IMG/VR virus record: IMGVR_UViG_3300033145_003233
Coordinates: 372,001-436,000 of that record
Direction: 5' to 3' (one strand)
DNA: 64,000 bases
Shown: piece after piece, positions 1 to 64,000 of the stretch
How the letters are laid out: every line of letters starts with the position of its first letter
Position numbering within the stretch: position 1 is the stretch's first letter
The notes under the pieces: model-generated
The model's input: the letters and a program-made list of their open reading frames with translations, nothing else
Told to the model about the DNA's origin: nothing
Databases searched by the model: none
Translations under genes and position numbers: made by a program

Positions 1-134
1 TCTTATCATTTTAACACCTATATACATATATCATACATATATCATATATTTCCAAGTATGCGCAAAAAACTCCTTTATTTCATTAAAAGAATAAAGCAAG
101 AAATGATTAAAATTTCACTATTTAGAAGAATATT

Positions 135-1154
135 TTATCTATTGCTCAAATATTGTTGTTCAATCCAAACATATGTCTTCTCCATCCCCTCTTCTAAAGA
201 AATTGATGGTTCCCAATTCAAGACTTGTCTAATAAAATTATTATCACTATTCCTACCCCTAACCCCCTCTGGAGCATTCAGGTCATAAATTTTCTCAACC
301 TTAATATTAGCAATATCCTCAACAAGTGATACCAATCTATTAATAGAAACAAGTTGACTAGAACCAAGATTAATAGGAGTAGCTATTAATTTGTCACAAT
401 GCATAATCATATCAATACCATTTAGACAATCTTCTATATATGTGAAAGTGCGTGTTTGTAACCCATCTCCCCATATAACTATTTTATGATTACTTGTAGC
501 TTTAGCATCTATAACCTTGCGACAAATAGCAGCTGGAGCTTTTTCTCTTCCTCCTTTCCACGTTTCGAAAGGTCCATAAATATTATGAAAACGAGCAACA
601 AAAGTTTTCATCTTGCGCTCGACCCAATATTCTTTACAAAACATTTCCGATATTAACTTTTCCCAGCCATAACCTCGTTCTGCCATCGCTGGATACGCAT
701 CAGATTCTTTTAATGCAGTACTATCAGAATCACCTTGTAAAGAAATATTGTAAGCACATGCTGATGAAGAAAAAAAATAACGATTGACTCCGGCCTTGTA
801 TGCCGCTTCAATCATATGTGTATTAATTAAAATGCTTCGAAGACAATCAACCCTGAATTTCTGAATAAAACCTATCCCCCCCATATCAGCAGCTAGATTA
901 TATACTTCTACCGCTCCCTCACATACCCTAGCACAATTGTCCTTCTCTGTTAAATCTAGGCATAAAGATTCAACACCCTCTACTCTCTGATGCCATTCAG
1001 AAAGCGGTTTTTTATCCACAGCACGAATTCTAAAAAAACCTAGATTGCTGAAATACTTAACTAAAGAGCCTCCGATAAATCCACCCGCTCCGGTAATGAC
1101 AATCAAATCTTCCTTATCAAGCACATCAATAGCTTGCTTGTTTTCCCCCACCAT
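135..1154 (-). CDS. NAD-dependent epimerase/dehydratase, GDP-mannose 3,5-epimerase-like
   Basis: GAGGFIG Rossmann motif, YGWEK (YxxxK), GGREKAPAAICRKV and GVRGRNSDN typical of the GME family. Confidence 0.85.
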   Translation of the reverse strand: MVGENKQAIDVLDKEDLIVITGAGGFIGGSLVKYFSNLGFFRIRAVDKKPLSEWHQRVEGVESLCLDLTEKDNCARVCEGAVEVYNLAADMGGIGFIQKFRVDCLRSILINTHMIEAAYKAGVNRYFFSSSACAYNISLQGDSDSTALKESDAYPAMAERGYGWEKLISEMFCKEYWVERKMKTFVARFHNIYGPFETWKGGREKAPAAICRKVIDAKATSNHKIVIWGDGLQTRTFTYIEDCLNGIDMIMHCDKLIATPINLGSSQLVSINRLVSLVEDIANIKVEKIYDLNAPEGVRGRNSDNNFIRQVLNWEPSISLEEGMEKTYVWIEQQYLSNR

Positions 1155-1175
1155 AATAACTCCCCCTTGAAAAAA

Positions 1176-1910
1176 TCATACCCCTTTATAAACGTTCTTC
1201 ACATATTTAGACAATATAAGATACGCCATAGTTAAGTTATCGGAATTAAAAACAAAATCTTCATACTTATAAGACGGTGACACTCTTAATAAATGACATG
1301 GAATAGTTGGCCTCACCAAATCCTCTGATATAAATTTACCAATCATTTCCATCTCTTCTTCTATCTTATCGTCAGAAAAATATAATGGGATGCTAATCTC
1401 TATATGAGGATTGGCAAAACGAATAGCCCAGTTATTACAAGCTTGTCGTATTCTATCTTTAATTACATAATGCTTAACACCAGCAATAGAATAAAATGAT
1501 TCCTCAGATCCCTTCCAATCTATATTAATAGCATCAGCTACCAAACAAATATATCTCCATGGCCTTTCCTCGACATAAGCATTAGTCTTTATAATAAACT
1601 TAAGATCATTCTTATGACATTCTTCTCCTAGTTCTATCAAAAATTCATAATGAATGGTAGGTTCATTAAATGTCATGCAAATACTATCACAATCGCTCTG
1701 TTTAGCCATAGTAACCAGCTGTAAGGGATCATAATGAAAAGACTTAACCTGCAAATCTTGCTGACTAATCTGCCAATTTTCACAATTATGAACTATGAAG
1801 CCATTAGCAACATAATTTTCATATCCTGGGACATTAAAATTATATACCTTCTGCTTCTTTTTTAATCTTTTAATAGATTTTATTTTTTTATATTCTAAAT
1901 TATCATCCAT
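1176..1910 (-). CDS. Split intein C-part (42 aa) fused to C-terminal part of AmmeMemoRadiSam-type radical SAM enzyme
   Basis: VYNFNV...NYVANGFIVHN/C (intein blocks F/G) followed by CENWQISQ...TFNEPT...TNAY...DAINIDWKG. Confidence 0.9.
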   Translation of the reverse strand: MDDNLEYKKIKSIKRLKKKQKVYNFNVPGYENYVANGFIVHNCENWQISQQDLQVKSFHYDPLQLVTMAKQSDCDSICMTFNEPTIHYEFLIELGEECHKNDLKFIIKTNAYVEERPWRYICLVADAINIDWKGSEESFYSIAGVKHYVIKDRIRQACNNWAIRFANPHIEISIPLYFSDDKIEEEMEMIGKFISEDLVRPTIPCHLLRVSPSYKYEDFVFNSDNLTMAYLILSKYVKNVYKGV

Positions 1911-1963
1911 AATATCATTGCACTGTCTTTCTCAGAATTACATGACTCTTATCTCACTTAATT

Positions 1964-3025
1964 TTAAAATGGATTGATTCTTTTATATATATGATTCGAA
2001 AACTTTTTTAGCAACTCTTGCCTTTCATTATAAGAAAGATCTTTTGTCTTATTTAACCAATTTCTACCCTGACATAAGACAACTTTTCCACATCTAAATT
2101 TTATATCATAATATTCATATTCATGCCACGCCTGGCCATATTGACAAGTTATGGACCATCGTTCTGTGTCTAATATTTTTTCGGAGATCCGCAAAGGATT
2201 CCCAATAATCCTTCTTACATCATTTTCGGTAGAACCGACTATGATATAATTCAATTTTGAGGTATAAATAGAAAAATCTTTATGGGCTTTTTTGAAATTT
2301 TCTTCTTCCATTTTTCTTATTTCTCCTATCCTCTTCTTCGCTATCCCCTCCTTTTGTTTATATTTTGATATATCGGAATAACCACTTTTTATTATCTCAC
2401 CATTATTTATCCATGCCTCGAAACCATCATCCCATATAAGATATATCTTATTATTGTTTTTATCGTATTCATAACAAATCCCAACGTTATTGCTGTCTAC
2501 GACCAAGACTCTATTCTCATTTTTATCATACCAGCACTGCCACCCATCTGCCCATTTAACATAAATAAATTTACCATCTACAGTTTTTCTATGCTCGTAA
2601 CCATCAGAAATCTTATAATAAATTGGATTATTACTTTTATCATATTCCCATTCCCACTGCTTATATCCATCAGATTCTTTTTGATAAATTTTATTATTAT
2701 TTTTATCATATTCAGCCCATATCTCATACCCTTCTGGGGACTTCTGATAGATGCAATTTTTACGAGTATCATAATTTTTTATATACCCTATAGCAGAATT
2801 ATATGACCCCACACCTACACTCTTAGTTCCTATCTTCCCAGTATAGGGATTTATATTCCCTTTAGTGCTCCAATTATTATAAGGATTACCATCAGGATTT
2901 GACCTATAGTGAGGAGCTACATAAGTCCCATTTTTGCGATAATATCCCTTAACACTAACATCAGCCATAAGAAGAGAAGTAGCTAGAGACATCATAATAA
3001 CTATTAAAATTATTAACTTTTTCAT
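1964..3025 (-). CDS. Secreted/membrane-anchored hypothetical protein with YD-like repeats
   Basis: Signal-peptide-like MKKLIILIVIMMSLA (likely start 3025); VKGYYRKNGTYVAPHYRS domain; EYDKNNN repeats. Confidence 0.6.
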   Translation of the reverse strand: MKKLIILIVIMMSLATSLLMADVSVKGYYRKNGTYVAPHYRSNPDGNPYNNWSTKGNINPYTGKIGTKSVGVGSYNSAIGYIKNYDTRKNCIYQKSPEGYEIWAEYDKNNNKIYQKESDGYKQWEWEYDKSNNPIYYKISDGYEHRKTVDGKFIYVKWADGWQCWYDKNENRVLVVDSNNVGICYEYDKNNNKIYLIWDDGFEAWINNGEIIKSGYSDISKYKQKEGIAKKRIGEIRKMEEENFKKAHKDFSIYTSKLNYIIVGSTENDVRRIIGNPLRISEKILDTERWSITCQYGQAWHEYEYYDIKFRCGKVVLCQGRNWLNKTKDLSYNERQELLKKFSNHIYKRINPF

Positions 3026-3087
3026 TTTGCTGTTCCTTATCAATTTTTCCACAATATTATCTTAATCTTAATCTCAATCTCAACATT

Positions 3088-3116
3088 ATTATATATTAAA
3101 TTGCTTTCACTTTCAA
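3088..3116 (-). promoter_or_regulatory. sigma70-like promoter TTGAAA-GTGA-17bp-TATAAT
   Basis: TTGAAAGTGAAAGCAATTTAATATATAAT on minus strand upstream of the 3025 gene; one of 10 similar motifs. Confidence 0.7.
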
Positions 3117-3142
3117 GAATTTTTTCATATTTTCAAAAATAA

Positions 3143-3159
3143 AGGAGGATTTTCCTCCT
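3143..3159. promoter_or_regulatory. Perfect 7-bp inverted repeat, possible operator
   Basis: AGGAGGA-TTT-TCCTCCT between divergent genes. Confidence 0.4.
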
Positions 3160-3216
3160 AAACTCATAATTATATAGGTAGAAAAACATAACAAATATAT
3201 TTAATAGGAGATAAAT

Positions 3217-3465
3217 ATGAGATATTTTAGATTAGTATTAAGTGAAAAACGAGGAGAATATTACTTTGACAGTATCCACGAAAAATTCGTCCACGCACAA
3301 AACAGAAATAAAGCATACAAAAAAGCTCTAAAAATAGCTGCCACATTCTTTAAAAACTATAAAAATGCTCCAACAGGAATTCCTGATGAAGATACTATCT
3401 TTTGGTTTAATGGTGATTATGCAGCTATCTGGATAAACGATTTAAAAGAAATTGAAATGATCTAA
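3217..3465 (+). CDS. Hypothetical protein
   Basis: ORF with AGGAG Shine-Dalgarno. Confidence 0.65.
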   Translation: MRYFRLVLSEKRGEYYFDSIHEKFVHAQNRNKAYKKALKIAATFFKNYKNAPTGIPDEDTIFWFNGDYAAIWINDLKEIEMI

Positions 3466-3533
3466 ATTATGAAATTTCACAATCTTTTACGATATAATAA
3501 TGACAATATTATGTAATAAAATAGGAGTAAAAA

Positions 3534-3683
3534 ATGAAAGATTGTAAAACCATTAGGATAGATGTCCCAACAGAGCTTCATGAGCGACTAAAAAAAAGTG
3601 CAAAAAAAGACTATGGCAATATAACATCTGTCGTTAGGAATTTAATAGTTCAATACGTTAAAGAAAAAGAGAAAGAGGGATAA
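3534..3683 (+). CDS. Ribbon-helix-helix (CopG/Arc-like) protein, not in ORF track
   Basis: MKDCKTIRIDVPTELHERLKKSAKKDYGNITSVVRNLIVQYVKEKEKEG; AGGAG SD; TAATG overlap with next gene. Confidence 0.7.
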   Translation: MKDCKTIRIDVPTELHERLKKSAKKDYGNITSVVRNLIVQYVKEKEKEG

Positions 3684-4712
3684 TGGGAAAATTTATAAAT
3701 CTAACTGATAAAAAATTTGGGCAATTAACAGTACTATCTCAAGCAAAATATCATAATAAAAGAATCCAATGGAAATGCAAATGCTCCTGTGGAAATTATA
3801 TCAATATTTGCACAAAAGACTTAAATAACGGGAAAAGAATATGCTGTAAAAAATGTGGCAAAACAAACTGCCTTATATGTGGCAAAAGAACAAAAAATAA
3901 AAAGATATGCTCCAACAAATGTAAAATAAAATTTGATAAATTATCAAAAAATCCATTACCACCTTTCTATTCCTATAAACATGCTGCTGCATATCTTCAA
4001 AAAGATCAAAGAACTATTAGAAAATGGGAAAATATTTTATATAAAATAGATAAAAATCTTAAATCTGATTTTAATCTAATAAAATGGAAAAACTGCAAAA
4101 TATGCAGGGATAAAACCCCATCAGCAAAATGCAGAGTAGGATACTGCAAAAAATGCTCTGAAAAAGGACTGGGACGTAAGAATACAGCAAAAATACTTTC
4201 TAAAAAATATAAGGGAAAAGGTAATCCAAATTACGTTCATGGCAAAAAAATGGAACATAGCAGAGAAAGAAGCGTCATGCATGATAGATGGGCAAAAAAA
4301 AATATTAAAAATAAAACCAAATGTATGCATGTTGAGTGGAAGAACAGATAAATTACATGTTCACCATATCTTGTCTTTTTCTATATTTCCGAAATTAAGG
4401 TATAAAATATGGAATGGACTTATTATAAACAGGTTTTATCACATAGAACTTCATCGTCTTCAGTTAGATCTTTTGCTTCTACCCACCTTCTGCTCTTTGT
4501 CATCACTGGATGTTCAGGAGTTAATCTCAACTTTTCTCCTTCTACCTCAAGTTCAATCAATTCTTCAGCTTCCCTATCAACAACATGTCCGACATGAGCT
4601 AATACGAGTTGTGGGTCGCTACTCGAATTATCCCAAACAACTATCTCTTCTCCATCCTCAATTTGCTCAATCTTCTTTGTCCCAATTGGAGTCGAGATTA
4701 GAGTTCCAGTAG
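3683..4712 (+). pseudogene. HNH homing endonuclease, frameshifted at A9 run 4294-4302
   Basis: N-part with KFGQLTV..WKCKCSCG and Zn fingers; HNH core (LHVHHI..FPKLR...NG...H) lies in the next frame; removing one A fuses them. Confidence 0.7.
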
Positions 4713-4995
4713 GCAAACAAAAAACACATTTTAAACTACAACCATATCCACCTATAGAAAAAGTTTTTGTACCAGGGAGAAAATGTTTAAATGGTTTCTT
4801 CTCTATAGGATCTATAGATATGGAAGAAATGTGATGATATCCTGATGGGACTACCTCATCGTCCGCCGCTCTCCTCGCCAAACATTGACCCAACTGCCCA
4901 TTTTTTAACAAACAAGAATTAGGACATAATAGGCATTGCACCTTATCATCTTGCTTTTGAAAAAGCTTTAATGTGTCATTCTTGTTCCTGAACAT
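4423..4995 (-). CDS. AmmeMemoRadiSam radical SAM N-part fused to split intein N-part (98 aa, 4719-4426)
   Basis: VQCLLCPNSC...DPIEKKP..HFLPG...GCSLKCVF then CLPTGT (block A) ... TPEHP (block B); likely ATG at 4995. Confidence 0.9.
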   Translation of the reverse strand: MFRNKNDTLKLFQKQDDKVQCLLCPNSCLLKNGQLGQCLARRAADDEVVPSGYHHISSISIDPIEKKPFKHFLPGTKTFSIGGYGCSLKCVFCLPTGTLISTPIGTKKIEQIEDGEEIVVWDNSSSDPQLVLAHVGHVVDREAEELIELEVEGEKLRLTPEHPVMTKSRRWVEAKDLTEDDEVLCDKTCL

Positions 4996-5614
4996 CTCTT
5001 TCCCTCTTGAAATCTTCTGACTCAACAACTTCATAAGCTCCAGAGGTTTCTGTTTCTTCATCTTCTCCCTGAGTTTTTCTCCAAGCACTCCCCACCAAAC
5101 AAAGACCATTAACATGATCTATTTCATGCTGAACTATGATGGACTCAAATCCTACAAACTTATCTTTCTGAGATTTTCCTTCCTCATCTACATAAGCCAC
5201 AACCACCTCTTTAGAACGCTCTACACCAACATAAAAATTCGGAAAAGAAAGACACCCTTCTCTCCCCATTTGTTTTTCTTCTCCCATCTCAATTATTTCA
5301 GGATTCACCAAAACTTTCATATCATTGGTTTTTCTGTTAGGACATAACACCACGACCTTTTTAAGATGCCCTATCTGAGAAGCAGATAATCCCACTCCAG
5401 AATCAGATAATTTCAAAATCTGTTTTAATTCCCTAACAATCGGAGAGATATCTTCCGAGTCATCAACGTTCTCGCAAGGGATCTTTAATATAGGATCATC
5501 CCATTTCCTAATAAGAGACATGAGTTTTTTCCTTCTTAGAAAAAACTCATTCTTACGTTGCAACCTCTTCTTCTTATTATCCCTAGCTCTCGCCTTTCCT
5601 TTAGATTTCGCCAT
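4976..5614 (-). CDS. def: Peptide deformylase
   Basis: GVGLSASQIG, EGCLS and QHEIDH motifs. Confidence 0.95.
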   Translation of the reverse strand: MAKSKGKARARDNKKKRLQRKNEFFLRRKKLMSLIRKWDDPILKIPCENVDDSEDISPIVRELKQILKLSDSGVGLSASQIGHLKKVVVLCPNRKTNDMKVLVNPEIIEMGEEKQMGREGCLSFPNFYVGVERSKEVVVAYVDEEGKSQKDKFVGFESIIVQHEIDHVNGLCLVGSAWRKTQGEDEETETSGAYEVVESEDFKRERDVQEQE

Positions 5615-5623
5615 AATATCTCC

Positions 5624-6025
5624 CTATTTCTGGATTCTTAAATGTATCTCTATCTGCCCCTTCTCATTTTCTCTACGCGAAAAAATATTACAAGAAGCAG
5701 TGCTGCCTACATATCTTTTAATCTTTGTCTCTGAATAAGTTTTATTCAACTGTTTTAATTTAAATCTCTTCCCATGAGAACCAGCATCATAATCATCAGC
5801 ATGCATCACAAATCCCTTTTTAGTTCTCTCGAACCCCACATCTCCATAACCTCCGAATACTCCCTTCCTAACAACAACATGAGCAGTAGGTTTGGCACTA
5901 CTGTATGAATTAGAAAGAACAGTCCCATCATTATGAACCTCTGGCTTATACCCCATATCATTGAGGGCCTGAACTAAACAACCTTCATCTTTAAACTTAA
6001 CCTCTACTACATGGTACTCACTCAT
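5624..6025 (-). CDS. DUF1257 (Ycf35-like) protein
   Basis: MSEYHVVEVKFKDEGCLVQAL..MGY...DVGFER pattern; paralog of next gene. Confidence 0.75.
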   Translation of the reverse strand: MSEYHVVEVKFKDEGCLVQALNDMGYKPEVHNDGTVLSNSYSSAKPTAHVVVRKGVFGGYGDVGFERTKKGFVMHADDYDAGSHGKRFKLKQLNKTYSETKIKRYVGSTASCNIFSRRENEKGQIEIHLRIQK

Positions 6026-6039
6026 AATTCATCCTTTAT

Positions 6040-6444
6040 TTAATTAGTTACTCTAATATGAATTTCTATCTTGCCGTTTTCAAGTTCTTTCCTGTCAGTT
6101 ATATTATAACTGGAAATACTATTAACTGTCTTCCTTAATTTATTCTCAGAATAAGATTTATTCAATTGCTTAATTTTAACTCCTTTTCTCCACGGAGAAT
6201 CAAAAGCTGAAGCATGAAGAACAAACCCCTTCTTCACTCTTTCAAAGCCCACATCATTACTCATTCCCCCCACTTGAGAACGAGGGATAACAATATGTGC
6301 CTTTTGTTTCCTTTTATCTCCACGATATCCATGAAGACTAACGGCATCTTTATGAACCTGAGGATTATAGCCCATCTCTTTTAAAGACTGAATTAGGACT
6401 CCTTCATCCTTGAAACCAACTTCTACTACATGGAATTCTGACAC
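6040..6444 (-). CDS. DUF1257 (Ycf35-like) protein
   Basis: LHGYRGDKRKQKAHIVIPR..VGGMSNDVGFER. Confidence 0.8.
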   Translation of the reverse strand: MSEFHVVEVGFKDEGVLIQSLKEMGYNPQVHKDAVSLHGYRGDKRKQKAHIVIPRSQVGGMSNDVGFERVKKGFVLHASAFDSPWRKGVKIKQLNKSYSENKLRKTVNSISSYNITDRKELENGKIEIHIRVTN

Positions 6445-6445
6445 A

Positions 6446-6790
6446 TCATTCCTCTTCGGTTTTATAAACTGTTATTTTATCATCAACATATACAATTTTT
6501 TCCCAATTCTTGAAAACTTCATCAAAATTATCAAATTCATAAACTGTGCTATAAGGATCATTCACTGCATTATTAATAGCATTCTCAAAAGAACAGTAAT
6601 TATCACCGATTTCAGATATATCAATAAAACGATCCGTTCTTAATGAAACCCATTCCCATGTATGATGACCATGACCTACTTTGATTTCTTTTAAAAAGAA
6701 TTTATTTTTAGTATCTGCTGCAAAAACATAAACATGATATTTTGCAATTGTCACAACCTTTTGACCTGTATTTGATTCTAAAATTTTCAT
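6446..6790 (-). CDS. Hypothetical protein
   Basis: Tightly packed ORF in operon. Confidence 0.65.
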   Translation of the reverse strand: MKILESNTGQKVVTIAKYHVYVFAADTKNKFFLKEIKVGHGHHTWEWVSLRTDRFIDISEIGDNYCSFENAINNAVNDPYSTVYEFDNFDEVFKNWEKIVYVDDKITVYKTEEE

Positions 6791-7314
6791 TTATTCTCCT
6801 TCTTTTTTTGTGCTAGTATATGTGTGCAAAAATCATGAACTGCACCTTTACCTCCATAATAATCTGAGGGATAAGTCACATCATCTCTAATTTGAGGAAC
6901 AGCATCAGTAGGACATGCTGTAACTCCTGCTAATTCCATGCACTCAAGGTCATTCTCTGCATCTCCCATGTATGCCACGTTACTCCATTCCAAATCTCTA
7001 CTACGCAAAAAATTATCAACAACGAGAACCTTACTTGTAGCTCCGATTGCTATAATTAATTCCTCATTATACCACTTGCTCCATCTTTCAGAATGATTAC
7101 GAATCCTCCCTACTTGCTTATGTATCACATGATCATGAGAAGCAGTAAGAATAAGTATCATTATCCCCGCTTCCATTACCCTAGTCATAGCATCAAAATC
7201 ACGAGTATAGAATGATTTAATAACATATCCATCTTTGTCAACTTGATAGATTCCATCCGTTAATGTGCCGTCCACATCAAGTACAAGCAGTTCTATCTCT
7301 TTATACATAGTCAT
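6787..7314 (-). CDS. KdsC/YrbI-family HAD phosphatase (KDO-8-P / nonulosonate-9-P phosphatase-like)
   Basis: LDVDGTLTDG, YMGDAEND, GGKGAV motifs. Confidence 0.9.
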   Translation of the reverse strand: MTMYKEIELLVLDVDGTLTDGIYQVDKDGYVIKSFYTRDFDAMTRVMEAGIMILILTASHDHVIHKQVGRIRNHSERWSKWYNEELIIAIGATSKVLVVDNFLRSRDLEWSNVAYMGDAENDLECMELAGVTACPTDAVPQIRDDVTYPSDYYGGKGAVHDFCTHILAQKKKENK

Positions 7315-7341
7315 AACTCCCTATTCTACAAGCACTTAGTA

Positions 7342-7893
7342 TTACCATTGCCCTATTATACCACATTGACAATCACTTTCAAATTGTTTTTTTCTACTAT
7401 TTTCTTCGATATATAATACGGCATTTTTTAACAAAGGAAGGGGATCTCTAAATTTGCCCCCCAAACCTCTTTCGATCATTCCCAACACGCTATTACATTT
7501 ACGGCAAAGTAATCCTCTGGGATGCCCATTTTTATGATTATGATCTAAACATAATTTATTTTTAAATTCTAATTCATGAACTTCACAAATAGCACATTTA
7601 CCTTGCTGTTTTTTATATATTTCTTCATAACCGCCAATAGTTATGCTGATTTTGCGTTTTTTCCAAACAGACATCCTGCTTTTTAGAGGGTTTTTCTCTC
7701 TATATCTCTTACTTCTTAATTTCCTCTTCTCCTTATCCTCGGCATCTGGATTGTCTTTCCTATATTTCTTAATTCTTTTCAGTATTGCTTCTTTATTTTC
7801 TTTGTAATATTTTTTACTATATTCTTTAAAATACTCTTTCTTTCTTAAACGATATTCTTTATCATATTTTTTCTTGGCTTCTTTAGAGATCAT
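7342..7893 (-). CDS. Endonuclease VII-type homing endonuclease
   Basis: QQGKCAIC...LCLDHNH..G..RGLLC..CN. Confidence 0.85.
   Translation of the reverse strand: MISKEAKKKYDKEYRLRKKEYFKEYSKKYYKENKEAILKRIKKYRKDNPDAEDKEKRKLRSKRYREKNPLKSRMSVWKKRKISITIGGYEEIYKKQQGKCAICEVHELEFKNKLCLDHNHKNGHPRGLLCRKCNSVLGMIERGLGGKFRDPLPLLKNAVLYIEENSRKKQFESDCQCGIIGQW
7355..7382 (-). promoter_or_regulatory. sigma70-like promoter TTGAAA-GTGA-16bp-TATAAT
   Basis: TTGAAAGTGATTGTCAATGTGGTATAAT upstream of the kdsC-like gene. Confidence 0.65.
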
Positions 7894-8746
7894 TTCCTCC
7901 CCTTTTGATTTTTAATTTCTCACTATTATTTCTTTCATCTTCCGTCAAGTCAATATTTTTGTAACTCAATGACCTATGACAAGCTTTCAAATTCCTACAA
8001 AGTTTTTGCAATCCAATTGGCTCTAAACTAGCGGCGTTATCTGTTCCCTTGGCCGTCCTGTCTAAAGTAAAATGTCTCTCTATCCACTCTGCCCCTAAAA
8101 CGTAAGCACCAATATCTACAGCTATTCCTAAATGATGCCCGCTATAACCAACCCTCTCAAATACCCTTTTTAATGCTGTAATTTCCATCAAATATAATTC
8201 TTTAAATTTGACAGGATAACCAGAAGTCGTGTGATATACTACTATTCTGTTTTTCTTGTCATGAAAATAATTAAATAATTTTTCTTTCCCTTTTTTAGAA
8301 ATCATCCCCAAAGATATATGAACATCGCCATGATAATTATTAAAAAGAGTATCTAATAAAACATAATTTTCATTCATGGGAGATGGTATTTTGATGAAAT
8401 CTGGGTTAAGAGATGCTATCTCTAACGCAGAGTCCTCATCCCAGACAGAAGTAGAATACCCTATTTCTAACTCATCACAATAATCTTTCAATTCTACATG
8501 TTGAGGAATTGTAAATTCTAGATTAATCCTGTGTTTTAAATATGTTTCTCCAAAAGAATGCACAGGACAAGGATGCGGTCTATTATGCATATTCATAGGC
8601 ACTGCTTTTATCGGATTCCTTTTTTGAAATTTAACATAATCAGCACCGCACAATTTTGCCATTTGAATCATTTTCTTAGCTAAATCTATATCTCCTCGAT
8701 GATTACAACCTATCTCGGAAACTATTTTACATTTCTTGTATTCCAT
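7883..8746 (-). CDS. neuB: N-acetylneuraminate/nonulosonate synthase family, lacking C-terminal SAF domain
   Basis: EIGCNHRGD, VKFQKR, KIPS, GYSGH, IERHFTLDR motifs. Confidence 0.92.
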   Translation of the reverse strand: MEYKKCKIVSEIGCNHRGDIDLAKKMIQMAKLCGADYVKFQKRNPIKAVPMNMHNRPHPCPVHSFGETYLKHRINLEFTIPQHVELKDYCDELEIGYSTSVWDEDSALEIASLNPDFIKIPSPMNENYVLLDTLFNNYHGDVHISLGMISKKGKEKLFNYFHDKKNRIVVYHTTSGYPVKFKELYLMEITALKRVFERVGYSGHHLGIAVDIGAYVLGAEWIERHFTLDRTAKGTDNAASLEPIGLQKLCRNLKACHRSLSYKNIDLTEDERNNSEKLKIKRGGNDL

Positions 8747-8889
8747 TTTTCCCCCTTTTTATATTTCTTAATATATTCAAATAGAACATCTGTCACCAAT
8801 TGAGTGAATGTTTTTTTATTCTCCTTCGCTATTGCCTTACAAATAGATATAATTTCCACATCTAATTTCATATTAACTGGTTTTTTCAT
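8722..8889 (-). CDS. Small RHH-like DNA-binding protein, not in ORF track
   Basis: MKKPVNMKLDVEIISICKAIAKENKKTFTQLVTDVLFEYIKK...; beta-alpha-alpha pattern. Confidence 0.55.
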   Translation of the reverse strand: MKKPVNMKLDVEIISICKAIAKENKKTFTQLVTDVLFEYIKKYKKGEKWNTRNVK

Positions 8890-9059
8890 CTCTCTTTGCC
8901 TCCAAAAAAATAATCTTTATTTAGTATTTAATATATATTTACTAAATAAAGATTATTATCCTCTTTTTTACTGGGGGAAATTTGTATTATACAAGTGGAC
9001 TGGAGCAAATTTGTATTATAATTATGGAAGATCGCATTTAATCATAAAGGAGATCAAAA

Positions 9060-9191
9060 GTGGGACAAAATTTACATTATAAACAACGTAACAACAATAA
9101 AACGAGGGCAATACCAAGAAGAAAAAGAGTTGCCAAAGAAAAAAAATGGACTCAAAAACGAAACAGATTAAGAAACAAACTAAGGATTTAG
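9060..9191 (+). CDS. Small, very basic protein (43 aa), not in ORF track
   Basis: AAGGAG SD, GTG start; MGQNLHYKQRNNNKTRAIPRRKRVAKEKKWTQKRNRLRNKLRI. Confidence 0.55.
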   Translation: MGQNLHYKQRNNNKTRAIPRRKRVAKEKKWTQKRNRLRNKLRI

Positions 9192-9557
9192 GAAATCACT
9201 TCTTCCCATTTTCCTCAATTTAGTAAAATCAATAATATGAACATTATTATGATATTGCCCTAGATATTTTTTTATATTTCTTTGACCGCGAGGATTGACC
9301 GTATGAACAACTATACACGCATTTTTAGCCAGCTGCTCTTCTTTCATAACCCAAGCCACATCTTCTCCATTCTCTTTTGGGTGGCTCAGGTCTCTATCTA
9401 GAAATATAAGGTCATAATCCTTCGTCCTTATTTCATCACAAGCTTCTTCGACTCTTTGAGCAAAGACTATATTGCAATCCCCAAATGTTTTTTGAAACCA
9501 TTTGATTCTTTCAGGACTATCTTCTAGAACAAAAATATCCATAACTCCATTATCCAT
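9180..9557 (-). CDS. Cyclic-phosphate-processing receiver (cREC)-like protein
   Basis: IFVLEDSPER...LIFLDRDL...VVHTVNPRG. Confidence 0.7.
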   Translation of the reverse strand: MDNGVMDIFVLEDSPERIKWFQKTFGDCNIVFAQRVEEACDEIRTKDYDLIFLDRDLSHPKENGEDVAWVMKEEQLAKNACIVVHTVNPRGQRNIKKYLGQYHNNVHIIDFTKLRKMGRSDFLNP

Positions 9558-10038
9558 TTTCTAAATCTTTTAAAACAGTTCTAACTTTCATTATCGCCTC
9601 ACCCAACCAATTAGTTCCTCTCCAATTTTTAGAATCTAATATCTTCGAACTAGTAGCTCTTAACCCCACTCCCCAAATACAATCAGTAGGACTAGCTTCA
9701 ACGATAACTTTATCTCCACTATCCATCAATTGTTGTTTCAAATTGTCGTGTTGTGTAAACTTCGCATAATTAGCGTCAAAAACAACTTTTCTTGCTATCT
9801 TTTCCCATTTATTCTGATCAAAATTTTTAACTCGTCTACCCCAGGATTTTTGAGCAGCTGGATCAGAACTACTCATAATCTGACCAAGAGCATAATTATC
9901 ATCGAATAATTCTGCCTTCTTAATCATCATATATTGTTCGCATGTGCAGTATTTTATATTATCTATCACTATATCACATAAATGCCATTGTGAAAAAATC
10001 CCACCATAAAAGAAAATATATTTATCAGTAACTTTCAT
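9550..10038 (-). CDS. NADAR (YbiA-like) family protein
   Basis: FSQW, EQYMM..KA.LF.D, VEASPTDCIWGVG, WRGTNWLG. Confidence 0.93.
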   Translation of the reverse strand: MKVTDKYIFFYGGIFSQWHLCDIVIDNIKYCTCEQYMMIKKAELFDDNYALGQIMSSSDPAAQKSWGRRVKNFDQNKWEKIARKVVFDANYAKFTQHDNLKQQLMDSGDKVIVEASPTDCIWGVGLRATSSKILDSKNWRGTNWLGEAIMKVRTVLKDLENG

Positions 10039-10606
10039 CTAAAAACCCATTATTTTTTAAATTATTATACACATTTTTAATCCATGTTATAAAATCATTT
10101 TTAGACATAGTATCTTTGGACCTATTACACTTTTTACAACAAGGAACACAATTGCTTTCTTCATAACCAACATTATTATCTATTCTATCAATACCATTAT
10201 ATTTAAAATCTCCATAATAATTCTTAATCTCTCTATAATTACTTGGAGGGAAACCACAATAATAACAATTCTTATTTGTCACCTCTTTAAAAAACTCTTT
10301 AGATATGTTAAATTCAATATTTCTTCTTATAGCATTCTTTCTATATCCAGCATAAACAACTCCCATTACTCCATCACCACTATTTAAACGCTTATCACAA
10401 CCGCAACTTTTTATTTTTCCTTTTTCTAGAACATCAGATCGAACCCATATATTATTTCCACAAGAGCATTCACACAACCAGTAAGATCTACCATGTCCTG
10501 CCTTGCTTGTTCTTTCTTTGCTTTTTGAACTATGCCTTATTTCTCTTTTATCAGTAACACATAACAGATTTACTTGAATATTACTCAGATCTTTTATTTT
10601 CCCCAT
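10025..10606 (-). CDS. HNH homing endonuclease
   Basis: WLCECSCG, SCGC, CYYCG, NGIDRIDN..GY...NCVPCC..CN. Confidence 0.85.
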   Translation of the reverse strand: MGKIKDLSNIQVNLLCVTDKREIRHSSKSKERTSKAGHGRSYWLCECSCGNNIWVRSDVLEKGKIKSCGCDKRLNSGDGVMGVVYAGYRKNAIRRNIEFNISKEFFKEVTNKNCYYCGFPPSNYREIKNYYGDFKYNGIDRIDNNVGYEESNCVPCCKKCNRSKDTMSKNDFITWIKNVYNNLKNNGFLDESY

Positions 10607-10766
10607 TATTTCTTTCCTGTTTAGAATATTGAACCATATAATCCCTAATCACCTCTGATATGGTTTTATATTCATTTTTACAGGACTTCTTAAAAGACTT
10701 ATATAATGAAGGTTGAACCATAACCCTAATTTCTTCTGTTAATTTTTCTCCAGCATTCTTTTTCAT
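10581..10766 (-). CDS. RHH-like regulator
   Basis: IRVMVQPSLYKSFKKSC..EYKTISEVIRDYM; close paralog at 13635-13805. Confidence 0.7.
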   Translation of the reverse strand: MKKNAGEKLTEEIRVMVQPSLYKSFKKSCKNEYKTISEVIRDYMVQYSKQERNNGENKRSE

Positions 10767-10776
10767 TATATCTTAT

Positions 10777-10791
10777 TTCTGTATTACAGAA
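10777..10791. promoter_or_regulatory. Palindromic operator TTCTGTA-T-TACAGAA
   Basis: Identical palindrome precedes the paralogous RHH at 13825-13839. Confidence 0.65.
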
Positions 10792-10800
10792 CAAAATCCT

Positions 10801-11091
10801 TTATTTATTTTCTTCTATGATTACACTTAAATCATTATTCATTATTTTTCTAATTGATGGACTAGGGCACTCCTCAATTTTCTGCATAATCTTTACTGCT
10901 TGTTTATGCCACAAATCACTGATATAAGGACAACAAAATGCATCATGCAGATGCCCCCTACGAGACATCGCCTCCCCAAAACTAGTAGCACCATGCACTC
11001 TGCGCCTTACATCACAAATTGCCCCGCAAACATCGCATTTCTTTTCTGAAACAGAATCTGGTTCAGCACTAGAAGACCCATAGCCACTCAT
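10801..11091 (-). CDS. Hypothetical Cys/His-rich protein
   Basis: CDVCG..HDAFCCP. Confidence 0.65.
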   Translation of the reverse strand: MSGYGSSSAEPDSVSEKKCDVCGAICDVRRRVHGATSFGEAMSRRGHLHDAFCCPYISDLWHKQAVKIMQKIEECPSPSIRKIMNNDLSVIIEENK

Positions 11092-11092
11092 T

Positions 11093-11359
11093 CTATGCTC
11101 CGCTTTTTAATTTTTCCAGCTCATCTCCATTGACAGCACTAATACAGTTCTTTCCACCCTCGCCCTTCCATTGAAATACAAAATTATCATTTCCAGCCTG
11201 ACTATCTTGAGACATTATAATTCCATCTACTTTTTTGCCTCCTCTAGTCAACGTAACTCTCCTACCATGCAAACTAGGTGGAGCGATAATAACTGTGCCA
11301 ACCGGCTTAGCCTCTTCAGCAACTACTTTTTTCTTTTTTTTCTTGGCTTGTTTTGCCAT
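11093..11359 (-). CDS. Hypothetical protein
   Basis: ORF with GGAG SD. Confidence 0.65.
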   Translation of the reverse strand: MAKQAKKKKKKVVAEEAKPVGTVIIAPPSLHGRRVTLTRGGKKVDGIIMSQDSQAGNDNFVFQWKGEGGKNCISAVNGDELEKLKSGA

Positions 11360-11384
11360 TTTTTTCTCCCTTTAACTTTAAATA

Positions 11385-11945
11385 TTACTTAATTTCTTTT
11401 TTATCTATATCTAATATTTCAAAACGATCTTTTATTCCACCCTCTGCCCTTCTCTCTCTCTCCTTTTCTACATAATACTTTATCTCCCCCTGAGTGATAA
11501 GAAACCTATCATTCACCACGACCCCCATATCTAAATCATCAACATGTCTACCAATAAAATTTTTAGAAAATTCTTGATGACGAGAAACTACTTCCCAATC
11601 TATCTTATCGTGATATTGATCCATAAAAGATTCTGACAACTTTTGTTTAACACACACAATATCCCAACAATGGATATAAGTCGCAAAAACCCCTAAAAAC
11701 TCATTAGATACCTTATTCTCGGCAAGAAGTACTCTCCAATTAATTTTAACAGGAAATCGTAAAAGAGAACATTTTAAATTATATTGAGTTATATAATGCT
11801 CAACAGATTTTTGAACTGTCCTGCTATAAGCTATAGAATCATCAGGATGCCTCCCGACTACAACCCTACTAGAGTCATTACAATTAGTGCCGTGACGATT
11901 GTTCCCATTAGGGTTATTCCTAATTATTGGACCTTTTTTAGCCAT
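11385..11945 (-). CDS. Tryptophan-repeat-like protein with near-terminal RFEILDI tag
   Basis: Repeats W..V...Q.LSE.F; ends DRFEILDIDKKEIK. Confidence 0.6.
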   Translation of the reverse strand: MAKKGPIIRNNPNGNNRHGTNCNDSSRVVVGRHPDDSIAYSRTVQKSVEHYITQYNLKCSLLRFPVKINWRVLLAENKVSNEFLGVFATYIHCWDIVCVKQKLSESFMDQYHDKIDWEVVSRHQEFSKNFIGRHVDDLDMGVVVNDRFLITQGEIKYYVEKERERRAEGGIKDRFEILDIDKKEIK

Positions 11946-11947
11946 TT

Positions 11948-12778
11948 TTAAAACTCGAATATCTGTCCTTCTTTAACAAAACCAGCAAATCCATCTGCTA
12001 CAGCATCAGGCATTACACCATACCTTTTGCTACCTTCCTCATCAAATTTAGATAAATCTGTATAATGATAAAGCCATATATCTTTTTTACGATCAGAAGG
12101 CATCCTTTTTAATATATCATAATTACAATGAATACCACCCGAATTAAGGGTGTCAGCATCTTGAAAAACTAAATCTATTTCCTCATCCCAAATCTCGTCA
12201 GGAGGACAAGACACAGTATCAGAAGAGATATATAATCTTTTCTTGTATTTATCTAAACCCTTACGATGATGATAAATTATCGACAAGCCATAACTATACA
12301 TATCTCCCACAAAAGAATCTACATGAAGATTCTTAACGAGATTACACTCCATTGTCGTAAACCAAAAATCAAGATGTCTATCATAAACTATATGAAGATT
12401 AAAATAAGTTTCAAGAGTCTCAAATCTAGTTCCCTTATGTTGCCTGTTCATGGCCGGTGATAACATCTGCCATAAACTATCAACCAAAGACTCATGAATA
12501 TAAAGATATATCTTACGTTTTAAAACGAAATAATTATAATAAGCCAACCAGCTCAAACCACCCATATGATCATAATGCAAATGACTAATATAAACGCCAT
12601 CTATTTCTTCTACTTTTCTATTCGCATTCTTCAGAGATTGACTGATATCCTCCCCACAATCAATCAATAAGGTATATTTGTCCCTCTTAGCTTCTGTCGC
12701 CGGAATATCTATCAACATATTAGAATTAAATCCTTCTGACAAAGCACCTGAGACACCTAAAAACGTTAATTTTGACAC
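11948..12778 (-). CDS. MBL-fold metallo-hydrolase, Apyc1 (anti-Pycsar)-like
   Basis: LLIDCG, ISHLHYDH (HxHxDH), SSDT, FQD, IH..Y..L..MP....IWLYHY. Confidence 0.75.
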   Translation of the reverse strand: MSKLTFLGVSGALSEGFNSNMLIDIPATEAKRDKYTLLIDCGEDISQSLKNANRKVEEIDGVYISHLHYDHMGGLSWLAYYNYFVLKRKIYLYIHESLVDSLWQMLSPAMNRQHKGTRFETLETYFNLHIVYDRHLDFWFTTMECNLVKNLHVDSFVGDMYSYGLSIIYHHRKGLDKYKKRLYISSDTVSCPPDEIWDEEIDLVFQDADTLNSGGIHCNYDILKRMPSDRKKDIWLYHYTDLSKFDEEGSKRYGVMPDAVADGFAGFVKEGQIFEF

Positions 12779-12841
12779 AATTATACCCTTTATACTAAAA
12801 TCTTAATATTCTTTATATCCGCTAATTTCTCTATTAATATA

Positions 12842-13657
12842 CTAACATAAAATTTCATTTTTGTCAAGATTATAATAAACTTTTTTTATCCATTCTATAA
12901 ATTCTCTTTTGGACATTATATCCTTTGCCCTATTACATATAGAACAACAAGGGACACAATTATCCAATTCATAGCCTTTTAAATTAACGACCCTATCTAT
13001 ACCGTTATAATGAAAACCTCCATTATTATTAGGAGCTGGATTATAATTAGATAAATCAGACCCACAATAAGAACAATTTTTCTGAGTAATTTCTTTAAAT
13101 TCTTCTTTATTTAATCTAAAAACTATTCCTTTTCTATTGGCCCTATTTCTATACTGAGAATAAATAGCATTAAAAGCTGCTTCTCCTTTTTTCTTACTGT
13201 TTACTTCTGATGCTCTTTCTTTTGCCAAACATCCACAACTCCTTGTACGCTTCTTACCAGAAACAAGAGAAGCCATTTGAATCCATTTTTCATCACCACA
13301 ATCACATTTACACAACCATTTTGTAACAAATCTTTTACCTGATTTAAACCTTTTGTGACTTGAAGTAACTACTAATTTGCCAAATCTTTTACCGCTTAAA
13401 TCAATTAAATCTTTTTTACCACTAATTTTATTTGCTCTATTCTTCATTAAAATAGAGTTATTTTCTTTTCTATAACAACCGCAACTCACATAAGAGCCAG
13501 AAGTGATAGAAGATCCTCTAATCCATTTCTTATTTCCGCAATCGCAAATACATAACCAATACGCTTTCTTGCTGTTATACTCTCTTCTCAATTCATATTC
13601 AGAAGACACAGCCAATCTCCCGAACTTTTGCCCCTCAAGATTTTTTACTTTTCCCAT
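12842..13657 (-). CDS. HNH homing endonuclease
   Basis: Two G.KFG.L.V..WLC.CDCG..SCGC modules plus NGIDR...NCVPCC..CN. Confidence 0.85.
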   Translation of the reverse strand: MGKVKNLEGQKFGRLAVSSEYELRREYNSKKAYWLCICDCGNKKWIRGSSITSGSYVSCGCYRKENNSILMKNRANKISGKKDLIDLSGKRFGKLVVTSSHKRFKSGKRFVTKWLCKCDCGDEKWIQMASLVSGKKRTRSCGCLAKERASEVNSKKKGEAAFNAIYSQYRNRANRKGIVFRLNKEEFKEITQKNCSYCGSDLSNYNPAPNNNGGFHYNGIDRVVNLKGYELDNCVPCCSICNRAKDIMSKREFIEWIKKVYYNLDKNEILC

Positions 13658-13805
13658 TATCCTTCTCCTGTTTAGAATATTGAACCATATAGTCCCTAAT
13701 TACTTCTGATATGGTTTTATAATCATCATTACAGGCATTTTTAAAAGACTTATATAATGAAGGATAAACCATAACTCTAATTTCTTCTGTCATTTTTTCT
13801 TTCAT
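13635..13805 (-). CDS. RHH-like regulator, not in ORF track
   Basis: MKEKMTEEIRVMVYPSLYKSFKNACNDDYKTISEVIRDYMVQYSKQE...; GGAG SD. Confidence 0.7.
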   Translation of the reverse strand: MKEKMTEEIRVMVYPSLYKSFKNACNDDYKTISEVIRDYMVQYSKQEKDNGKSKKS

Positions 13806-13824
13806 ATCTTCTCCATTATATTAT

Positions 13825-13839
13825 TTCTGTATTACAGAA
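13825..13839. promoter_or_regulatory. Palindromic operator TTCTGTA-T-TACAGAA
   Basis: Second copy of the 10777-10791 palindrome. Confidence 0.65.
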
Positions 13840-13874
13840 TAAAATCCTTTATTTTATATAAAATAATTAATCTA

Positions 13875-14789
13875 TTATCTATATACTAGATGACCGTCAA
13901 TTCCCAATTTGGCTTTTTTACTTTTGTCAAAAAGTCTGGGAACCAACTTTGGATTTTCCTCACTCCCTATATTTTTATATTCATCCTTATTGTAGATAAA
14001 ATTTTCCTTTACATTTGGTGAAAATGGATTTACATCTTCATCAACCAGACTTTTTATCCCCTCCGCCTTGGCCATACTCTCTATAAGATTAAAATCATAT
14101 TTCTTATCTATTTGAAGATTTTGAATCCCTATAGTTTCATAAACCATATGATTGTCACTTATTCTACATCCTGTTTTTAATAAAACTTTAGAATCAACCA
14201 CATAAATACTCCCATTATCGTGCATCAAAAATTTCGAATTCTCCTCATCTTCAAAAATTTCTTGCCTCATTGGACGTTTACAACAATCTTCTCCAGTTAT
14301 ATATTCCCATTTGTTATTTATTTTTTGCCAAAAAAAAGGAGTATATTTTTGAGCAGTAAAAAGACTCTTATAGTTTCCATTGCTATATTTCTCCAAACAC
14401 TTATCAAGCAATCTTTTAAAACGGCAAGGAGAGGTAGGCTGAAGATTTACTATAATTTTAAATTGCTCTCCACTTTTTTCTCTGAGATAATCCATAGAAT
14501 GTATTAATGCTTCTTCATTTTTAGACAAATCTCCTGATATTTTTTTGGGCCTCAGAATAAAAAGCAATCTGGGTTCTTCCTTTTCAGTCTTATACTTTTC
14601 AACTATTTGTTTTATCTGTAAACAATCGCTCGAAACAACAACTTTATCTACATACTTAGATTGCAAACCCGCGTCTACGCTCCATATAAACAAGGGCTTT
14701 CCTAATAATTCTCTATAGTTTTTACCATGAATTCCCTTGGACCCAGCTCTTGCTGTGATTACACACAATATTTTTTTATTTTTTATCAA
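13875..14789 (-). CDS. neuA: Acylneuraminate cytidylyltransferase (CMP-nonulosonate synthetase)
   Basis: ITARAGSKGIHGKN, LQPTSP.R, RQ, NGSIY motifs. Confidence 0.92.
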   Translation of the reverse strand: MIKNKKILCVITARAGSKGIHGKNYRELLGKPLFIWSVDAGLQSKYVDKVVVSSDCLQIKQIVEKYKTEKEEPRLLFILRPKKISGDLSKNEEALIHSMDYLREKSGEQFKIIVNLQPTSPCRFKRLLDKCLEKYSNGNYKSLFTAQKYTPFFWQKINNKWEYITGEDCCKRPMRQEIFEDEENSKFLMHDNGSIYVVDSKVLLKTGCRISDNHMVYETIGIQNLQIDKKYDFNLIESMAKAEGIKSLVDEDVNPFSPNVKENFIYNKDEYKNIGSEENPKLVPRLFDKSKKAKLGIDGHLVYR

Positions 14790-15435
14790 TTTTCTTCTTT
14801 GTCTTCCTTACATCTTTCTTTACTGCTTTTTTCTTAGCTTTCTTTACCGCTTTTTTCTTAGCTTTCTTTACTGCTTTTTTCTTAGCTTTCTTATTTTTAA
14901 TAACCTGGATTATAGCCTTACCAGCATCAGAACTGTTACATGTAGGGGATATAGGATCATCATTAGGATCATCATAATTATTTTTTATCAATTTCTCTAT
15001 CATGTCTTTTTTTTGTTCATCTTCCAATCCCTCTGTTAAATCAATTTTTATCATTTCATCCATCACAGGATTGGACCTCAAATGAACAGATTCAGCATTA
15101 GAAACAACCGGAGATGCGTTACGCATTATTGTCTTTTTAATATCTATCACCTTCGCCTCTTCCCCATATTGCTGAACAATCTCCTCCCCCTGCTCTTCAA
15201 TGAACTTACCCATAACGTTGTCACAAAATTCAACATATTCTTCATCATCTTGATAAACTCCAGAATATACTCCTCTTGTTATTTTAGATACAAATTGCAA
15301 CCTTTTTACAATCCCGCCTTTTATTTTTCCGCCTTTTTTCATATTAGCCATCATAACATTAGTCACAACTCTTCCCTCCATTACTATAGGACCAGTTGCC
15401 ATTTCTTGATTATTTGATTCATTTTCTTCTTTCAT
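14776..15435 (-). CDS. Hypothetical protein with histone H1-like Lys/Ala tail
   Basis: C-terminal (KKKAVKKA)n. Confidence 0.65.
   Translation of the reverse strand: MKEENESNNQEMATGPIVMEGRVVTNVMMANMKKGGKIKGGIVKRLQFVSKITRGVYSGVYQDDEEYVEFCDNVMGKFIEEQGEEIVQQYGEEAKVIDIKKTIMRNASPVVSNAESVHLRSNPVMDEMIKIDLTEGLEDEQKKDMIEKLIKNNYDDPNDDPISPTCNSSDAGKAIIQVIKNKKAKKKAVKKAKKKAVKKAKKKAVKKDVRKTKKKIDKK
14815..14886. repeat. Three 24-bp tandem repeats encoding AKKKAVKK
   Basis: TTTCTTTAC(T/C)GCTTTTTTCTTAGC x3. Confidence 0.9.
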
Positions 15436-16154
15436 TTCTTTTCTCCATACTTATCTAATATCTCATTTATATTCATTTTAGGAAAGCACTTTAAAGCACT
15501 TTCTGACGCATCTATTATATCAACGGTTTCTCCCAAAATGTCTTTATTAACTTTAGCAAAAGTATTCCAATAATTTACAAAGGCCTTTTGATCGAAACCT
15601 ATAGATTGTGTTCTTTTGTTAAATTTAGTCCCTGCTATCCTCTGAGCTTTATTCTCTCCCTTATATTGCCAGAAATATCTTTTACCACTTTTAAACTTGC
15701 AATCATTACCCAATAAAACAATAGGATTACATCCCATTATATATGCCAGATGGACAGCAGATCCCATAGATGTCCTTGCCCCTATAATAGGTTCACTATC
15801 TCTAAGCAATAAACCTTTCATATTAAAATGTCTTTCTTTGGGAGAATACCACCATGTGTGAGAAAATAAACAAACATAATCTAGGTGACTACAATGATCT
15901 TTTAATTTATCTCTATACAAAAATTTAACACAATCTAAAGTAGGCAACAACTCCGTATAATAGTCCCAATTTTTTACTCCTATATCATCAGATACAAAAG
16001 CATAGCAATTAGGATATTTAACTATTCCTGAATTAACTGCTATAATGACATGATCTTTAATTAAATCTATATCAACATCATGAAGAGAAGGTCCACCACC
16101 TAATAAAAAAGCTATCCTTCCCTTATATTTATCTTTAAAATCACTTACCTTCAT
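15432..16154 (-). CDS. DUF115/MptE-like (Maf-type glycosyltransferase-like) protein
   Basis: AFLLGGGPSL, IIAVN, HLAYIMGCNPIVLLGND. Confidence 0.75.
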   Translation of the reverse strand: MKVSDFKDKYKGRIAFLLGGGPSLHDVDIDLIKDHVIIAVNSGIVKYPNCYAFVSDDIGVKNWDYYTELLPTLDCVKFLYRDKLKDHCSHLDYVCLFSHTWWYSPKERHFNMKGLLLRDSEPIIGARTSMGSAVHLAYIMGCNPIVLLGNDCKFKSGKRYFWQYKGENKAQRIAGTKFNKRTQSIGFDQKAFVNYWNTFAKVNKDILGETVDIIDASESALKCFPKMNINEILDKYGEKK

Positions 16155-17320
16155 AAAATCTCAATCTCTTCTTTTAATTTAATAATTGATTTTTCGATGT
16201 TCTCATCATATCTAATTCTGTAAAGAATAATTCCCTTCTCTTTACAAAACATAGCATCAAGTTTATCTACAATTTGTTGTCTTTTAAATTGTTTCTGAGC
16301 TTTTTTGATAGATATCCCATTAAAACTCACTGGCTTAAAATGTTGTTCTCCATCATATTCTACAATCATTTTTATGTCTTTTTTCTCCAACCAAAAATCA
16401 CAATATCTCTTATGATGATAATGCCTATATCTATCCCATATCCTCTTATTAGGAACAATTTTCCAATCATCAAAATATTCTAATAAAAATTCTTTAACTT
16501 TCCCTTCTTTCTTATATCTGCAATGGGGGCAGCCGTGATCTCTTAAATGATTATTTGCGGTTGTCTCGTAATCACCATGTTTAGGACACGTAACAATGAC
16601 TTTGTGGTAATGTGTTATATATCTTGTCTTAGAATAATCATATTTATTCTTATGCACCTGACTAGCTTTTTCTACGAATTCTTCCTGAGTTAATCTTCTC
16701 TCTTTGCTTTTCCTTGCTTGCTCTATTTTACCGCAATCAGGACAACCCTTTCCTTTTAAATGATTATCTGGTGTTTGCTTAAATATGCCATGAATTTTAC
16801 AACCAATATCGATATATTTATGAAAACCATCGTAATGCATTCTACTGTAATCATACCTATCACCATGAATTTGAGACACTTCTTTAATAAATTTTTTCTC
16901 ACTTCTCTCTATTCTAGGTAATTGATTCTTTATTAAACCACAGTCTGGACATCCCTGACCATATAAATGAGCATATGGAACTTGTTTGAATTCTCCATGA
17001 ATTTTACAAATAATTACTACTTTTTTGTTACTACTTTTATATTCTACTCTAGAATAATCGTATTCGTCACCATGCATCTTTTTTGCATTTTCTATAAAAT
17101 ATTTTGTTGTGCTTGCCGCTGTTCTTGCGCAATGACCACAACCTCCACCATTTAGATGGTAAAATGCCCGTTGATAAAAAAAATACCCATGTTTATTACA
17201 ATATATTTTTACCTTATCTCTAGCTCTTACATATTCTGCTTCTCTGTAATCATACTTATCACCGTGGACAGCTTTAGATTTTCTTATAAACTCTTTTGTA
17301 GTTAATCTTTTATTTGGCAT
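16151..17320 (-). CDS. Homing endonuclease with DUF723-like repeats and Vsr/DUF559-like nuclease
   Basis: Four HG..YDYS...C..HG.F...H..G.GCP.C repeats; CDFWL..IVEYDGEQH. Confidence 0.8.
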   Translation of the reverse strand: MPNKRLTTKEFIRKSKAVHGDKYDYREAEYVRARDKVKIYCNKHGYFFYQRAFYHLNGGGCGHCARTAASTTKYFIENAKKMHGDEYDYSRVEYKSSNKKVVIICKIHGEFKQVPYAHLYGQGCPDCGLIKNQLPRIERSEKKFIKEVSQIHGDRYDYSRMHYDGFHKYIDIGCKIHGIFKQTPDNHLKGKGCPDCGKIEQARKSKERRLTQEEFVEKASQVHKNKYDYSKTRYITHYHKVIVTCPKHGDYETTANNHLRDHGCPHCRYKKEGKVKEFLLEYFDDWKIVPNKRIWDRYRHYHHKRYCDFWLEKKDIKMIVEYDGEQHFKPVSFNGISIKKAQKQFKRQQIVDKLDAMFCKEKGIILYRIRYDENIEKSIIKLKEEIEIL

Positions 17321-17607
17321 TATTCCCCCATAGGATATTGCTTCAAGGCAGCTTCAGTTATAAATCTCTGATAAGGAACATCTTTTTTGGTTCTCACAGA
17401 TTGTTTTCTTGCCAGTTGCTTAAAATGCTCTAATTCTTCTGGCAACATTCTCATAGAAAAAACAACAGTATCAGGACTTCTATGTTTTTGGATATTTAAA
17501 TCAACCAACCCATTCTCATCCACATCCTCGTCCTTTACTGTAACATCTAAATCTATAGGGGGTGCAGAAGTGTCTAATATCTCATCTTTTTTCTTTTTCT
17601 TTGCCAT
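17320..17607 (-). CDS. CopG/RHH-like protein
   Basis: VFSMRM..EELEHFKQLA....VPYQRFI; TAATG-type overlap with endonuclease. Confidence 0.55.
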   Translation of the reverse strand: MAKKKKKDEILDTSAPPIDLDVTVKDEDVDENGLVDLNIQKHRSPDTVVFSMRMLPEELEHFKQLARKQSVRTKKDVPYQRFITEAALKQYPMGE

Positions 17608-17695
17608 TTTTTCTCCATAAATAATAAGATTGTAATTCTGTAAGAAATATTCTCATATTACTTTCAAATTTCCTTCTTTTATTTTTCCACGGCGA

Positions 17696-18067
17696 TTATG
17701 GGACTGGAATATTGCGCCTGCTTGCCCCCGTATCTTCTAAATGATATTTATATTTTTTTGCTAATCTCTTTAATTCTTCCTTCTCTTTTTTCTCTTCCTT
17801 AACTGTCCATTCTTCATTCGCCTTGTCAAACTCTATCTTTTTAGCAATTCTTCCCTTACGCTCTGTATCATCTTCTTTTCTGTTACCATACAAACGAAGA
17901 CAATAGTGATCTTCTCCGTCAGTATCTAATATGAGAGAAAGTCTATAGTATTCTTCCTCATACTTTAATTTTAACTTTATTAGAATTTCAATCTCATCCC
18001 CTATCGTTTCTCCATGGATGGGAACAGTATCTACCATCTCAAAAATTTCTTCTCTATCTTCACTCAT
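17696..18067 (-). CDS. Hypothetical protein
   Basis: Packed ORF. Confidence 0.6.
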   Translation of the reverse strand: MSEDREEIFEMVDTVPIHGETIGDEIEILIKLKLKYEEEYYRLSLILDTDGEDHYCLRLYGNRKEDDTERKGRIAKKIEFDKANEEWTVKEEKKEKEELKRLAKKYKYHLEDTGASRRNIPVP

Positions 18068-18782
18068 CTTTATCCCCTTTCTCTATTATTATTTTAGCTT
18101 GATCAAAATTTATCTTATCAAATGCTTTTACCGAACTTGTCGGGCTACAACTATATATCTCTACTTTCTTACTAATAGCCCAACTCTCTAAAGCAGCATA
18201 TGCTAAATTACTTATTTCAAATACTTTCTCTTGCCCTTTATATGGTTGTTGAGCTGGCCTATTCTGAGTAGGCCAATCTTTCTTGTCCCATAATAATTGC
18301 CAATAATGGGTGGCATCTCCACATCTATTATGATCTAATCCAAAAACGAATATTCTTTTACACCCCATCTGAATAGCCAAATCAATCCCGCTAGGGACAC
18401 TAGAACAATATGCTAAACCCTCATCATCAGAATCAATAATACCCTCACTCGTTGGTCTGGGTTTGAAGAATAAAAAACCAGGAAGCTCATCTTTATATTT
18501 TAACCAACTATCTCTTACTATTTTTGTGCATTTGGAATTTAGAACTTTCTCCCACCAAGACCATCTCCTACAAAGAGAATCATTAGAAATGAAATATCTT
18601 TTATCCGGATCTCCTTCTTCCCAGTGAGTAACCATAATACTAGAATTGATAGATATGACAACATGATTAAAAATCTCAGGAAAAGAATAACTAACACATA
18701 AATCATATAAAGAAGTACCTGCTCCTAAAACAAAAGCATTCTCTCCTTCATGCTTCCCTATTAAAGATGTATAAGTATTCAT
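18060..18782 (-). CDS. DUF115/MptE-like (Maf-type glycosyltransferase-like) protein
   Basis: AFVLGAGTSL, ISIN, LAIQMGCKRIFVFGLD; paralog of 15432-16154. Confidence 0.75.
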   Translation of the reverse strand: MNTYTSLIGKHEGENAFVLGAGTSLYDLCVSYSFPEIFNHVVISINSSIMVTHWEEGDPDKRYFISNDSLCRRWSWWEKVLNSKCTKIVRDSWLKYKDELPGFLFFKPRPTSEGIIDSDDEGLAYCSSVPSGIDLAIQMGCKRIFVFGLDHNRCGDATHYWQLLWDKKDWPTQNRPAQQPYKGQEKVFEISNLAYAALESWAISKKVEIYSCSPTSSVKAFDKINFDQAKIIIEKGDKDE

Positions 18783-18786
18783 AAGT

Positions 18787-19257
18787 CTAAGGTCTAAAAT
18801 CTAAAATCTCAAATCTATTTTCTATAAGAATGTCCTCTCTATCTTTAATCGTATAAGGGGCACATTCTCCATCAGTGAAATCCTCAGAAGTCAGATGGGC
18901 ATTGATAATATACCCCCCATTAAAACCATTTGATGATGCAGGACTCATAAACCAAGATTGTTTATACTCCCAAAAATCAACATGAACAGGAATCTCTATA
19001 TCATGTCTTTTTAAAAAAATTATATCCATAAGACGAGGTTGTGCCTTATATCTAATTTCCCATTCGTGATAACCAGCCTTTGCACATATTAATTCTAATT
19101 GATATATATCATACTTAAAAGGAGGGAAACGAGCAACCCCTTCCATTGTAGATATTACAACTGATAAACCATCTGGAAAGTCAGGATAATAAAGAGACCA
19201 TTCGTCCCATTTAAACGAACGCAAATATTTTAACGCCTTCTGTATTTCTGTTATCAT
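18787..19257 (-). CDS. Hypothetical protein with near-terminal RFEILDF tag
   Basis: Ends IENRFEILDFRP. Confidence 0.65.
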   Translation of the reverse strand: MITEIQKALKYLRSFKWDEWSLYYPDFPDGLSVVISTMEGVARFPPFKYDIYQLELICAKAGYHEWEIRYKAQPRLMDIIFLKRHDIEIPVHVDFWEYKQSWFMSPASSNGFNGGYIINAHLTSEDFTDGECAPYTIKDREDILIENRFEILDFRP

Positions 19258-19742
19258 AAATCCAATAATTCAAATCGACTACAATATTCTTCATAAGCAT
19301 CTTTAGTATCTTCAGCAGAAGCGAATAAAGAGATATTAGTATCTTCTAATTTCAACTCTATTCTCACATGATCATTAATGGTATTAGCAATAGCAAATAG
19401 ATGGTATGTCCTCCCATCAGGTCTAGCGGTTATATCTGCTTTAAATCTATATTCTTCCCTGCCTAATTGGAGATCGACATCTGTGGTATGTAATATTGAA
19501 GAAGCTAAAGACCCAGCATTTTTAAATATAAATTTAAACTTTTCTTTATTAGCAGAATCTATCTTGACATAATAAGTAATAAGAGGAGACAAAATAACTT
19601 TCCTATCTCCCCTCACAAAAGCAATTCTTTGAGAAAAATCTATATTAATATTTGCATATTTTTCTATAGATATTCTTTCCCCATTATCGCAAATAATAAA
19701 AAAATATTTTGGATCAGGAACGAGAACTGTCAACAAATTCAT
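19254..19742 (-). CDS. Hypothetical protein with C-terminal RFELLDL tag
   Basis: Ends SRFELLDL-stop. Confidence 0.65.
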   Translation of the reverse strand: MNLLTVLVPDPKYFFIICDNGERISIEKYANINIDFSQRIAFVRGDRKVILSPLITYYVKIDSANKEKFKFIFKNAGSLASSILHTTDVDLQLGREEYRFKADITARPDGRTYHLFAIANTINDHVRIELKLEDTNISLFASAEDTKDAYEEYCSRFELLDL

Positions 19743-19745
19743 TTT

Positions 19746-20057
19746 TTAATCTTCCCAAAAATCATCCACTTCTACGCATATCTCTTCTATCAACTTAACA
19801 AGAATATCTCCGTGACATGAAGCAGGCTTACAAAAACAACCTAATCTCTTACCCCTTAATTCCCAAAGACTAGCAAGCAATTCTGGTTGCTGTCGTATCC
19901 ACTCCTCATACTTCTCTACTGCTTCTTCTCTTGTCTCTACTATAAACTCAGCTTTAGTTTTCTTGTCCTTTATGTGGGTATAAGGGTTCCCCCACTTAGA
20001 TCCTCTTCCAATATAAACATCATATTCTTCGTAATGTTTATTAACTACTTTTGTCAT
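19746..20057 (-). CDS. DUF4326 protein
   Basis: YDVYIGRGSKWGNPY...ELRGKRLGCFCKP..CHGD. Confidence 0.9.
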   Translation of the reverse strand: MTKVVNKHYEEYDVYIGRGSKWGNPYTHIKDKKTKAEFIVETREEAVEKYEEWIRQQPELLASLWELRGKRLGCFCKPASCHGDILVKLIEEICVEVDDFWED

Positions 20058-20295
20058 TAAGCTTTTTTTCTACGCAATCTGCAAGTGAAGCAACAGTTAA
20101 ACACTTTTCTGCTTCCTCATCGGTTATACTTATATCGAAATGGTCCTCTGTCATCATTGTTGTCTCTACAGCATCAAGACTATCAGCATGTAAATCTTTC
20201 ACAAAACTAGCCTCAAGGTCTACTTCATCAACCATTATACCGAATTGAACAGCTATTATCTCTTTTACTTTATTTTCTATTTCTATTCTAGTCAT
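20041..20295 (-). CDS. acpP: Acyl carrier protein
   Basis: F..DL.ADSLD.VE with the phosphopantetheine Ser; F.I.I.DEEA. Confidence 0.88.
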   Translation of the reverse strand: MTRIEIENKVKEIIAVQFGIMVDEVDLEASFVKDLHADSLDAVETTMMTEDHFDISITDEEAEKCLTVASLADCVEKKLNDKSS

Positions 20296-20804
20296 TCAGT
20301 TTCTCCTGAATTTTTCCAATTTTTATACGGATTCTTAGCTAAATTACAATTATAATATCTATCATCATCTGTTACTTCTTTACCTATCCATTCTGGCAAT
20401 ACAATTTCTTGATCTTCTGATTCTAGCTCTATTTCTGCCACCCGCAAACCAGAATTCTCACCTTTAAAAATGTCTACCTCCCAGCCATTCCCATCTTCAT
20501 TAAAAATGTATCTAGTTTTATCTATAGAATATTTACAAAACTTTTTCATCATTTTACAAGCATCTTCAACAGGTATATCATATTCAAATTCCAACCTAGA
20601 ACAGCCCTCTGTTTCTCCCTTGATGGTTAAAAACCCCCTCGTAAATTCCTCATAAGGTCCATTAGAAGTTACTCTTACCCTTACCCTATCCCCATGAAAA
20701 TATCCCTGCAAAATATTAACTTCTGAAAAATAAATACTATTCTTGTGTTTCCAAACAGAAAAATCTTCCTTAACTAAAAACTTTCTTTCTATTTCTACTG
20801 CCAT
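20292..20804 (-). CDS. CYTH-domain protein
   Basis: EIERKFLV, LTIKG, EFEY, WEVDIF, AEIEL. Confidence 0.92.
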   Translation of the reverse strand: MAVEIERKFLVKEDFSVWKHKNSIYFSEVNILQGYFHGDRVRVRVTSNGPYEEFTRGFLTIKGETEGCSRLEFEYDIPVEDACKMMKKFCKYSIDKTRYIFNEDGNGWEVDIFKGENSGLRVAEIELESEDQEIVLPEWIGKEVTDDDRYYNCNLAKNPYKNWKNSGETE

Positions 20805-20805
20805 T

Positions 20806-22701
20806 TTATTCCTTCGTTGCAAGCCCTGACTCAACAAGAAATCTGCTGGCCCTACTTTTATTCCTACTCATATTTCCATGCTTTCCAAATCTACGCCTAT
20901 ATCTACACCAACTAGTAAATAATAATTTTTTAGCTCTTGTCATCCCAACATAACATAATCTTCTCTCTTCTTCCATACCAGCATAAGGATCGTCCAACAC
21001 AGCATTCTTATGGGGCAAGATATCCTCCTCAACGCCTATTACAAACACAATAGGAAATTCCAATCCCTTAGCTGCATGCAAACTCATAAGAGACATATTA
21101 TTCCCCTCTTTTTCTTTATCTGATTTTGTTACAAGAGATATTCTCTGCAAATATTGACTCACTCCGTCATCCTCATCAATAAATTCTCCTGCCGAGTCAA
21201 TGAGTTGACTTATATTATCTTCTCTTTCAGTAGCAGTACCAGCAAATTTATCTAATAAATAATTTCTATAATTAAATTCATGTACTAGCTTCTTCAAACA
21301 TTCTGCCGGATTAGATAAGTCCCAATTATATTTATATACTTCATTTATTTTATAACATGCTTTCTGTATTTTTATAGACTTAATATTCTTAGCCATCTCC
21401 CCGCATGCATCGGGGATAGAAATATCCTTCTGGCTTGATAGTTTTTCAATTTTGCCAACAGTTATATTTCCCAATCCCTTCATCAAAGAACACACCCGAC
21501 TAAATGCTATACCATCTTTTGGATTGGAAAGAAATTTCAGCATGGCGATACAATCTCTAATTTCTTTTCTATCAAAAAAATTCCACGATCCTATTACTTC
21601 ATATGGAATACCATTATTAACCATCGACTGTTCAATAGGTTCTGACATTTTATTGACTCTATATAAAACTGCCATATCTTTAGGGTCCCATCCACCTTCA
21701 TGAATAAGCCTTTTAGCAGTCCTTCCAACCCATGCAGCCTCCTCTAATTGATCATTAAACACATAACATCTAACTTTTTCCCCATCACTGTTATCTGTTT
21801 CAAACATAGTATCCATATGACTGGAATTACATTTTATAAGTTTACTAGCTATTTTAATAATTTGAGGAGTTGACCTATAATTCTTGGATAAAGAAATAAC
21901 CTTACAATCTTTGTAATTGTCTATAAAATCTTGTATATTCTGATACCTTGCTCCCCTCCACCCATAAATGCTCTGATCTATATCTCCAATTAAAACAATA
22001 TTTTTCCATTTGTCTCCAAGCAAATTAACCAAATAGAATTGAGCCTTATTAGTATCTTGGGTCTCATCAACCATAATATATTTGAAAGTATTTTGGACCT
22101 TATTTTTTATCTCTTCGTCATTCTCTATGATTTTAATAGCATCATAGATAAGACCGCTAAAATCTATAAGATTATCACTCTTACATTTTTTAAGGTATTC
22201 CTGAGCTATCTCTACCAATGGCCCCACCTTTAAGGAATCTTCAAGCCAGCTAAAATCCTCCATCTGATCCCTGTATCTATTAAGACGATTAGCTATGCGC
22301 CGAGCATCTCCATATTCTATTTTATATTCTAATTTTCTGGCCACCTGCATAATTAAATCTACTTGGTCTTTTTCATCCAAGATATTAAAGCGAGGAGAAT
22401 ATCCCTGAGATGACCCAAGTTTCCTAATTAGCTTAGAGCATAAAGAATGAAAAGTTCCGACAAAAAAACCAGGCTTTTTATTATCTAATCTCTTACATAT
22501 TCTTTCTTTCATCTCATTGGCAGCCTTATTAGTAAAAGTAAGGACAAGAATATTCCTAGGTTGTACTCCTCGCTCAATAAGCCATAACACCCTTTCCACA
22601 AGAGTGAAGGTCTTACCTGAACCAGGACAAGATGTTACAAGGCAAGGGCCATCAAGATGTTCTACTGCTTCTTTTTGATACTTATTTAACTTCGATTCCA
22701 T
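20806..22701 (-). CDS. uvrD: UvrD/PcrA SF1 helicase
   Basis: PGSGKT, TFTNKAA, VDETQD, NYRS, HAAKGLEF, EERRLCYVGMTRA. Confidence 0.95.
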   Translation of the reverse strand: MESKLNKYQKEAVEHLDGPCLVTSCPGSGKTFTLVERVLWLIERGVQPRNILVLTFTNKAANEMKERICKRLDNKKPGFFVGTFHSLCSKLIRKLGSSQGYSPRFNILDEKDQVDLIMQVARKLEYKIEYGDARRIANRLNRYRDQMEDFSWLEDSLKVGPLVEIAQEYLKKCKSDNLIDFSGLIYDAIKIIENDEEIKNKVQNTFKYIMVDETQDTNKAQFYLVNLLGDKWKNIVLIGDIDQSIYGWRGARYQNIQDFIDNYKDCKVISLSKNYRSTPQIIKIASKLIKCNSSHMDTMFETDNSDGEKVRCYVFNDQLEEAAWVGRTAKRLIHEGGWDPKDMAVLYRVNKMSEPIEQSMVNNGIPYEVIGSWNFFDRKEIRDCIAMLKFLSNPKDGIAFSRVCSLMKGLGNITVGKIEKLSSQKDISIPDACGEMAKNIKSIKIQKACYKINEVYKYNWDLSNPAECLKKLVHEFNYRNYLLDKFAGTATEREDNISQLIDSAGEFIDEDDGVSQYLQRISLVTKSDKEKEGNNMSLMSLHAAKGLEFPIVFVIGVEEDILPHKNAVLDDPYAGMEEERRLCYVGMTRAKKLLFTSWCRYRRRFGKHGNMSRNKSRASRFLVESGLATKE

Positions 22702-22727
22702 ATTATTCCTCTATTAATAAAACCCCA

Positions 22728-22756
22728 ATTATACAACAATCATAATCACTTTTCAA
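22728..22756 (-). promoter_or_regulatory. sigma70-like promoter upstream of uvrD
   Basis: TTGAAA AGTGATTATGATTGTTG TATAAT (17-bp spacer). Confidence 0.75.
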
Positions 22757-23019
22757 TAATCAGGAAAATAATCCACCAAATATTCAATAAATTCTTTATC
22801 GTGTAACGGCCCAATATGCTCAACTACAACCTGATCTTCATCAAGTATAAATTGAATATGAGGTAATTCTTCCACATTATTTTTATCACATAACATCTGA
22901 ATATCATCATTATCATCAATAGCATCTATATACTTATATTCTACCTGATGTCTGTTTAATATCACAAAAAATTTAAGACACTCTTTGCAATCAGAACTCC
23001 CAAAAAATCTAATCCACAT
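22753..23019 (-). CDS. Glutaredoxin/thioredoxin-fold protein
   Basis: CKEC motif, ELPHIQF (cis-Pro-like). Confidence 0.6.
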   Translation of the reverse strand: MWIRFFGSSDCKECLKFFVILNRHQVEYKYIDAIDDNDDIQMLCDKNNVEELPHIQFILDEDQVVVEHIGPLHDKEFIEYLVDYFPDY

Positions 23020-23380
23020 TTTCCTCCTCCTCATGGGATTGAGACCGAATATTATTTATCATTTCGTTAATAGGATACTGATCTAAATTAGCAATCATTT
23101 CATTCGCACCTTCTCCAGTAAGGCCTCCATTTTTATTCCTACTAACATGGTCAGAAGACGAGTCTATTTCGATAAAAAGATTTTTTTCCTTATTAATCAT
23201 ATTCCCACAAAAATCATCTACTATTTCCTGAGGGACATCTGGGGCTATTCCCCAGTCAGTTCCCTTAATGGCAAAAGTGACCATATCATTTTTCTCCAAA
23301 TCTTTTACCTTCATCTTAAAAAGATTATTATCTCTATCATATTCCATATCTAAAATTTTAACTTTAACTGGCTTATTCAT
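23009..23380 (-). CDS. Hypothetical protein
   Basis: Packed ORF. Confidence 0.65.
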   Translation of the reverse strand: MNKPVKVKILDMEYDRDNNLFKMKVKDLEKNDMVTFAIKGTDWGIAPDVPQEIVDDFCGNMINKEKNLFIEIDSSSDHVSRNKNGGLTGEGANEMIANLDQYPINEMINNIRSQSHEEEENVD

Positions 23381-24227
23381 TTTTTATTTCTCTCAAATAT
23401 TTTTCAATTGCTATGTCCCAGGTTTTTGTCTGTATAACCTCTGTTCCATTTTTTAGAGCCGGTTCTAAAAAATGACCGCATAATCGACATAATTTCTTGA
23501 ATTTATCTTTTACATTGCATGAGGAAATATCCTCTATAGTTTTTTCTCCCAGCCCCAAACCGAATATATTATCAATAACATTAGATGGAGTGCAAGGATA
23601 ATATAATCCATTTACAGATTTAGACAAACCACAATCTTGAGTTATCCAGCATCCCTTATCAAAATCTTTGTAACCTTTAAAACTGTTTAAATCTATTGGA
23701 GCAACCCTAGAAAGCCAAAACAAGTCAAACTTCTTTTCAAAAGTTTGATCTACCGAATCTATCTTGCCCAACCAAGGAGGAATACGATTTATTATATCCC
23801 TAATTTTTCCCCCACAACCATTTGTAGAAAGAATAAACATACATTTTTTATAAAATTTCCTATACTTATTTAAAATTTCTATCACTTTAAAAAAAGAAGG
23901 ATGAAGAGTTGGCTCTCCACCAACTAATTTTATACTTTTCCATTTGTGATCTAATCGTATAGATTCTTCTACAAATTCCTCCATATCCTCTAATGAAAGA
24001 TATTTATCTGTTTGGAATACATCCATACAAGCATTACAATTACCACATTTCAAATTACAATAATCTGTTAATTTAAGTTCTATCTTGTTTTTATTTGTCT
24101 GCCATGTTTTTTTGTCTTCCATCTCATAGCATTTAATAAATAATTTTGATAGAAATCTTTTATTCTTATTAAATTTATAAGTTTTCATATTTTGATCTAT
24201 TTTTATGATGTTTCTCCAATGCCTCAT
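23373..24227 (-). CDS. Radical SAM protein
   Basis: CNLKCGNC, GGEPTLHP, STNG, YYPC, C..C. Confidence 0.9.
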   Translation of the reverse strand: MRHWRNIIKIDQNMKTYKFNKNKRFLSKLFIKCYEMEDKKTWQTNKNKIELKLTDYCNLKCGNCNACMDVFQTDKYLSLEDMEEFVEESIRLDHKWKSIKLVGGEPTLHPSFFKVIEILNKYRKFYKKCMFILSTNGCGGKIRDIINRIPPWLGKIDSVDQTFEKKFDLFWLSRVAPIDLNSFKGYKDFDKGCWITQDCGLSKSVNGLYYPCTPSNVIDNIFGLGLGEKTIEDISSCNVKDKFKKLCRLCGHFLEPALKNGTEVIQTKTWDIAIEKYLREIKNE

Positions 24228-25007
24228 CCCAGGTTATAGAATTAATATCAAGAACCCCTCCAGGACTATATTTTGTCCCTCTATGAATATTGGGAACTAA
24301 AAACTTCCCACAATAACAACATATTTTTTCCAGCTTGCTCCCGATATCCGCCTCAAACATATCCTTAATATGCTTCTCCCCTATACCCACTTCAAATATT
24401 TTATCTATAAAAGCCGCCACTGGACAAGGGTAGTACATCCCATCAACGAACATCCTTCCCCCACATTTTTGCATCCTTTATTGAATTCTCCATATTCGTT
24501 AAAACATTTTAAATCTACCGGAGCCACCCTAAAAAGAGAAAACTGAGACACTTTATAATCCATCCCTCGACCAGTCGAGTCATCTATACCCACCCAGGAA
24601 GGAAGTTTAGCAATTATTTCCAGAACTTCTTCTCCCCATCCGTTAGTTCTAAGCAAAATTCGATCATCATTAAAATCTTTATACTTTTTCAATATATCAA
24701 TAACATCAAAAAAAAGGGGATGAAGAGTTGGCTCTCCACCAGTAATAGATACTCTTCTCATTCTAACATTTAAATCTATTAAGTCTTTTACAAATTTTTC
24801 CACATTCTCTAATGAAACATATTTATTCGATTCAACAATATCGCAACCCACATTGCACTGAACACATTTTAAATTACAATAATCAGTTAATTGAATTTCT
24901 ATTTGATCTTTACGCATTTTATAAGCTATAATATTTCTATTATTAACATAAAAAGTATCAAGAATCTTTATTATAAAATTAGTATCTTCTTTTTTTATTT
25001 TATACAT
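24175..25007 (-). pseudogene. Radical SAM protein, frameshifted near 24465-24475
   Basis: CNLKCVQC and GGEPTLHP in 24405-25007; YYPC and CCYCG in 24175-24474; paralogs are contiguous. Confidence 0.75.
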
Positions 25008-25818
25008 TTTTTTTAGAATATTCTTTTAACGCCCTGTCCCAACTTTCTGATTGTAATTCTAAAGTACTATAAAACAAACCTGGCTCAAAAAAGAAACCAC
25101 AATACTGACATACCTTTTTTAGCTTATTTCTTATATTACTATTTAAAAGATCTGCAAAGCTATCCTCTTCTATCTCTATCTCAAAAATCCGAGCTATAAC
25201 TTCCCCTAGAGAACACGGATAATATTTTCCCCACACAGACATATTTAACCCACATTGTCCTACTACTCTACATCCTTTATCAAACTCTTCATAACCTTTA
25301 AAAGAATCTATATCAACAGGAGCAATTCGAAAAAGTTCAAATCGAGCAAGTTTACCTTCTACCCCTCCCCTCTGCTCCCCTGTAGTATTTAATATCTCCA
25401 TCCATTCAGGAATTTTTTCCATTACTTTTTGAACCTTATTCCCCCATCCATTAGTTTTAATCTCAAATTTACAATCAGAATAAAATTGCCTATATTTACC
25501 TAAAATTTCTATTATTTCCGAAAAAAAGGGATGAAGAGTTGGCTCTCCACCCACCAATACTATATGATTCCATTTATACTCTGATGCTATAGATTCTTTT
25601 ACAAATTTCTCCATATTTTCTAATGAAAGATAATCATTTGTCTGAACTACATCATGACCAGCATTGCAATTACTACACTGCCGATTACAATAATTAGTTA
25701 ATTTGAGTTCTATAGCTTTTTTTCTTATCCCCCATTTTTTTTTATCTTCAAGCTTATAAGTCTCCTTAATCATCCTTAAAACTAAATCTTTTTTATTATT
25801 TAGATCTTCTACACGCAT
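25000..25818 (-). CDS. Radical SAM protein
   Basis: CNRQCSNC, GGEPTLHP, YYPC. Confidence 0.9.
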   Translation of the reverse strand: MRVEDLNNKKDLVLRMIKETYKLEDKKKWGIRKKAIELKLTNYCNRQCSNCNAGHDVVQTNDYLSLENMEKFVKESIASEYKWNHIVLVGGEPTLHPFFSEIIEILGKYRQFYSDCKFEIKTNGWGNKVQKVMEKIPEWMEILNTTGEQRGGVEGKLARFELFRIAPVDIDSFKGYEEFDKGCRVVGQCGLNMSVWGKYYPCSLGEVIARIFEIEIEEDSFADLLNSNIRNKLKKVCQYCGFFFEPGLFYSTLELQSESWDRALKEYSKKNV

Positions 25819-26551
25819 TTTTTATTATTTGCACCAATTCTTTAATAGTGATTAGCTTATCTTCTTCTCTATCATATAATCTAATTGCTGCTAAAACATT
25901 CAAAACATTTTCAGGCATGTTATATAATAATATATGATCATGGGGTGTTCTATAACTACCCCCCATCTCATCTGTTATCATATTCTCTGGAATACCTATA
26001 AATTTCTCCACATCATTCAATTCTTTCCACCATCTATTCGTTTCAAATATAGTTAATTCAGAATGATCCTTAATAGAAATTAAATTACATTGAGGCCTTA
26101 CAACAGCCCCAATAATACTCTTATATTCTTCCTTTAATTTCTTATACCTTGGAGAAAATTCCTCTTCCGGAGTTATCCCATATATCCTACAATTATACGG
26201 TCTCACCTCATGTACTCCGCAAAGATTTGTTTTATCATTAAAAAAAACACATTGCTTAGAAGGTGTGATATTTACGACATTCTTCATACATCTTTCAAAT
26301 AAATCGCATACATCATCATCATTTGTATTTTTGGACAGATATTCCCAGATAAATAAAAATTCAGAATATAATAATTGAGGAGTTTGGATTTTGCAGCACC
26401 AAGCGCCACAGCCTCCTTCTTTCTCTATATTATCTAAACACCCTTCTGTTTCAGGTATTATATCGTAAATACGATTTAATCTAGAGAAAGCTTTTTTTGT
26501 TTTTCTACAACTAGAAAGACGAATAATCTTATAAAATTCAAATTCTTTCAT
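25796..26551 (-). CDS. YkgJ-family Cys-cluster (Fe-S/Zn) protein
   Basis: CGAWCC, CVFF....LCGVHEVRPYNCRIYG. Confidence 0.8.
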   Translation of the reverse strand: MKEFEFYKIIRLSSCRKTKKAFSRLNRIYDIIPETEGCLDNIEKEGGCGAWCCKIQTPQLLYSEFLFIWEYLSKNTNDDDVCDLFERCMKNVVNITPSKQCVFFNDKTNLCGVHEVRPYNCRIYGITPEEEFSPRYKKLKEEYKSIIGAVVRPQCNLISIKDHSELTIFETNRWWKELNDVEKFIGIPENMITDEMGGSYRTPHDHILLYNMPENVLNVLAAIRLYDREEDKLITIKELVQIIKNACRRSK

Positions 26552-26583
26552 AGACCTTCTACTCTAACTAGAAAAGATAGCTA

Positions 26584-27249
26584 TTAAAGATTGTCATAAC
26601 CATCTAATCCGCCAGCTGCTTCGGCCCCCTTAACAGGAATAGGAACATCCTCTATTTCGTCTTCTGCTTCTTCTTCTTTTTCAAAAAATTTCAAAGAAAC
26701 CGTTACTTTTGGAGGATCTTTACTAACAACGCTTTCCACATCTTTTTTGGCCTTACCTAAGAAGTCATCTAGCTTGCCGCTTGATTGCCATGCATCGAGT
26801 AATTTATCCGCTTCTCTTTTTCTAACATTATATTGAACAAATTCCTCAAGGACATCATCTACATCTTCTCCAGCTTTTTTAGCTGCTTTGAGAATTGTAA
26901 TAAATTCTTCCTCATCATCAATTCTCCATCTTCCTTTTTGATTTCTTGAAGAAACCGCACAGGAGCCAGGAAATTTAACACTTTTTTCTTTATTGGACTT
27001 AAGAGTAGAAACAATAACAGATTTAAAAAAGTCTATTTTATTTTCCAAGACTTTTATTTCATCATTAATGTCCTGAGATCTCTTCTTTTTATAGTCCTTG
27101 TTAAAATTCACTTTTTTAGTTAATTCCTGAATAGTCAACGCGGCATCTTCTATTAGATACAAATCATCAAGGGGCTTAATTTCTCCTGCTGCGTACATAT
27201 CATGTAGTTCTTTACGTCTAAAAACATTTTCGTACTCTAATTCTGGCAT
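26584..27249 (-). CDS. Gam/Gp157-like coiled-coil protein (possible host-nuclease inhibitor)
   Basis: Coiled coil followed by KSVKFPG..VSSR..W.IDDEE. Confidence 0.45.
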   Translation of the reverse strand: MPELEYENVFRRKELHDMYAAGEIKPLDDLYLIEDAALTIQELTKKVNFNKDYKKKRSQDINDEIKVLENKIDFFKSVIVSTLKSNKEKSVKFPGSCAVSSRNQKGRWRIDDEEEFITILKAAKKAGEDVDDVLEEFVQYNVRKREADKLLDAWQSSGKLDDFLGKAKKDVESVVSKDPPKVTVSLKFFEKEEEAEDEIEDVPIPVKGAEAAGGLDGYDNL

Positions 27250-27297
27250 ATTATCACCTCATTAAAAAAAACTTACTTCATAAACACTAATAACTTA

Positions 27298-27618
27298 CTA
27301 CCTAGATGACCCCTCAAGGACAATACCTGTTTTTTCAATCCCTTGAAATTTAACAGTTGTAAAACTAGGATCTAACACAAGAGAGTCCCCCTTCTTCTGA
27401 GCTTCTCCCTTAGCAATAATAAAAGCTTTAATAGCATTATTTAAGGAAGCCGCTCCTACACAACGCAACCTAACAATATCATGTTTATAAAAAACCTGTA
27501 AAACTGCATTAGAAAGTTTCTTGACATACTCCTTATCTTTTTCTTTACTTCCCTTACTCCCACTTACAAGAAGCAAAGCCACATCTATCTCACCATCGCG
27601 TTCCATATCATCTGTCAT
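27298..27618 (-). CDS. spoVS: Stage V sporulation protein S family
   Basis: VGAASLNNAIKA.IIA.G...PSF..V.....KTGI. Confidence 0.8.
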   Translation of the reverse strand: MTDDMERDGEIDVALLLVSGSKGSKEKDKEYVKKLSNAVLQVFYKHDIVRLRCVGAASLNNAIKAFIIAKGEAQKKGDSLVLDPSFTTVKFQGIEKTGIVLEGSSR

Positions 27619-27699
27619 TTTACCTTCTCCTTTATTCAATAAATTTAAATACAATAATATTATCGTATTTTTTGCTAAAAAACTTTATTGAATGGATAT

Positions 27700-28716
27700 T
27701 TACAACAATGACTTATAAAAATCTTTCCTATTCTTCTCTAGGTTAGGATTCTCCCAAACCTTTGATTTCTGACAAAGTTCTTTAAAATCACAATACTTAC
27801 AGGCATATGCTGTTCTAGTAGCGAATTTAGGAGGAGGCAGTTTTGTATTATTCCCCTCTGACATGGCCATCATAGTCTTTGCTTGATATTTAACAACTTC
27901 CCACCACTTATCATTTCTAGGCACTTGATACCACATCATCTTGGAATTATCTTTATTCTCATACATTATCATCCCGTAATCGCAATCAAGTATATGGACA
28001 TATATTGTTAGCTGTACAAGATAATCTTTATGTGGACCTTTTTTCATCAACTGGTTGTCCCATGCTTTACTTCCTATAGTTTTCATATCTCCTACAACCT
28101 TGGCCCCTTTTACTGGTAAAAAATCTTTATTATATGTTATCCTTGTTCCTTCAAATCTTTCTTCTTTCAGAAGATCACAATTTAGAATAATATCTGAATG
28201 ACCTTGAATATTAAACTTAGGAGCAGACACCTTTGCTTCTACATATTCAAAATCTGAACAACCACAAACACATTTTTTAGGTTTGAGAACCGGAGCATCT
28301 TCTCCATATATTCGACCTCCCTTAGTCTTGTACAATGTATTTAGGGAATCGATATCTGAAGCAAAAACATTGCCTTCATCGGTAAACATATAACAAAGTA
28401 TATTTTTACATTTCCAACCACCTAATAAGATATTTCCTATGCCATCAAAATATTCAACCCAGCGACGATGCATATTATGTCCTTTATCGAACAATCTATG
28501 TTTAGTACTATCTGGATCTGAATAAGTTACATCTATCAATCCCTTCCATGCATAATGTTTGTACTGTTGCATCCTAAGGCATTTGCCCCATTCAGAAGGA
28601 TGATAATGGTCATAACTTCTTTCGGATCTTTTATCATTGGTTTTCCATCTAACATAAGTGTCCACAAGATTCATTAAAGAAGTAATCTCTTGTGGAGTAT
28701 AAGAATGATCTGTCAT
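27700..28716 (-). CDS. Cas4-like PD-(D/E)XK exonuclease
   Basis: PS....CLR, G...H, GHSD, DMKT, Q...Y, C.YCDF...C. Confidence 0.8.
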   Translation of the reverse strand: MTDHSYTPQEITSLMNLVDTYVRWKTNDKRSERSYDHYHPSEWGKCLRMQQYKHYAWKGLIDVTYSDPDSTKHRLFDKGHNMHRRWVEYFDGIGNILLGGWKCKNILCYMFTDEGNVFASDIDSLNTLYKTKGGRIYGEDAPVLKPKKCVCGCSDFEYVEAKVSAPKFNIQGHSDIILNCDLLKEERFEGTRITYNKDFLPVKGAKVVGDMKTIGSKAWDNQLMKKGPHKDYLVQLTIYVHILDCDYGMIMYENKDNSKMMWYQVPRNDKWWEVVKYQAKTMMAMSEGNNTKLPPPKFATRTAYACKYCDFKELCQKSKVWENPNLEKNRKDFYKSLL

Positions 28717-28729
28717 AATATTTCTTCCC

Positions 28730-29437
28730 TCAAATAATAAATTCTCCATCCTCCCTAGCGGTAATTAATTTTTTTCTCACTCCCTCTCGCCCTTCTTCTT
28801 TAATATAATCATCTGGGTCATAACCCTCTGGCAAAAATACCGGAAAGAAATTCAAACCATAAGTATTCAAACTATATTTTTCATACATCTTCATGGCTCT
28901 TTCTATAGCGGCTCTTCCTGCCGTGTCCCCATCAAAAAATAAATAAAAATCAGTGCAATATTTGGATAGTAAAGAAATTTGAAAAAGAGTGAAAGCGCTA
29001 CCGCAGCATCCCACTGTCATCGTAAAACCATTAGTGTGAAAAGCAGCAACATCAAATTCTCCCTCAACCACTATAACTTTATTTATTTTGTAAATAGTTT
29101 TTTTGGCATAATACAGACCATATAAATAAGATCCCTTGTCAAAAGTTTCATGCCAAAACCTATTTCTAACATTTTCATTTAGATGACGAGTTGATAGGAC
29201 TATTAGTTCCCCGTAAGCATCATAGATAGGAGTTATAATTCTACCTTGTACTTCATGGTGAAATTCCATGGGGCAATAGCCCATATCAAATCGCTCTATT
29301 ATGTCACTAGAAAATTTCCTAGTATCTCGAAGATATTCAAGAGCCTGTTTTCCTTCTGGCTTTTTTAGGGTTATCTTCCCCGCCTGAACTATCTTCTTTC
29401 TCTCCATCTCCGGAAAGCTGTCCCTTAGATTTCCCAC
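28730..29437 (-). CDS. dnaG: DNA primase catalytic/Toprim domain (no Zn finger)
   Basis: YL..R, RIITPI, LYGL, VVEGEFD, FDGD.AG, DPD. Confidence 0.88.
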   Translation of the reverse strand: MGNLRDSFPEMERKKIVQAGKITLKKPEGKQALEYLRDTRKFSSDIIERFDMGYCPMEFHHEVQGRIITPIYDAYGELIVLSTRHLNENVRNRFWHETFDKGSYLYGLYYAKKTIYKINKVIVVEGEFDVAAFHTNGFTMTVGCCGSAFTLFQISLLSKYCTDFYLFFDGDTAGRAAIERAMKMYEKYSLNTYGLNFFPVFLPEGYDPDDYIKEEGREGVRKKLITAREDGEFII

Positions 29438-30593
29438 TTACTTCTCCACTTTTCAAGGGTCTATAAAGACTAATCTCAGGAGGAAGGATAACACCCTTTT
29501 CCGAAGCCATTTCCTTAATATCATTAATAAATTCATCAATTAATGAATTATCAACAATATGCTTAATAAAATTCTTTTTTCCTTCAATCCTTAATTCTTT
29601 CCACTTAAATACCTCATGCCGAACCGATACGAGCTTAACCTGTCTCCCAGTATCAAAAGCTATATCCTCTATTTCAGGGAAATAAGGCTCATAATAAATA
29701 GGAATATCTAATGTCTCAGTAAATGGTTTAGCAAATCTATTCTTAACCAACCTAACACCCGCATGCCTACCTATTAACATATCCTCTCCAGTTTCTGGAT
29801 CGGGAATATTAATATTTGCATCTTTACCACTCTTCTTAGAAATCTTTAAACTGAGAGAAGCATTATGTTTTAAAGAATGACCACCAGGACTAGTCTCTGG
29901 ATTGCCATACCTCTGTCCTATTTTTTCCCTCAATTGATTAATAAAAACAAGAAGAGTACCATTCTTTTCGGCATATGAAACTAATTTTCCCAACGCCTTC
30001 GTCAACAATCTTGGAAGCAAACCCATAAATTCTTGTTCTGTATTTGCCTCAAATAATGCCTTTGGAACCAAGTTTGCAACAGAATCCAATACTATTACTT
30101 TTATATCGGTTTCTGCCCAACCCCCATCTTTCTTCTTCCCCATCATACTCATCATAATATCAAACGCATCTTCTGCATGAATGGGCTTCTCTGGGTCATC
30201 ATAATTAATGAAATCGACAATGGCCAATTTATCTCTATCGCAACCATTAATAGTAGCAAGATCTTTATTAAGAGAATGTTCAGCATCAATCCACCCAACC
30301 TTATATCCCATTTTCTGGGCATATCCTGCAATCCTATATGCTATGGACGATTTGCCGCCACCCTCTTCTCCAAAAATTTCAATTAACTTGCCAAGAGGAA
30401 TGCCAAGAGTTTTACCTGGGTCATAGCCATCTACCTGACTTAAATCAACTTTACTAGGATCTCTCCCATATTGAATAATAAAATCCAATCTAAAATGCCC
30501 CGTAGGAATATTGCAAGGAGGTTTTGACCTTACCCCAATCCGACAAAGACCCTCTAACCCTGGAGGGAGACCATCTTTTTTCTTTTTAGACAT
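29337..30593 (-). CDS. recA: RecA/UvsX recombinase
   Basis: EIFGEEGGGKS, IDAEH, VLDSVA, FINQLREKIG..YGNPETSPGG..LK. Confidence 0.93.
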   Translation of the reverse strand: MSKKKKDGLPPGLEGLCRIGVRSKPPCNIPTGHFRLDFIIQYGRDPSKVDLSQVDGYDPGKTLGIPLGKLIEIFGEEGGGKSSIAYRIAGYAQKMGYKVGWIDAEHSLNKDLATINGCDRDKLAIVDFINYDDPEKPIHAEDAFDIMMSMMGKKKDGGWAETDIKVIVLDSVANLVPKALFEANTEQEFMGLLPRLLTKALGKLVSYAEKNGTLLVFINQLREKIGQRYGNPETSPGGHSLKHNASLSLKISKKSGKDANINIPDPETGEDMLIGRHAGVRLVKNRFAKPFTETLDIPIYYEPYFPEIEDIAFDTGRQVKLVSVRHEVFKWKELRIEGKKNFIKHIVDNSLIDEFINDIKEMASEKGVILPPEISLYRPLKSGEVSGKSKGQLSGDGEKEDSSGGEDNPKKARRKTGS

Positions 30594-30608
30594 AGATTCC
30601 TCCCTCTC

Positions 30609-31319
30609 TTACCAGTTATTGGCGAAATCATCCTTGCCGGAACTTTTAGAATCAACAGGAGCAGAAGCGGGAGTAGAAGCGGGAGCAGAAGCAGCAGTAG
30701 CGGCTACTGGCTCACTTGGTGTGCTGCTTTCCTTCTTTTGCCATTCTCCAAACAACTTTTCTTCTATTTGCTCTGGAGCATCCGTCTTGTATAATTTCTT
30801 CAGCTTGTCCTTATCCCCATCCAGAGATTCTTTAATAGCTTCTCTTTCCTCTTCGGTTAAAGGAGTATTTGCACAAAACACAACGTCATATTTAGTATTT
30901 AACCCCTTACCACTTACCGTAACGCTCCAATCGCTACCATCCTTACCACTTCCAGGATTTTTGCCCGTTATCTCTAAACTTTTTCCGATTGGGCGAAAAA
31001 CTGTCTGAGGAGCCTCTAAAATCTTAACTTTGCCGTCTGAACGATCAATAACATACGCAGCAAACCTCAAAGAAGGCTTTTTCAACTCAGAATGACGGTC
31101 CCTGACTGGACAAGTATCAGGAGAACCACAAATAGCAGTTCTCAATCTACCATCATGCTTATGAAAATACTTAAAAAATTTCACTGGAGAAAAGATTGGT
31201 CGGATACGATAGCTTTTTCCGCTTTCAAATCTGAGGTAATCATTTTTCTCCCCATCCCCACCACTACTAGTTGTTGGGATAGAATCCCATTGAACAAATT
31301 CCGTCATTTTTTCTGTCAT
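30609..31319 (-). CDS. Single-stranded DNA-binding protein (phage gp32-like)
   Basis: Y.IR, Zn-like C...CP.C/H, VKILE, G.GLNTKY.V, flexible tail ending DDFANNW; adjacent to recA. Confidence 0.7.
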   Translation of the reverse strand: MTEKMTEFVQWDSIPTTSSGGDGEKNDYLRFESGKSYRIRPIFSPVKFFKYFHKHDGRLRTAICGSPDTCPVRDRHSELKKPSLRFAAYVIDRSDGKVKILEAPQTVFRPIGKSLEITGKNPGSGKDGSDWSVTVSGKGLNTKYDVVFCANTPLTEEEREAIKESLDGDKDKLKKLYKTDAPEQIEEKLFGEWQKKESSTPSEPVAATAASAPASTPASAPVDSKSSGKDDFANNW

Positions 31320-31361
31320 TTTTCTATTCTCCTGTTTACTAATATTAACTTTACTTGCTAC

Positions 31362-31390
31362 TTTATAACTTATTCACAATCACTTTTCAA
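31362..31390 (-). promoter_or_regulatory. sigma70-like promoter upstream of ssb-recA
   Basis: TTGAAA AGTGATTGTGAATAAGT TATAAA. Confidence 0.65.
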
Positions 31391-31409
31391 AGCATTTTTT
31401 TAAAAATTT

Positions 31410-32516
31410 TTAAATTTCGCCCCAACCAATTTCCCCGGTCTTAAGATGTTTAGGGGCCGAAGACGCCTCGGAAGGCAAATCATCGTAATCATCTAAATTA
31501 TCTATAATTTCTTTATCAACTACTTTATCTACTCTATCTACTTTATCTACTCTATCTACTTTATCTACAGAAGAATAAGTTGCACTAGACAATGCCCTCT
31601 TCTTCCTTCTATCTATCCTCTCAGCAGGAGGAAGCTCCATGCATATAGTAATTTTTCTACTAAAAGTATCATAAGCAGAAGCAAAATTTTTCTCAGCAGT
31701 AATAATAGAATTATGCAAACCTTCTAACCTACTTAGATATAACTCAACATCTCCCATATGTTCAAAAACAAGACCATCTTGCCTAAGACTAGGCTTAAGA
31801 TATTGCGCCCTCGCCAAAATTCCCCTCAATTCTTCTGTAAACCTTTTAAATTGATAGAATTGATTATTAACCCGAACCCCTATATACTTAACCCTCTCAC
31901 GATATTGTTGCACCTCTTCCATATATACAATTATTATAGTTGGGTCAAAAACCTCACTCGCCATATCTACCTTACCATCTGCCAACTCGTTTATCCATCT
32001 TGTGTATTCTATCTGACCTCCTGGTAAATGATTAAAAAGCTTTCTCTTATGTCGATAAAAACCATTATACATAGGAGCTGGACTTGTTAAAAACCACTGT
32101 ACCTTATCATCAATGATCATGGGTTTTTCTTCCTGCACTTCATTATCAAGAGCATCCGTACTCTCCACAACATTTTTAACAACAGCAACTGGAGGTATAA
32201 AATTATCCAACACATCTTCTTGCTCTTCTTGCTCTGTCTCCATTTCTATTTCTATTTCTACTCCATCATCTATTTCCACTACATTCTTTTCATCATCACC
32301 GATAGAGCAAACATCCTTAACAATATCATGAGGATTCTCTTCATCTCCTGAAATTTGACTTATATCTTCTCTAATATCTTCTGTAAGTTTCTGAAAAGAC
32401 TCTTTAGGAACAGCACCATGCCCATCATCTTCTACCTGAGAACCACTATCCTTACCTGATGGCAAGTCAAATATATCTTCAAAATATTCTATATCTATTT
32501 CTTTTTCTTTGGCCAT
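31410..32516 (-). CDS. Hypothetical protein (acidic N-terminus, helical core)
   Basis: Long ORF in replication block. Confidence 0.7.
   Translation of the reverse strand: MAKEKEIDIEYFEDIFDLPSGKDSGSQVEDDGHGAVPKESFQKLTEDIREDISQISGDEENPHDIVKDVCSIGDDEKNVVEIDDGVEIEIEMETEQEEQEDVLDNFIPPVAVVKNVVESTDALDNEVQEEKPMIIDDKVQWFLTSPAPMYNGFYRHKRKLFNHLPGGQIEYTRWINELADGKVDMASEVFDPTIIIVYMEEVQQYRERVKYIGVRVNNQFYQFKRFTEELRGILARAQYLKPSLRQDGLVFEHMGDVELYLSRLEGLHNSIITAEKNFASAYDTFSRKITICMELPPAERIDRRKKRALSSATYSSVDKVDRVDKVDRVDKVVDKEIIDNLDDYDDLPSEASSAPKHLKTGEIGWGEI
31523..31567. repeat. Five 9-bp tandem repeats (VDK/VDR)
   Basis: CT(T/C)TATCTA x5. Confidence 0.85.
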
Positions 32517-32528
32517 AATCCTCGCTCA

Positions 32529-32807
32529 TTAATCAAACATATCAATTTCATCTTTAGGCGTTTTACTGGTTTTTTTTACCTTAACGCTACCTATACATCT
32601 ATCGACCTTAAGGGTTGTAACCACCTCATTATATGTCTTTGTAAAATCTTCTATCAGAATATCTGTAATTTTATTAGTTTTTTCTTCCCTTTCTCCTGGA
32701 TTCTCCCATTCAATTTCTTCCTCTGCCTCCACTGTAATCGTAACTTGCTCAAATTGTTTCGTTTGTATTCCTCTTACTATACTCTTTTTAATTTTAGACT
32801 TACCCAT
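32529..32807 (-). CDS. Hypothetical protein
   Basis: ORF with SD. Confidence 0.65.
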   Translation of the reverse strand: MGKSKIKKSIVRGIQTKQFEQVTITVEAEEEIEWENPGEREEKTNKITDILIEDFTKTYNEVVTTLKVDRCIGSVKVKKTSKTPKDEIDMFD

Positions 32808-32818
32808 ATTATTTTCCC

Positions 32819-32980
32819 CTATTTAATTTGAACATTTATAAATTCAGCTTTTACATCAAAAACCATATTACATTCCCTACATTCGTGAACCTCAACAAAC
32901 TGACCATACTCGATACAACCAGAATTACCGATAAGCTCCAGCTCTCCACTCTCACACTGAGGACACTTTATCTTATTCAT
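32819..32980 (-). CDS. Small zinc-ribbon protein
   Basis: CPQC...CREC; probable start MNKIKC. Confidence 0.55.
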   Translation of the reverse strand: MNKIKCPQCESGELELIGNSGCIEYGQFVEVHECRECNMVFDVKAEFINVQIK

Positions 32981-33015
32981 AGGTTCCCCATATATAATAT
33001 AATGGCTATCACTTT

Positions 33016-34998
33016 TCAAAACAAATCCTCAAACATATCCACTGATTCTATTTTCTTTTTCGTTGTTTTTTTACGATCTCTCCTGATCATCAAAAAATCT
33101 TCCATCATTTCTTCCTTACGATCTATTTGCTTTTTCCCGAAAAATCCCGCTTCGATTAAAGCCTCCACCGCTCTAGTATCTACAATAGAAGAATCAGTTT
33201 TATTCACTATATCCCTCATGCCGCTATAAGGCTGATTGTCCTCTATATGCTTAGCCGTATTTGCTCTCATTCCCTTACATAACAAACTAGGTCTTATCTC
33301 TGTCTTTTTTATCCCGTTTTTTTCATCTTTTCTTTTTTCTATAACATATTGAACCTTCGATTTATTTATGTCTCTAGGAAGGAATTTGATATTCATTTTC
33401 CTTTTAAACTCTTTCTCAAAAGCATCTATTTTATCATATCTGTTTCCCTGAGAACCATTAATAGTCACATCTAACAAAGAGCAAATAAATTCATCAGGAT
33501 AATTAGCTTTCAAAAATGCCGTAGTATAAGAGTTGTATCCATAACAGGCACTATGAGCTAAATTAAATCCATACGAAGCAAATGGAGTAATAAATTTAGT
33601 CCAGTATTGTTGAGCTACATCCCTTGGAACCTTATTATCTATACATCCATCAACAAACTGTTTTTCAAACTTAGCCATAAGATATTCTTTTTTCTTTCCA
33701 ATGGCCTTAATCATTACATAACCATCTGTAATAGTAAAACCAGCTAAGTTGCTACATATCTGCATCACTTGTTCTTGAAAACACAAAACCCCATAAGTCT
33801 TTTTTAGATAAGACTTTACAAAAGGCTCAATTGACTTGTGGAAATAAGTTACTTCTTTTTCTCCGCTCTTCCTATCACAATATTCTGGAATACTATCCAT
33901 TGGACCAGGACGATAAAGAGCCAAACCAGCAACAATATCTTCAAAACTATCAACACCTATACTTCTCATGGTATGTTGCATACCATAATTCTCACATTGA
34001 AAAACTCCACCCAAATTACCATCTCTATATAATTTAAAAGCTCCCGCGTCATCAATAGGGAGATTCTCCAAATCAATTTCTATCCCCCAATAATCTTTTA
34101 TTTTTTCTACTGTTTTCTTAATTACCGTCAAAGTGGCAATAGCTAGAACATCAAATTTAATCAACCCCAAAACTTCTAAATCTTCATTAGGAAATTGGGT
34201 TGCCAGCACCCCCTTCTTAGCATTTCTTAATGGAGCTATTTCATTTAAAGGAATATTAGAAACAACCACGCCAGCCGCATGAAAACCGAAATTAGCGAAT
34301 GTGCCTTCGATCACCTCCATATACTCTTTTATACCTGTATCTTCGTACTTATCTATATAATGTCTAAAATCTGGACAATGCTCATAAGCATCATCGAAGG
34401 TTTTAATAAGATGACTATTCCCCCCTTCATCTTTAACTTTAAGCAAGCCATATTTCGGAAATGGTGATAAAATTTCAGAAGCCTTAGCAGCATTTTCGCT
34501 TATATAGGAATCTTTTCCTTTATGAAAAGCATCTGCGATATCTAGTGCTTTAACCACCCTAGTAACACATGATTTAAATTTTAATAAACCATGAGTACCT
34601 ATATTCCCAACATTCTCTCTGCCGTACTTATTTATAATATAACTATATACACCATCCCTATTCTCATAATCAAAATCAGTATCTATATCAGGCAAGCCAG
34701 CTCTAGCAAAAGCACGTCTGGTGGGGAGGAAATCTCCCGATGGCTTAGTTTTAGTCATACCAAGAAAATAGGCCGTCCAGCTATTAATATCATTCCTATT
34801 ACCAGCTTTTTTATCATGATTTTTCCATATATTGTAAAAAACTTCCAAATTATTCCTAGATTCCAGCCCCTCTGTAGTTTCCATTAATTCCATTTCTCGC
34901 TTTGCTTTTGAAAGAATTTTGGATAAATCAGAATGATCAGCGTATTTTCTCTCCACCGCCTCTATGATTTCTAACTTAATTACCCTCAATTCTGCCAT
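33016..34998 (-). CDS. dnaE: DNA polymerase III alpha subunit, C-terminal (catalytic) part
   Basis: PDIDTDF, HAAGVV, KFDVL, GVFQ.E, YRPGPM, FQEQVM, YGFN..HS. Confidence 0.93.
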   Translation of the reverse strand: MAELRVIKLEIIEAVERKYADHSDLSKILSKAKREMELMETTEGLESRNNLEVFYNIWKNHDKKAGNRNDINSWTAYFLGMTKTKPSGDFLPTRRAFARAGLPDIDTDFDYENRDGVYSYIINKYGRENVGNIGTHGLLKFKSCVTRVVKALDIADAFHKGKDSYISENAAKASEILSPFPKYGLLKVKDEGGNSHLIKTFDDAYEHCPDFRHYIDKYEDTGIKEYMEVIEGTFANFGFHAAGVVVSNIPLNEIAPLRNAKKGVLATQFPNEDLEVLGLIKFDVLAIATLTVIKKTVEKIKDYWGIEIDLENLPIDDAGAFKLYRDGNLGGVFQCENYGMQHTMRSIGVDSFEDIVAGLALYRPGPMDSIPEYCDRKSGEKEVTYFHKSIEPFVKSYLKKTYGVLCFQEQVMQICSNLAGFTITDGYVMIKAIGKKKEYLMAKFEKQFVDGCIDNKVPRDVAQQYWTKFITPFASYGFNLAHSACYGYNSYTTAFLKANYPDEFICSLLDVTINGSQGNRYDKIDAFEKEFKRKMNIKFLPRDINKSKVQYVIEKRKDEKNGIKKTEIRPSLLCKGMRANTAKHIEDNQPYSGMRDIVNKTDSSIVDTRAVEALIEAGFFGKKQIDRKEEMMEDFLMIRRDRKKTTKKKIESVDMFEDLF

Positions 34999-35022
34999 AT
35001 AAATCTCCCCTACGTCAGCTAT

Positions 35023-35051
35023 AGAATATCCGATTCCCTTTCACTTTTCAA
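35023..35051 (-). promoter_or_regulatory. sigma70-like promoter upstream of dnaE C-part
   Basis: TTGAAA AGTGAAAGGGAATCGGA TATTCT. Confidence 0.6.
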
Positions 35052-35264
35052 CTATAAATCTAAAATTTCGAATCTCAACCCAATATCTGAAACGATATCT
35101 CCATATCCCCTAATAGAAATAGGAGGTTGAAATCTTTTTTCTTTCAACTCGGATACGCTAATAGTGGGAGTAACAAACAATGGAGTATAAGGGACATATA
35201 TATATGCCTCCCCTAGAATATCTCCTCCTTTAAAACCAAGCCGGATTTGACTAGCTGTAGCCAA
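35052..35264 (-). CDS. Small protein resembling the C-terminal segment of T4 gp23-type major capsid protein, with RFEILDL tag
   Basis: LGFKG....AYIYVPYTPL..TP....FQP...R.YG versus gp23 VGYKG...AG.YY.PY..L.....FQP....RYG. Confidence 0.55.
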   Translation of the reverse strand: MATASQIRLGFKGGDILGEAYIYVPYTPLFVTPTISVSELKEKRFQPPISIRGYGDIVSDIGLRFEILDL

Positions 35265-35282
35265 TGTTTTACTCCCCCTCTT

Positions 35283-35513
35283 TTATAAATCCAAAATTTC
35301 AAACCTACTTTCTATAGGTTCCCATTCCCACATTATTGATGACCCATAAGGGACAATTATAGAACCAAGAGTTGTTCTTAACCTCATATATTCCAGCATC
35401 ACATCATGGGGAATCTCTCCCCTCCCATAATATTTTATCATCTCTTGAGTTCTCTCGTCCTCAAAAAATTCAACTTTCCCATTAATAGATATCTTAATAT
35501 CTGTCAACGCCAC
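35283..35513 (-). CDS. Hypothetical protein with RFEILDL tag
   Basis: Ends PIESRFEILDL-stop. Confidence 0.6.
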   Translation of the reverse strand: MALTDIKISINGKVEFFEDERTQEMIKYYGRGEIPHDVMLEYMRLRTTLGSIIVPYGSSIMWEWEPIESRFEILDL

Positions 35514-35826
35514 CTAAGTCATCCTCTAATTCATGCTCATGCGAATCATCATTTAAGTCAGAAAAATCCATAGCTCGAACAATATTCCCGATATGGTTAG
35601 CCAGTACAGGGTTTTCTGCCTGCATTTCCTCTATCGTATATCTATCTTTCATCCACCGATTCTCCATTTTTTTATCATCGAAAAAAACATACATACCCTT
35701 CCTAAATTCTGATTTATCGCCAAATTTAGTGTACACTAAGATTCCCCCATCCTTAATTTCTTCACGACTCACTATCTCTGTCACTCCTCTTGACCCATCA
35801 TCAAATTCATATCCTATATACAACAT
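35494..35826 (-). CDS. Hypothetical protein sharing C-terminal ELEDDLGGVDRY with DnaE N-part
   Basis: AGGAG SD; identical last 12 aa. Confidence 0.7.
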   Translation of the reverse strand: MLYIGYEFDDGSRGVTEIVSREEIKDGGILVYTKFGDKSEFRKGMYVFFDDKKMENRWMKDRYTIEEMQAENPVLANHIGNIVRAMDFSDLNDDSHEHELEDDLGGVDRY

Positions 35827-35858
35827 TCTATTCTCCTAACTTTTATTAATATTATCTT

Positions 35859-36896
35859 TCAATTTTTTATATGCTTCTTTAATTCCCAAATTGCTCTCTT
35901 ATATCTCGGCATAAATGTCTCATATTTACAATCCCCAGGTTTAACAGTCCTTAAAGTTATTCCAAGTTCTTTACATTTTTTACGCTTTCTCTTATCTCTA
36001 TCTTTTTGTTGCTTTAGCTTACTTTCTCCATGAATAGGTTTATAATGAAAGTTCCCACTAACCTCTACTGCATAATTTATATCAGGGAAATAAAAATCTA
36101 GCTCTAAAGGAGCAACAACTGTTCTATTATTTCTATCATATTTTACATTCAGTTTTTTAACCAATTTTTCAAACTGAGTCTCTACAAATGATTCTTTAAA
36201 TTTATACTTAGCGAAACATCTAATAGAACAAAAATGATGCTGATTCCTTTTAACATAAATAGGGGATTTAAAAACATTTTTATCGCATCCGTCACATTTT
36301 ACCCGAATTTTATTATTCTGAAATTCATTACAACACTTTTTTGAGCAAAATATATTATCCTTCCCCCTTAAAATGCTAGGAGATCTATATAAAATCTTAT
36401 CACAATTTTTACAATATACTCTCATTCTTTTATTATTATTGTCACTCCTGCATTTGATCGAGCAACAGTGAGTGAGGCTTCTTTTTCGTTCTGCTGAATT
36501 TTTATAAAAGTTTTTCCCACATACCTCACAGGCTACACTATTAATCCTTTGATAATAACTGGACTTACACTGCATATTACAAAAATATATATCTGTTTTA
36601 TTATCATCCCTCTCTCTCTTACATCTGTAAATAGATTTATGACAATTAGAACATCTTACTTCATTTTTTTCTATTTTATGCTTCGACAAACATATTTTAT
36701 TACAATAATGATGCTTAGACTTTTCTAAATATTTTTTTCCTCTCCTATTTTTTTTACCACAATAATCACAGTCTATTATTTTCGATCCCTTAATATCATT
36801 AGCACAATTCCTGGAACAACAATTTGTTTTACTTTTTAATATATGTGACAATTTTTTATAGAATTCTTTACCACAATAATCACAGTCTATAAGCAT
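35859..36896 (-). CDS. Homing endonuclease with Zn-finger (CxxC..FCS..C) repeats and Vsr/DUF559-like nuclease
   Basis: Six C..C.K.....(F/Y)C...C repeats; ELDFYFP..YAVE..G.FH. Confidence 0.75.
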   Translation of the reverse strand: MLIDCDYCGKEFYKKLSHILKSKTNCCSRNCANDIKGSKIIDCDYCGKKNRRGKKYLEKSKHHYCNKICLSKHKIEKNEVRCSNCHKSIYRCKRERDDNKTDIYFCNMQCKSSYYQRINSVACEVCGKNFYKNSAERKRSLTHCCSIKCRSDNNNKRMRVYCKNCDKILYRSPSILRGKDNIFCSKKCCNEFQNNKIRVKCDGCDKNVFKSPIYVKRNQHHFCSIRCFAKYKFKESFVETQFEKLVKKLNVKYDRNNRTVVAPLELDFYFPDINYAVEVSGNFHYKPIHGESKLKQQKDRDKRKRKKCKELGITLRTVKPGDCKYETFMPRYKRAIWELKKHIKN

Positions 36897-36978
36897 ATTT
36901 CTTATCTCCTATTGAAAAATAAATGTTCTCAACTATTATTAAATACAATTTAATAGGAGATAATCCCTCTTTTATTTT

Positions 36979-38391
36979 TTAATAACGGTCTACTCCCCCA
37001 AGATCATCTTCTAATTCTCTATCTACATCTCCTTTATCGGCGGCTTGTTGAATAAGGTTTTCCTCAAAGCCAAAATCTGACTCTTTTATAAACTTGAGCG
37101 AATCAAACCCAAGGAATCTCTCCCACAACAACCCATGTTCTATAGGGTCAATCCCATATGTAATCCCCAAACACCTCAACAAGACACTCGCATAACCCGA
37201 TCCACGCCCACAACCAACTAATATACCTCGTTCTTTGGCATCCTGGATATAATCTCGAACAATCAAAAAATAAGTCGAAAAATCATAATTATTACTTTCC
37301 TGTGCTACCAAAACATCTTTTAATTCCAGTTCTAATCTTTCAACATGTTTTTTACTATTATTCCATCCTACAGTCTTCATGCCTTCCCATGCAAGACGAC
37401 ACAAATATTCATAAGCATTTTTATATTCAGATGGAATTTCAAATTTGGGCAACCTCATTCCCCCAAATAAATTTTCTTCTATGTTCTTGGTATCTATTCG
37501 TTCAGCCAGCATAACAGAATTAGATAAACAATTAGAAGTGTTATTAAATATCTTCGCCATTTCTTCTGCACTTTTAAGATAGAACTCCATATGACTAAAA
37601 CTCAACCTGTCTGGATCTTTAACGCAACGTTGTTGTGACATGCACATTAAAACTTCTTGAGATTGGCCTTCTTTTCCAATTATATAGTGCCCATCATTCG
37701 TGCAAACTACAGGAATATTTAATTCAGAGGATAGTTTAAAAATTAAGGGGATAATCGCTTTCTCTTCCCTGATACCGTGGTACATTACTTCTAAAAAGAA
37801 ATTCTTATTAAATATCTCATTAAAAGTCCCGCATATCTTCTTTGCTCTATCATAGTTGCCATATACCAAATTGATATTAATAACACTTGATAAACAAGCA
37901 GAGCTACACATCACTCCCTCAGAATGCTTAGCCAGCAAATCTATATCAACTCTTGGATCAAAATAAAAACCATCAGTATATGACTTCTGAGACATACGAC
38001 ATATATTCTGATAACCCTTAAAATTCATAGCATATAAGTTGATATGCCTGTTTCCCCTTCTCCCATCAGGTTGGTTCTTTTTAGTTTTTTTAGTATCTTT
38101 TTTTTCATCGTATTGCCCTATATCCATTTTTCTAGAAAGATACATCTCACACCCAAGTATGGGTTTGATAGGAGCATAGGGAATACTATTGCCTTTTTTA
38201 TCTTTTGTGATACGACAATGTTGAAGGAATTTAATCCATCCCATAACAGACCCATGATCTGTTAGGGCAATAGCAGGAAACCCCATTTGCCTAGCTTTCA
38301 AAACAAGCTTATCAATTTTCGCGAGACCATCAAATTGGCTATACTCAGAATGTACGTGCCAATGAACAAAATCTTTATTTTCAAATTTCAT
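36979..38391 (-). CDS. dnaE: DNA polymerase III alpha subunit, N-terminal (PHP) part
   Basis: HVHSEYS..DG, TDHG, TNDGHY, YFLIV.D, GRGSG, LLWERFL. Confidence 0.93.
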   Translation of the reverse strand: MKFENKDFVHWHVHSEYSQFDGLAKIDKLVLKARQMGFPAIALTDHGSVMGWIKFLQHCRITKDKKGNSIPYAPIKPILGCEMYLSRKMDIGQYDEKKDTKKTKKNQPDGRRGNRHINLYAMNFKGYQNICRMSQKSYTDGFYFDPRVDIDLLAKHSEGVMCSSACLSSVININLVYGNYDRAKKICGTFNEIFNKNFFLEVMYHGIREEKAIIPLIFKLSSELNIPVVCTNDGHYIIGKEGQSQEVLMCMSQQRCVKDPDRLSFSHMEFYLKSAEEMAKIFNNTSNCLSNSVMLAERIDTKNIEENLFGGMRLPKFEIPSEYKNAYEYLCRLAWEGMKTVGWNNSKKHVERLELELKDVLVAQESNNYDFSTYFLIVRDYIQDAKERGILVGCGRGSGYASVLLRCLGITYGIDPIEHGLLWERFLGFDSLKFIKESDFGFEENLIQQAADKGDVDRELEDDLGGVDRY

Positions 38392-38394
38392 CTT

Positions 38395-38562
38395 TTACCA
38401 ATTCCAATTATCTAAACATTTAACGCAGAACGACTCAAATTCTTCCCTTGTAAGATGAGAATCAGGAGTGACTAATCTATGAATTGCCTTTCCTTCATCT
38501 AAATCCTTATAAGAAATGAATCTGCCGCAAAACTCACATCTTATTCGTTCTACTTTTTTCAT
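38395..38562 (-). CDS. Small Zn-finger protein
   Basis: CEFCGRFI...CVKC; ATGA overlap start. Confidence 0.6.
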   Translation of the reverse strand: MKKVERIRCEFCGRFISYKDLDEGKAIHRLVTPDSHLTREEFESFCVKCLDNWNW

Positions 38563-38918
38563 AAATCTAAAATATCCCACCTCGTTATATCATCATCTAT
38601 ATCTAATATTTTATGCTTTTTTGTGGTAGCATTAATCTCTACAACATGAGCAAAGGGGACTCTCTTCATTGTGGTCTTGACCCCCTTTTTGAAAGCTAAT
38701 AAATCAAGAGTTTGATCTTCGTATATTTTTAAAACTCTTACTTTCTCAAAATCTAAATTAAAAAAATCTTCCTGATGAGGAAGCCACTTCTTCATAGTCA
38801 TAGAAAATTCTATTCTATGATCATAAAGATTTTTAAAAACAATCTTGATAGTATCTATGTCTGACAACTCTTTATTGAAAATAGTTGTAACTATATGTTC
38901 TCGTCTAATAAATCTCAT
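38559..38918 (-). CDS. Hypothetical protein with RWDILDL tag
   Basis: Ends ITRWDILDL-stop. Confidence 0.7.
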   Translation of the reverse strand: MRFIRREHIVTTIFNKELSDIDTIKIVFKNLYDHRIEFSMTMKKWLPHQEDFFNLDFEKVRVLKIYEDQTLDLLAFKKGVKTTMKRVPFAHVVEINATTKKHKILDIDDDITRWDILDL

Positions 38919-38920
38919 CT

Positions 38921-39181
38921 TTAGCAATGCTTCGTAGGATCGTATCTCTCCCTATGACCATCTTTAAATCTAATGTACTTCGGATTTTGTTTTTTAACAT
39001 AATTAGAATCAGCTTCAAAACACTCTCTATCACCTCTCCATCCCCTAATATTCTTGGGAACTTTTATTCTTATACATTTTGTCCCATCAGGAGCATAAAA
39101 AGGTTTATTAATCTTTTTAAATGGTCTTATTTCCTCAAAAATTTCTCCCGTCTCTGGATGTTCAAATTCGTAAATTGGAAT
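38921..39181 (-). CDS. FmdB-like small protein with ATT start, not in ORF track
   Basis: GGGGAG SD then ATT CCA ATT TAC GAA TTT = (M)PIYEFEHPETGEIFEE; 86 codons open, fills an operon gap. Confidence 0.7.
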   Translation of the reverse strand: MPIYEFEHPETGEIFEEIRPFKKINKPFYAPDGTKCIRIKVPKNIRGWRGDRECFEADSNYVKKQNPKYIRFKDGHRERYDPTKHC

Positions 39182-39193
39182 TATTTTTCTCCC

Positions 39194-39724
39194 CTATAAA
39201 TCTAAAATATCAAACCTAGAAATAGATTCCCCTTTAGATTTCTTTTTCCTTTTCTTTTTTACTTTTTTCTTTGATTTTTTCGCTGCCTCAGTCGGAGAAT
39301 CTGGAAAAACCGTGTTCCACTCTATCCCACTAACATGACCCTCATTATATGGTTCACTCAATGTCGAAGAAGATATAGTGAAGCCCGAAGAAAAATGGAC
39401 AGGATTATTAAAATGAATTTGAGAGTTAGCAGTCATATTGATATAATTACCAGAGCTATCCTCGACATATGGCTCAATATGGATAGGATTCTCAGACATT
39501 TGCAATTCACCCGTTTGCACAGTAAGATTAATAGGCAACTGCTTTTCTATTACAAAATTTTTATTTTCAGAAAGATTAAATTGTAAAAATTCTAAAAAAG
39601 TTATACCGGAAACACAACTTTGCATATCATCATGCAAAGTTAAATATTCTGCACGAATATCTAAATAATCTTGTTCTTCATTAAAAACAACTGAGAGATT
39701 TTCTATATTATGCGAATAACTCAT
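39194..39724 (-). CDS. Hypothetical protein with RFDILDL tag
   Basis: Ends ISRFDILDL-stop. Confidence 0.65.
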   Translation of the reverse strand: MSYSHNIENLSVVFNEEQDYLDIRAEYLTLHDDMQSCVSGITFLEFLQFNLSENKNFVIEKQLPINLTVQTGELQMSENPIHIEPYVEDSSGNYINMTANSQIHFNNPVHFSSGFTISSSTLSEPYNEGHVSGIEWNTVFPDSPTEAAKKSKKKVKKKRKKKSKGESISRFDILDL

Positions 39725-39725
39725 T

Positions 39726-39974
39726 TTACAAATCCAATATTTCTAACCTAGATAGACCTTCTTTTCTATCTGGGGAACTTTTAATTTTCACCATAAAATC
39801 TTCGTATTGACTCAAAGATTGCTCCATCTCATATATCATATCAAACAACACGGTATTAGGTTGATCTAATATTTGATCTACCTCCTCAATAGTTAATCCA
39901 TGAAATCTGGCGAAAGATGAGACACCTAATAGGAAGAATATCTCACTAAAACTGCGACCGTGCTGATCACCCAT
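39726..39974 (-). CDS. Hypothetical protein with RLEILDL tag
   Basis: Ends LSRLEILDL-stop. Confidence 0.65.
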   Translation of the reverse strand: MGDQHGRSFSEIFFLLGVSSFARFHGLTIEEVDQILDQPNTVLFDMIYEMEQSLSQYEDFMVKIKSSPDRKEGLSRLEILDL

Positions 39975-40765
39975 TATAAATCTAAGAGGTCAAATCTATC
40001 ACAGTTGTCCTCTTCTCCCCTATAATCCGTCCCTTCCTCTAACTTATCGGAATATATCCCCATAATTTTCCAACCCTTCTCCATAGCTAACTCCTTGGCC
40101 CTCGTAAAAATCCTTCTCCCATATTTTCTTTTAAATTCTTTGTATTTAAATTTGCTATATGCATTATAATGCCTAGTCTCTATTTTTTCCATTGCCAGAA
40201 TATTTCTTGTCGCTTCATCATAAGATATATTCATCAAATGCGGCAAAAAATTATACTTAATTATATGTTCATCTGAATGACCATTACTCCTTAAATATCC
40301 TATTGACCACCCATATGCAAATTCCTCCCTAATCTCACTACTAACAGAACGATGCCCCAAAGCAACATAACAATAATGACACAATTCATGAACAATAACT
40401 TCATCTTTACTTACCTTTGCCTCTATATGATAAGTTCTATTGACAGGAGTTGAGGAACGATGAGCACCACACAACACCACTATCTTCGTAACAGGGTCAT
40501 AGAAACCCTCCACTCCATGATATCCCATTCTATCCATGTCCCTGGCAGCAACTTTGAAAACCACTACATCTTTTACACTGGCCCCTGGAAATAAAGCATC
40601 TACATAATCATAAGCCTTTTGAAAATCTGTGTAATATATTTTCTTGAGAGCTATTTTTCTAATCTTTTCGATATTTTTTTGAGTTAGCTCAAACTGCTTC
40701 TTCGATTCTTGTCTGAAACCATGATCATACAAATAAGAATGAGATAAACTAGTAGCTCTAAACAT
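39974..40765 (-). CDS. Putative zinc metallopeptidase with RFDLLDL tag
   Basis: GFY...IVL, HELCH (HExxH), downstream EEFA. Confidence 0.65.
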   Translation of the reverse strand: MFRATSLSHSYLYDHGFRQESKKQFELTQKNIEKIRKIALKKIYYTDFQKAYDYVDALFPGASVKDVVVFKVAARDMDRMGYHGVEGFYDPVTKIVVLCGAHRSSTPVNRTYHIEAKVSKDEVIVHELCHYCYVALGHRSVSSEIREEFAYGWSIGYLRSNGHSDEHIIKYNFLPHLMNISYDEATRNILAMEKIETRHYNAYSKFKYKEFKRKYGRRIFTRAKELAMEKGWKIMGIYSDKLEEGTDYRGEEDNCDRFDLLDL

Positions 40766-40980
40766 TATCTAATATACCCTTCACATTCTACAATAAATTT
40801 AGGATTACTACCTCTATTATGAACCTTAATAGTCTTCTTAACCCCAACAATACTAAAACTCATTTTTTCTATAGGATGACTACAATCCTGAGTTTGACAT
40901 GTCTCGCAAAGAGGAAAAATAAACCCCTGAGGGCTAACATTTAATTGAGAAACATCAAGCATTTTACATTTATATTCCAT
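40765..40980 (-). CDS. Small Cys-rich hypothetical protein
   Basis: LCETC...C...C. Confidence 0.6.
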   Translation of the reverse strand: MEYKCKMLDVSQLNVSPQGFIFPLCETCQTQDCSHPIEKMSFSIVGVKKTIKVHNRGSNPKFIVECEGYIR

Positions 40981-40985
40981 TATGC

Positions 40986-41570
40986 TTACTTCTTAACCCT
41001 TTTAACACCTTTACCAGAATCGTCTTTCATTGCCCTTCTTAAATTAGAAGCATCTTGCTCGGCACTTAGTGGGTCATCTCCCTTCACCCTAGAACGAATA
41101 ACAGGTCTCTTAACCACTTCCTCTGTTGCTACCTCATCGCCCTCAGAAACAACGGGGCCAACTGGTTGTGCCTTCTCCTCCTGAGGAACAGTTGCATTAA
41201 GTGTCTTACTAATATCAAATGATGAAAGAGGATCAACGTTACTATCCCTAATTATAACAGGAGCTTCAATAGCAACAGAATCACTCTCAGCTATAAGATT
41301 ATCCCTTGCCTCAATAATAGGCATAGGAATAACGCCCCCTCCAAATGAACCCCTCACGCTAGATTGCATAATCCCCTTCCCCCTCAAGAATGCCACTACT
41401 TCCACAAACAATTCCAAAGGAAAACCAGTTGATTCATCTCCATCTTTAATAGTAATAGGAAAAGTTTCATCATTAGAATCATAAATTATATCATATGTCA
41501 CTTTCTCTTTATCTGCCTTATCAAGGGTAAAGATAAATTCTAAAGCCTTGTTTTTCTCTTCTATAGCCAT
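40986..41570 (-). CDS. Hypothetical protein
   Basis: Packed ORF. Confidence 0.7.
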   Translation of the reverse strand: MAIEEKNKALEFIFTLDKADKEKVTYDIIYDSNDETFPITIKDGDESTGFPLELFVEVVAFLRGKGIMQSSVRGSFGGGVIPMPIIEARDNLIAESDSVAIEAPVIIRDSNVDPLSSFDISKTLNATVPQEEKAQPVGPVVSEGDEVATEEVVKRPVIRSRVKGDDPLSAEQDASNLRRAMKDDSGKGVKRVKK

Positions 41571-41804
41571 TTATTTTCTCCTTAGTTTCTCTCTCAATTT
41601 TTCTCTCATTTGCTCTCTTAAAAGCTCCATCTTTAACTCATTTTCGCTGATTATTGGCATTTTCCGAAAAGACTTAAGAAAATTGCCACAATTAGGACAA
41701 TGAGTTCCATAAATATTATCGTATTCTTCTACCAAATGTCCTTTACTATATTTATTTCTATCAATCAAATAACCACATTTATTACATACTATTTTCACAA
41801 TCAC
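41571..41804 (-). CDS. Zinc-ribbon protein
   Basis: CNKCG...CPNCG. Confidence 0.6.
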   Translation of the reverse strand: MIVKIVCNKCGYLIDRNKYSKGHLVEEYDNIYGTHCPNCGNFLKSFRKMPIISENELKMELLREQMREKLREKLRRK

Positions 41805-41812
41805 TTTTCAAC

Positions 41813-42250
41813 CTATTTTTTCTTAGCATTCTTACCTTCCAGTTGAGGTCTTGTCCCATATACTGTATCAAGATAATCAGAATCTACAACAAGTGTGTCA
41901 TAAAAATGTTTCCAGAATTCTTTATTATTCCTAACTAAATCGGGATGAGGTTGAGGTATGTTCCATCCATTTTCTTGCAACCACATAGACAAAACCTGAA
42001 TATCAGGATTATAAAAAAGATCACCTATAGATGGTTCATAACTTAAAATAAAAACATTTCCATCAGCGTGACATTGGACTTCCATTGTCCCAATTCCAGT
42101 AGGGCCTCCTATTGTTAAATAACTTCTTAAAACCCATTCCCCATCATATGGAAATTCCCCCTTCATTAAGTCATCAATATCTTTAAAGACACCATCTGTC
42201 TCATTAAAAGTCACATCAGTAAAATCTATATTATATTCTGCCGGTTCCAT
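41813..42250 (-). CDS. Hypothetical protein
   Basis: Packed ORF. Confidence 0.7.
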   Translation of the reverse strand: MEPAEYNIDFTDVTFNETDGVFKDIDDLMKGEFPYDGEWVLRSYLTIGGPTGIGTMEVQCHADGNVFILSYEPSIGDLFYNPDIQVLSMWLQENGWNIPQPHPDLVRNNKEFWKHFYDTLVVDSDYLDTVYGTRPQLEGKNAKKK

Positions 42251-42251
42251 A

Positions 42252-42884
42252 TTATATATCCCAATCTACACTAGATAAGGTTTCTTTTTCTTTCCTTTTT
42301 AAAAATGCTTTTGATCTTTTTCCTAATCCAGGCGCTAAAAGATGATGAACCTTTTCCAACGTCTCCACATTTTTAGACCTAGCAACAATCTCAACTTTCT
42401 TAAGAAACTCCCGAATAAAATTAAATTCTTCTTCATCTTTATAAGTTAATAAATGATTTCTACAAGTTGTATTAATTAAAAGTAATAGACACTCTATCCT
42501 CTTATTATCTCCTATCTCCAGATTCCCTTCTTCAACAAATTTTGAAAGATTGTCCGCAACTGACTCTATCCTATCTCCCTTATCTAGCTTCATACCTCTT
42601 AAAAAAGATGTCGCAGACTCCTTAACAGAGAGATCATCTAAATCTTTTTTCAAATTAATAATATTAATACCAGAATGACAACCGAAGCAATAATAAGTTT
42701 GATACTTTCTATCATCTGTTCCTAACAAATATACTACAAAAGAAGGATCATTATCTCCAGAATGAATAGGACAATGATAAACTAACTTATCAGTAGACTC
42801 TCTTACTGGATGAATTCCCCTTTCCTCCAGAAAAGTTGTAATCTTATGCTCTTCTAATATTCTATCAATATAATAATCTTTCAT
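42252..42884 (-). CDS. CHC2 zinc-finger (primase Zn-binding domain) protein
   Basis: CPIH..D.DPSF.V....YYCFGC..G. Confidence 0.85.
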   Translation of the reverse strand: MKDYYIDRILEEHKITTFLEERGIHPVRESTDKLVYHCPIHSGDNDPSFVVYLLGTDDRKYQTYYCFGCHSGINIINLKKDLDDLSVKESATSFLRGMKLDKGDRIESVADNLSKFVEEGNLEIGDNKRIECLLLLINTTCRNHLLTYKDEEEFNFIREFLKKVEIVARSKNVETLEKVHHLLAPGLGKRSKAFLKRKEKETLSSVDWDI

Positions 42885-42897
42885 TTTTAAACTCTAT

Positions 42898-44436
42898 TTA
42901 AAATACATCATCTATATCTTGTGATGATTTAGAATCGCTATAACTATAAATGTCATCAGCTTCTTCAAAAACACTACTCTTCTTAATAATATCCTTGTCA
43001 GCTTTCGCCTCATCCACTTGTTCTCCCATAATATCATCTTCTCCATCATTCCCATCATAAAGAGGAGGGCTTTTAATAAGACCAAACTGAGGATAAATTT
43101 CCAATATAGCTCGTGCCTTACCATCTGCAAAAGTAGTTGGACCATTACGAGACTTAACAGTAAATAAATCTAATATTTGATTTGGTTGTGCAGTATTTTT
43201 TAATTGAGCATATATGTTATCAGCATCAGCGGCATATTCATGTGACCCCCTAATATCTTCAGAATTAATAGATGCTTTATCTCTATTTGCTCCTGCTTTT
43301 CTAAGCCTTTTAAGAGCCTCTCTTCCCAACTGGGCAGCAGACACTACTGCAAAATCCAAATCTTTACCCATTTGTCTCATTGACTTTAACATATCTCCAA
43401 TTTCCAGGTCATTACGATCATATCTTTGCCGATCTGCTTCCAGATTAGCCACATAATCAATAACAACTAACTTGGGAGCAATAAGTTCTATATTCCTTTC
43501 TATCTGTCTACCTATCTTACTTACAGTAGTATAGCCACGTTCTTGCATCATAAAGAACTTAGAAGGCAAAGAATCCCAGTTCCTATTCATTTCTTCTATC
43601 TTCTCAAAATCTTCATCTGACAAATCTTTAACATTTTTGGTAATTACTTCAGATGGCAATCGTGCTTCTCTAGCACATGCTCTTCTCCACATTTGGTCTC
43701 GATGCATTTCCAGAGGAACAAATAAAACATCATAACCAGACCTCCATACATTCAAACCGATATTGAGTATCATCGTGCTTTTATAAGCCCCCACATCCGC
43801 CGTGAATAAAGTTAATGTCCCCTTCTCAAGACCAGTAACCATTGTATAATCTATTTCTCTAATGCCGGTTAAGATTGGAGGTTCTTCTATTATTTTGCCG
43901 CTTCTTACATCTGCTATATATTGAGTTCTTTCTTTAGATAATACCCTGATATCATCAAAATAAGCTTTAGCAGAAGGCCCAGTAGTTCTGTCTAATAAAG
44001 TATTACATTTATCAGACAAATCCTGCACAGCACCGATAATGCCTTTAGATTTATAATTTATTTTAAAAGCATCCATAGCGTCAGCTACAGAGTCCTGCAC
44101 ATGACCTTCTAAAACTTTATTGATATATAGTGGCAAATCATCCATCTCCGCATAAGCAGAGAAACAGGCATTAAAAGATAATTCTCGAGAGATTCTTTCT
44201 TTAGGGATTAAATAACTTTTTATTTTTTCTCGAAATGATTTAGGGGTCAAAAGAACCCCATTAATATCATAAGTTTGTAATATCAATGTGACAAGAGGAC
44301 TATAAATATCGCTAAAATATTCTACAGACAAACCACTATCAATAAAAAAATCGATGGCAGATCGGTGATGTAATAAAAGATATATTAATTCTCTTTCTGT
44401 CTGTAAGCTATCTTTATTTTTTGTGGCATTAGCCAT
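42898..44436 (-). CDS. dnaB: Replicative DnaB-like helicase
   Basis: GAYKST Walker A, LEM, VIDY, AQLGR, IRGS..ADAD, KSRNG. Confidence 0.9.
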   Translation of the reverse strand: MANATKNKDSLQTERELIYLLLHHRSAIDFFIDSGLSVEYFSDIYSPLVTLILQTYDINGVLLTPKSFREKIKSYLIPKERISRELSFNACFSAYAEMDDLPLYINKVLEGHVQDSVADAMDAFKINYKSKGIIGAVQDLSDKCNTLLDRTTGPSAKAYFDDIRVLSKERTQYIADVRSGKIIEEPPILTGIREIDYTMVTGLEKGTLTLFTADVGAYKSTMILNIGLNVWRSGYDVLFVPLEMHRDQMWRRACAREARLPSEVITKNVKDLSDEDFEKIEEMNRNWDSLPSKFFMMQERGYTTVSKIGRQIERNIELIAPKLVVIDYVANLEADRQRYDRNDLEIGDMLKSMRQMGKDLDFAVVSAAQLGREALKRLRKAGANRDKASINSEDIRGSHEYAADADNIYAQLKNTAQPNQILDLFTVKSRNGPTTFADGKARAILEIYPQFGLIKSPPLYDGNDGEDDIMGEQVDEAKADKDIIKKSSVFEEADDIYSYSDSKSSQDIDDVF

Positions 44437-44445
44437 TATACGAAT

Positions 44446-45264
44446 TTAATCTGATAGTGGGATTTTATACGTCCTTGAACTTTCAACAATTCTACCAATC
44501 CCCGTCCCAAATTTACTCCCAATAAGTAATGATTCATTTCTAATATCAAATTTAAAAACTAATATAGTTGGAAGTTTGTTTCTATGTCTTTCTATAAAAA
44601 AAGGATCTATATAATCTAATAATAAAGTTGTTTGAGCTGGAGACCTTCTAGTTCTTGAAATATTATCTACAACCAACCAGTTACTACTTTTATAATCTCC
44701 CAAGTCTAACGAATCTTGTAGTAAAGCGTCCATCAACACAGGAAAATCTATCCAATCATAGGTATGATCTCTTCTGCGATAAGTGGTTCTCAGTTCCATA
44801 GCTTCTTTCATAATAATAGATGCTACCATAGTCCTACCTATAGGCTTTTCTGATGAACCGAATATAACAACATCATTTCCCTTATCTGCCCTGCGATTCA
44901 TGACACTTCTTCCTCTCAAAAATTTCATGGTCTCAGACACAGATTTTAATTCTTGTTTCTTCACTTCTTCCCAGCTTATATTCCAACAATATTTGCATAT
45001 CTCATCTTTAGCTGATAAAAGAACAGAAGGAGACATGACCCAATCTGATATGCTTTTATCCCCATTGACGGCATACCCATCAAAATCACAAATAGTATAA
45101 TGGGCGTGTTCTTCTGGAACTACCGCCTCTATATATGCCCATAATTCAGCGAGAGAGGTACATCTTTTCCTCTCTTTATCAGTCAGGTTCTTCTCTGATT
45201 TACCATAATTCTCATGGGCGAAATATCTTATATATTTTGCTCTGATCTTTTCAATATTTTCCAT
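44446..45264 (-). CDS. DnaC/IstB-like helicase loader (degenerate)
   Basis: VVIFG....GRT, WLVVDNI, ER....PTI; adjacent to dnaB. Confidence 0.55.
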   Translation of the reverse strand: MENIEKIRAKYIRYFAHENYGKSEKNLTDKERKRCTSLAELWAYIEAVVPEEHAHYTICDFDGYAVNGDKSISDWVMSPSVLLSAKDEICKYCWNISWEEVKKQELKSVSETMKFLRGRSVMNRRADKGNDVVIFGSSEKPIGRTMVASIIMKEAMELRTTYRRRDHTYDWIDFPVLMDALLQDSLDLGDYKSSNWLVVDNISRTRRSPAQTTLLLDYIDPFFIERHRNKLPTILVFKFDIRNESLLIGSKFGTGIGRIVESSRTYKIPLSD

Positions 45265-45267
45265 AGA

Positions 45268-46926
45268 TTACAAATCTAAATCTCTCGGTGGGTTAGTTAT
45301 CCCATGACTTGCTTTCTTCTTAGGTTCCTCATTAGCCTTCAAACATCTACTATCGGCCCATTCTTTCAACTCTTCAAAATCCCCTTCTCTCATCTTAAAC
45401 AATGGCTTAAAAGCCTTAAGACTTGCAAGGATATCATCAGTATCAATCGGTCTTTTTTTATCATGAAAACCAACCAACATAGCATTATCTATTGCCTTCT
45501 CTATTTCTGCTCCACTATATGTGTCGCTTCTTTCAGACAATAATTCCAAATTAAACTTCTTAGAATCTATACTTCTCAACCTTAGAAGAACCTCAAAAAT
45601 TTCTGCCCTTTCCTCTACATTGGGTAAATCCACAAAGAAAATCTCATCAAACCTACCAGCCCTAAGAAATTCAGGAGGAATGGCCTGATGGTCATTCGCA
45701 GTAGCCACAACAAAAACAGGGGATGTCTTTTCTTGCATCCAAGTTAGAAAAGTACTTAAAACACGACTAGTGGTTCCACCATCCGAGCGACCACTGGAAC
45801 TGTTCCCTGAAATAGCTTTTTCAATTTCGTCAATCCATAATATAGCTGGAGCAATAGCTTCCGCTAATTTAATAGCTTCCCTAGCATTCTTTTCAGAATC
45901 ACCGACAAGAGAACCAAATAGTCTACCAAAGTCCAGTCTAAGCAATGGAATTTTCCACGCACCACTAATAGCCTTGCACACCAGTGACTTCCCACATCCT
46001 GGCAACCCTATAGTTAAGAGACCTCTTGGCTTTTTTAATCCATAATCTTCAGCTTCCTGAGAAAAAGTTGTCTTCCTAGTTTTAATCCACTTAGTTAGTC
46101 TTTTCAAGCCTCCAATATCTTCCATAGATACTATATTATCATAATACTCTAGCATCCCACTCTTACTAATAAGTTGTTTCTTCTCCTGTAAAATATGTGA
46201 GATGTCCCATGAATGATGTGCAACTAAAGATTTAGAAAAGGCAGTTTGTGCTTCCATTAACGTTAATCCGCTAACAGAGTTTATTAATTCTTCTTCTTGA
46301 GCCTTAGTTTTTTTCTCTATATCAGGGATGCTTTTCTGAGCACCTCTTACAACGTCATATAAAGCGTGTCGAATTTCTTTTTTATTAGCAAAAGGAAAAT
46401 CTACCACAGGCATAAGATTTTCCAATACATCTGTAGCCTGATAATAAGGGCCTGTTACGATAGTGCATAAAATAGAATTTAAATTTGAGATAGCTTTAAA
46501 TCTTCTTTCAATATCTGGGTTATCGGTAATGAATCTGAAATAATCTAGCATAACATATATTATACCGTTAACTCCTTTATCTCTTTTCTCCTGAACAGTA
46601 GTTTTCTTTTTCTCGTAGGTTTTAGCCTCGCTAATAATATAGTCGAGAATAGCCAAGGGATTATTTTTCAACTCCTCAGTAGCAGTAACCTCTTCAGCAC
46701 TGGATAGCTCAATTAGTCCATTATAACTATCCCACAAATAACATTCATATCCCTTTACTCTACAGAAGTGGTCCAAGAATTGAATCAGCCTTCTTTCTTC
46801 ATTAGTAGTAATATAAAATAGTGGGTAACGAGAACGTAACAAATTGGTGAAATCGTTCTTAAACTTATCTGTACACATTTCCTGCAATGTTGCTTCACTT
46901 ATTTTCTTGCTAATTTGTTTTGCCAT
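45268..46926 (-). CDS. AAA+ ATPase (Ycf46/SpoVK-like)
   Basis: EERR, IGGL..L, GLPGCGKS, WIDEIEK, TWMQEK, RAGRFDEIFFVDLP. Confidence 0.9.
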   Translation of the reverse strand: MAKQISKKISEATLQEMCTDKFKNDFTNLLRSRYPLFYITTNEERRLIQFLDHFCRVKGYECYLWDSYNGLIELSSAEEVTATEELKNNPLAILDYIISEAKTYEKKKTTVQEKRDKGVNGIIYVMLDYFRFITDNPDIERRFKAISNLNSILCTIVTGPYYQATDVLENLMPVVDFPFANKKEIRHALYDVVRGAQKSIPDIEKKTKAQEEELINSVSGLTLMEAQTAFSKSLVAHHSWDISHILQEKKQLISKSGMLEYYDNIVSMEDIGGLKRLTKWIKTRKTTFSQEAEDYGLKKPRGLLTIGLPGCGKSLVCKAISGAWKIPLLRLDFGRLFGSLVGDSEKNAREAIKLAEAIAPAILWIDEIEKAISGNSSSGRSDGGTTSRVLSTFLTWMQEKTSPVFVVATANDHQAIPPEFLRAGRFDEIFFVDLPNVEERAEIFEVLLRLRSIDSKKFNLELLSERSDTYSGAEIEKAIDNAMLVGFHDKKRPIDTDDILASLKAFKPLFKMREGDFEELKEWADSRCLKANEEPKKKASHGITNPPRDLDL

Positions 46927-46981
46927 TTCTGCTTCCTTTAAACATCAATTACAATAATACTACCATATTCTACATTCTACT

Positions 46982-47009
46982 ATTATACCAATAAACTTTC
47001 ACTTTTCAA
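46982..47009 (-). promoter_or_regulatory. sigma70-like promoter upstream of AAA-dnaC-dnaB operon
   Basis: TTGAAA AGTGAAAGTTTATTGG TATAAT. Confidence 0.75.
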
Positions 47010-47010
47010 G

Positions 47011-47517
47011 TTATATCGGGCGAAGAATGGTAGAAATATCTGTTTTTCTCGAATTTAAGACCTGAACAGGCTTCCATGTAGCCACTCCCTCAAATTCTTG
47101 AAGGTGAGATTCCATCTTTTTTAGAGCTTCGTCCCTCATCTGCCTCTCCCGACCCTTGAGTTCTAAAACATATTTAACAATATATCTCTTCTTTAAAAAT
47201 TTGAAAATCTTCTTATGTTTAACGGCAAGATCGTGATCAGAGATATTAAAACTGCATTTTATTTCTTTTTGATGCTGAATTTGCTTCTGGTTTTTCTTCT
47301 TTTTAGTTTGTTGATATTTCATTTTACCATAATCTAAGATTTTACAAACAGGAGGTTCTCCATCCTTATTAGAGACTTCAACAAGATCCATTCCTTCATC
47401 CTCTGCCATATCTATAGCATCACTCAATAAAACTACTCCCTCTGCCGTACCATCAGGTAAAATCAAATTCACTTTATCAACTCGAATTTGATGATTAATC
47501 CTATATTCTCTGTCCAT
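47011..47517 (-). CDS. infC: Translation initiation factor IF-3
   Basis: IN..IR...V.LI, DLVEVS, PPVCKILDYGK.KY, KEIK, HDL..K, GRE. Confidence 0.93.
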   Translation of the reverse strand: MDREYRINHQIRVDKVNLILPDGTAEGVVLLSDAIDMAEDEGMDLVEVSNKDGEPPVCKILDYGKMKYQQTKKKKNQKQIQHQKEIKCSFNISDHDLAVKHKKIFKFLKKRYIVKYVLELKGRERQMRDEALKKMESHLQEFEGVATWKPVQVLNSRKTDISTILRPI

Positions 47518-47531
47518 CAAACTCCTTTCTC

Positions 47532-48440
47532 TTATTTTAGTTGTAAGAATTTAAATTTATTGTCATCGTTAAATTCAATATCTAACTTGATATTATCATC
47601 TACCTCATCCATTATTGACTGAGGACTTTTAAAATTTAAATTAATTGGATAAGGAGAATAACATTCCGTAGAATTTTTAATAATATTAATCATTCCCCTT
47701 TGGTTCATATTCCTGCAAGAATCTATTACTAGTTTAGCTGCTTCCTTTTTTGAAATCTTTTTAATCTTTATTAACCAATTCATGGCAACAACAATACCAT
47801 AATTCCCCACAAGAGTAGTATCTCCAACTATAAACGCTTGTCGAATTTCTTCTCGAGTAATATCTTTTTCCTCCGTTTCTTTCTTCTCTCGTCTAGTATA
47901 ATCTGCAAATTTAACAGCAAAATCATAATGTTCATAAAATGATATAATGACCCAATTAGTAGACATATGTGTGAAGAAAAAATCTCCATTCCTTTTTATA
48001 AAATCATCTATATAATTATCAAAGAAAAAAATAATATAATCTCTCATTATAAGATTACAACAGAAACCAAATAAATCATAAAACTTATCTCTAATTCTAT
48101 TAATTTCTAAACTTCCCCCGCCTATCTTTAAATCCCACGGGCGTCCATACTTCTCCACATATAATTTATGACCGAACACAAAGAAATCATAAGCCCCCCA
48201 TTCTTCAAGACTATTCTTCGGCAACAATTGGTTTGTCTTTTTTCCAATGTCGCTATATTCGCAGAAATCAGTATCTACCTTCTCAATTATAAATCCTTCC
48301 TCATTATCATGGTCAGAACTGCCTTCTTTTTCATCTGCCCTTAAATCCCTAAAAACGATATCGTCAGGAGAAATTCCCTCCCAATCGGACTTCACTTCTT
48401 TTAAAATGTCTTCGGGATCTTTTCCCATTTTCCTAATCAC
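47532..48440 (-). CDS. Hypothetical protein
   Basis: Long ORF in operon. Confidence 0.7.
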   Translation of the reverse strand: MIRKMGKDPEDILKEVKSDWEGISPDDIVFRDLRADEKEGSSDHDNEEGFIIEKVDTDFCEYSDIGKKTNQLLPKNSLEEWGAYDFFVFGHKLYVEKYGRPWDLKIGGGSLEINRIRDKFYDLFGFCCNLIMRDYIIFFFDNYIDDFIKRNGDFFFTHMSTNWVIISFYEHYDFAVKFADYTRREKKETEEKDITREEIRQAFIVGDTTLVGNYGIVVAMNWLIKIKKISKKEAAKLVIDSCRNMNQRGMINIIKNSTECYSPYPINLNFKSPQSIMDEVDDNIKLDIEFNDDNKFKFLQLK

Positions 48441-49998
48441 CTATAATATTGAATTCTTCTTCTGTCTTATAAATGTTAGCCCTTCTCTTACTATGTGCTT
48501 GCATATATTTACAAGTATCCATAAAATCTACAACAATAGCATTTTCCTTCCCCTCAAAAGGCCTCAATATCCTTCCGACTCTTTGTAAGGCTCTTGTGGG
48601 AGATTTTCCCCCACCAGCTAAAATAAGAGTGTCTAAAGGACGACAATCTATTCCTTCATCAAAAATCACACTAGCGATAGTTATTCTTGGCTTATCTTCT
48701 CTCATAAGATCAAGGTGCTTTTGTCTTTTCTTCTTTGAAGTAGAACCATGCAAAAATATACTTTCAGGAATTAAAGTTTCTAATAATTTACCATGCACAA
48801 TTTGTCTAACTAGAATCAAAATCTTTCTACCGGAATCTCTAAAACGAGTTGCCATCTGAATAATATTATTGTTCCTAAGTTCATTCTCTACTATAGCTTG
48901 ACGATAAATATTAGGATAACTAGTTTTTCTAAATCCCCTCATATTATTTATTTTTGCAAAATAAATCGTTGGCCTAATAAGATATTTTTCTTTAATCAAA
49001 AAAGAAGCACTTATATTAACAATAGACTTACCAAAACAACCATCTATTAAAATATCATCTCCCTTATCTCTCCATGGAGTAGCAGACATCCCATATCTAT
49101 ATTGACAAGACAAAGAATTATCTGAAATAATTTGACATGTCTCGGCCGCCCAATGTTGAACTTCATCACAAATCATTAATCTGCAACTTTTTATAAGCTT
49201 CTTTATTTCTGCCTTCACATCATTGATATCAGTTTCATCTTTTGAGCTATCCTCGTCATCATACTTTACGTATACCCCACCCAACGCTCTAACTGCGGTT
49301 TGAATCGTCATAACTGTTATATCTTTCAGATTTTTATTACCCCCACCAACCACTCCAACTTCTACAGGAATATCATTTTCTCTAACAAACCTAGTAATTT
49401 CATCTTTGGCCTGTTTTAATAAATCTATAGAAGGAACATAAAAAATAGTTGGAGAAACTCCAAGACCAGCGATAATGCCACATGCCACCGGAGTTTTTCC
49501 TCCACCAGTTGCACATTTAATAATCCCCCTATCAATTCCCCCACCATTAGTTCCTACTACTCTGTCAATAATATCTACCTGATAATCTCGAGGCTCAAAT
49601 TCATCCGACATTGTGTATCTATCACTCTTACCAACCTTATCGCGCATATCCCCCACAGTGAAGGTAATGTTATTTTTCTCAAAAAAAGCGATTGCCTTAC
49701 TTAAAAGACCTGTAGGAAAATGGAGTCCGGTTTTTTTAAGACTACAATGACAAAATTGTTTATTCCAGCAAACAGTAGAGATATAACCGTCCCAATCTTT
49801 TTTCCATTTTTCACGTCCAGCCGCCGCCTTCGCCGTATGATTTTGAATCATCCACCAAGCATTTTCTGGAAGATAACCCAAAATCTTTTTAAATTTCTGG
49901 TAAACTTTCGACTCTATTTTACCCGTGATGAGAGTAGAATTATTACATACATGCAAAAACAGTTTATCAGAATTTGTGCTATTTATCGTATCTGACAT
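48433..49998 (-). CDS. Superfamily II helicase (UvsW-like)
   Basis: RDYQ, ATGGGKT, DEVQH, SATP, EGID, QRVGRILR. Confidence 0.9.
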   Translation of the reverse strand: MSDTINSTNSDKLFLHVCNNSTLITGKIESKVYQKFKKILGYLPENAWWMIQNHTAKAAAGREKWKKDWDGYISTVCWNKQFCHCSLKKTGLHFPTGLLSKAIAFFEKNNITFTVGDMRDKVGKSDRYTMSDEFEPRDYQVDIIDRVVGTNGGGIDRGIIKCATGGGKTPVACGIIAGLGVSPTIFYVPSIDLLKQAKDEITRFVRENDIPVEVGVVGGGNKNLKDITVMTIQTAVRALGGVYVKYDDEDSSKDETDINDVKAEIKKLIKSCRLMICDEVQHWAAETCQIISDNSLSCQYRYGMSATPWRDKGDDILIDGCFGKSIVNISASFLIKEKYLIRPTIYFAKINNMRGFRKTSYPNIYRQAIVENELRNNNIIQMATRFRDSGRKILILVRQIVHGKLLETLIPESIFLHGSTSKKKRQKHLDLMREDKPRITIASVIFDEGIDCRPLDTLILAGGGKSPTRALQRVGRILRPFEGKENAIVVDFMDTCKYMQAHSKRRANIYKTEEEFNIIGD

Positions 49999-50135
49999 AT
50001 TATATTGAAACGTCATCAACCATTCTGTTTAGTTGGTAAAGCTTTTTTTTCTTTTTTTTCTTTTTTCTAGAATCGCGATGCTCTTCTGTAGCAACAGGAG
50101 GATGTGTTATTAAATCAGCCATAAGAATTTTAAAA

Positions 50136-50474
50136 TTATTTGTTATTATTTGTCTCATTTATAATGCTCAAAGAAATCCCTACAATCCCTTCTTTCAGCT
50201 TTTTCATTTGCCCTATTGCTTCCCTATATCTCCCGTTCAATAAATAACTGATAACAGATCTAATAGTTATCAATTGAGGAAACATCTTATCTCTATATTC
50301 ACTATCTAATTCCGCCAACTTTTGCTGTACCCCCAACGCCTTGCGATATGCTAAAATATGTCTTGGCGGATCTTGATGCTCTAAAAAATTAATAGCATTT
50401 TCAATTTTTACCAACACCCCTCTTAGAAACAAGATATATTCTTCTTTATTCATTCTTTCTTCCCCACTCAGCAT
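50136..50474 (-). CDS. Hypothetical protein
   Basis: ORF downstream of promoter motif. Confidence 0.65.
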   Translation of the reverse strand: MLSGEERMNKEEYILFLRGVLVKIENAINFLEHQDPPRHILAYRKALGVQQKLAELDSEYRDKMFPQLITIRSVISYLLNGRYREAIGQMKKLKEGIVGISLSIINETNNNK

Positions 50475-50485
50475 AACAGCTAACT

Positions 50486-50513
50486 ATTATACTATATCGG
50501 CTTTCACTTTCAA
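50486..50513 (-). promoter_or_regulatory. sigma70-like promoter
   Basis: TTGAAA GTGAAAGCCGATATAG TATAAT. Confidence 0.7.
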
Positions 50514-50520
50514 AGCATAT

Positions 50521-51588
50521 TTACCATACTCTATCTGATGAAAGTAATGATTGAATAGTCTGAGTAGGATCTGTTTCATAACCCACTGTCTGCTTTGACT
50601 TTATACGTAGTAGCTCATCAAACGGCACTCCCTCATCATGACCACTTTTCATTCTTTTTTGTTTCACTTCTTCCACTTTGGCCCAAAATTGTTCAACATA
50701 TGGCTGTAAATTCTGATAAACGGACCAATCCCCGCCTCGAGCAGGTTCTATCATTTTTTCCAATATTCCAAGATACCAAAATTGATTAGGAAGACCAGGA
50801 ACAGAGTTTTGCGCTGTCTTTACAAATCTAGGATTTAACTTAGTCATTTTTTTAGTCATCAAGCCATAACAATTGATGCCCAGAATAGTCATAACAGTGC
50901 ATTCAAAATCATTTATCTCATCATCACTATCTAAGCCTATTTCTAATAACCCTCTAAATTTATCATATAGATCTGTTTCATAAATATTTTTTACAACTTC
51001 TATAGGAGACAATCCATATGCTCTTAAAGCCTCCATAAAAATAAAAGAAGTTTGAACTACCCTATTATCAATTCTATTAACAAATATAAAATCCTCTTCT
51101 GCTATTTCTGGAGTAGGAATTTCTTCTTTCTTATAATATTTTGCTATATCAACATGAGGACTTCCAGCACATATCATCTTAAGATTAACAAGATCTTTAT
51201 CATATATTGGGCAAATTATATCTTTCATCAATATCCATACAAGAGAATATTGATATAATCTCAGAATATATGGTTCCTCAGTGGCCCTATCAGGAGAACG
51301 CTTATAAATAAAACTCCTAAGATTGGTAGCAAGCATAATTAAGAAATCATTTCTTTCAGAAATATCTGGCATAAATTCCACACCAACTATTTCAATAGAT
51401 TTTTCTATATATTTGGCAACAATTTTAAAAATAGTATGAGCTATATTTTTAGTATCATCTATAAACAAAGCTCCAGCAACATCTTCATCAAAACTGACAA
51501 AAACATCTGAAAAAGAAGCATTGTATCTTTTACAAAACTTTCTAATTATAGATTCGGCTATTTTAAAATCGCTTACTTTATTATCCAT
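50521..51588 (-). CDS. Hypothetical protein
   Basis: Long ORF. Confidence 0.75.
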   Translation of the reverse strand: MDNKVSDFKIAESIIRKFCKRYNASFSDVFVSFDEDVAGALFIDDTKNIAHTIFKIVAKYIEKSIEIVGVEFMPDISERNDFLIMLATNLRSFIYKRSPDRATEEPYILRLYQYSLVWILMKDIICPIYDKDLVNLKMICAGSPHVDIAKYYKKEEIPTPEIAEEDFIFVNRIDNRVVQTSFIFMEALRAYGLSPIEVVKNIYETDLYDKFRGLLEIGLDSDDEINDFECTVMTILGINCYGLMTKKMTKLNPRFVKTAQNSVPGLPNQFWYLGILEKMIEPARGGDWSVYQNLQPYVEQFWAKVEEVKQKRMKSGHDEGVPFDELLRIKSKQTVGYETDPTQTIQSLLSSDRVW

Positions 51589-51589
51589 A

Positions 51590-52069
51590 TTATTTCTTTA
51601 TATTATATTTATCGATCTCTTCCAAAGACATGCCCAAAGCTAGTAAGAATTCCTCATGTGTGTTTAACGACTTTAAGAAACTAACATCTTTATTCATTTC
51701 CTTCAATGTAATCTTACTCCTCTTTCTTCTTTGTGGCCCGCTTCCCTGACTATTTCTTAAAGAAGATGGAATACTTCTTCTTTTCTTCTTTCTTACTTTA
51801 GGCATATGCGCCTTGTCATTCTCTGTTTCTCTTCCCAAAATCTCAAAAGCAAATTCCAATAACGACATTTCTTTTAATTCAAAAATAGTTAACTCTTTAC
51901 ATCTATGACAAAATATCCCAATACATAAAGTATCATGATGAGGGGCTTGGCTACTTTCTTGAATACCTATAGAAATTAAATTATCCACCTCAAATATTTT
52001 ATCACATTTACTGCATGTTAATTCCTCTTCTTTTAGTATATTAAGAATCCAGTTGGGAATCTCTTTCAT
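51590..52069 (-). CDS. Hypothetical Zn-binding protein
   Basis: CSKC...CHRC; GGAG SD. Confidence 0.7.
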   Translation of the reverse strand: MKEIPNWILNILKEEELTCSKCDKIFEVDNLISIGIQESSQAPHHDTLCIGIFCHRCKELTIFELKEMSLLEFAFEILGRETENDKAHMPKVRKKKRRSIPSSLRNSQGSGPQRRKRSKITLKEMNKDVSFLKSLNTHEEFLLALGMSLEEIDKYNIKK

Positions 52070-52126
52070 TGTATTCTCCCTAAATATATCCCTATTAATA
52101 TATTCAACAATCTTATAAAAAAACCT

Positions 52127-52900
52127 CTAACAATCTGATTTAACCCATGATTTTTGTCTTACTTCTATCCCAAAAAATTGTGGCCAATATTTTCTACACA
52201 TAGTAAAATGCTCTCCTACAGTTTTATCCTGATGTATTGTAGTAACACTATTATCATGCTTTCTATAATAAACTAATGGCTGAAGGATATTATCAAATTT
52301 ATATCCATACGAAATAGCCTTGCCCCATAAATAGAAATCTGGCACTAATCTCCACTCTGCCGAATACCCCCCTATTTTTTCAAAAGCTCGTCTCCTAAAC
52401 ATACTAGCAGGATCTATTATAGGATTTTTTACTTTTAAAAATTCTGCTCTTATCTCTTTGTGTGTCGGTGGAGGATAGTCCATAATCTCTAGCTCTTCAC
52501 CATTCTCATCTATTTTAATGGCCCAGGAACTAACACAAAATACATCTTGATGATCTTCAAGAAAAGCAACTTCCTTTTCTAATCTCTCTGGAAAACTAAT
52601 ATCATCTGCATCATGTATAGCTAAATACTTTCCCTGAGCATATCTAATAGCTTCATTCCTGCCTGCTCCACAACCTATATTTTTCTTTTCTCCCAATTCC
52701 TTAATCGCGATAAAACGATTCAAAATCCCCCCTTTACTATATGCTTTTAATATTTCAAAAGTATTGTCAGTAGAGGCATCATCATAAACAATGAGTTCAA
52801 AATCTTTAAATGTTTGTGAAAAAATAGAATCTAATGCTTCCTCTATAAACTCCTCACAATTATAAACAGTCATAATTATACTAACTTTTGGCCTTTTCAT
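52127..52900 (-). CDS. Glycosyltransferase family 2
   Basis: VSIIM.VYN, DDASTD, RN, DADD. Confidence 0.92.
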   Translation of the reverse strand: MKRPKVSIIMTVYNCEEFIEEALDSIFSQTFKDFELIVYDDASTDNTFEILKAYSKGGILNRFIAIKELGEKKNIGCGAGRNEAIRYAQGKYLAIHDADDISFPERLEKEVAFLEDHQDVFCVSSWAIKIDENGEELEIMDYPPPTHKEIRAEFLKVKNPIIDPASMFRRRAFEKIGGYSAEWRLVPDFYLWGKAISYGYKFDNILQPLVYYRKHDNSVTTIHQDKTVGEHFTMCRKYWPQFFGIEVRQKSWVKSDC

Positions 52901-53121
52901 AAATCTAATATCTCCCATCTGCTATTAATCGGATCATGAAACCCTTCTAAGCAATCTTCTCTCCATTCAAAAACACCAACCCTTTTTAAAATATATTTAT
53001 CTTTATATATCTTCCTTACCACAGTGGTTCTATCATTTAATTGGTTTATACACGCTTGTGCCGCTGAATTACAAATCAAATCTGTTCTTATCCTTACCTT
53101 GTCCCCTACTTTATACTTCAC
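52897..53121 (-). CDS. Small KOW/SH3-like protein with RWEILDL tag
   Basis: MKYKVGDKVRIR; ends INSRWEILDL-stop. Confidence 0.7.
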   Translation of the reverse strand: MKYKVGDKVRIRTDLICNSAAQACINQLNDRTTVVRKIYKDKYILKRVGVFEWREDCLEGFHDPINSRWEILDL

Positions 53122-54212
53122 TTGCTAAACACCTCATGATACAATGGCACAATATTTTTCCAGTCCTTTCCTTCTATCTCTATTTGCCCCTGCTCTTTCT
53201 CTATCGGCTGATTCCCTGTTAAAAAATGCTCAAGACAAGTAGAAAAATGACAAATATCTCTATCTGTAATAATAGCATATCCCTTCTTATCAAGCCCCCC
53301 AGAAAGAGTCATCGCAATTCCCCCTGATTGTTGTAATAAATCTCCCACAGTCAATGCTACCCATGGCAATTCTGCCGCCCTACATTCCAGAATAACTATC
53401 GGAGAAACTTCTTTGAGGCTTGTCAATATGAATACATCAGACGCCAGAAAAGCTGCTACCACATCTTCTCTTGGAAGATCTCTCATAAATCTTATATTTA
53501 ACCCTCTGCTTTGTTGCGCCGCCCTATTGAAAAATCTTTTGTCATAAGGATACTCAATAGTATTTGATAGTTGTAAAATAACAAAATCATCTATTCTTTC
53601 TAACAACTTTTTGCATATTTTGGGAAGAATTTCTTGTCCTTTGCCGAAGAAGAACGAAGCAGCATTTAAAATTATATATTTCTCTTTAATATTATACTTA
53701 TTTTTGAAATCAATGTTATTACTGCTAAATTCTGATAGAGAAATTCCATTGGGTATTATACTCACTTTTAACCCATTTTTTACAGCAAAATCGTAATCTG
53801 GCCCCTTAGAATGAGTAATTAGATTAAATTTATCGATATTCTCCTTTAACAACTTAAAAGATTGAGGATGGGAACGTAGGTGGTAGGCCCCTACGAGGGG
53901 CAGAGACAGCCGTGGGACGATCTTCTCGATATTCTGGAGTAAAGTATCCATCCCCCAAAACGAGTCGCTATAAGTTAATACGTGGTCGTTCTGGTTGATT
54001 TGAGAAATAAGCTCATTTCCTTTAGGACAAGGATAAATACCTATGTCATTATACTTAGAAACTTTTTTATAATTATAACCATAAATACTTACTGTATAGC
54101 CATAGTTCTTTATTAAACCCAATGCCAGGGCAGAAATTACAGCTTCAGACCCCCCTACGCTCCCGCCTACCTCCGGAAAAGGTCCAAAATTACATAGAAT
54201 GCATAACTTCAT
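53118..54212 (-). CDS. Glycosyltransferase family 4
   Basis: GGSE, IPNGI, KG, SDVFILTS..E..PIVILE. Confidence 0.88.
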   Translation of the reverse strand: MKLCILCNFGPFPEVGGSVGGSEAVISALALGLIKNYGYTVSIYGYNYKKVSKYNDIGIYPCPKGNELISQINQNDHVLTYSDSFWGMDTLLQNIEKIVPRLSLPLVGAYHLRSHPQSFKLLKENIDKFNLITHSKGPDYDFAVKNGLKVSIIPNGISLSEFSSNNIDFKNKYNIKEKYIILNAASFFFGKGQEILPKICKKLLERIDDFVILQLSNTIEYPYDKRFFNRAAQQSRGLNIRFMRDLPREDVVAAFLASDVFILTSLKEVSPIVILECRAAELPWVALTVGDLLQQSGGIAMTLSGGLDKKGYAIITDRDICHFSTCLEHFLTGNQPIEKEQGQIEIEGKDWKNIVPLYHEVFSK

Positions 54213-54213
54213 A

Positions 54214-55533
54214 TTATACTCTTATAAGGAATTTCCAATCACTTTCCAATCTTTTTATAGATTTTTCTTTATCTTCGTCATATTTTATCCTATGTAGTAT
54301 AATATTATTTTCTTTACAAAATTGAGTGTCCAACTTGTCCTTCAAACGATATTTTTTAAGATTTTTATTAGCCCTATATAAAGAAAACCTTCCATAAGTA
54401 ATAGGCTTAAAATGTTGCTCTCCGTCATATTCCACTATTATATTAGTAGAATCCTTTTCCAACCAGAAATCACAATACCTTCTATGCTTATAGTCTTTAT
54501 ATTCATCCCATATTTTTTTATTTGGGATAATATTCCAATCTTCGAAATATTTTAATAAAAGTTCCCTTACCTTACCCTCATTCTTTTTGTAGCAAAAAGG
54601 ACACCCCTGCCCCTTAACTCGATTAGATACGGAGCTTTCCCACTCATGACTCTCATTTTTAGAACAAATCCACCAAACTTTTCTATCTGACCCATAAGAC
54701 ACCTCCTTAGCAGTTAATTGACCATTCTTAGTGGGATGCCATTCTTTTGCTAATTCTGGATATTTAAGTTTCAAACAATTTTTTTTAGAAACCCTTTTAC
54801 CTCCACAATATGGACAATTATCCCCTCTAGCCCTATGATTAACAATTGTCATCCACTCATGTCTCTTATTGCATTTCCACCACACCTTTTTATTACAACC
54901 TCCCGTAATATCTTTAGCAGTTAATTTACCGTTCTTAGTAGGATGCCATTCTTTAGCTATTTCTGGGTATTTAGTTTCTAAACAATTATCCTTACAAGCT
55001 TTACTCCCCGAACAATATGGACAATTTCTCCCATTTGACCTATTATTAACAGTAGCCTCCCATTCATGTCCCTTACCACATTTCCACCACACTTTTTTAT
55101 TACTTTGTGGCATCACATCCTCAGGAGTTAAATTTTTATTTTTGATAAAATGCCATTCCTTAGATAATATAGAATTCTTAACAGACAAACAAGTTAGTGA
55201 AGTCGTTCCAGATAATTTTTCTCTATAACAATATAAACAATTACAACCATTTTTTCTATTATTTATAACTGCCTCCCATTCATGCCCCTTACCACATTTC
55301 CACCAAACCTTTTTCCCACTGCCTGCTGTCAACTCTTTTGGACTTAACCCTCTCCTATCATTTTTCTCATAATTCCATTCTTTCATTAACTTTTTGTGAG
55401 TCTGATATAATGACTTTTTATCATTTCCTCCTCTACGATAATAATGAAAATAAAAACATTTTTTCGAGCAATAGTTCTTCTGTTGCTTTACCAACCCTTT
55501 CCCACAATTCAAACATTCTTTATTCTTTCCCAT
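54214..55533 (-). CDS. Homing endonuclease with DUF4379-like zinc-ribbon repeats and Vsr/DUF559-like nuclease
   Basis: EWH..KN...KVWWKC..GHEW...R..G..CPYC x4; CDFWL..IVEYDGEQH. Confidence 0.82.
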   Translation of the reverse strand: MGKNKECLNCGKGLVKQQKNYCSKKCFYFHYYRRGGNDKKSLYQTHKKLMKEWNYEKNDRRGLSPKELTAGSGKKVWWKCGKGHEWEAVINNRKNGCNCLYCYREKLSGTTSLTCLSVKNSILSKEWHFIKNKNLTPEDVMPQSNKKVWWKCGKGHEWEATVNNRSNGRNCPYCSGSKACKDNCLETKYPEIAKEWHPTKNGKLTAKDITGGCNKKVWWKCNKRHEWMTIVNHRARGDNCPYCGGKRVSKKNCLKLKYPELAKEWHPTKNGQLTAKEVSYGSDRKVWWICSKNESHEWESSVSNRVKGQGCPFCYKKNEGKVRELLLKYFEDWNIIPNKKIWDEYKDYKHRRYCDFWLEKDSTNIIVEYDGEQHFKPITYGRFSLYRANKNLKKYRLKDKLDTQFCKENNIILHRIKYDEDKEKSIKRLESDWKFLIRV

Positions 55534-55712
55534 TATTTCTCCTCCTCACATTTATATGCCCTTCTTTGGACTTCTCCAATACTTACCTCTATCCTCCTAT
55601 TATTTAATCGTTTGATAATACCTACTACCTTGAAATAAGCTCTATCAGGGTCCTTCTCATTAAGAAACAATCGAGATAACCCACCTACCAACCTATCATT
55701 TTCTTTTAACAT
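55533..55712 (-). CDS. Small hypothetical protein, not in ORF track
   Basis: AGGAG SD, 59 aa, TAATG overlap with the endonuclease gene. Confidence 0.5.
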   Translation of the reverse strand: MLKENDRLVGGLSRLFLNEKDPDRAYFKVVGIIKRLNNRRIEVSIGEVQRRAYKCEEEK

Positions 55713-55866
55713 TTCTATTCTCCTATAAGAAAACTTATATTTTCTTATACTTTCTTAATTTCTATATAAAATCCTTCTTTTATTTTTATTTTCTGTGTAA
55801 AAAATAACGAAGGATAATAATTATTCCGATACAATAGTATAAGAACAAAATATTAAGGAGCAAAAA

Positions 55867-56037
55867 ATGGCCAAAAAAGAAAAAACAGATAAGATAATCA
55901 ATTTTGCAATTAAACAATCTCTCTATGATAAATTTAAAAAGATATGCGATCAACGCTATAAGAGTCTGAGCGAGCAGATTAGAGAATTGATAGTGGAAAA
56001 AGTAAATAGGGAAGATAACATTAAAGAATCTAAGTAG
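55867..56037 (+). CDS. RHH-like regulator, not in ORF track
   Basis: AAGGAG SD; INFAIKQSLYDKFKKIC..RYKSLSEQIRELI, similar to the 10581 and 13635 RHHs. Confidence 0.7.
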   Translation: MAKKEKTDKIINFAIKQSLYDKFKKICDQRYKSLSEQIRELIVEKVNREDNIKESK

Positions 56038-56088
56038 ATTGATCGATACCTAATTATAGATCAAAGTTTAATTAAAAAGGAAAAAATA

Positions 56089-56487
56089 ATGCATGAAATT
56101 ATAATAGCAGTCTTGCTAACGATAATCTCCGGATTAACTGTTAAAATATATGGAGACTATGCCTCTAATGCTAAAATAGCAAAAATACAAAAGAAAAAGA
56201 CAAAAAAATACTACAAAGAATTAGAAGACGATATCCCCTGTGCCTTAAAATATATAAAAAAATGCGTACAAGAAAAGAATAGTGTAAGTTGCATATTTGT
56301 CCCTACCACTTTTGGTAAATTTGAGGATAAAGAATATAATAACCAAAAAATTACAAAAAATCCCCTAATTGAAGAAGAGATTATAGAATCATTACAAAGT
56401 AAACAATTTATTTCTATGTCCCTTAATTCTGATGAAACTTATATATATAAAGAAGAGTTTATAGATTTATTAAAAAAGAATTTATAA
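56089..56487 (+). CDS. Membrane-anchored hypothetical protein
   Basis: N-terminal hydrophobic segment. Confidence 0.6.
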   Translation: MHEIIIAVLLTIISGLTVKIYGDYASNAKIAKIQKKKTKKYYKELEDDIPCALKYIKKCVQEKNSVSCIFVPTTFGKFEDKEYNNQKITKNPLIEEEIIESLQSKQFISMSLNSDETYIYKEEFIDLLKKNL

Positions 56488-56538
56488 TCACTTTCTTCTT
56501 AAAAATATAAATATTAGAATAACACTAAGGAAAATAAA

Positions 56539-57327
56539 ATACAAAAGTACAAATATATTTGCCCGATATGTGAAGAAACTGGTAATGAATCCAAAAGAGC
56601 GCATGTTCTCCCTGAAAGTTTAGGATTTACTAAAATTGTCGAAGTAGTTAAAAAAAAAGAATGCAAATGTGATCATATTATGGGGAGTACTTGCGAAAAA
56701 GCTTTAAGAGATTGTTATATCTATAATTATCATAATTACAAAGGAGATAAAAAAACTAATACAGACGATCTATCTGAAGTAAATAAATTAGACTGGAAAA
56801 TAGATACTAAAAAAGATAAAAAAATGAATGCAAAATTTATAGAAAGAAATGGAAACATCGAAATAAAACCATGCCCCTCTGGAGGTTGGGACAAATTTAA
56901 ACAACAATCAAAACACCTATTAAAGATAACCCAGGTAAACACAGTGAAAGCAAAAGCAGAAATAGAAAAAGATGCATATAAAATTTATTTTTGCCTTATT
57001 CATTCTTTGCTTTTAATGAATCTTGACAAAAAAATTCTTGATGATAAAATTAGGAATAATCTCAGAGAGACATTAAAAAGGAACTGTAAGAATAAATTTA
57101 ATGATTTTAGAAATAGACAGGCCACTTGGGAATATCAAAAAGAAAAAGAAATACAACATATTAGTTTTTGTAATCAAATAGGAACAGGGAGGATCATATA
57201 TGCTAAAACCAAAATGATAGGATTTGGGTGTGGAATCCAATTAAATAATTATTGTTATGCCTATACGGTTGATGTCCTAAATTGGACCGTAGAAAAAATA
57301 AAGAAAAAAATCAGAAGACGTTTCTAA
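56539..57327 (+). CDS. HNH-like endonuclease domain protein, start uncertain (ATA at 56539 or ATG at 56680)
   Basis: In-frame upstream CPIC...HVLPESLG...CKC precedes the annotated ATG. Confidence 0.5.
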   Translation: MQKYKYICPICEETGNESKRAHVLPESLGFTKIVEVVKKKECKCDHIMGSTCEKALRDCYIYNYHNYKGDKKTNTDDLSEVNKLDWKIDTKKDKKMNAKFIERNGNIEIKPCPSGGWDKFKQQSKHLLKITQVNTVKAKAEIEKDAYKIYFCLIHSLLLMNLDKKILDDKIRNNLRETLKRNCKNKFNDFRNRQATWEYQKEKEIQHISFCNQIGTGRIIYAKTKMIGFGCGIQLNNYCYAYTVDVLNWTVEKIKKKIRRRF

Positions 57328-57426
57328 TCTAATTAATCTATTATAACGGCACATCTACTCAATTGTAAATTTTTATTTTCCAGACAATTGTTTTTTTGAT
57401 ATAATAGAATAAAAAGGAGATTAAAA

Positions 57427-57933
57427 ATGAAAAGAATGTTAGTAGTTATAATTATCTTATTAATAATTATTGCTGGTTTGTTAATAGACAACTTTTACCC
57501 TGATATCAGAATAGAGATACAAGATGGAATTTATGCCTCCAAAACGTCCAATAAAATTATAAAAGAAGCTAATGAATGTATATCTCTGTGTAATAAATGC
57601 GGAGAAAAATTAACTCGTTGTGGCCCCATCAGTATATATGCTGCTCTTGATTATACAATTCGAGGTTCTTTTTGTGCTATCTGTAATAAATGTCTATCTG
57701 GTATTAAAGATATTAACTTAGAGAATATTATAAATTCGGGAATAGGAAAAATTTTAACTTATCCTTCTAATGTATATATACCTGATAATAAATTCTGGAA
57801 CATATGGGGAGAAGTTTATATAAGATCAAGAGATGCAAATAAAAATAAAGAATTATTGGTAGAAATAGGCTTTTATGATAAATTCGATGAAAAAGCTCTT
57901 CGCAATTTTAATATTTTCACTGGACAAATCTAA
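57427..57933 (+). CDS. Membrane-anchored/secreted hypothetical protein
   Basis: AGGAG SD, N-terminal TM helix, CxxC pairs. Confidence 0.65.
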   Translation: MKRMLVVIIILLIIIAGLLIDNFYPDIRIEIQDGIYASKTSNKIIKEANECISLCNKCGEKLTRCGPISIYAALDYTIRGSFCAICNKCLSGIKDINLENIINSGIGKILTYPSNVYIPDNKFWNIWGEVYIRSRDANKNKELLVEIGFYDKFDEKALRNFNIFTGQI

Positions 57934-58008
57934 TTCATTTTCAAATGTTTTTTTTAATTACTTAATAATCAAGATATATCTACTCCATCCTAAATTTTTA
58001 TTTCCTTC

Positions 58009-58036
58009 TTGAAAGTGAAAATATAAATGTTAAAAT
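58009..58036 (+). promoter_or_regulatory. sigma70-like promoter
   Basis: TTGAAA GTGAAAATATAAATGT TAAAAT. Confidence 0.55.
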
Positions 58037-58361
58037 GGCATCTATGTTTAAAATCGAAGAAGAAATTCAACTAACAAAAAATGGAGATTTTTTACAAAGT
58101 TCTAAAGAACTTAGAGAATACTACACCCCTAGAACTATAGGCTATCATAAATATTGCGATTCAAATCGATCAAAAGATTCTTTCATGTATTTACACAGAA
58201 CATCAAAACAAAAAAATACCATCTTTTGTAAAAAATGTAATTTTAGAATTGAGATACCCCTAAAAGTAAATAATTTCAAAAAAATAAAAAAATATTTTGA
58301 AAATAGATTTGATGATCCAATTGATAGAATCCAAGACAGATCAGAAATTTTAGATTTATGA
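58035..58361 (+). CDS. Hypothetical protein with RSEILDL tag
   Basis: Ends IQDRSEILDL-stop. Confidence 0.65.
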   Translation: MASMFKIEEEIQLTKNGDFLQSSKELREYYTPRTIGYHKYCDSNRSKDSFMYLHRTSKQKNTIFCKKCNFRIEIPLKVNNFKKIKKYFENRFDDPIDRIQDRSEILDL

Positions 58362-58864
58362 TGAAACTCGAAAAAGATTTTATACAATGTTGTGCAGAAT
58401 TTTTATTCAAAATAGCTGATTTTGAAGACTATGATGATAAACACTATATTAGTATGGGCCACGGGGATGGAGAACACCTTTGTTTTAAGTGTTGTGAAAA
58501 AGAAGTCGAAAAAATTAATAAAGAATTGCCCGAGAATGAAGAAAAAGCTTTTGTAGATGGAGGATGGAATGGTGCGGGTATTGACGGAAATGATGAAGGA
58601 CCTGATTCCTGTGATATATGCTATAAAAAATTAGATTATTCTTTATCTGAAAGTGGAGTTATACAAGAATGTAAATTTTTCTTAGAGGAAGACTTAGTAG
58701 AAATAACTCCGAATAATGCTGCTGAACTATATTATCTTTTCGACAATAGTGATAATTATGATTTTCAAGGTAATGACTTAAATAAATTGACAAAATTAGC
58801 CAATAAAATTTGGCGTCTTTTAGATCAAACAATTGAGAGTAGGTTTGAGATTTTAGATTTATGA
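58358..58864 (+). CDS. Hypothetical Cys-containing protein with RFEILDL tag
   Basis: Ends IESRFEILDL-stop. Confidence 0.7.
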   Translation: MMKLEKDFIQCCAEFLFKIADFEDYDDKHYISMGHGDGEHLCFKCCEKEVEKINKELPENEEKAFVDGGWNGAGIDGNDEGPDSCDICYKKLDYSLSESGVIQECKFFLEEDLVEITPNNAAELYYLFDNSDNYDFQGNDLNKLTKLANKIWRLLDQTIESRFEILDL

Positions 58865-59181
58865 GATATAAAGTAGGAGATAAAGTAAGAATAAAGACGC
58901 AAGAACAAATGAGGGAAGAAGGACATGTGGGAAGACATAGTAATAAGGTGATAGTCTGTAATTATAGATATTTTTTTGATTCGATAGAATCTGATGTCAA
59001 TAAATATTCTACAGATAGAATATTAACAATTGCAAGTGTAGAAAACGATGAGGATGGGGATTATTATTACACAATGAAAGGGATGTGTTGGAGATGGAAC
59101 GATCCTATGATTGAAGGTATAGTAAAAAATTGTGAGAAGCCCATATCTATTAAAAGCAGATTTGATATTTTAGATTTATGA
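58861..59181 (+). CDS. Small KOW/SH3-like protein with RFDILDL tag
   Basis: MRYKVGDKVRIK (paralog of 52897-53121); ends IKSRFDILDL-stop. Confidence 0.7.
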   Translation: MRYKVGDKVRIKTQEQMREEGHVGRHSNKVIVCNYRYFFDSIESDVNKYSTDRILTIASVENDEDGDYYYTMKGMCWRWNDPMIEGIVKNCEKPISIKSRFDILDL

Positions 59182-59184
59182 ATA

Positions 59185-59931
59185 CTAATTTTGTGGCATT
59201 TTGAGAATAGGGATTTCTTTTCCTCTCCATTTTTCCCTAAATTTTTTCCAGTTATTTTGGAAATATACTCTTCTTTCTGCATTCAACAATTGATGAGGTT
59301 TATGTAGGATATAATTAGGACACCAACCTATCTTATATCCAGCTTCATCAGCTTCAAAACAAAAATCAGGATCCTCGAAATACATCATTCTATATCTCTC
59401 GTCAAATAATCTGATCTTTTCTATAACCTCATTTTTTATCATTAATCCGCCTATCCCTATATAGTTAAATTCTTCATCCGGATTAGAGCATTTTTTAAAA
59501 GGATAAAAATTACGGTCTAATTTCCACGCTTCCGCACCAATTATATCATAACCATCATTAATTAATTTCATATATGCTTCTTGCCAACCCTCCTGAACAG
59601 TTTGATCAACATCTAAAAACATCACAAAATCAGATAATGGAAAATTTTCTATCAAAAAGCTATATGCATGATTTCTACCAGCCACAACTCCCAGGTTTTT
59701 TTCTTGAAAATCCACACTAATATTATTATGCATATTAGCTATCTCTTCTAAATATTTTGGGGTTTCATCAGATGAGCCATTGTCTATTATAATAAGACTA
59801 AAATCAGTGGAGTAGAGGTATAGAGCATTAATACATTTTATAGTATCTTCTATATCATTATAAGTTAAAATCAAAATATTAACTTTAGGATGATAATGCC
59901 CAAGTTTGTATTTTCTAATTTTATATTCCAT
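59185..59931 (-). CDS. Glycosyltransferase family 2
   Basis: ILTYN, IDNGSSD, NLG...GRN, FLDVD, FDE...YFED.D. Confidence 0.9.
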   Translation of the reverse strand: MEYKIRKYKLGHYHPKVNILILTYNDIEDTIKCINALYLYSTDFSLIIIDNGSSDETPKYLEEIANMHNNISVDFQEKNLGVVAGRNHAYSFLIENFPLSDFVMFLDVDQTVQEGWQEAYMKLINDGYDIIGAEAWKLDRNFYPFKKCSNPDEEFNYIGIGGLMIKNEVIEKIRLFDERYRMMYFEDPDFCFEADEAGYKIGWCPNYILHKPHQLLNAERRVYFQNNWKKFREKWRGKEIPILKMPQN

Positions 59932-59970
59932 ATTAGTTAGTGGCAGAAGTTATTGTGATAATAGGGGTGA

Positions 59971-60555
59971 TTAGAATTTCATAAATTCTATTTTTTCTAC
60001 ATTTTCAAACATTTCTCCGACATTACCAGGGTCGTTATCTACAACTGGCAAATCCACTAATTCCAATTCTCCCTTCTCTATTTTTTCAAACCACTCCTCT
60101 ACATTTTTATTATTATAGTTATGTCTAAATGACATTTCATAATCAAGAGAACCATTTGGCCATTTTTTTCTATTTAAAAATCGAATGTTCGCTAAAACAG
60201 TTTTAATATGTTCTCTAGTTACACCTTCATATAAACTAACAATTTTTAATAATCTTAATCTACATTCTCTAATATTATCTTTCATTATATCAAGACCATA
60301 TAATGTTTTTAGAGCTTGTGCGGAATCGTGGCCCTTACTAATTTTCCTCCATAATATATGGATAAGAAAATTACCATTACCACAGGCGGGATCTAAATAA
60401 GTTTTTTCTCCTTCCCAAACCTCATCAGGCAGCTTATCTAACATCTCATTTACTAGACTATTCGGGGTAAAAACCTCTGCTGTTTGCTTTCTTCTCTTTT
60501 CGCGTTTTTTGGTGTTTCTCTCAGTATTGCACTCCATTAAATAAACTCCTTCCAA
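59971..60555 (-). CDS. N6-adenine DNA methyltransferase fragment (motifs X/I, SAM-binding)
   Basis: EVFTP..LV.EML, YLDPACGNGNFL, LYGLDIM.DN; no NPPY. Confidence 0.8.
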   Translation of the reverse strand: MEGVYLMECNTERNTKKREKRRKQTAEVFTPNSLVNEMLDKLPDEVWEGEKTYLDPACGNGNFLIHILWRKISKGHDSAQALKTLYGLDIMKDNIRECRLRLLKIVSLYEGVTREHIKTVLANIRFLNRKKWPNGSLDYEMSFRHNYNNKNVEEWFEKIEKGELELVDLPVVDNDPGNVGEMFENVEKIEFMKF

Positions 60556-61733
60556 AAATCTTTGCGGAATAATCTTAAAATATCTTTATTTATAGAAAGC
60601 ATACCAACTGAACACGCTTCCATCAGGTTTTTAAATTCTTTTGTTCTCATCGCCTGGTATATCTTTTTCAGATTTTTAACATTATCTATAATCCCATAAG
60701 AAAATTGAGTTAACCCGTATTCTCCGTCTTTATCTATAAAATAATTAGCAGAAGATATTCTTCCATTAGAAAAAACTAATTTTGGCATCCCAAAATGTCC
60801 TCTATTTTTTGAAGAATACATTAAACTAAGTTCTCCTTCAGAACTAACAAGGTAAATTATAGGATACTTAAATCTTTTTGTCTTTTCTTTAGACATCCAA
60901 GGTTTTCGTGTCTCATAGGTTGAAAAACTATGCAACATTTCTACTTTCTCTTCTCCATCTTTAGCTATAAATTTATGAACATCATTAATTCTAAAATTAG
61001 GAATTATTTTCATTTCTTTAATATTCATACTAACCTGCTCATTATTCTGATCCAAAATTATAGTTGGTTCTTCATCCTTTTTATTCTGCAATACATACCA
61101 ATCATATCTTGTCTCAGCATCAAAAGTTTTCACCCCATCCTTCTCATCGTGTATCTCTAAATATTTCATCTGTTTAGATTTAAGAAGATCTCCAGTCTTC
61201 TCAAACGCCGCACTAGCCCCACGCCATCCTGAAGGATGTATTAAAGATGTATATCCATTTTCTTTGCAACATCGTAAAGATAATTCTACAAAGTAGGGCC
61301 AAATAGCCTGTGTCTTTTTATTTTTAACCGAACTCTTTCTCTGATAAGGTGGATTACCTATAACAACATCAAATTGTTTTCCCATTATATTTTTTCCTTC
61401 CTTAATTGATTCAAAATCTTCAAGATACTCTGTTTTAACACCCATTCTTTCTGCTACTACATTTCTCATCCTAGAATCAGATAAAAAAATAATATTTTCT
61501 TCATTAACACCATAATCTTCCATCAGCGTTAAAACAAATTCAAGATTAAATAATACCAAAATATTTATATTCTTGTTCGTTAAATCTATATTCTCCTCCA
61601 ACTTAGAAATTACATCTCTACAAAGGCCATAAGGAGTATGAATATTATGTATCGAATCATCTATATAACAAGATTTTTCGATATGCCTCCTAAATCTTTC
61701 GAAATTTATATCAAGCATAATTCTATCCCACAT
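60537..61733 (-). CDS. Eco57I-type adenine methyltransferase (catalytic motif IV plus TRD)
   Basis: FDVVIGNPPY, W..FV, IHPSGW; motif I degenerate. Confidence 0.8.
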   Translation of the reverse strand: MWDRIMLDINFERFRRHIEKSCYIDDSIHNIHTPYGLCRDVISKLEENIDLTNKNINILVLFNLEFVLTLMEDYGVNEENIIFLSDSRMRNVVAERMGVKTEYLEDFESIKEGKNIMGKQFDVVIGNPPYQRKSSVKNKKTQAIWPYFVELSLRCCKENGYTSLIHPSGWRGASAAFEKTGDLLKSKQMKYLEIHDEKDGVKTFDAETRYDWYVLQNKKDEEPTIILDQNNEQVSMNIKEMKIIPNFRINDVHKFIAKDGEEKVEMLHSFSTYETRKPWMSKEKTKRFKYPIIYLVSSEGELSLMYSSKNRGHFGMPKLVFSNGRISSANYFIDKDGEYGLTQFSYGIIDNVKNLKKIYQAMRTKEFKNLMEACSVGMLSINKDILRLFRKDFWKEFI

Positions 61734-61749
61734 CTAAATATCATTATTT

Positions 61750-63513
61750 TTACAAAGACAAGCTATCTATGTAGAGTTTTATTTCTTCTAAATCTCCTCT
61801 TTTATACATTTCTTTAACATATTCATCTTCTTTATCCTGCCTCTTTTCTTCTTTCATCGTTTTTTCACTTTCTATATCATGATAATACAATCTCTCTATT
61901 TCAGAAATTATATTACCGCTGAAAGTTCTTATCCCATTTTCATCCTCAATAACTACATTTGTCGGCTGACCACTACCAATATGCACAAATTCATATGCCT
62001 TAAAATCATAATAATTTCTTATCTCATTTACTGTCCTACTAAATTGATTGATAAAATCATGCATGTCCTCAAAAAGCATTGGTAGAATGACATAAAAATT
62101 GGGTTTGATATAACCTTTATCTCCATATTTTAATTTTCCCTTTTCCCATTTCTTTCTATCATCATCGTGCAACCTACAAGCCCTTCCAAGATTCTGCAAT
62201 AACTTTATTTTCTTACAATATCTAAAAAATAACACTCCAGTTAAAGCCGGAATATCTAACCCACAAGTCATGATGTCAATATGAAAAATAATAGCTCTAT
62301 CCGATGATTCCAATCCCTTTATAGAATCCAGCATCCTTCCTTTACTTTTATTACTCACTTTTATATTCTCTTCTTCAGGCATGTCCACGCCCGTGAAAGA
62401 GCTAATATAATATAATTTAATATCAGGATACTTTTTCCTCATTTTTTTCATCTCTTTGGAATCCCTTATCCCCTGCATCTCGGCACTGCCATTTGAAACA
62501 ACTAACATCTTCGCTCCGATTTTATCAGGACAAAATGATTCTTCTTTTATCTTTTTTTCATGTTCTTCAAACGATTGAAAAATCACTTTAGTTTTTTCAT
62601 CAAATTCTCTTTCCCTAATAGGGCTATTAATATCCACCCTATTTGCATTTAATATATCTCTATCAATATCATATGTTGTTAATTTAACATCTGTAGAAAC
62701 AAAATGGACAAGAGGCTCTAATATAACCCCAAACTCAATCAAATCTCTTGGAGACATACGCCTACCAAAACCATTTTCATCTTTCTGCCCAAAAAGTTCA
62801 TCACCATATATATCAGAATTATTCATTCCCCTACCCTTATATGTTTCTTTATCATCTACATTACCTAATTTTTCTGTGGCTGTCATAAATATCTTTTTCT
62901 TGGCAATGATCTCTGTAGCAGAGAATAAGTCGTCTTTAGCCCTTTGAATACCTCGTGGGTCCTCTCTCCCAGGAAGATAATGAGCCTCATCAAAAATACA
63001 TAGGTCGAATTCTAATCCCGATTTTCTAACAACCCCATTAGAATGATATGTAGAAATGACAATAGTATTAACACCTATTCTTTTATTGTTCTCCGCAGTT
63101 TTCTTAATCAATCTAAAATCTAGAGTGCTGATTGGTTTATCCACCCCTGCCCCATTAATGCGATACAAAGCCTCTTCTATTTGATCCGTCATATTCCGAC
63201 TCATATTTTCTGAGCCAACAAAAATAAAATTGACAGGATTCGTCTGATTTTCAAAATATTTCACAAAATCAGATATCCACTGTTTATTAAGCATAAGTCT
63301 TGGAGTAAAGACTATCCCCAAAAACTGATTAAATTTATTTTCATAATTAGAAATTATTCTAAAAAAGACCTCTCTTCCAATCACCCCTTTTCCAGAACCT
63401 GTAGGAAGTATAATTTTACCCTTTTCAAAGTCATCTTTTAAAATACTTTCAACAAAAGATTCTTGGAAAGGATATAAAAAATCATTTTTACATCTATTTT
63501 TTCTTTTGGCCAC
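61750..63513 (-). CDS. SF2 (ResIII/DEAD-like) helicase of restriction-modification type
   Basis: PTGSGK, STYHS, FDEAH, MTAT, GLDIP, Q.LGR..R. Confidence 0.85.
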   Translation of the reverse strand: MAKRKNRCKNDFLYPFQESFVESILKDDFEKGKIILPTGSGKGVIGREVFFRIISNYENKFNQFLGIVFTPRLMLNKQWISDFVKYFENQTNPVNFIFVGSENMSRNMTDQIEEALYRINGAGVDKPISTLDFRLIKKTAENNKRIGVNTIVISTYHSNGVVRKSGLEFDLCIFDEAHYLPGREDPRGIQRAKDDLFSATEIIAKKKIFMTATEKLGNVDDKETYKGRGMNNSDIYGDELFGQKDENGFGRRMSPRDLIEFGVILEPLVHFVSTDVKLTTYDIDRDILNANRVDINSPIREREFDEKTKVIFQSFEEHEKKIKEESFCPDKIGAKMLVVSNGSAEMQGIRDSKEMKKMRKKYPDIKLYYISSFTGVDMPEEENIKVSNKSKGRMLDSIKGLESSDRAIIFHIDIMTCGLDIPALTGVLFFRYCKKIKLLQNLGRACRLHDDDRKKWEKGKLKYGDKGYIKPNFYVILPMLFEDMHDFINQFSRTVNEIRNYYDFKAYEFVHIGSGQPTNVVIEDENGIRTFSGNIISEIERLYYHDIESEKTMKEEKRQDKEDEYVKEMYKRGDLEEIKLYIDSLSL

Positions 63514-64000
63514 TATCCCCCCTTTTTCTCAACTGATTTTTCCACGATTCGGCAAAAGAATTCCAGAAAATCCCATTGTCATCTACCCTTCTCCGGATAT
63601 CGCTTCTATTAACCTCTCTGACATCGCTCAACATATGCTCTTTTACATCATAATGAATTTTTTTACCACAATGGATAATAGTCATATTACAAGTATCTTT
63701 AATTCTATCCCTGCCATTTTTTAATTGACATTTTTCGTTAGGGTCAACTCCAAAGCCACCAGCTTCTTTACTCATCGTTGAAAGAGATCTAAAATTAGTA
63801 AGATGGTCTTTATTCGCAGTCAACTCATAGTTAGCTTGGCGATATTTAATCTGTATGGTATGTATCTTACCATTAGTCCCCAATCCAACAGAGTCCACTC
63901 CATAATCATCTTCAGAATCTATAAGTTCATAAGATTCTGGATCAATGCCAATTAACATATCCCCACCAAAGATACGAACTAACATCTCTACAAATAATTC
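63494..64000 (-). CDS. Mrr-like restriction endonuclease domain protein (5' end outside window)
   Basis: Frame open to window edge (ELFVEML); DYGVD.VG...IQIKYR. Confidence 0.65.
   Translation of the reverse strand, partial: ELFVEMLVRIFGGDMLIGIDPESYELIDSEDDYGVDSVGLGTNGKIHTIQIKYRQANYELTANKDHLTNFRSLSTMSKEAGGFGVDPNEKCQLKNGRDRIKDTCNMTIIHCGKKIHYDVKEHMLSDVREVNRSDIRRRVDDNGIFWNSFAESWKNQLRKRGDSGQKKK

What the first reader, a model, noticed from the sequence alone, without database searches (positions are those of the whole stretch)
11385..59181. Shared C-terminal peptide tag R-[FWLS]-[ED]-[IL]-L-D-L-stop on many unrelated proteins
Seen: 11 ORFs end exactly in this motif: 19254 SRFELLDL, 35052 LRFEILDL, 35283 SRFEILDL, 38559 TRWDILDL, 39194 SRFDILDL, 39726 SRLEILDL, 39974 DRFDLLDL, 52897 SRWEILDL, 58035 DRSEILDL, 58358 SRFEILDL, 58861 SRFDILDL. 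Two more carry it a few residues from the end (11385 DRFEILDIDKKEIK, 18787 NRFEILDFRP). The carriers are mostly unrelated (a metallopeptidase, two KOW-like paralogs, Trp-repeat, capsid-like fragment, Zn proteins), lie on both strands and cluster in mini-arrays. Codons vary synonymously (Arg AGA/AGG/CGA, Phe TTT/TTC, Glu GAA/GAG, Leu TTA/TTG/CTC), so selection is on the peptide, not a DNA repeat. No core replication enzyme carries it. Inference: an element-wide address label, i.e. a short linear motif that recruits diverse cargo to one hub, such as capsid packaging of internal proteins, an AAA+ unfoldase/protease (degron), or a host or phage scaffold. I know no named family for this tag.
Basis: partly seen in the sequence, partly recalled or inferred. 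Interest (0 to 1): 0.93.

Follow-up and report, generated by a model that had tools for sequence, protein, structure and literature searches.

The report
Phage-wide C-terminal docking peptide tag
About one in twelve proteins of this uncultured 548-kb phage, mostly small, acidic and unrelated to each other, end in the same peptide (…P-I-x-S-R-F-E-I-L-D-L); it looks like an address label that plugs them all into one shared partner, probably the phage's own DNA sliding clamp or its Cdc48-like unfoldase, and nothing like it is on record for phages at this scale.

Summary
The window has 13 tags, 11 exactly at a stop; shuffles give about 0.01. The whole 547,943-bp phage genome has about 71, against 0.16 expected. 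Two related phage contigs have 35 and 28, and a distant 386-kb relative has 11 in 20 kb. The full motif is [ED]-P-I-x-[NSD]-R-F-[ED]-I-L-D-[LI]-COOH.

Carriers are 38-263 aa, acidic, and fall into about 49 unrelated sequence clusters with no shared Pfam domain. Orthologues at 30-70% identity keep the tag. So do all 101 full-length homologues of one carrier and 141 of the best 150 homologue-cluster representatives of another. The tag follows a variable, disordered linker. The DNA consensus never occurs outside in-frame C-termini, so selection acts on the peptide.

It is a short linear docking motif for a common hub, and the hub is not resolved. My leading candidate is the phage's own divergent beta sliding clamp. 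The tag has the x-Φ-acid-Φ-Φ form of clamp-binding motifs, as T4 gp43, gp33 and gp55 share one tail. The close rival is a Cdc48/p97-like AAA ATPase whose own C-terminus ends in [KR]-[DE]-L-D-L. This is a new variant of a known kind and of high interest.

The parts
11385..11945 (-). Carrier, 186 aa. Tag DRFEILDI at 11406-11426, followed by 6 residues.
   Evidence: PHROG 3532, unknown function. The G2 orthologue ends DRFDILDM.
18787..19257 (-). Carrier, 156 aa. Tag NRFEILDF at 18796-18816, followed by RP.
   Evidence: No Pfam or PHROG hit.
19254..19742 (-). Carrier, 162 aa, ends SRFELLDL-stop.
   Evidence: Orthologues in G1 and G2 at 38-45% identity keep SRFEILDL and ERFEILDL.
35052..35264 (-). 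Carrier, 70 aa, ends LRFEILDL-stop. It lies between the two DnaE halves.
   Evidence: The G2 orthologue ends NRFEILDL.
35283..35513 (-). Carrier, 76 aa, ends SRFEILDL-stop. It lies between the two DnaE halves.
38559..38927 (-). Carrier, 122 aa, ends TRWDILDL-stop. Conserved member of the replication module.
   Evidence: Orthologues at 68-71% identity end NRFDILDL and DRFDILDL.
39194..39724 (-). Carrier, 176 aa. A folded N-terminal part, then a long low-complexity Lys-rich linker, then SRFDILDL-stop.
   Evidence: Only faint Pfam hits (POT1/OB, E 0.03).
39726..39974 (-). Carrier, 82 aa, ends SRLEILDL-stop.
39974..40765 (-). Carrier, 263 aa and the largest. A conserved HExxH (zincin-like) protein that ends DRFDLLDL-stop.
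   Evidence: All 101 full-length homologues (103 hits, two of them fragments), down to 34% identity, end in tag variants. H126, E127 and H130 are invariant. AF2 model has pLDDT 90, with residues 245-263 at low confidence. Column conservation is 0.62 in the body, 0.37 in the linker and 0.72 in the tag. Foldseek gives only weak zincin matches.
52897..53121 (-). Carrier, 74 aa, 'MKYKVGD' family, ends SRWEILDL-stop.
58035..58361 (+). Carrier, 108 aa, ends DRSEILDL-stop. Its stop overlaps the next gene's ATG.
58358..58864 (+). Carrier, 168 aa, Cys-rich, ends SRFEILDL-stop. Its stop overlaps the next gene's ATG.
58861..59181 (+). Carrier, 106 aa, 'MKYKVGD' family, ends SRFDILDL-stop.
   Evidence: Of the best 150 homologue-cluster representatives, 141 carry the tag.
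45268..46926 (-). Hub candidate and partial tag bearer: a Cdc48/p97-like tandem AAA ATPase of 552 aa that ends …PPRDLDL-stop.
   Evidence: Pfam AAA plus lid. PHROG 8638. AF2 pLDDT 85, and Foldseek matches p97 D1-D2 at E 4e-20 with TMq about 0.6. It is the fourth most conserved of 187 three-way orthologues. The tail [KR][DEQ][LI]D[LI] is conserved in most of about 60 homologues and in Corndog gp96.
33016..34998 (-). DnaE C-terminal half, 660 aa, ending …SVDMFEDLF. This is the polymerase's own clamp-binding-type tail and serves as the comparator for the tag.
   Evidence: Pfam. Tails in relatives: ETIDIFG, ETVDLFA, GADIFG and VFDMFS.
36979..38391 (-). DnaE N-terminal half (PHP domain plus the start of the palm). 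Tagged mini-genes fill the gap between the two halves.
   Evidence: The split is conserved in relatives.

Best explanation
The tag is a short linear docking motif, [ED]-P-I-x-[NSD]-R-F-[ED]-I-L-D-[LI]-COOH. It sits at the end of a flexible, fast-evolving linker. Its job is to tether about 70 small, acidic, otherwise unrelated phage proteins (about 8% of the genes) to one common partner. That much is shown or follows directly from the data.

The identity of the partner is inferred. I take it to be the phage's own, highly divergent beta sliding clamp. The clamp gene lies outside the window at genome 295,780-297,093, in the order DnaX clamp loader, sigma-like factor, clamp, delta subunit. On this reading the tag is a clamp-binding motif of the x-Φ-acid-Φ-Φ type:
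- tag: R-F-[DE]-I-L
- bacterial consensus: Q-L-[SD]-L-F
- T4: S-L-D-F-L
- this clade's DnaE: [ST]-[VIA]-D-[MIL]-F

The clamp loaded on replicating phage DNA would then act as a tool belt. It would concentrate accessory proteins, transcription proteins and host-takeover proteins on the phage genome, as T4 does with the interchangeable C-terminal tails of gp43, gp33 and gp55. The Cdc48-like AAA ATPase, whose own tail ends in L-D-L, would be one more client of the same site.

Confidence differs by layer. That the tag is a peptide-level hub-docking motif: about 0.9. That the hub is the phage clamp: about 0.35-0.4, and that is the figure given below.
For: Enrichment at C-termini:
- 72 of 73 genome matches lie within 16 residues of a stop, against 0.16 matches expected.
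- Of 132 tags in three genomes, 106 lie exactly at the stop.

The peptide is selected, not the DNA:
- Arg, Phe, Ile and Asp codons follow genome usage.
- The DNA consensus with up to 4 mismatches hits only in-frame tags: 51 of 55 hits, and the other 4 are offsets of tags.
- Distant relatives keep the peptide with other codons.

Retention across relatives:
- Essentially all reciprocal-best-hit orthologue pairs keep the tag, at 30-70% body identity.
- All 101 full-length homologues of the HExxH carrier keep it.
- 141 of the best 150 'MKYKVGD' family representatives keep it.

Linker architecture:
- In the HExxH family, conservation is 0.62 in the body, 0.37 in the linker and 0.72 in the tag.
- The tail of the AF2 model has low pLDDT.

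For the clamp specifically:
- The phage encodes a clamp: ESM Atlas structural TM 0.76/0.87 to DnaN and PHROG 947.
- It also encodes delta and DnaX, with a faint sigma-like ORF between them.
- DnaE ends in a canonical-type clamp tail in every lineage examined.
- T4 gp43, gp55 and gp33 end in SLDFLFG, SLDFLYEAND and TLDFLL. [quoted passage not shown]
- Tagged genes crowd the replication module: 6 of the 14 genes between DnaB and DnaE-C, and 11 of 33 genes in the distant relative L088.
- The AAA family's L-D-L tail is present in mycobacteriophage Corndog, which has a clamp and no polymerase.
- That tail is absent from Rhizobium phage L338C, where no clamp was found.
Against: - The polymerase tail (…D-[MIL]-F) and the tag (R-F-[DE]-I-L-D-L) stay consistently different across the clade. 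In T4 the tails are nearly identical.
- The tag's invariant Arg1 and Asp6 are not features of known clamp-binding motifs.
- Seventy clients for a two-pocket ring is a lot. Their nature does not suggest replisome work: tiny Zn-ribbons, two membrane-anchored proteins, coiled coils.
- A classical clamp client, the NAD-ligase at genome 70,837-72,918, has no tag.
- The clamp is too divergent to align with solved DnaN structures, so conservation of its pocket could not be checked.
- No binding test or complex prediction was possible with these tools.
Confidence: 0.38

Rival explanations
1. The tag is read by the phage's Cdc48/p97-like AAA unfoldase. It serves either as a tether for adaptors and co-factors, as SspB's C-terminal XB peptide does on ClpX or VIM/VBM/SHP motifs do on p97, or as a C-terminal degron. 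As a degron it would allow timed removal of early host-takeover proteins. The tagged HExxH protein would be the protease partner, giving an FtsH-like machine split into two proteins.
For: - The AAA ATPase is a tandem D1-D2 Cdc48/p97-like protein.
- It is the fourth most conserved protein of the clade.
- It sits in the same module as several conserved carriers.
- A processive machine naturally handles about 70 client types.
- Carriers are small (none over 270 aa) and their termini are exposed and disordered.
- An HExxH protein with the tag is conserved next to it.
- Its own C-terminus carries the minimal L-D-L motif.
Against: - No ClpP-like or proteasome-like peptidase is present.
- If the ATPase were the receptor, its own tag-like tail would need an extra cis-regulation story.
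- Corndog and L338C have the ATPase without any tag set.
- The L338C homologue lacks the L-D-L tail, which fits a receptor other than the ATPase itself.
- The AF2 monomer model shows no docking of the tail on its own domains.
Confidence: 0.28
2. The tag is a sorting signal. It delivers the small proteins into the capsid for co-injection, or into some phage-built compartment. The analogues are encapsulin cargo-loading peptides, the T4 capsid-targeting sequence and the peroxisomal PTS1 signal.
For: - About 8% of the proteome shares a terminal label, which is typical of sorting signals.
- Carriers are small and cluster in arrays of fast-evolving genes that look like anti-host effectors.
- A type II AAA ATPase and a PspA/ESCRT-III homologue are both highly conserved in this phage.
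Against: - Carriers are acidic, with median pI 5.2.
- Two are membrane-anchored.
- Many sit inside the replication (early or middle) module, far from the structural genes.
- An ATPase in the replication module carries a related tail, also in the siphovirus Corndog.
- No shell or compartment gene was identified.
Confidence: 0.12
3. The tag docks onto a conserved host protein, for example the host beta clamp, RNA polymerase, a chaperone or a protease. The small proteins would be host-takeover factors aimed at one host hub.
For: - The tag is nearly invariant over a wide, diverse clade, as expected if the target is a slowly evolving host protein.
- The carriers look like typical early, acidic, host-directed phage proteins.
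Against: - The related ATPase tail occurs in phages of very different hosts, a Mycobacterium phage and these low-GC phages.
- Seventy different inhibitors of a single site make little sense.
- The host is unknown, and the scan of prokaryote genomes found no cellular proteins with the tag.
Confidence: 0.1
4. The conserved unit is a DNA or RNA element, three tandem AGATTTN heptamers at gene ends, for example a processing, regulatory or recombination site. The peptide would be a by-product.
For: - The commonest tag DNA is exactly (AGATTTN)x3.
- Leu codons at tag positions 5 and 7 are TTR in 223 of 228 cases across three genomes, although CTN makes up 30-46% of Leu codons elsewhere.
- GAG is over-used at position 3.
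Against: - All copies are in one reading frame and end at a stop. There are no intergenic or out-of-frame copies.
- Third codon positions vary as in the rest of the genome.
- Substitutions are conservative at the amino-acid level: F/Y/W, I/L/M, L/I/M.
- Distant relatives keep the peptide while breaking the heptamer pattern.
- The heptamer 'N' positions are fixed by the peptide.
Confidence: 0.03
5. All carriers belong to one hyper-diverged paralogous family, and the 'tag' is merely its last conserved structural element.
For: - Carriers form tandem arrays: 43 adjacent pairs against 5 expected.
- Two real families exist, of 14 and 7 members.
Against: - There are 49 BLAST clusters and no shared Pfam domain.
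- Lengths run from 38 to 263 aa, and the architectures clearly differ: Zn-ribbons, an HExxH enzyme, TM-anchored proteins, coiled coils.
- The tag is separated from the fold by a disordered linker.
Confidence: 0.04

Closest known systems
T4-family sliding-clamp-binding motif (SCBM) shared by gp43, gp33 and gp55
   Same: Both are short hydrophobic and acidic peptides at the extreme C-terminus of unrelated proteins. Both sit on a divergent flexible linker and dock onto one phage-encoded ring. The T4 tails read here are SLDFLFG, TLDFLL and SLDFLYEAND. The description comes from PMC2988020.
   Different: T4 has three carriers and this phage has about 70. In T4 the polymerase carries the same tail, but here the polymerase tail is a distinct variant. 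The clamp here is a beta/DnaN-type dimer fold, not gp45. Binding is untested.
Bacterial beta-clamp-binding motif QL[SD]LF / QLxLxL
   Same: The first five tag residues follow the same x-Φ-[acid/Ser]-Φ-Φ pattern. The motif is often C-terminal. The hub carries many clients ('tool belt'). The consensus is quoted from my own knowledge and from reviews such as PMC9690074, which was listed but not read.
   Different: The tag has Arg where the consensus has Gln, has no terminal Phe, and adds an invariant Asp-Leu and an upstream P-I-x-[SN]. The strict consensus is not met.
PIP-box / PCNA interactome of eukaryotes and archaea
   Same: Dozens of unrelated proteins carry one short linear motif, often C-terminal, for a sliding clamp. 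Some versions also act as degrons.
   Different: The consensus is different (Qxx[ILM]xx[FY][FY]). The clamp family and the domain of life also differ.
C-terminal docking tails of AAA unfoldases and their adaptors: HbYX of PAN, Cdc48 and PA200 on the 20S proteasome; the p97 C-terminal tail on PUB/PUL domains; the SspB XB peptide on ClpX
   Same: Short C-terminal peptides are shared by different proteins that plug into one machine. The Cdc48-like ATPase here has a conserved C-terminal tail that overlaps the tag.
   Different: The sequence is different, no partner peptidase was found, and the number of carriers is far larger.
Cargo-loading peptides of encapsulins and the T4 capsid-targeting sequence
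   Same: A terminal peptide shared by unrelated cargo directs it into an HK97-type shell.
   Different: The T4 sequence is N-terminal and is cleaved off. Encapsulin cargo genes sit next to the shell gene. Here the carriers are acidic and lie in the replication module and in separate arrays.

Membership tests
Clamp-binding motif (bacterial CBM / T4 SCBM) | A short hydrophobic-acidic peptide, exposed at a terminus on a flexible linker | tested here: met
   The logo from 132 tags, with 106 at the very C-terminus. The linker is variable and of low pLDDT.
Clamp-binding motif (bacterial CBM / T4 SCBM) | Match to the consensus QL[SD]LF, QLxLxL or [ST]LDFL[FYL] | tested here: inconclusive
   R-F-[DE]-I-L fits the x-Φ-acid-Φ-Φ pattern. 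It lacks Gln1 and the terminal Phe, and it has an extra invariant D-L. Comparison used the T4 tails read.
Clamp-binding motif (bacterial CBM / T4 SCBM) | A cognate clamp and clamp loader encoded by the element | tested here: met
   Clamp, delta and DnaX. The Pfam clamp models themselves do not hit, so the clamp is very divergent.
Clamp-binding motif (bacterial CBM / T4 SCBM) | The replicative polymerase carries the same motif | tested here: not met
   DnaE ends in [ST]-[VIA]-D-[MIL]-F, with or without further residues. This is related to the tag but consistently different from it.
Clamp-binding motif (bacterial CBM / T4 SCBM) | Physical binding in the clamp's hydrophobic cleft | not testable with these tools
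   No complex prediction or binding assay was available. The clamp cannot be aligned to solved DnaN by sequence.
AAA+ degron or adaptor-tether peptide | An unfoldase encoded by the element and conserved together with the tag | tested here: met
   A Cdc48/p97-like ATPase is present in G0, G1, G2 and L088.
AAA+ degron or adaptor-tether peptide | A partner self-compartmentalised peptidase | tested here: not met
   PF00227 and PF00574 are absent from the genome. Only a tagged HExxH protein of unknown activity is present.
AAA+ degron or adaptor-tether peptide | Tag-dependent binding or degradation | not testable with these tools
   This needs biochemistry or reporter assays.
Capsid or compartment cargo-loading peptide | Carrier genes linked to the shell or structural genes, and cargo compatible with packaging | tested here: not met
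   Carriers lie in the replication module and in arrays at 136-153 kb. They are acidic, and two are TM-anchored.
DNA tandem repeat (not a peptide) | Copies independent of reading frame and of coding context | tested here: not met
   Of 55 DNA matches, 51 are in-frame tags and the other 4 are offsets of tags.
Single paralogous protein family | Detectable homology outside the tag | tested here: not met
   49 BLAST clusters. No Pfam family is shared by two carriers.

The most novel reading that the evidence does not exclude
The tag is a genuine phage-encoded protein address system, not a simple clamp tether. A dedicated receptor, working with the Cdc48-like unfoldase whose own tail carries the minimal L-D-L, would recognise the C-terminal label on about 70 fast-evolving effector proteins. 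It would then process them catalytically: by translocation into a compartment or virion, by extraction, or by timed destruction. That would be a viral counterpart of PTS1/Pex or of effector-secretion signals, and it would be new for bacteriophages.
Probability: 0.25. Interest if true: 0.92.

Novelty: new variant of a known kind. Interest (0 to 1): 0.8.

Why it matters
If one peptide addresses about 8% of a huge phage's proteins to a single hub, three things follow.
- It gives a one-step handle on dozens of orphan genes of an uncultured clade: find the receptor and their site of action is known.
- It shows a modular way for phages to evolve accessory or anti-host functions, combining a variable domain with a constant docking tail.
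- It offers a portable 11-residue tag-and-receptor pair for engineering.

If the hub is the clamp, it extends the T4 'clamp as tool belt and mobile enhancer' idea from three clients to a proteome-wide scale, on a beta-type clamp. If the hub is the Cdc48-like ATPase, it would be the first p97-style cofactor network in a virus of bacteria. The tag is also a cheap sequence marker for recognising members of this clade in metagenomes.

Tried and rejected
- Pfam and PHROGs on the carriers gave no informative hits. The carriers are orphans.
- Sequence search for a clamp found nothing: PF00712, PF02768 and PF09116 do not hit. The clamp was found only through ESM Atlas structure and features, and PHROG 947.
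- PDZ_2, proteasome and ClpP families are absent from the genome. FEN is absent too.
- The NAD-ligase is present but untagged.
- PDB sequence searches with three unannotated replication-module proteins and with the clamp profile found nothing useful.
- The fold of the HExxH carrier gave only weak zincin matches: IrrE, YbeY, thermolysin. A Spartan/SprT-like link to clamps could not be supported.
- The AF2 model of the ATPase does not dock its own tail.
- The search for related loci with the clamp alignment returned only the two relatives already known.
- The cultured-phage collection has no relative of the clamp or of the HExxH carrier.
- The ATPase has relatives only in cluster-O mycobacteriophages and in some Rhizobium phages, and these have no tag set.
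- The scan of prokaryote genomes with the tag DNA found 18 sites. These are GATTT-type simple repeats or isolated 24-mers behind very short frames, not protein tags.
- Literature searches found no report of this tag.
This was suggestive only (hand-computed hypergeometric p about 0.09) and I do not use it.

Full report
**Context.** The window is bases 372,001-436,000 of a single 547,943-bp virus record. The record has 33.6% G+C, standard stop-codon use and about 830 densely packed ORFs, 87% of them on the minus strand. The window holds a replication module:
- a split DnaE;
- DnaB with a DnaC/IstB-like loader;
- a DnaG primase split into its Zn-ribbon and Toprim parts;
- RecA, UvrD and a weak gp32-like SSB;
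- an IF3 homologue;
- a 552-aa AAA ATPase.

Eleven ORFs end in R-[FWLS]-[ED]-[IL]-L-D-L followed directly by TAA, TAG or TGA. Two carry the motif 2 and 6 residues from the end. Triplet shuffles of the window give 0.01 matches on average.

In the whole genome a slightly relaxed motif gives 73 six-frame matches. Of these, 72 lie within 16 residues of a stop and 47 lie exactly at it. A residue-shuffled proteome gives 0.16. About 66-71 real genes carry the tag, which is 8% of all genes. Among ORFs of 60-180 aa the share is 13-20%, and no ORF above 270 aa carries it. A 16-kb array at genome 136.4-153.1 kb alone holds about 40. Carriers sit next to each other far more often than chance: 43 adjacent pairs against 5 expected.

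Aligning 132 tags from three genomes extends the motif to [ED]-P-I-x-[NSD]-R-F-[ED]-I-L-D-[LI]. Ile at position -3 occurs in 94 of 132. Arg1 and Asp6 are fixed by the search pattern, and the same two are the only invariant columns when the 61 carriers are aligned.

**The carriers are unrelated.**
- Without their tails, 70 carriers form 49 BLAST clusters: one family of 14, one of 7, two pairs, and singletons.
- Among 61 carriers scanned against Pfam, no family is hit by more than one of them.
- By eye they include mini Zn-ribbons, an 'MKYKVGD' family, a 140-aa family, coiled coils, two proteins with N-terminal transmembrane segments, and a 263-aa HExxH protein.
- They are acidic, with median pI 5.2 against 7.8 for other small proteins.

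**The tag is under purifying selection as a peptide.**
- Two IMG/VR contigs of 351 and 298 kb share about 54% median protein identity with this genome. They carry 35 and 28 tags, nearly all at the stop.
- In reciprocal-best-hit pairs, orthologues of carriers keep the tag. The apparent losses are near-variants such as RFNMLDL, RFKILDL and RFDYLDL. There is one true loss.
- All 101 full-length homologues of the HExxH carrier, down to 34% identity, end in a variant: RFDILDL, RYGMLDL, RFDLMDLD(W), FSFLDFDD, FGMMDFGF. In that family mean column conservation is 0.62 in the body, 0.37 in the 12-residue linker and 0.72 in the tag. AF2 models the body at pLDDT 90 and the last 19 residues at about 50.
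- Of the best 150 cluster representatives of the 'MKYKVGD' family, 141 are tagged.
- A 386-kb relative has 11 tagged genes among 33 in the syntenic 20 kb. A still more distant one has 3 of 18.

Both fail, so the tag stands.

**DNA or peptide?** The commonest tag DNA is exactly three tandem heptamers, AGATTTN, read in three frames. A nucleotide-level signal exists. Leu at tag positions 5 and 7 is TTR in 223 of 228 cases across three genomes, although CTN supplies 30-46% of Leu codons elsewhere. GAG is also over-used at position 3.

Other evidence points to the peptide as the selected unit:
- Arg, Phe, Ile and Asp codons follow genome usage.
- The 21-mer consensus with up to 4 mismatches occurs 55 times in the genome. 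Of these, 51 are in-frame tags and the other 4 are offsets of tags.
- Distant relatives keep the peptide while breaking the periodicity, for example AGA TTT GAG TTA ATG GAT TTA.
- The same 24-mer pattern hits 18 places in prokaryote genomes. Those are GATTT-type simple repeats or isolated copies behind frames a few codons long, not tags.

The TTR bias remains unexplained. It may reflect shared descent of a tag cassette that spreads by recombination at gene ends. It may also be linked to the frequent TTATGA stop/start overlap, seen at 18 of 47 tags.

**What reads the tag?** A peptide kept on about 70 unrelated proteins at the end of a disordered linker is a docking motif for a common partner. 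I looked for that partner.

*(a) Sliding clamp.* Pfam clamp models find nothing. The 437-aa ORF at genome 295,780-297,093 is nevertheless a beta clamp by ESM Atlas structure (TM 0.76/0.87 over 369 residues) and by PHROG 947. It lies in the order DnaX, a 240-aa ORF with faint sigma-70 r2/r4 hits, the clamp, and a HolA-like delta subunit.

The polymerase ends in a canonical-type clamp tail in every lineage: SVDMFEDLF, ETIDIFG, ETVDLFA, GADIFG, VFDMFS. The tag's first five residues follow the same x-Φ-acid-Φ-Φ pattern. So do the T4 tails, which I read from the T4 record: gp43 …SLDFLFG, gp55 …SLDFLYEAND, gp33 …TLDFLL. [quoted passage not shown] Tagged genes are concentrated in the replication module.

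*(b) A Cdc48/p97-like ATPase* (window 45268-46926). AF2 (pLDDT 85) and Foldseek align it over its full length to p97, VAT and Rix7 D1-D2, with E 4e-20 and TMq about 0.6. Its D1 lacks a detectable AAA signature. It is the fourth most conserved of 187 three-way orthologues.

It ends in a disordered tail, [KR]-[DEQ]-[LI]-D-[LI], followed by zero or one residue. That tail is conserved in most of about 60 homologues and overlaps the end of the tag. The homologue in mycobacteriophage Corndog, gp96, ends RVLDL. Corndog also encodes a clamp but no polymerase. The homologue in Rhizobium phage L338C ends MSLDS, and no clamp was found there. Neither phage has a tag set.

*(c)* No PDZ domain, ClpP or proteasome is present.

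**Weighing.** The ATPase tail suggests that the ATPase and the tagged proteins share a receptor. The three-lineage pattern of that tail fits a receptor that is the clamp better than one that is the ATPase itself. The motif class and the T4 precedent point the same way.

Against the clamp:
- The polymerase tail and the tag stay distinct throughout the clade.
- Arg1 and Asp6 are not clamp-motif features.
- About 70 clients of this kind are many for a two-site ring.
- The ligase is untagged.

A processive unfoldase would handle many clients more naturally. A split FtsH-like pair, the ATPase plus the tagged HExxH protein, is conceivable.

My estimates:

| Hub | Probability |
|---|---|
| Phage clamp | about 0.38 |
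| Cdc48-like ATPase as receptor | about 0.28 |
| Sorting into virion or compartment | about 0.12 |
| A host hub | about 0.10 |
| DNA element or single paralogous family | a few per cent together |

That the tag is a peptide docking motif at all, I put at about 0.9.

**Novelty.** I found no report of the motif or of a proteome-wide C-terminal tag in phages. No cultured phage has the clamp or the HExxH carrier. The kind of feature is known: a short linear motif shared by clients of a hub. The scale, the sequence and the clade are new.

Noticed in passing
window 33016-38391: DnaE is split into two ORFs, PHP plus the start of the palm, and then the rest. About 2 kb lies between them and holds a 345-aa Zn-finger ORF (35859-36896), two tagged mini-genes, and a 110-aa ORF (35494-35826) whose end (EDDLGGVDRY) duplicates the end of the DnaE N-terminal half. 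The split is conserved in relatives, with different small ORFs in the gap. One distant relative has DnaE in three pieces. It looks like a long-standing insertion hotspot for mobile genes.
   Followed up: partly
window 45268-46926: A Cdc48/p97-like tandem AAA ATPase with a degenerate D1. It is very conserved and has a conserved [KR][DE]LDL C-terminal tail that is also seen in mycobacteriophage Corndog gp96 (RVLDL). Many metagenomic homologues are interrupted: there are 334-aa N-terminal fragments, and several carry PF14890, which I recall as an intein splicing domain.
   Followed up: partly
tags throughout; window 58338-58358 is an example: The commonest tag DNA is three tandem AGATTTN heptamers read in three frames. 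The two Leu codons are almost only TTR in all three genomes, and Ile at position 7 is almost only ATA. This is unexplained.
   Followed up: partly
outside the window, genome 294,578-299,078 (L080:14578-19078): A gene run of DnaX clamp loader, a 240-aa ORF with faint sigma-70 region 2 and 4 hits, a very divergent beta clamp, and HolA-like delta. A sigma-like gene between loader and clamp recalls clamp-activated late transcription in T4.
   Followed up: partly
window 47011-47520: A phage-encoded translation initiation factor IF3 homologue (PHROG 9787, E 2e-30), syntenic with the ATPase in relatives, where it hits IF3_N and IF3_C.
   Followed up: no
outside the window, genome 249,552-251,394 (L078:9552-11394): A PspA/IM30 (bacterial ESCRT-III) homologue, the third most conserved protein of the clade. 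Next to it is a glutamate-receptor-like ion channel (SBP_bac_3 plus Ion_trans_2).
   Followed up: no
outside the window, genome 228,069-231,719; window 9180-9557: An RNA-repair-like set: Ro60/TROVE with a vWA domain, a second AAA ATPase beside it, an RlaP-family nucleotidyltransferase at genome 310,485-311,393, and a cREC_REC receiver domain that is the most conserved protein of the clade.
   Followed up: no
outside the window, genome 124,900-134,000 and 279,642: Nine paralogues of about 255-290 aa end in …HPFINE or …PFING. This is an ordinary paralogous family with an extended conserved C-terminus, not a second tag.
   Followed up: partly
window 11948-12778: A metallo-beta-lactamase-fold protein that scores 47.9 bits on the anti-Pycsar Apyc1 model, just under the 50-bit cut-off. 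It is a possible anti-defence nuclease of cyclic nucleotides.
   Followed up: no
window 56000-60000: A local strand switch where the GC skew changes sign. It holds the only three plus-strand carriers, chained by ATGA stop/start overlaps.
   Followed up: no
L091:17398-17958 (Rhizobium phage vB_RleS_L338C): A 186-aa ORF immediately upstream of the replicative helicase gene, overlapping its start, ends …DRYEILDM plus 6 residues. It is a lone tag-like C-terminus in an unrelated cultured phage that has the ATPase homologue. It could be chance or a real relative of the motif.
   Followed up: partly
window 42898-44436 and 30609-31319: DnaB and the gp32-like SSB have acidic tails of their own that end in an aromatic residue (…DIDDVF, …DDFANNW). 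Relatives have similar tails (…EEDDWNF, …ENDFFD, …DDEFNF). This may be a second tail code within the same replisome.
   Followed up: no

Follow-up and report, generated by a model that had tools for sequence, protein, structure and literature searches.

Intein-less 'genes in pieces' arising from free-standing homing endonucleases are known from nrdA/mobE of Aeromonas phage Aeh1 and from gp43, a family B polymerase, of phage 25 and Aeh1. An intein-less fractured GOS SbcD-like locus is also on record (PMC2677866), as are split-intein 'fractured genes' whose halves flank a Vsr-like or GIY-YIG endonuclease, three DnaE loci among them, and a hairpin over the ribosome-binding site has likewise been described for gene-fracturing endonucleases (Dassa et al. 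2009, PMC2677866). Group 2.2 jumbo phages have a minimal DNA polymerase III alpha in which NTP binding and Mg/DNA binding are assigned to separate proteins (Iyer et al. 2021, PMC7824862). For DnaE proteins with an active PHP exonuclease, the metal set comprises 5 His, 3 Asp/Glu and 1 Cys (PMC5636811).

Here, a window of 64,000 nucleotides from a phage genome of 548 kb (positions 372,001 to 436,000 of IMG/VR record IMGVR_UViG_3300033145_003233) was analysed, in which dnaE is divided into two neighbouring genes; coordinates refer to this window, and all features given with them lie on the minus strand. The N-half (36979–38391, 470 aa) covers PHP and the first part of the palm, being built from the PHP domain, the palm N-subdomain with its GRGS motif, a degenerate catalytic strand, an acidic linker and a conserved C-terminal motif. 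The C-half (33016–34998, 660 aa) consists of a leader, the catalytic strand, thumb, the rest of the palm, fingers and HhH, and terminates in ...SVDMFEDLF. The initial annotation had described an N-half ending after ERFL with a tail of ~43 aa, ~100 aa in front of PDIDTDF in the C-half, four genes in between and a usual ERFL–PDID spacing of ~10 residues in DnaE, and all four points were recovered: ERFL ends at aa 427 and is followed by 43 aa, 102 aa precede PDIDTDF, the intervening ORFs encode 345, 110, 76 and 70 aa, and the spacing is ≤10 residues in 119 of the 150 best representatives.

In Pfam, the N-half matched PHP (aa 10–205) and positions 1–97 of the 260 in the DNA_pol3_alpha profile (aa 328–430), and the C-half matched positions 69–260 of that profile, the finger domain and HHH_6; profile positions 69–97 were thus matched by both halves. 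An OB fold and a tau-binding C-terminal domain were not detected by Pfam. Against the NCBIfam DnaE models, the N-half was aligned from position 1 to about 396–401 and the C-half from positions 372–398 to about 918, and against solved structures the two corresponded to the overlapping residues 3–440 and 379–910 of M. tuberculosis (Mtb) DnaE1. Identity to bacterial DnaE was 33–41%. Neither a family A or B polymerase nor a second PF07733 copy was found in the genome (100% complete according to CheckV), and the split DnaE is the sole recognisable replicative polymerase found in it.

The catalytic motifs are partitioned between the halves. In the PHP domain (aa 10–205; 37777–38364; PF02811, E 8e-43) and shortly behind it, H12, H14, D21, H46, E82, H116, C166, D233 and H235 are invariant among 64 N-halves; these nine residues correspond to the ligand set of active PHP exonucleases (PMC5636811), with D21 and D233 aligned to D23 and D226 of Mtb DnaE1. 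The intact palm N-subdomain (aa 328–430; 37102–37410; PF07733 positions 1–97) includes G395-R396-G397-S398 (37198–37209) and ERFL (aa 424–427), and GRGS as well as R425-F426-L427 are invariant in the same 64 sequences. In the C-half, the catalytic strand PDIDTDF (aa 103–109; 34672–34692) aligns to PDIDTDF of Taq, and the third catalytic Asp, D283 (34150–34152), was located by alignment to KMDFLGL of Taq; D104, D106 and D283 are invariant among 36 C-halves. Since GRGS is invariant in the one half and the three catalytic Asp in the other, a composite active site across the two polypeptides is suggested. The PHP domain for proofreading and the dNTP-binding part of the Pol-beta-like palm would come from the N-half, and the metal-binding Asp triad, thumb, fingers and HhH from the C-half.

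Both halves carry additional residues at the break. The N-half extension (aa 431–470; 36982–37101) comprises a pseudo-catalytic strand (FIKESDFGF), a helix remnant and a variable acidic linker, with D439 and G441 invariant; HMMER aligned it to MPDIDIDF...MVRYAADKWGHDR of Mtb DnaE1, reaching residue 440, so that the tail matches as a degenerate copy of the catalytic strand. Its length ranges from 0 to about 60 aa across relatives. The C-half leader (aa 1–102; 34693–34998) repeats the palm N-subdomain structurally, in degenerate form; its GS motif is lost (GNRND, Asn replacing Ser), and 18 positions are invariant among 36 C-halves, including E35, G44, N69, N72, S73, W74, T82, P86, F90, L91, R94 and A96–R99. 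At the sequence level, no significant similarity between the leader and the N-half palm segment was obtained (hhalign E 0.13), and the leader alone did not match PF07733; the case for a duplication therefore rests on predicted structure and on HMM alignments extending from the catalytic strand. Folded alone by AF2, the leader (aa 1–102) reached a pLDDT of 78.7, and comparison with 48,161 solved chains returned C-family polymerases as the seven best matches (Z 8.7 to 5.5; best unrelated chain Z 4.7), the best with an rmsd of 2.5 Å over 93 of 102 residues. The aligned region corresponds to E. coli alpha 286–405 and Mtb DnaE1 315–424. The best Foldseek matches were likewise DnaE (TM about 0.5), with E-values that were not significant.

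Judged by the modelled fold, the junction segment is duplicated beyond chance. The duplication proposed initially was present in both halves but proved larger than claimed: in the C-half it takes in the entire palm N-subdomain, about 100 aa, and in the N-half a degenerate catalytic strand with a helix. These segments would represent the ends of a partial internal duplication whose module corresponds to about residues 286–425 of E. coli alpha, each half keeping a degenerate, strongly conserved copy of the piece supplied by the other.

The two polypeptides were modelled as a complex, with residues 501–660 of the C-half left out. The score was 0.87, compared with 0.01 for the best of three controls; of 80 solved complexes 58 attained the mark used, as did 2 of 110 mismatched pairs, figures that are only approximate here because custom alignments were used, and the score itself may stem from solved single-chain DnaE structures that the model had memorised. 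The predicted interface includes N-half residues 388–401 and 410–442 and C-half residues 38–71 and 91–110. With the partitioned motifs and the lack of any other polymerase found, this makes the two-subunit polymerase put forward in the initial annotation the best reading of the locus: most likely, an old break has left a split DnaE whose two polypeptides assemble non-covalently into one DnaE-like enzyme.

Stand-alone N-half homologues number 618 (E ≤ 1e-10) and occur on contigs of up to 472 kb. In all nine split relatives examined (56–78% identity; on contigs of at most 453 kb) the break sits at an identical position, and this genome's endonuclease is absent from every one. Between their halves lie a ClpP-like gene, a dCMP deaminase or small ORFs, the latter one to nine in number. 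Break and synteny are shared and the cargo differs in L001, L002, L003, L005, L006, L007, L011 and L012; the common order runs from DnaB and DnaG zinc ribbon to N-half, cargo, C-half, two genes, gp32-like SSB, RecA-like and Toprim. P0182, P0185, P0188 and P0190 are single chains in which both duplicated copies are kept, and P0184 and P0196 are short contiguous DnaE forms; P0188 and P0184 share the gene neighbourhood and can be translated with table 11. Fused and short contiguous forms fall inside the same clade (support 0.994), intermixed with split ones. By these comparisons, the split is old and common to hundreds of related phages, a large clade of uncultivated huge phages in which a break between the copies was probably followed by use of the gap as a landing site for variable cargo genes. 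The placing of the duplication before the break is tentative, as the states are interspersed in the tree and some of its nodes are weak (0.35–0.55).

The initial annotation had derived the partial duplication from an endonuclease invasion, and in its most direct form this would mean that an intact dnaE was fractured recently and the junction duplicated during repair. The N-half stop codon is indeed followed directly by the gene of a putative homing endonuclease whose ribosome-binding site lies in a hairpin, the arrangement resembles the intein-less fractured Aeh1 nrdA, phage 25 gp43 and SbcD-like locus (PMC2677866), and a synonymous-only copy of the N-half tail in ORF4 could be a flank left by homing or co-conversion between diverged alleles. 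The endonuclease, however, is single-copy, and the nine split relatives without it have the same break residue, leader and pseudo-strand. Since such relatives exist and single-chain forms already carry both copies, neither the duplication nor the split needs an endonuclease. The leader and pseudo-strand have moreover diverged past sequence recognition yet are invariant at many positions across lineages at 53–78% identity, which argues for an old event under selection. Recent invasion as the origin of the split is thereby largely refuted and is considered very unlikely; given the shared break with other cargo, the 618 stand-alone N-halves and the fused forms with both copies, the endonuclease is incidental and, as far as these genomes tell, a later passenger. 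An artefact or a pseudogene, through misassembly, a frameshift or decay of the polymerase gene, has next to no probability: beyond the unusual architecture nothing speaks for it, and it is refuted by conservation, hundreds of homologous stand-alone halves having intact catalytic residues. In addition, the ORF4–ORF5–ORF6–C-half order recurs on an independent contig from NCBI, with 99.3% identity over 2551 bp, and a decayed gene would be the only polymerase in the genome.

Covalent joining of the halves, through a cryptic or atypical split intein formed by N-half tail and leader, RNA trans-splicing or ribosomal bypass, has some features in its favour and is nevertheless regarded as most improbable. 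The tail (69 aa from S402) and leader (72 aa to N72) together are about as long as a mini-intein, S402, N72 and S73 do not vary, an A401/S73 joint would yield a canonical GRGS...AY.LG.T..P...PDID, and inteins are common in the family (P0177 and P0185 at GRG|S; some C-halves with PF14890). In agreement with the initial annotation, though, searches of Pfam and NCBIfam (E ≤ 0.1) gave neither an intein family nor a Hint model, and Rfam (E ≤ 10) gave no intron of group I, group II or any other kind; the TxxH block and penultimate His are missing, the tail varies in length, and the gap, 0.27–2.9 kb long, holds genes. The supposed N-intein is unmistakable DnaE (LGITYGIDP...LLWERFL) and closer to the canonical sequence than its C-half counterpart, the leader adopts the fold of a DnaE palm subdomain and not a Hint fold, the conserved Ser of the canonical motif explains S402 and S73, and the C-half begins with an invariant M1 preceded by a GGGGAG ribosome-binding site. 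Joining at the RNA or protein level would thus be excluded only through the absence of known signatures. It is also unlikely that the C-half is a self-sufficient polymerase using its own leader, with the N-half a separate PHP exonuclease and no catalytic partner. The leader is indeed a complete, confidently folded and strongly conserved subdomain copy within the C-half, and all nine PHP ligands are intact; but the leader has lost the GS motif, invariance of GRGS, ERFL and the whole palm N-subdomain is needless for a mere exonuclease, the two genes are without exception found together and in one order, and there are fused forms. The predicted interface, furthermore, takes in N-half 388–401 and C-half 102–110, and when the C-half was modelled alone the catalytic strand (aa 92–113) was the only segment with pLDDT <50.

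Compared with the intein-less genes in pieces, the split DnaE is similar in that an essential replication enzyme is encoded by two adjacent ORFs with mobile-element genes and no intein between them, that each half has extra residues at the break, that a hairpin covers the endonuclease ribosome-binding site and that function is presumably restored by non-covalent assembly. It differs in that the break is ancient, clade-wide and endonuclease-independent with differing cargo, lies inside the catalytic palm, is flanked by a reciprocally degenerated duplicate of about 100 aa instead of a few added residues, and is accompanied by a conserved C-terminal peptide motif on the N-half. With the split-intein fractured dnaE loci (PMC2677866) it shares the host gene, the order of N-part, free-standing endonuclease and C-part, the hairpin upstream of the endonuclease and possibly the same Vsr-like/DUF559 kind of enzyme; in contrast to these and to the cyanobacterial split DnaE intein, intein halves are lacking, so that trans-splicing is not expected, and the break falls between ERFL and the catalytic strand instead of at known intein sites. 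As in the group 2.2 jumbo phages (PMC7824862), also very large, a C-family palm is divided between dNTP-binding and metal-binding subdomains with presumed non-covalent reconstitution; that version lacks PHP, fingers and HhH, is encoded by distant genes and exists alongside a family B polymerase, whereas the present enzyme is full-size with PHP, has neighbouring halves that each keep a degenerate copy of the other's piece, and is the only polymerase found. With single-chain DnaE having an active PHP domain (Mtb DnaE1, Thermus Pol III alpha; PMC5636811), it has in common the nine-residue metal site, GS motif, Asp triad, fingers and HhH, and it departs from these in its two chains and about 125 extra residues between ERFL and PDID.

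Within the cargo of this genome, ORF3 (35859–36896, 345 aa) encodes a free-standing putative homing endonuclease with repeated Cys-rich zinc-finger modules (zf-FCS) and a C-terminal nuclease domain at about aa 231–318. Its PHROG matches are annotated 'HNH endonuclease' or 'homing endonuclease' (E 1e-14 to 7e-8; phrog_559, 1.4e-14; phrog_1271; phrog_9084, 'homing endonuclease', 7e-8). The nuclease assignment thus stood, but its designation as Vsr-like found no match to the Pfam Vsr family and is still a lead; PvuRts1I-like_N matched at E 0.012, and the nearest look-alikes by language-model features were phage DUF559 proteins. The 5' untranslated region of ORF3 contains an RNA hairpin (36902–36963; inverted repeat I12, 15 nt, 93% complementary; −16.2 kcal/mol, z −1.85) with the AGGAG ribosome-binding site in its 3' arm, which would be sequestered by it. 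A separate C-half promoter, assigned initially to 35023–35051, did not exceed chance: it matches the consensus at 9 of 12 positions, and the region has 21 such matches against 28.1 ± 7.0 in shuffles. ORF5 (35283–35513, 76 aa) and ORF6 (35052–35264, 70 aa) encode small cargo proteins without a family match, ending in SRFEILDL and LRFEILDL, respectively.

The N-half ends in the motif ELEDDLGGVDRY (aa 459–470; 36982–37017), whose consensus across the clade reads [DE]R[ED]x-E-[DE]-D-[LMFQ]-G-G-[VT]-D-R-Y. The motif (consensus EDDLGGVDRY), with G466 and R469 invariant, is found in about 75% of the 120 closest N-halves and is missing in the split relatives L002, L003 and L005 and in the fused forms. 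It falls outside the confident interface of the predicted complex and, carried on the acidic linker, may serve to dock the C-half or another replisome protein. The only other such tail in the genome belongs to ORF4 (35494–35826, 110 aa), an orphan protein whose sole homologue, 100% identical, is encoded on the near-identical contig L013. The last 21 aa of ORF4 match the N-half tail profile (E 1.2e-8), and its last 12 aa (35497–35532) repeat the N-half motif without any change; the two copies differ at about 10 nucleotides, in every case synonymously.

The virus record is a single contig of 547,943 bp with a GC content of 33.6% and a completeness of 100% (CheckV), and the genes around the split DnaE are located on its minus strand. 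Another genetic code was not needed, because the long ORFs are open under translation table 11. The DnaE N-part (N-half; 36979–38391, minus strand, 470 aa) carries a PHP domain at aa 10–205 (PF02811, E 7.9e-43) and, at aa 328–430, positions 1–97 of the 260 positions of the Pfam DNA_pol3_alpha model. The C-part (C-half; 33016–34998, minus strand, 660 aa) carries positions 69–260 of this model at aa 72–286, followed by a finger domain (PF17657, 3e-47) and the HhH domain HHH_6 (PF14579, 3.5e-11). The break is positioned between ERFL, which ends at aa 427 of the N-half and leaves a tail of 43 aa, and PDIDTDF, which starts at aa 103 of the C-half. Between the halves lies a gap of 1980 bp with four ORFs of 345, 110, 76 and 70 aa (ORF3–ORF6). 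A scan for sigma-70 promoters did not confirm the C-half promoter named in the initial annotation (35023–35051): the site agrees with 9 of 12 consensus positions, and its region holds 21 such matches, against 28.1 ± 7.0 in shuffled sequence. A catalytic core on one polypeptide is not found in the window, and the two-ORF layout is the norm of the clade. Neither a family A or family B polymerase (PF00136: no match) nor a further PF07733 copy was found in the whole genome. An independent NCBI contig (L013) is 99.3% identical over 2551 bp, with the same gene order ORF4-ORF5-ORF6-C-half. This contig (GCA_054384775.1, JBQSEL010000362.1; window 33256–35806) was deposited within a 'Candidatus Asgardarchaeia archaeon' MAG, and the N-half homologue MCD6435642.1 carries the label Clostridiales bacterium; in both cases a phage contig was probably binned into a cellular MAG.

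The initial annotation had described a DnaE split without an intein, and this was borne out. No intein or Hint model was matched in either half (Pfam and NCBIfam, E ≤ 0.1), and the leader of the C-half (aa 1–102, ahead of the catalytic strand PDIDTDF) has a DnaE palm fold in the modelling described below. A group I or group II intron joining the halves was likewise not found: Rfam returned no family, intron or other, at E ≤ 10 in 32500–39000, and nothing at gathering score across the whole window. The invariant Ser, the Asn-Ser and the combined size suggested a cryptic split intein, composed of S402...Y470 of the N-half and M1...N72 of the C-half. It was rejected on grounds that include the missing Hint and intein matches and the palm fold of the leader. 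Inteins are frequent in either half among members of the clade, on the N-half side in P0177, P0181, P0183 and P0185 and on the C-half side in P0126, P0129, P0138, P0140, P0149, P0163 and P0168. One intein site recurs within the GS motif, at GRG|S, where the intein ends in ...VHN|S; the DnaE of the window is without an intein.

The junction was compared with contiguous DnaE proteins. The spacing of about 10 residues between ERFL and PDID, taken as established in the initial annotation, holds, since 119 of the 150 best representatives at 50% identity have ≤10 residues there. Against M. tuberculosis DnaE1, the N-half was aligned with HMMER over residues 3–440 and the C-half over residues 379–910; in the former alignment the pseudo-strand FIKESDFGF of the N-half tail stands opposite MPDIDIDF, and LIQQAADKGDVDR stands opposite MVRYAADKWGHDR. 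On some NCBIfam DnaE models the N-half reaches position ~394 and the C-half starts from ~394, so that they meet exactly; on others they overlap by ~29 positions. An alignment of leaders compared with the N-half palm alignment gave an hhalign E of 0.13 over 17 aligned columns, in the register expected by eye, and was given no weight as evidence; among 27 leaders searched alone against Pfam PF07733 was matched in only one, which included PDIDTDF. Because this sequence-level similarity is weak, the leader was folded by itself (AF2, 27-row alignment, pLDDT 78.7), and 48,161 solved chains were ranked by their similarity to the model. C-family polymerases took all of the top seven places, and the best non-related chain reached Z 4.7. 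The match to M. tuberculosis DnaE1 had Z 8.7 and an rmsd of 2.5 Å over 93 of the 102 residues (chain 315–424); E. coli alpha was aligned at 286–405, and PolC and Taq were matched too. Foldseek with the leader alone ranked the same DnaE proteins at the top, at non-significant E-values of 5.9–9.5.

In the model of the whole C-half, the structural alignment with DnaE begins only at aa 106–114. The leader may be placed non-canonically relative to the core in this single-chain model, or its orientation may be left unfixed by the low confidence of aa 92–113; folding the leader alone resolved the matter. Judged from its predicted fold, the leader duplicates, over its entire 102 aa, the palm N-subdomain retained intact in the N-half. 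The N-half tail, from its alignment, repeats the catalytic strand and the helix behind it in degenerate form, and the unit present twice is roughly that of E. coli alpha 286–425. The duplicated junction segment noticed earlier was thus confirmed, and the overlap between the halves is larger than was described there, covering the full leader and the N-half tail.

Conserved residues were collected from alignments of 64 N-halves and 36 C-halves. All nine PHP metal ligands (H12, H14, D21, H46, E82, H116, C166, D233 and H235) are invariant in the N-halves, as are G395-R396-G397-S398, ERFL, and D439 and G441 of the pseudo-strand. The active PHP exonuclease of M. tuberculosis has a metal set of five His, three Asp/Glu and one Cys (PMC5636811), and the N-half has the same nine-ligand set, its D21 and D233 being paired with D23 and D226 of M. 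tuberculosis DnaE1. The catalytic residues D104, D106 and D283 are invariant in the C-halves. In the leader the GS motif is gone (GNRND), and it has invariant residues of its own (N69, N72-S73-W74, T82, P86, F90-L91, R94 and A96–R99). The parts of a Pol-beta-like palm are all present and are divided, with G395–S398 on the N-half and D104, D106 and D283 on the C-half.

The complex was predicted for the N-half with C-half aa 1–500. The pair scored 0.87, against 0.01 for the best control. Of 80 solved complexes, 58 attain this mark, as do 2 of 110 mismatched pairs; these counts apply only roughly here because the alignments were our own, and the high score may stem from single-chain DnaE structures already known to the predictor. 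Confident contacts in the predicted complex include N-half aa 388–401 and 410–442 and C-half aa 38–71 and 91–110, and it is this residue list that bears on which palm N-subdomain lies beside the Asp triad. When the C-half was modelled alone, the segment around the catalytic strand (aa 92–113) was the only one with a pLDDT <50. The partitioned and invariant residues, the single polymerase found in the genome, the complex score and the low-confidence strand of the C-half alone together favour a heterodimer in which both chains build the active site. In such an assembly, the N-half would contribute the dNTP-binding motif and proofreading, and the C-half the metal ligands, thumb and fingers, with the degenerate duplicates probably acting as conserved structural or interface elements. 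The non-covalent two-subunit polymerase proposed in the initial annotation is in this way supported at the level of structure prediction, and activity reconstituted from the separate halves is what it predicts. We consider this overall explanation of the locus likely.

The initial annotation had further derived the split from invasion by the endonuclease encoded between the halves. The same break was found in three IMG/VR relatives (L001, 75% identity; L003, 73%; L002, 56%) and in five more contigs of up to 453 kb (L005, L006, L007, L011 and L012). These relatives have a common neighbourhood, with DnaB, a DnaG zinc ribbon and methyltransferases, then the N-half, the cargo, the C-half, two conserved genes, a gp32-like SSB, a RecA-like protein and Toprim. 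The gap ranges from 268 to 2936 bp and its content differs: ~9 small ORFs in L001, a ClpP-like protease in L002, a single small ORF each in L003, L005 and L012, three small ORFs in L006, a dCMP deaminase in L007 and eight small ORFs in L011. ORF3 is absent from all of them. After a recent invasion, close relatives without the endonuclease should be uninterrupted; at 56–78% identity they are broken at the same place, and the endonuclease origin was rejected. The split is ancient. A length-restricted search (E ≤ 1e-10) returned 618 stand-alone N-half homologues, of which the best 120 are 53–79% identical and nearly all 433–494 aa long; 51 C-halves were recovered by searching with the leader. In L007 (10494–12946), the C-half occupies two ORFs of 601 aa and 216 aa (HHH_6) beside an N-half of 660 aa, which may represent further fragmentation or a frameshift. 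An HNH-type endonuclease-like ORF lies directly upstream of the N-half in L003 (9202–10014), and an OrfB_IS605/Cas12f-like TnpB gene a few kb upstream of the polymerase in L006 (2544–3779).

ORF3 itself contains repeated Cys-rich modules (zf-FCS), matches PHROG families named 'HNH endonuclease' and 'homing endonuclease', and is present as a single copy in the genome. At its C-terminus is a domain with a weak resemblance to PD-(D/E)xK nucleases (PvuRts1I-like_N, E 0.012), and its nearest look-alikes by language-model features are phage DUF559 clusters (0.93). The Pfam Vsr family was not matched in ORF3; by eye, LDFYFPD...AVEVSGNFHY fits the pattern D...E.xG..H described for a Vsr-like family (Dassa 2009, PMC2677866). 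The weak resemblance of the C-terminal domain is compatible with membership of that family but does not establish it. A hairpin at 36902–36963 pairs the AGGAG of ORF3, and comparable hairpins have been described for gene-fracturing endonucleases (PMC2677866). A free-standing endonuclease between the halves with a preceding hairpin was found here only, not in the relatives. The best view of ORF3 is as another passenger in a gap that has long existed.

Other architectures were surveyed by an exhaustive search of 1.84 billion representatives. Both copies occur in one chain in P0182 (1098 aa), P0188 (1117 aa), P0190 (1082 aa) and P0185 (1426 aa, with an intein at GRG|S), with a distance of 110–125 residues from ERFL to PDID. 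In the short contiguous forms P0184 and P0196, 16–17 residues lead from an N-half-type ERFL[GA]F to a C-half-type Rx[FY]ARPG[FW]PD. The genes of P0188 and P0184 have the same context as the split forms and translate with table 11. A FastTree phylogeny of the N-half region separated the clade from canonical DnaE with a support of 0.994, with fused, short and split forms interspersed: P0188 pairs with an N-half (support 0.968), as do P0182/P0185 (0.96), and P0184 is nested (0.845–0.907). From these forms and the tree, the duplication is common to the whole clade, fission and fusion occurred more than once, and P0184 at least is a secondary deletion.

Genes in pieces made by endonucleases without inteins, and genes fractured by split inteins, including dnaE, have been described (PMC2677866). 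With the split-intein fractured DnaE the window shares an endonuclease and a hairpin between the halves, but it lacks the Hint blocks (A, B, F and G). A split minimal Pol III alpha is described for group 2.2 jumbo phages (Iyer 2021, PMC7824862). It is broken, as here, between the NTP-binding and Mg-binding palm subdomains; however, it lacks PHP, is encoded by distant genes and is accompanied by a family B polymerase, whereas the DnaE of the window has PHP, fingers and HhH, adjacent genes and no PF00136 in the genome. Compared with DnaE-type Pol III alpha, PHP, the palm GS motif and aspartates, fingers and HhH are all present, but not the single-chain core. In the cultured, unrelated Rossellomorea phage phiT1 (PV767480.1 9714–12996; L004 1942–5224), DnaE is annotated as two CDS, 573 aa and 469 aa long, that are separated by a 49-aa ORF, and the break lies elsewhere than in the window. 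INPHARED contained no close relative (best match <36% identity). In the literature, no description was found of a DnaE that is full-size, bears PHP, is broken between ERFL and the catalytic strand, and in addition has reciprocal degenerate duplicates and fused relatives; searches on huge phages led only to the differing published cases named here.

In textbooks, replicative polymerases are single-chain catalytic cores. In this large clade of huge environmental phages, the only polymerase found probably has its active site on two proteins, the dNTP-binding GS motif on one and the metal-binding aspartates on the other, without splicing machinery. With fused, split and deleted forms in one clade, a natural series is available for the passage of an essential enzyme through gene fission, by duplication and then complementary degeneration, and the natural split site and possible docking elements could serve the engineering of C-family polymerases. 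Mobile and accessory genes have repeatedly landed in the gap between the halves. For annotation, fragments labelled 'PHP domain-containing protein' or 'DNA polymerase III alpha' on such contigs should not be taken for pseudogenes.

Among the 120 closest N-halves, about three in four end with a motif not mentioned in the initial annotation, [DE]R[ED]x-E-[DE]-D-[LMFQ]-G-G-[VT]-D-R-Y, placed after an acidic linker of variable length; some of the remainder end right behind SDFGF, and the fused forms are without a motif of this EDDLGGVDRY type. ORF4 is the only other ORF in the genome with such an ending. Its last 12 residues are those of the N-half, with ~10 codon-position differences that are all synonymous, and over its last 21 residues it matches the profile of the N-half tail (E 1.2e-8). 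No homologue of ORF4 was found except a 100%-identical copy on the near-identical L013, and the remainder of ORF4 is without a homologue. The motif could be a modular docking signal selected in both the N-half and ORF4; alternatively, a recombination or homing event could have left behind the tail of a diverged N-half allele, displaced to the 3' end of ORF4. In the complex model, which covers C-half aa 1–500 of 660, the motif lies outside the confident interface. A more far-reaching reading, which we regard as improbable, is that the duplicates and EDDLGGVDRY form a dedicated system for polymerase assembly in trans that is open to regulation or parasitism, with cargo of the ORF4 type competing for the docking site. 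Copies of the motif like that of ORF4 would then be under purifying selection and modulate polymerase assembly or replisome coupling, and the gap would have been selected as a 'safe harbour' for mobile genes, not have arisen by accident.

A different ending, [SN]R[FWYL][ED]-I/L-L-D-L just before the stop, was found in 25 small ORFs (58–263 aa) genome-wide, with ~0.1 expected by chance; the variants ILDI and IMDL occur in ~10 further ORFs and in three, respectively. In the window, the ILDL tail is carried on the minus strand by ORF6 (35052–35264), ORF5 (35283–35513) and the ORFs at 38559–38927, 39194–39724, 39726–39974, 39974–40765, 19254–19742 and 52897–53121, and on the plus strand by those at 58035–58361, 58358–58864 and 58861–59181; further clusters lie elsewhere in the genome. 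Among close relatives, 14 ORFs of L001, 3 of L012 and 1 of L003 have it, and it is missing from more distant loci. Its residues vary in a protein-like manner, and the pattern points to a C-terminal peptide signal common to otherwise unrelated small proteins; it may serve in degradation as a degron, in docking or in targeting. No paper was found in the literature on the motifs RFEILDL and GGVDRY.

By eye, acidic-aromatic tails were also seen on the C-half (...SVDMFEDLF, 3' end 33016–33050), a 92-aa ORF (...DEIDMFD, 3' end 32529–32560) and the gp32-like SSB (...KDDFANNW, 3' end 30609–30640), and the relatives have comparable endings (DIFG, SLFD, EFDFD). The three tails resemble clamp-binding or SSB-type C-terminal tails. 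Positions 56001–60000 are the sole stretch of the window with positive GC skew and lower GC content (0.27–0.29); with their small plus-strand ORFs, three of which have the ILDL tail, they look like an inverted gene block.

What the first reader, a model, noticed from the sequence alone, without database searches (positions are those of the whole stretch)
35052..35264. Mini-protein resembling a major-capsid-protein C-terminal fragment, carrying the RFEILDL tag
Seen: LGFKGGDILGEAYIYVPYTPLFVTPT...FQPPISIRGYG. From recall of T4 gp23-family C-termini (VGYKG...AG.YYAPY..L....FQP....RYG) this looks like an isolated capsid segment fused to the tag. Inference: a capsid-derived decoy (for example against capsid-sensing defence systems), an assembly modulator, or a hint that the tag is linked to the capsid.
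Basis: inference. Interest (0 to 1): 0.6.

Follow-up and report, generated by a model that had tools for sequence, protein, structure and literature searches.

The report
Capsid-fragment mini-protein with docking tag
A 70-residue gene lying between the two halves of a huge phage's split DNA polymerase is a conserved small protein: it combines a short piece of a foreign, T4-type capsid protein with a seven-residue tail that about fifty other proteins of the same phage also carry, and what it binds is still unknown.

Summary
Window 35052-35264 (-) is an intact 70-codon ORF with a strong ribosome-binding site, and it ends in RFEILDL. Residues 2-51 resemble the conserved segment near the C-terminus of gp23-type major capsid proteins (T4 gp23 about 433-478). 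Support for this: Pfam Gp23 is its only hit; gp23-type capsid proteins searched against the whole 548-kb genome find only this ORF; 13 of 17 family members hit Pfam Gp23; the profile-profile P is 4e-9.

It is not an orphan. Sixteen related small proteins (67-173 aa) exist in metagenomes. In every context I could read, the gene sits in the gap between DnaE-N and DnaE-C of related huge phages.

The phage's own capsid protein belongs to a different family (290 aa, phrog_2522). The mini-protein is therefore not a copy of the resident capsid gene. The homing endonuclease beside it is a later insertion and did not bring it in.

The tail is a peptide-level tag. It occurs on about 51 ORFs here and on 17-25 in relatives, and is absent from gp23-type huge phages.

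AlphaFold gives no autonomous fold. I read the protein as an exapted capsid fragment acting as a tag-docked, peptide-like binder. The decoy and assembly-modulator ideas remain untested. A weaker second similarity, to the phage's own capsid protein, is unexplained.

The parts
35052..35264 (-). Mini-protein gene, 70 aa. It is the shortest member of a family of 67-173-aa proteins (alignment A1).
   Evidence: dN/dS 0.25-0.5 against three relatives, with dS near saturation
35272..35280 (-). Shine-Dalgarno sequence GAGGGGGAG, 7 nt before the TTG start
   Evidence: read from the sequence
35112..35261 (-). Residues 2-51: the segment resembling the gp23-type capsid protein C-terminal region (T4 gp23 about 433-478). 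The core is the 28-residue motif GF.G..(7)..G..Y.PY.PL..TP.
35052..35075 (-). RFEILDL tag plus stop codon. AlphaFold puts residues 54-67 in a helix that covers the tag.
35283..35513 (-). 76-aa tagged ORF (starts MALTDI), a conserved first resident of the DnaE gap. Its start lies inside the GGVDRY codons in another reading frame.
35494..35826 (-). 110-aa ORF whose last 12 codons duplicate the tail of DnaE-N. Probably a chimera left by the endonuclease insertion.
   Evidence: 8 synonymous and 0 non-synonymous differences. Absent from the gaps of G001, G002, L041 and L042.
35859..36896 (-). Free-standing homing endonuclease with zinc fingers and a nuclease domain. It is a lineage-specific insertion.
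   Evidence: phrog_559 E 1.4e-14, phrog_9084 E 7e-8; absent from relatives' gaps
36979..38391 (-). DnaE N-terminal piece (PHP domain plus the start of the pol III alpha domain), ending in GGVDRY
33016..34998 (-). DnaE C-terminal piece (rest of the pol III alpha domain, finger and HhH domains)

Best explanation
The ORF is a genuine, conserved small gene of a clade of huge phages. It is neither a pseudogene nor a copy of the resident capsid gene. It has three parts. (1) About 45 residues, with a 28-residue core, descend from the conserved strand segment near the C-terminus of a gp23-type (T4-like, closest to the cyanophage/huge-phage subtype) major capsid protein. These were captured from a foreign phage, because this clade's own capsid protein is a different 290-aa family. 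(2) A short helical linker. (3) The clade's common C-terminal tag (N-cap residue, then R-F-E-I-L-D-L). The tag is selected as a peptide and is carried by about 50 otherwise unrelated small proteins. The protein has no autonomous fold. Inferred mechanism: it works as a peptide-like ligand. The tag helix docks it on the still unidentified hub that reads all tagged proteins. The invariant Y-A-P-Y-I-P-L strand engages a target by strand addition. Shown: gene reality, family, position, capsid-segment homology, tag as peptide, foreign capsid type, lack of autonomous fold. Inferred: docking, strand addition, and the identity of hub and target. The most specific candidate target is gp23-type capsid protein of co-infecting phages.
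For: Intact ORF with a strong SD. 16 relatives at E 6e-7 to 1e-3 among 1.84 billion representatives. All are small, and all match at their C-terminus including the tag. The gene lies in the same position, between DnaE-N (ending GG[VI]DRY) and DnaE-C, in G002, L041 and L042, with degenerate copies in G001 and G004. dN/dS is 0.25-0.5. gp23 likeness: Pfam Gp23 is the only hit for the mini-protein. 13 of 17 members hit Pfam Gp23, best E 0.0012. 8 of 17 hit phrog_138 'major head protein'. hhalign of 16 relatives, without the window's protein, against 7 gp23-type capsid proteins gives Prob 96% and P 5e-9. The score is 62.6 against 12.2 +/- 2.1 for 150 column shuffles. The family HMM scores 25-30 bits on cyanophage/huge-phage-type gp23 and 12-19 bits on T4-proper types. 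Own capsid protein: phrog_2522, E 1e-64, unrelated in sequence to gp23. No gp23 homologue is found in the genome or its relatives. Tag: 51 ORFs here; synonymous codon variation; conserved in orthologues; 25 and 17 strict matches in G001 and G002, all on the coding strand, 0 in the reversed control and 0 in two gp23-type huge phages. AlphaFold2 with the family alignment gives pLDDT 59 and pTM 0.19; only two helices are predicted, one covering the tag.
Against: No partner was identified for either the tag or the capsid-like strand, so the mechanism is inference only. The similarity to gp23 is confined to about 28-45 residues, and each single protein is below Pfam's gathering score. The seven gp23 sequences in my own profiles were picked from hits to the mini-protein, which biases those profiles; this is mitigated by the Pfam and PHROG results and by leaving the mini-protein out. 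In G001 and G004 the gp23-like motif has decayed while the tail is kept, so the motif is dispensable in some lineages. A profile search of PDB sequences found nothing. A second, weaker similarity to the phage's own capsid protein does not fit a simple single-origin story. No expression data exist.
Confidence: 0.5

Rival explanations
1. The family derives from, or mimics, the phage's own capsid protein: the segment just before the spine helix, residues 80-117 of the 290-aa protein. It would act on the phage's own capsid as an assembly modulator, as a decoy for capsid-sensing host immunity, or as a way for the tag to load proteins into the head.
For: The own capsid protein is the best non-tag hit of both the mini-protein (blastp E 0.14) and the family HMM (E 0.05-0.2) among 3602 ORFs. 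hhalign of the family against the own-capsid alignment gives P 6e-4 over 38 columns. The score is 29.9 against 11.5 +/- 2.3 for shuffles, maximum 18.6. The matching stretch (P-T-V-x-L-S-E-I-K-x-x-R-F) is invariant in the capsid family and conserved in the mini family. AlphaFold puts a helix there.
Against: The signal is much weaker than the gp23 signal: Prob 29% against 96%. No member hits phrog_2522, while 8 hit phrog_138. Column shuffles are a lenient null. The complex prediction gave no support, which is not evidence either way.
Confidence: 0.12
2. The gene is an accessory of the split polymerase. The family would be kept in the DnaE gap because it helps the two DnaE pieces, or the replisome, to assemble. 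Its capsid ancestry would then be irrelevant.
For: The gene sits between DnaE-N and DnaE-C in all six contexts read. The neighbourhood is a replication module with RecA, a gp32-like SSB, DnaB and an AAA+ protein. Replisome proteins here end in acidic or aromatic tips.
Against: The gap is a variable array of 1 to 8 tagged small ORFs like the arrays elsewhere in the genome, so the position may only reflect descent. The gp23-like motif is lost in G001 and G004, which still carry the same split DnaE. No binding was tested.
Confidence: 0.12
3. The likeness is chance or convergence. The family would be an unrelated small tagged protein whose proline- and tyrosine-rich strand merely resembles the gp23 motif.
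For: Only about 28 columns align with confidence. Single-sequence statistics are weak: Pfam E 0.066, best tblastn E 0.05. No capsid protein reached E 1e-3 in the search of 1.84 billion proteins. The PDB profile search was empty.
Against: 13 of 17 members independently rank Pfam Gp23. The profile-profile P is 5e-9 with the window's protein left out. The score lies about 24 sd above shuffles. The register is the same in all members. Flanking features (F-K-G before the motif, F-x-P and R-Y after it) survive in some members.
Confidence: 0.12
4. The ORF is debris carried in by the neighbouring homing endonuclease: a 3' end of a capsid gene co-converted with the mobile element, with no function of its own.
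For: Endonuclease genes sit directly after gp23-type capsid genes in LR756508 and in Rhizobium phage RHph_I1_18. An endonuclease lies 600 bp upstream here. Such a route may explain the original capture.
Against: Relatives have the family without any endonuclease in the gap. The endonuclease insertion in this genome can be dated after the gap ORFs by the duplicated DnaE-N tail. The family is conserved, with dN/dS below 1, and keeps its start, SD and tag.
Confidence: 0.04

Closest known systems
gp23-family major capsid proteins (Pfam PF07068; T4 gp23, PDB 5VF3/6UZC)
   Same: Shares the conserved segment G-[FY]-[KR]-G ... Y-x-P-Y-x-P-L ... T-P (T4 gp23 about 437-458). In this window's copy it also shares the F-Q-P and R-x-Y-G features further on.
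   Different: It covers only about a tenth of a capsid protein. It has no N-arm, E-loop, spine helix or insertion domain, no predicted fold, does not sit in a head module, and carries a tag. The genome's real capsid protein is of another family.
Capsid-protein homologues and small proteins that redirect another element's capsid assembly (SaPIbov5 Ccm, SaPI CpmA/B, P4 Sid; from my own knowledge)
   Same: This is the known precedent for a mobile element encoding a capsid-related or capsid-binding protein aimed at a different element's capsid. It is the mode of action I consider the most specific candidate.
   Different: Those are full domains with demonstrated binding. Here there is a 45-residue fragment, no demonstrated target, and a phage rather than a satellite.
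Shared C-terminal short linear motifs that bring many proteins to one receptor (encapsulin cargo-loading peptides, sliding-clamp binding motifs such as Pol IV Q-L-V-L-G-L or the RB69 polymerase tail, SSB tips; from my own knowledge)
   Same: An extreme C-terminal, about 8-residue hydrophobic/acidic peptide, conserved as a peptide on many unrelated proteins.
   Different: The receptor is unknown. No clamp gene was found. Binding to the capsid protein is unsupported. The sequence matches none of the known consensus motifs.
Genes in pieces created by free-standing homing endonucleases (phage Aeh1 nrdA split by mobE; from my own knowledge)
   Same: The context matches: DnaE is encoded as two polypeptides with mobile and small ORFs between them, and an endonuclease insertion has duplicated the target's 3' end.
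   Different: The DnaE break predates the endonuclease seen here and is shared by the whole clade. The mini-protein is a resident of the gap, not part of the endonuclease cassette.
Gol peptide of T4 gp23 (a short capsid-protein stretch sensed by the Lit defence protease; from my own knowledge)
   Same: Shows that a short gp23 peptide on its own can be biologically active in a host-defence setting.
   Different: Gol lies at about gp23 residues 93-122, not in the C-terminal segment copied here. No defence link was tested.

Membership tests
Gp23 major capsid protein family (PF07068) | Score above Pfam's gathering threshold (24.4 bits) | tested here: not met
   13 bits, E 0.066 for the mini-protein. 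The best family member reaches E 0.0012, still sub-threshold as listed.
Gp23 major capsid protein family (PF07068) | Conserved C-terminal motif G[FY][KR]G ... YxPYxPL ... TP, in register | tested here: met
Gp23 major capsid protein family (PF07068) | Complete HK97-type fold (N-arm, E-loop, P and A domains) | tested here: not met
   70 aa in total; AlphaFold2 pLDDT 59, pTM 0.19, no sheet
Gp23 major capsid protein family (PF07068) | Encoded in the head module and serving as the virion's shell protein | tested here: not met
   It lies in the replication module inside split DnaE. The shell protein is the phrog_2522-type ORF at genome 10648-11520.
Small DnaE-gap proteins with gp23-like core (alignment A1; family defined here) | Core G.IYAPYIPL..TPT followed by Y.DIYSDI..RFEILDL at the C-terminus | tested here: met
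   phmmer E 6e-7 to 1e-3 to 16 cluster representatives; alignment. The family HMM built without the mini-protein scores it at 63 bits.
Small DnaE-gap proteins with gp23-like core (alignment A1; family defined here) | Position between DnaE-N (ending GG[VI]DRY) and DnaE-C | tested here: met
   (and degenerate copies). Only 5 other contexts could be read.
RFEILDL-tagged proteins of this phage clade | C-terminal [SND]-R-[FWY]-[ED]-[IL]-[LM]-D-[LI] at or within a few residues of the end | tested here: met
   The mini-protein ends L-R-F-E-I-L-D-L; 51 ORFs in the genome carry the tag.
RFEILDL-tagged proteins of this phage clade | A common receptor for the tag | not testable with these tools
   No candidate receptor was identified. 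No literature was found on the motif.
Encapsulin-type cargo-loading peptide / capsid-targeting tag | Peptide binds the shell protein | tested here: inconclusive
   Complex prediction of own capsid protein plus mini-protein: no answer
Sliding-clamp binding motif | A clamp encoded by the phage or host, and a motif fitting Q-L-x-L-F / Q-L-x-L-x-L | tested here: inconclusive
   No DnaN domains were found in the genome by a search of low sensitivity. The motif only loosely resembles known ones.

The most novel reading that the evidence does not exclude
The clade runs a tag-addressed repertoire of about 50 small proteins. Within it, this family would be a weaponised capsid fragment: a piece of a T4-type capsid protein kept by a phage with a different capsid. 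It would insert into, and so poison, the folding or assembly of gp23-type capsids of phages co-infecting the same cell. Alternatively, through its second likeness to the phage's own capsid protein, it would be addressed to the phage's own shell.
Probability: 0.12. Interest if true: 0.85.

Novelty: new variant of a known kind. Interest (0 to 1): 0.55.

Why it matters
This would be a clear natural case of a capsid-protein fragment being captured from another phage lineage, kept under selection, and rebuilt as a small tagged protein. It also opens a way into the larger puzzle around it: a seven-residue C-terminal tag on about 8% of the ORFs of a 548-kb phage and on dozens of ORFs in its relatives. 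Because the family has a recognisable and mutable core motif, it is a convenient bait for finding the tag's receptor. It also allows a direct test of whether huge phages use capsid fragments against competing phages or to load their own heads.

Tried and rejected
- Same-length word search: it found only the protein itself.
- PDB sequence searches: with the mini-protein, only a spurious outer-membrane protein; with the family profile, nothing.
- Literature search for the tag: no relevant paper.
- Own-genome searches with Pfam HK97 capsid, S77 prohead protease, Terminase_6C, T4 portal and DnaN domains: all empty. This route is insensitive for this genome. The terminase and capsid protein were only found by PHROG scans of candidate ORFs.
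- ESM Atlas look-up of a 631-aa candidate: uninformative.
- Pfam on ten tagged proteins: nothing usable.
- Regex search for a Y.PY.PL motif in large ORFs of the genome: none.
- Promoter and terminator scan of the DnaE gap: no excess over shuffles.
- Sequencing-run search: none was listed, so no read mapping was done.
- Complex prediction of own capsid protein plus mini-protein: no support and no evidence against.
- AlphaFold model: confidence too low for a fold search, so none was run.
- The Gordonia phage tblastn hits lie in unannotated DNA near a genome end and look like chance.
- The idea that the tag is homologous to the last strand of gp23-type capsid proteins (E-F-Y-G-L-V-V): the forced alignment is collinear but has no statistical support.

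Full report
**What is in the sequence.**
The window is bases 372001-436000 of a 547,943-bp virus record with 33.6% G+C that reads well in code 11. On the minus strand, 35052-35264 is an open frame of 70 codons. It has a TTG start, a GAGGGGGAG ribosome-binding site 7 nt upstream, and the C-terminal heptapeptide RFEILDL.

The gene order around it, in the direction of transcription, is:
- a DnaE N-terminal piece (36979-38391: PHP domain plus the first part of the pol III alpha domain);
- a zinc-finger homing endonuclease (35859-36896);
- a 110-aa ORF;
- a 76-aa tagged ORF;
- the mini-protein;
- a DnaE C-terminal piece (33016-34998).

**Is the capsid likeness real?**
Evidence from the mini-protein alone:
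- Pfam Gp23 is its only Pfam hit (E 0.066, 13 bits).
- A translated search of 50,697 phage genomes gave 35 weak hits. Of these, 31 lie on the same part of gp23-type capsid genes from at least seven distinct phage groups, including two uncultured huge phages.
- The reverse search is cleaner. Three gp23-type capsid proteins searched against the whole genome each find this ORF as their best hit.
- An HMM of seven gp23-type capsid proteins finds only this ORF among 3602 ORFs (26 bits, E 9.5e-7). Those seven sequences were chosen from hits to the mini-protein, so I looked for independent tests.

Independent tests using relatives found later:
- 13 of 17 family members individually hit Pfam Gp23 (best E 0.0012), and no other capsid family appears.
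- 8 of 17 hit phrog_138 'major head protein', and none hits the family of the genome's own capsid protein.
- With the window's protein left out, the family profile matches the gp23 profile with probability 96% and P 5e-9 over 28 columns.
- The score of 62.6 compares with 12.2 +/- 2.1 for 150 column-shuffled versions.
- The family HMM scores 25-30 bits on cyanophage- and huge-phage-type gp23 proteins and 12-19 bits on T4-proper types.

On T4 gp23 the segment is about residues 433-478. It lies just before the A-P linker, residues 486-502, described in PMC9546572. From HK97-fold topology I infer that it comprises the last A-domain strands and the following P-domain strand. That assignment is inference.

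**It is a family, and it has a fixed address.**
- A same-length word search found nothing.
- The exhaustive search of 1.84 billion cluster representatives found 16 relatives (E 6e-7 to 1e-3). All are 67-173 aa and all match at their very C-terminus, tag included. No full-length capsid protein was among them.
- The conserved core is G.IYAPYIPL..TPT, then a variable stretch, then Y.DIYSDI..RFEILDL.
- Every context I could read lies in the gap between a DnaE-N ending in GG[VI]DRY and a DnaE-C:
  - the 298-kb contig G002;
  - two short metagenome contigs;
  - degenerate copies, with the gp23-like motif decayed, in the 351-kb contig G001 and the 87-kb contig G004.
- Pairwise dN/dS is 0.25-0.5, with dS near saturation.
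- The gap itself is variable. It holds one small ORF in G004, four in G002 and eight in G001, nearly all tagged.

**The endonuclease did not bring the gene.**
- None of the relatives has an endonuclease in the gap.
- In this genome the last 12 codons of DnaE-N occur twice: once on DnaE-N and once at the end of the 110-aa ORF. The copies differ by 8 synonymous and no non-synonymous changes.
- The second copy still overlaps the start of the 76-aa ORF exactly as the DnaE-N tail does in relatives.
- This is the footprint of an endonuclease cassette inserted about 25 codons before the end of DnaE-N, carrying its own copy of the tail. The mini-protein was already there.
- Endonuclease genes do sit directly after gp23-type capsid genes in other phages. 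Such an element remains a reasonable vehicle for the original capture, but that is conjecture.

**The phage's own capsid protein is of another kind.**
- Pfam-based genome searches found no gp23, HK97, S77 protease or T4 portal.
- PHROG scans of candidate ORFs located the large terminase at genome 33639-35537.
- They also located a 290-aa major head protein at genome 10648-11520 (phrog_2522, E 1e-64).
- That capsid protein has 946 close homologues, some on contigs of hundreds of kilobases. It shows no significant likeness to gp23-type proteins.
- Relatives G001-G004 also lack gp23.
- The fragment is therefore foreign in type. A decoy for sensing of the resident capsid cannot be argued from the gp23 likeness.

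**An unexplained second likeness.**
- The own capsid protein is nevertheless the best non-tag hit of the mini-protein and of the family HMM within the genome (E 0.05-0.2).
- Profile comparison aligns family columns covering IYAPYIPL..TPTLN.SDLK..RF with capsid residues 80-117, just before the spine helix (P 6e-4, probability 29%).
- The score is 29.9 against 11.5 +/- 2.3 for shuffles.
- This signal is far weaker than the gp23 signal, and shuffles are a lenient null. It overlaps and extends the gp23-like stretch, and I cannot dismiss it. Chimerism, mimicry or chance all remain open.

**The tag.**
- In the genome, 43 ORFs end in [SND]-R-[FWY]-[ED]-[IL]-[LM]-D-[LI], and 8 more carry it within a few residues of the end.
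- Most are 58-110 aa and sit in tandem arrays. Many have zinc-ribbon cysteines, and Pfam recognises none of those tested.
- The tag codons vary at synonymous positions, so selection acts on the peptide. The stop often overlaps the next start.
- Orthologues in relatives keep the tag or close variants of it.
- A strict DNA pattern for the tag gives 25 matches in G001 and 17 in G002, all on the coding strand. It gives none in the reversed control and none in two gp23-type huge phages.
- AlphaFold places the tag in a short terminal helix.
- I found no literature on the motif and no receptor.

**How it most likely works.**
With the family alignment, AlphaFold2 gives pLDDT 59 and pTM 0.19, with two short helices and no sheet. 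The protein probably has no fold of its own. I therefore read it as a peptide-like binder:
- the tag helix anchors it to whatever hub reads all tagged proteins;
- the invariant proline- and tyrosine-rich strand, in its native setting a strand of a capsid protein's sheet, engages a target by strand addition.

The most specific candidate target is a gp23-type capsid protein of a competing phage. The replisome (because of the gene's fixed address) and the phage's own capsid (because of the second likeness) are alternatives. None of these was shown. The single complex prediction allowed, own capsid protein with the mini-protein, returned no support and is not evidence either way.

**Verdict.**
The ORF fails membership of the Gp23 family as a capsid protein, but it very probably descends from one. 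It is a new variant: an exapted, tagged capsid fragment forming its own small family in a clade of huge phages.

Noticed in passing
window 33016-38391; L004 4082-10580; L037 2016-3059: DnaE is encoded in pieces throughout this phage clade, with the break after GG[VI]DRY inside the pol III alpha domain. Relatives additionally carry inteins in the C-terminal piece. One is interrupted by a free-standing endonuclease ORF and one has LAGLIDADG motifs. This genome's copy lacks them.
   Followed up: partly
window 35494-35540 and 36979-37017: The 12-codon DnaE-N tail (ELEDDLGGVDRY) is duplicated, with 8 synonymous and 0 non-synonymous differences. This is the footprint of the homing-endonuclease insertion. 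The 110-aa ORF is probably a by-product chimera.
   Followed up: yes
whole genome (G000); window examples 38559-40765, 52897-53121, 58035-59181: About 51 ORFs carry the C-terminal tag (P)I-x-[SND]-R-F-[ED]-I-L-D-[LI]. They lie mostly in tandem arrays at genome 136-153, 407-412, 430-431 and 517-522 kb. Relatives G001 and G002 have 25 and 17 strict matches, and gp23-type huge phages have none. The receptor is unknown.
   Followed up: partly
genome 10648-11520 (L029 5648-6520, minus strand): The phage's real major capsid protein is only 290 aa (phrog_2522) and is very strongly conserved: 946 homologues, with the listed ones 78-97% identical, on contigs up to 453 kb. Most neighbouring ORFs have no recognisable relatives.
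   Followed up: partly
genome 18958-21243 (L029 13958-16243, minus strand): A portal-like protein (weak Portal_Mu match) carries a C-terminal DUF559-type endonuclease domain. This is another sign of heavy invasion by mobile nucleases.
   Followed up: no
window 35494-35513; L041 362-381; L042 186-205: The first gap ORF (starting MALTDI or similar) begins inside the GGVDRY codons of DnaE-N in another reading frame. This overlap is conserved across relatives.
   Followed up: partly
window 33016-33045, 30609-30640, 42898-42930, 32529-32560: Replication proteins end in acidic or aromatic tips: DnaE-C ..SVDMFEDLF, gp32-like SSB ..DDFANNW, DnaB ..QDIDDVF, and a 92-aa ORF ..DEIDMFD. These resemble the docking tails of T7 and T4 replisome proteins.
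   Followed up: no
window 39974-40765: A 263-aa tagged protein has an H-E-L-C-H metalloprotease-like motif. It has tagged orthologues in G002 (L040 530-1321) and G004 (L004 1334-2206, tag variant RFDLMDF).
   Followed up: no
genome 126525-134708: Seven tandem paralogues of about 275 aa all end in HPFINE. This is a paralogous family, not a tag.
   Followed up: no
L002 4385-6097; L005 2324-2908: Homing-endonuclease genes lie immediately downstream of gp23-type capsid genes in an uncultured huge phage and in Rhizobium phage RHph_I1_18. This is a possible route by which capsid 3' ends travel.
   Followed up: no
alignment A1 against PHROGs: 14 of 17 family members hit phrog_13936 through the Y.PY.PL stretch. 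This is a 43-position family of unknown function. It may hold similar capsid-fragment ORFs in isolated phages.
   Followed up: no
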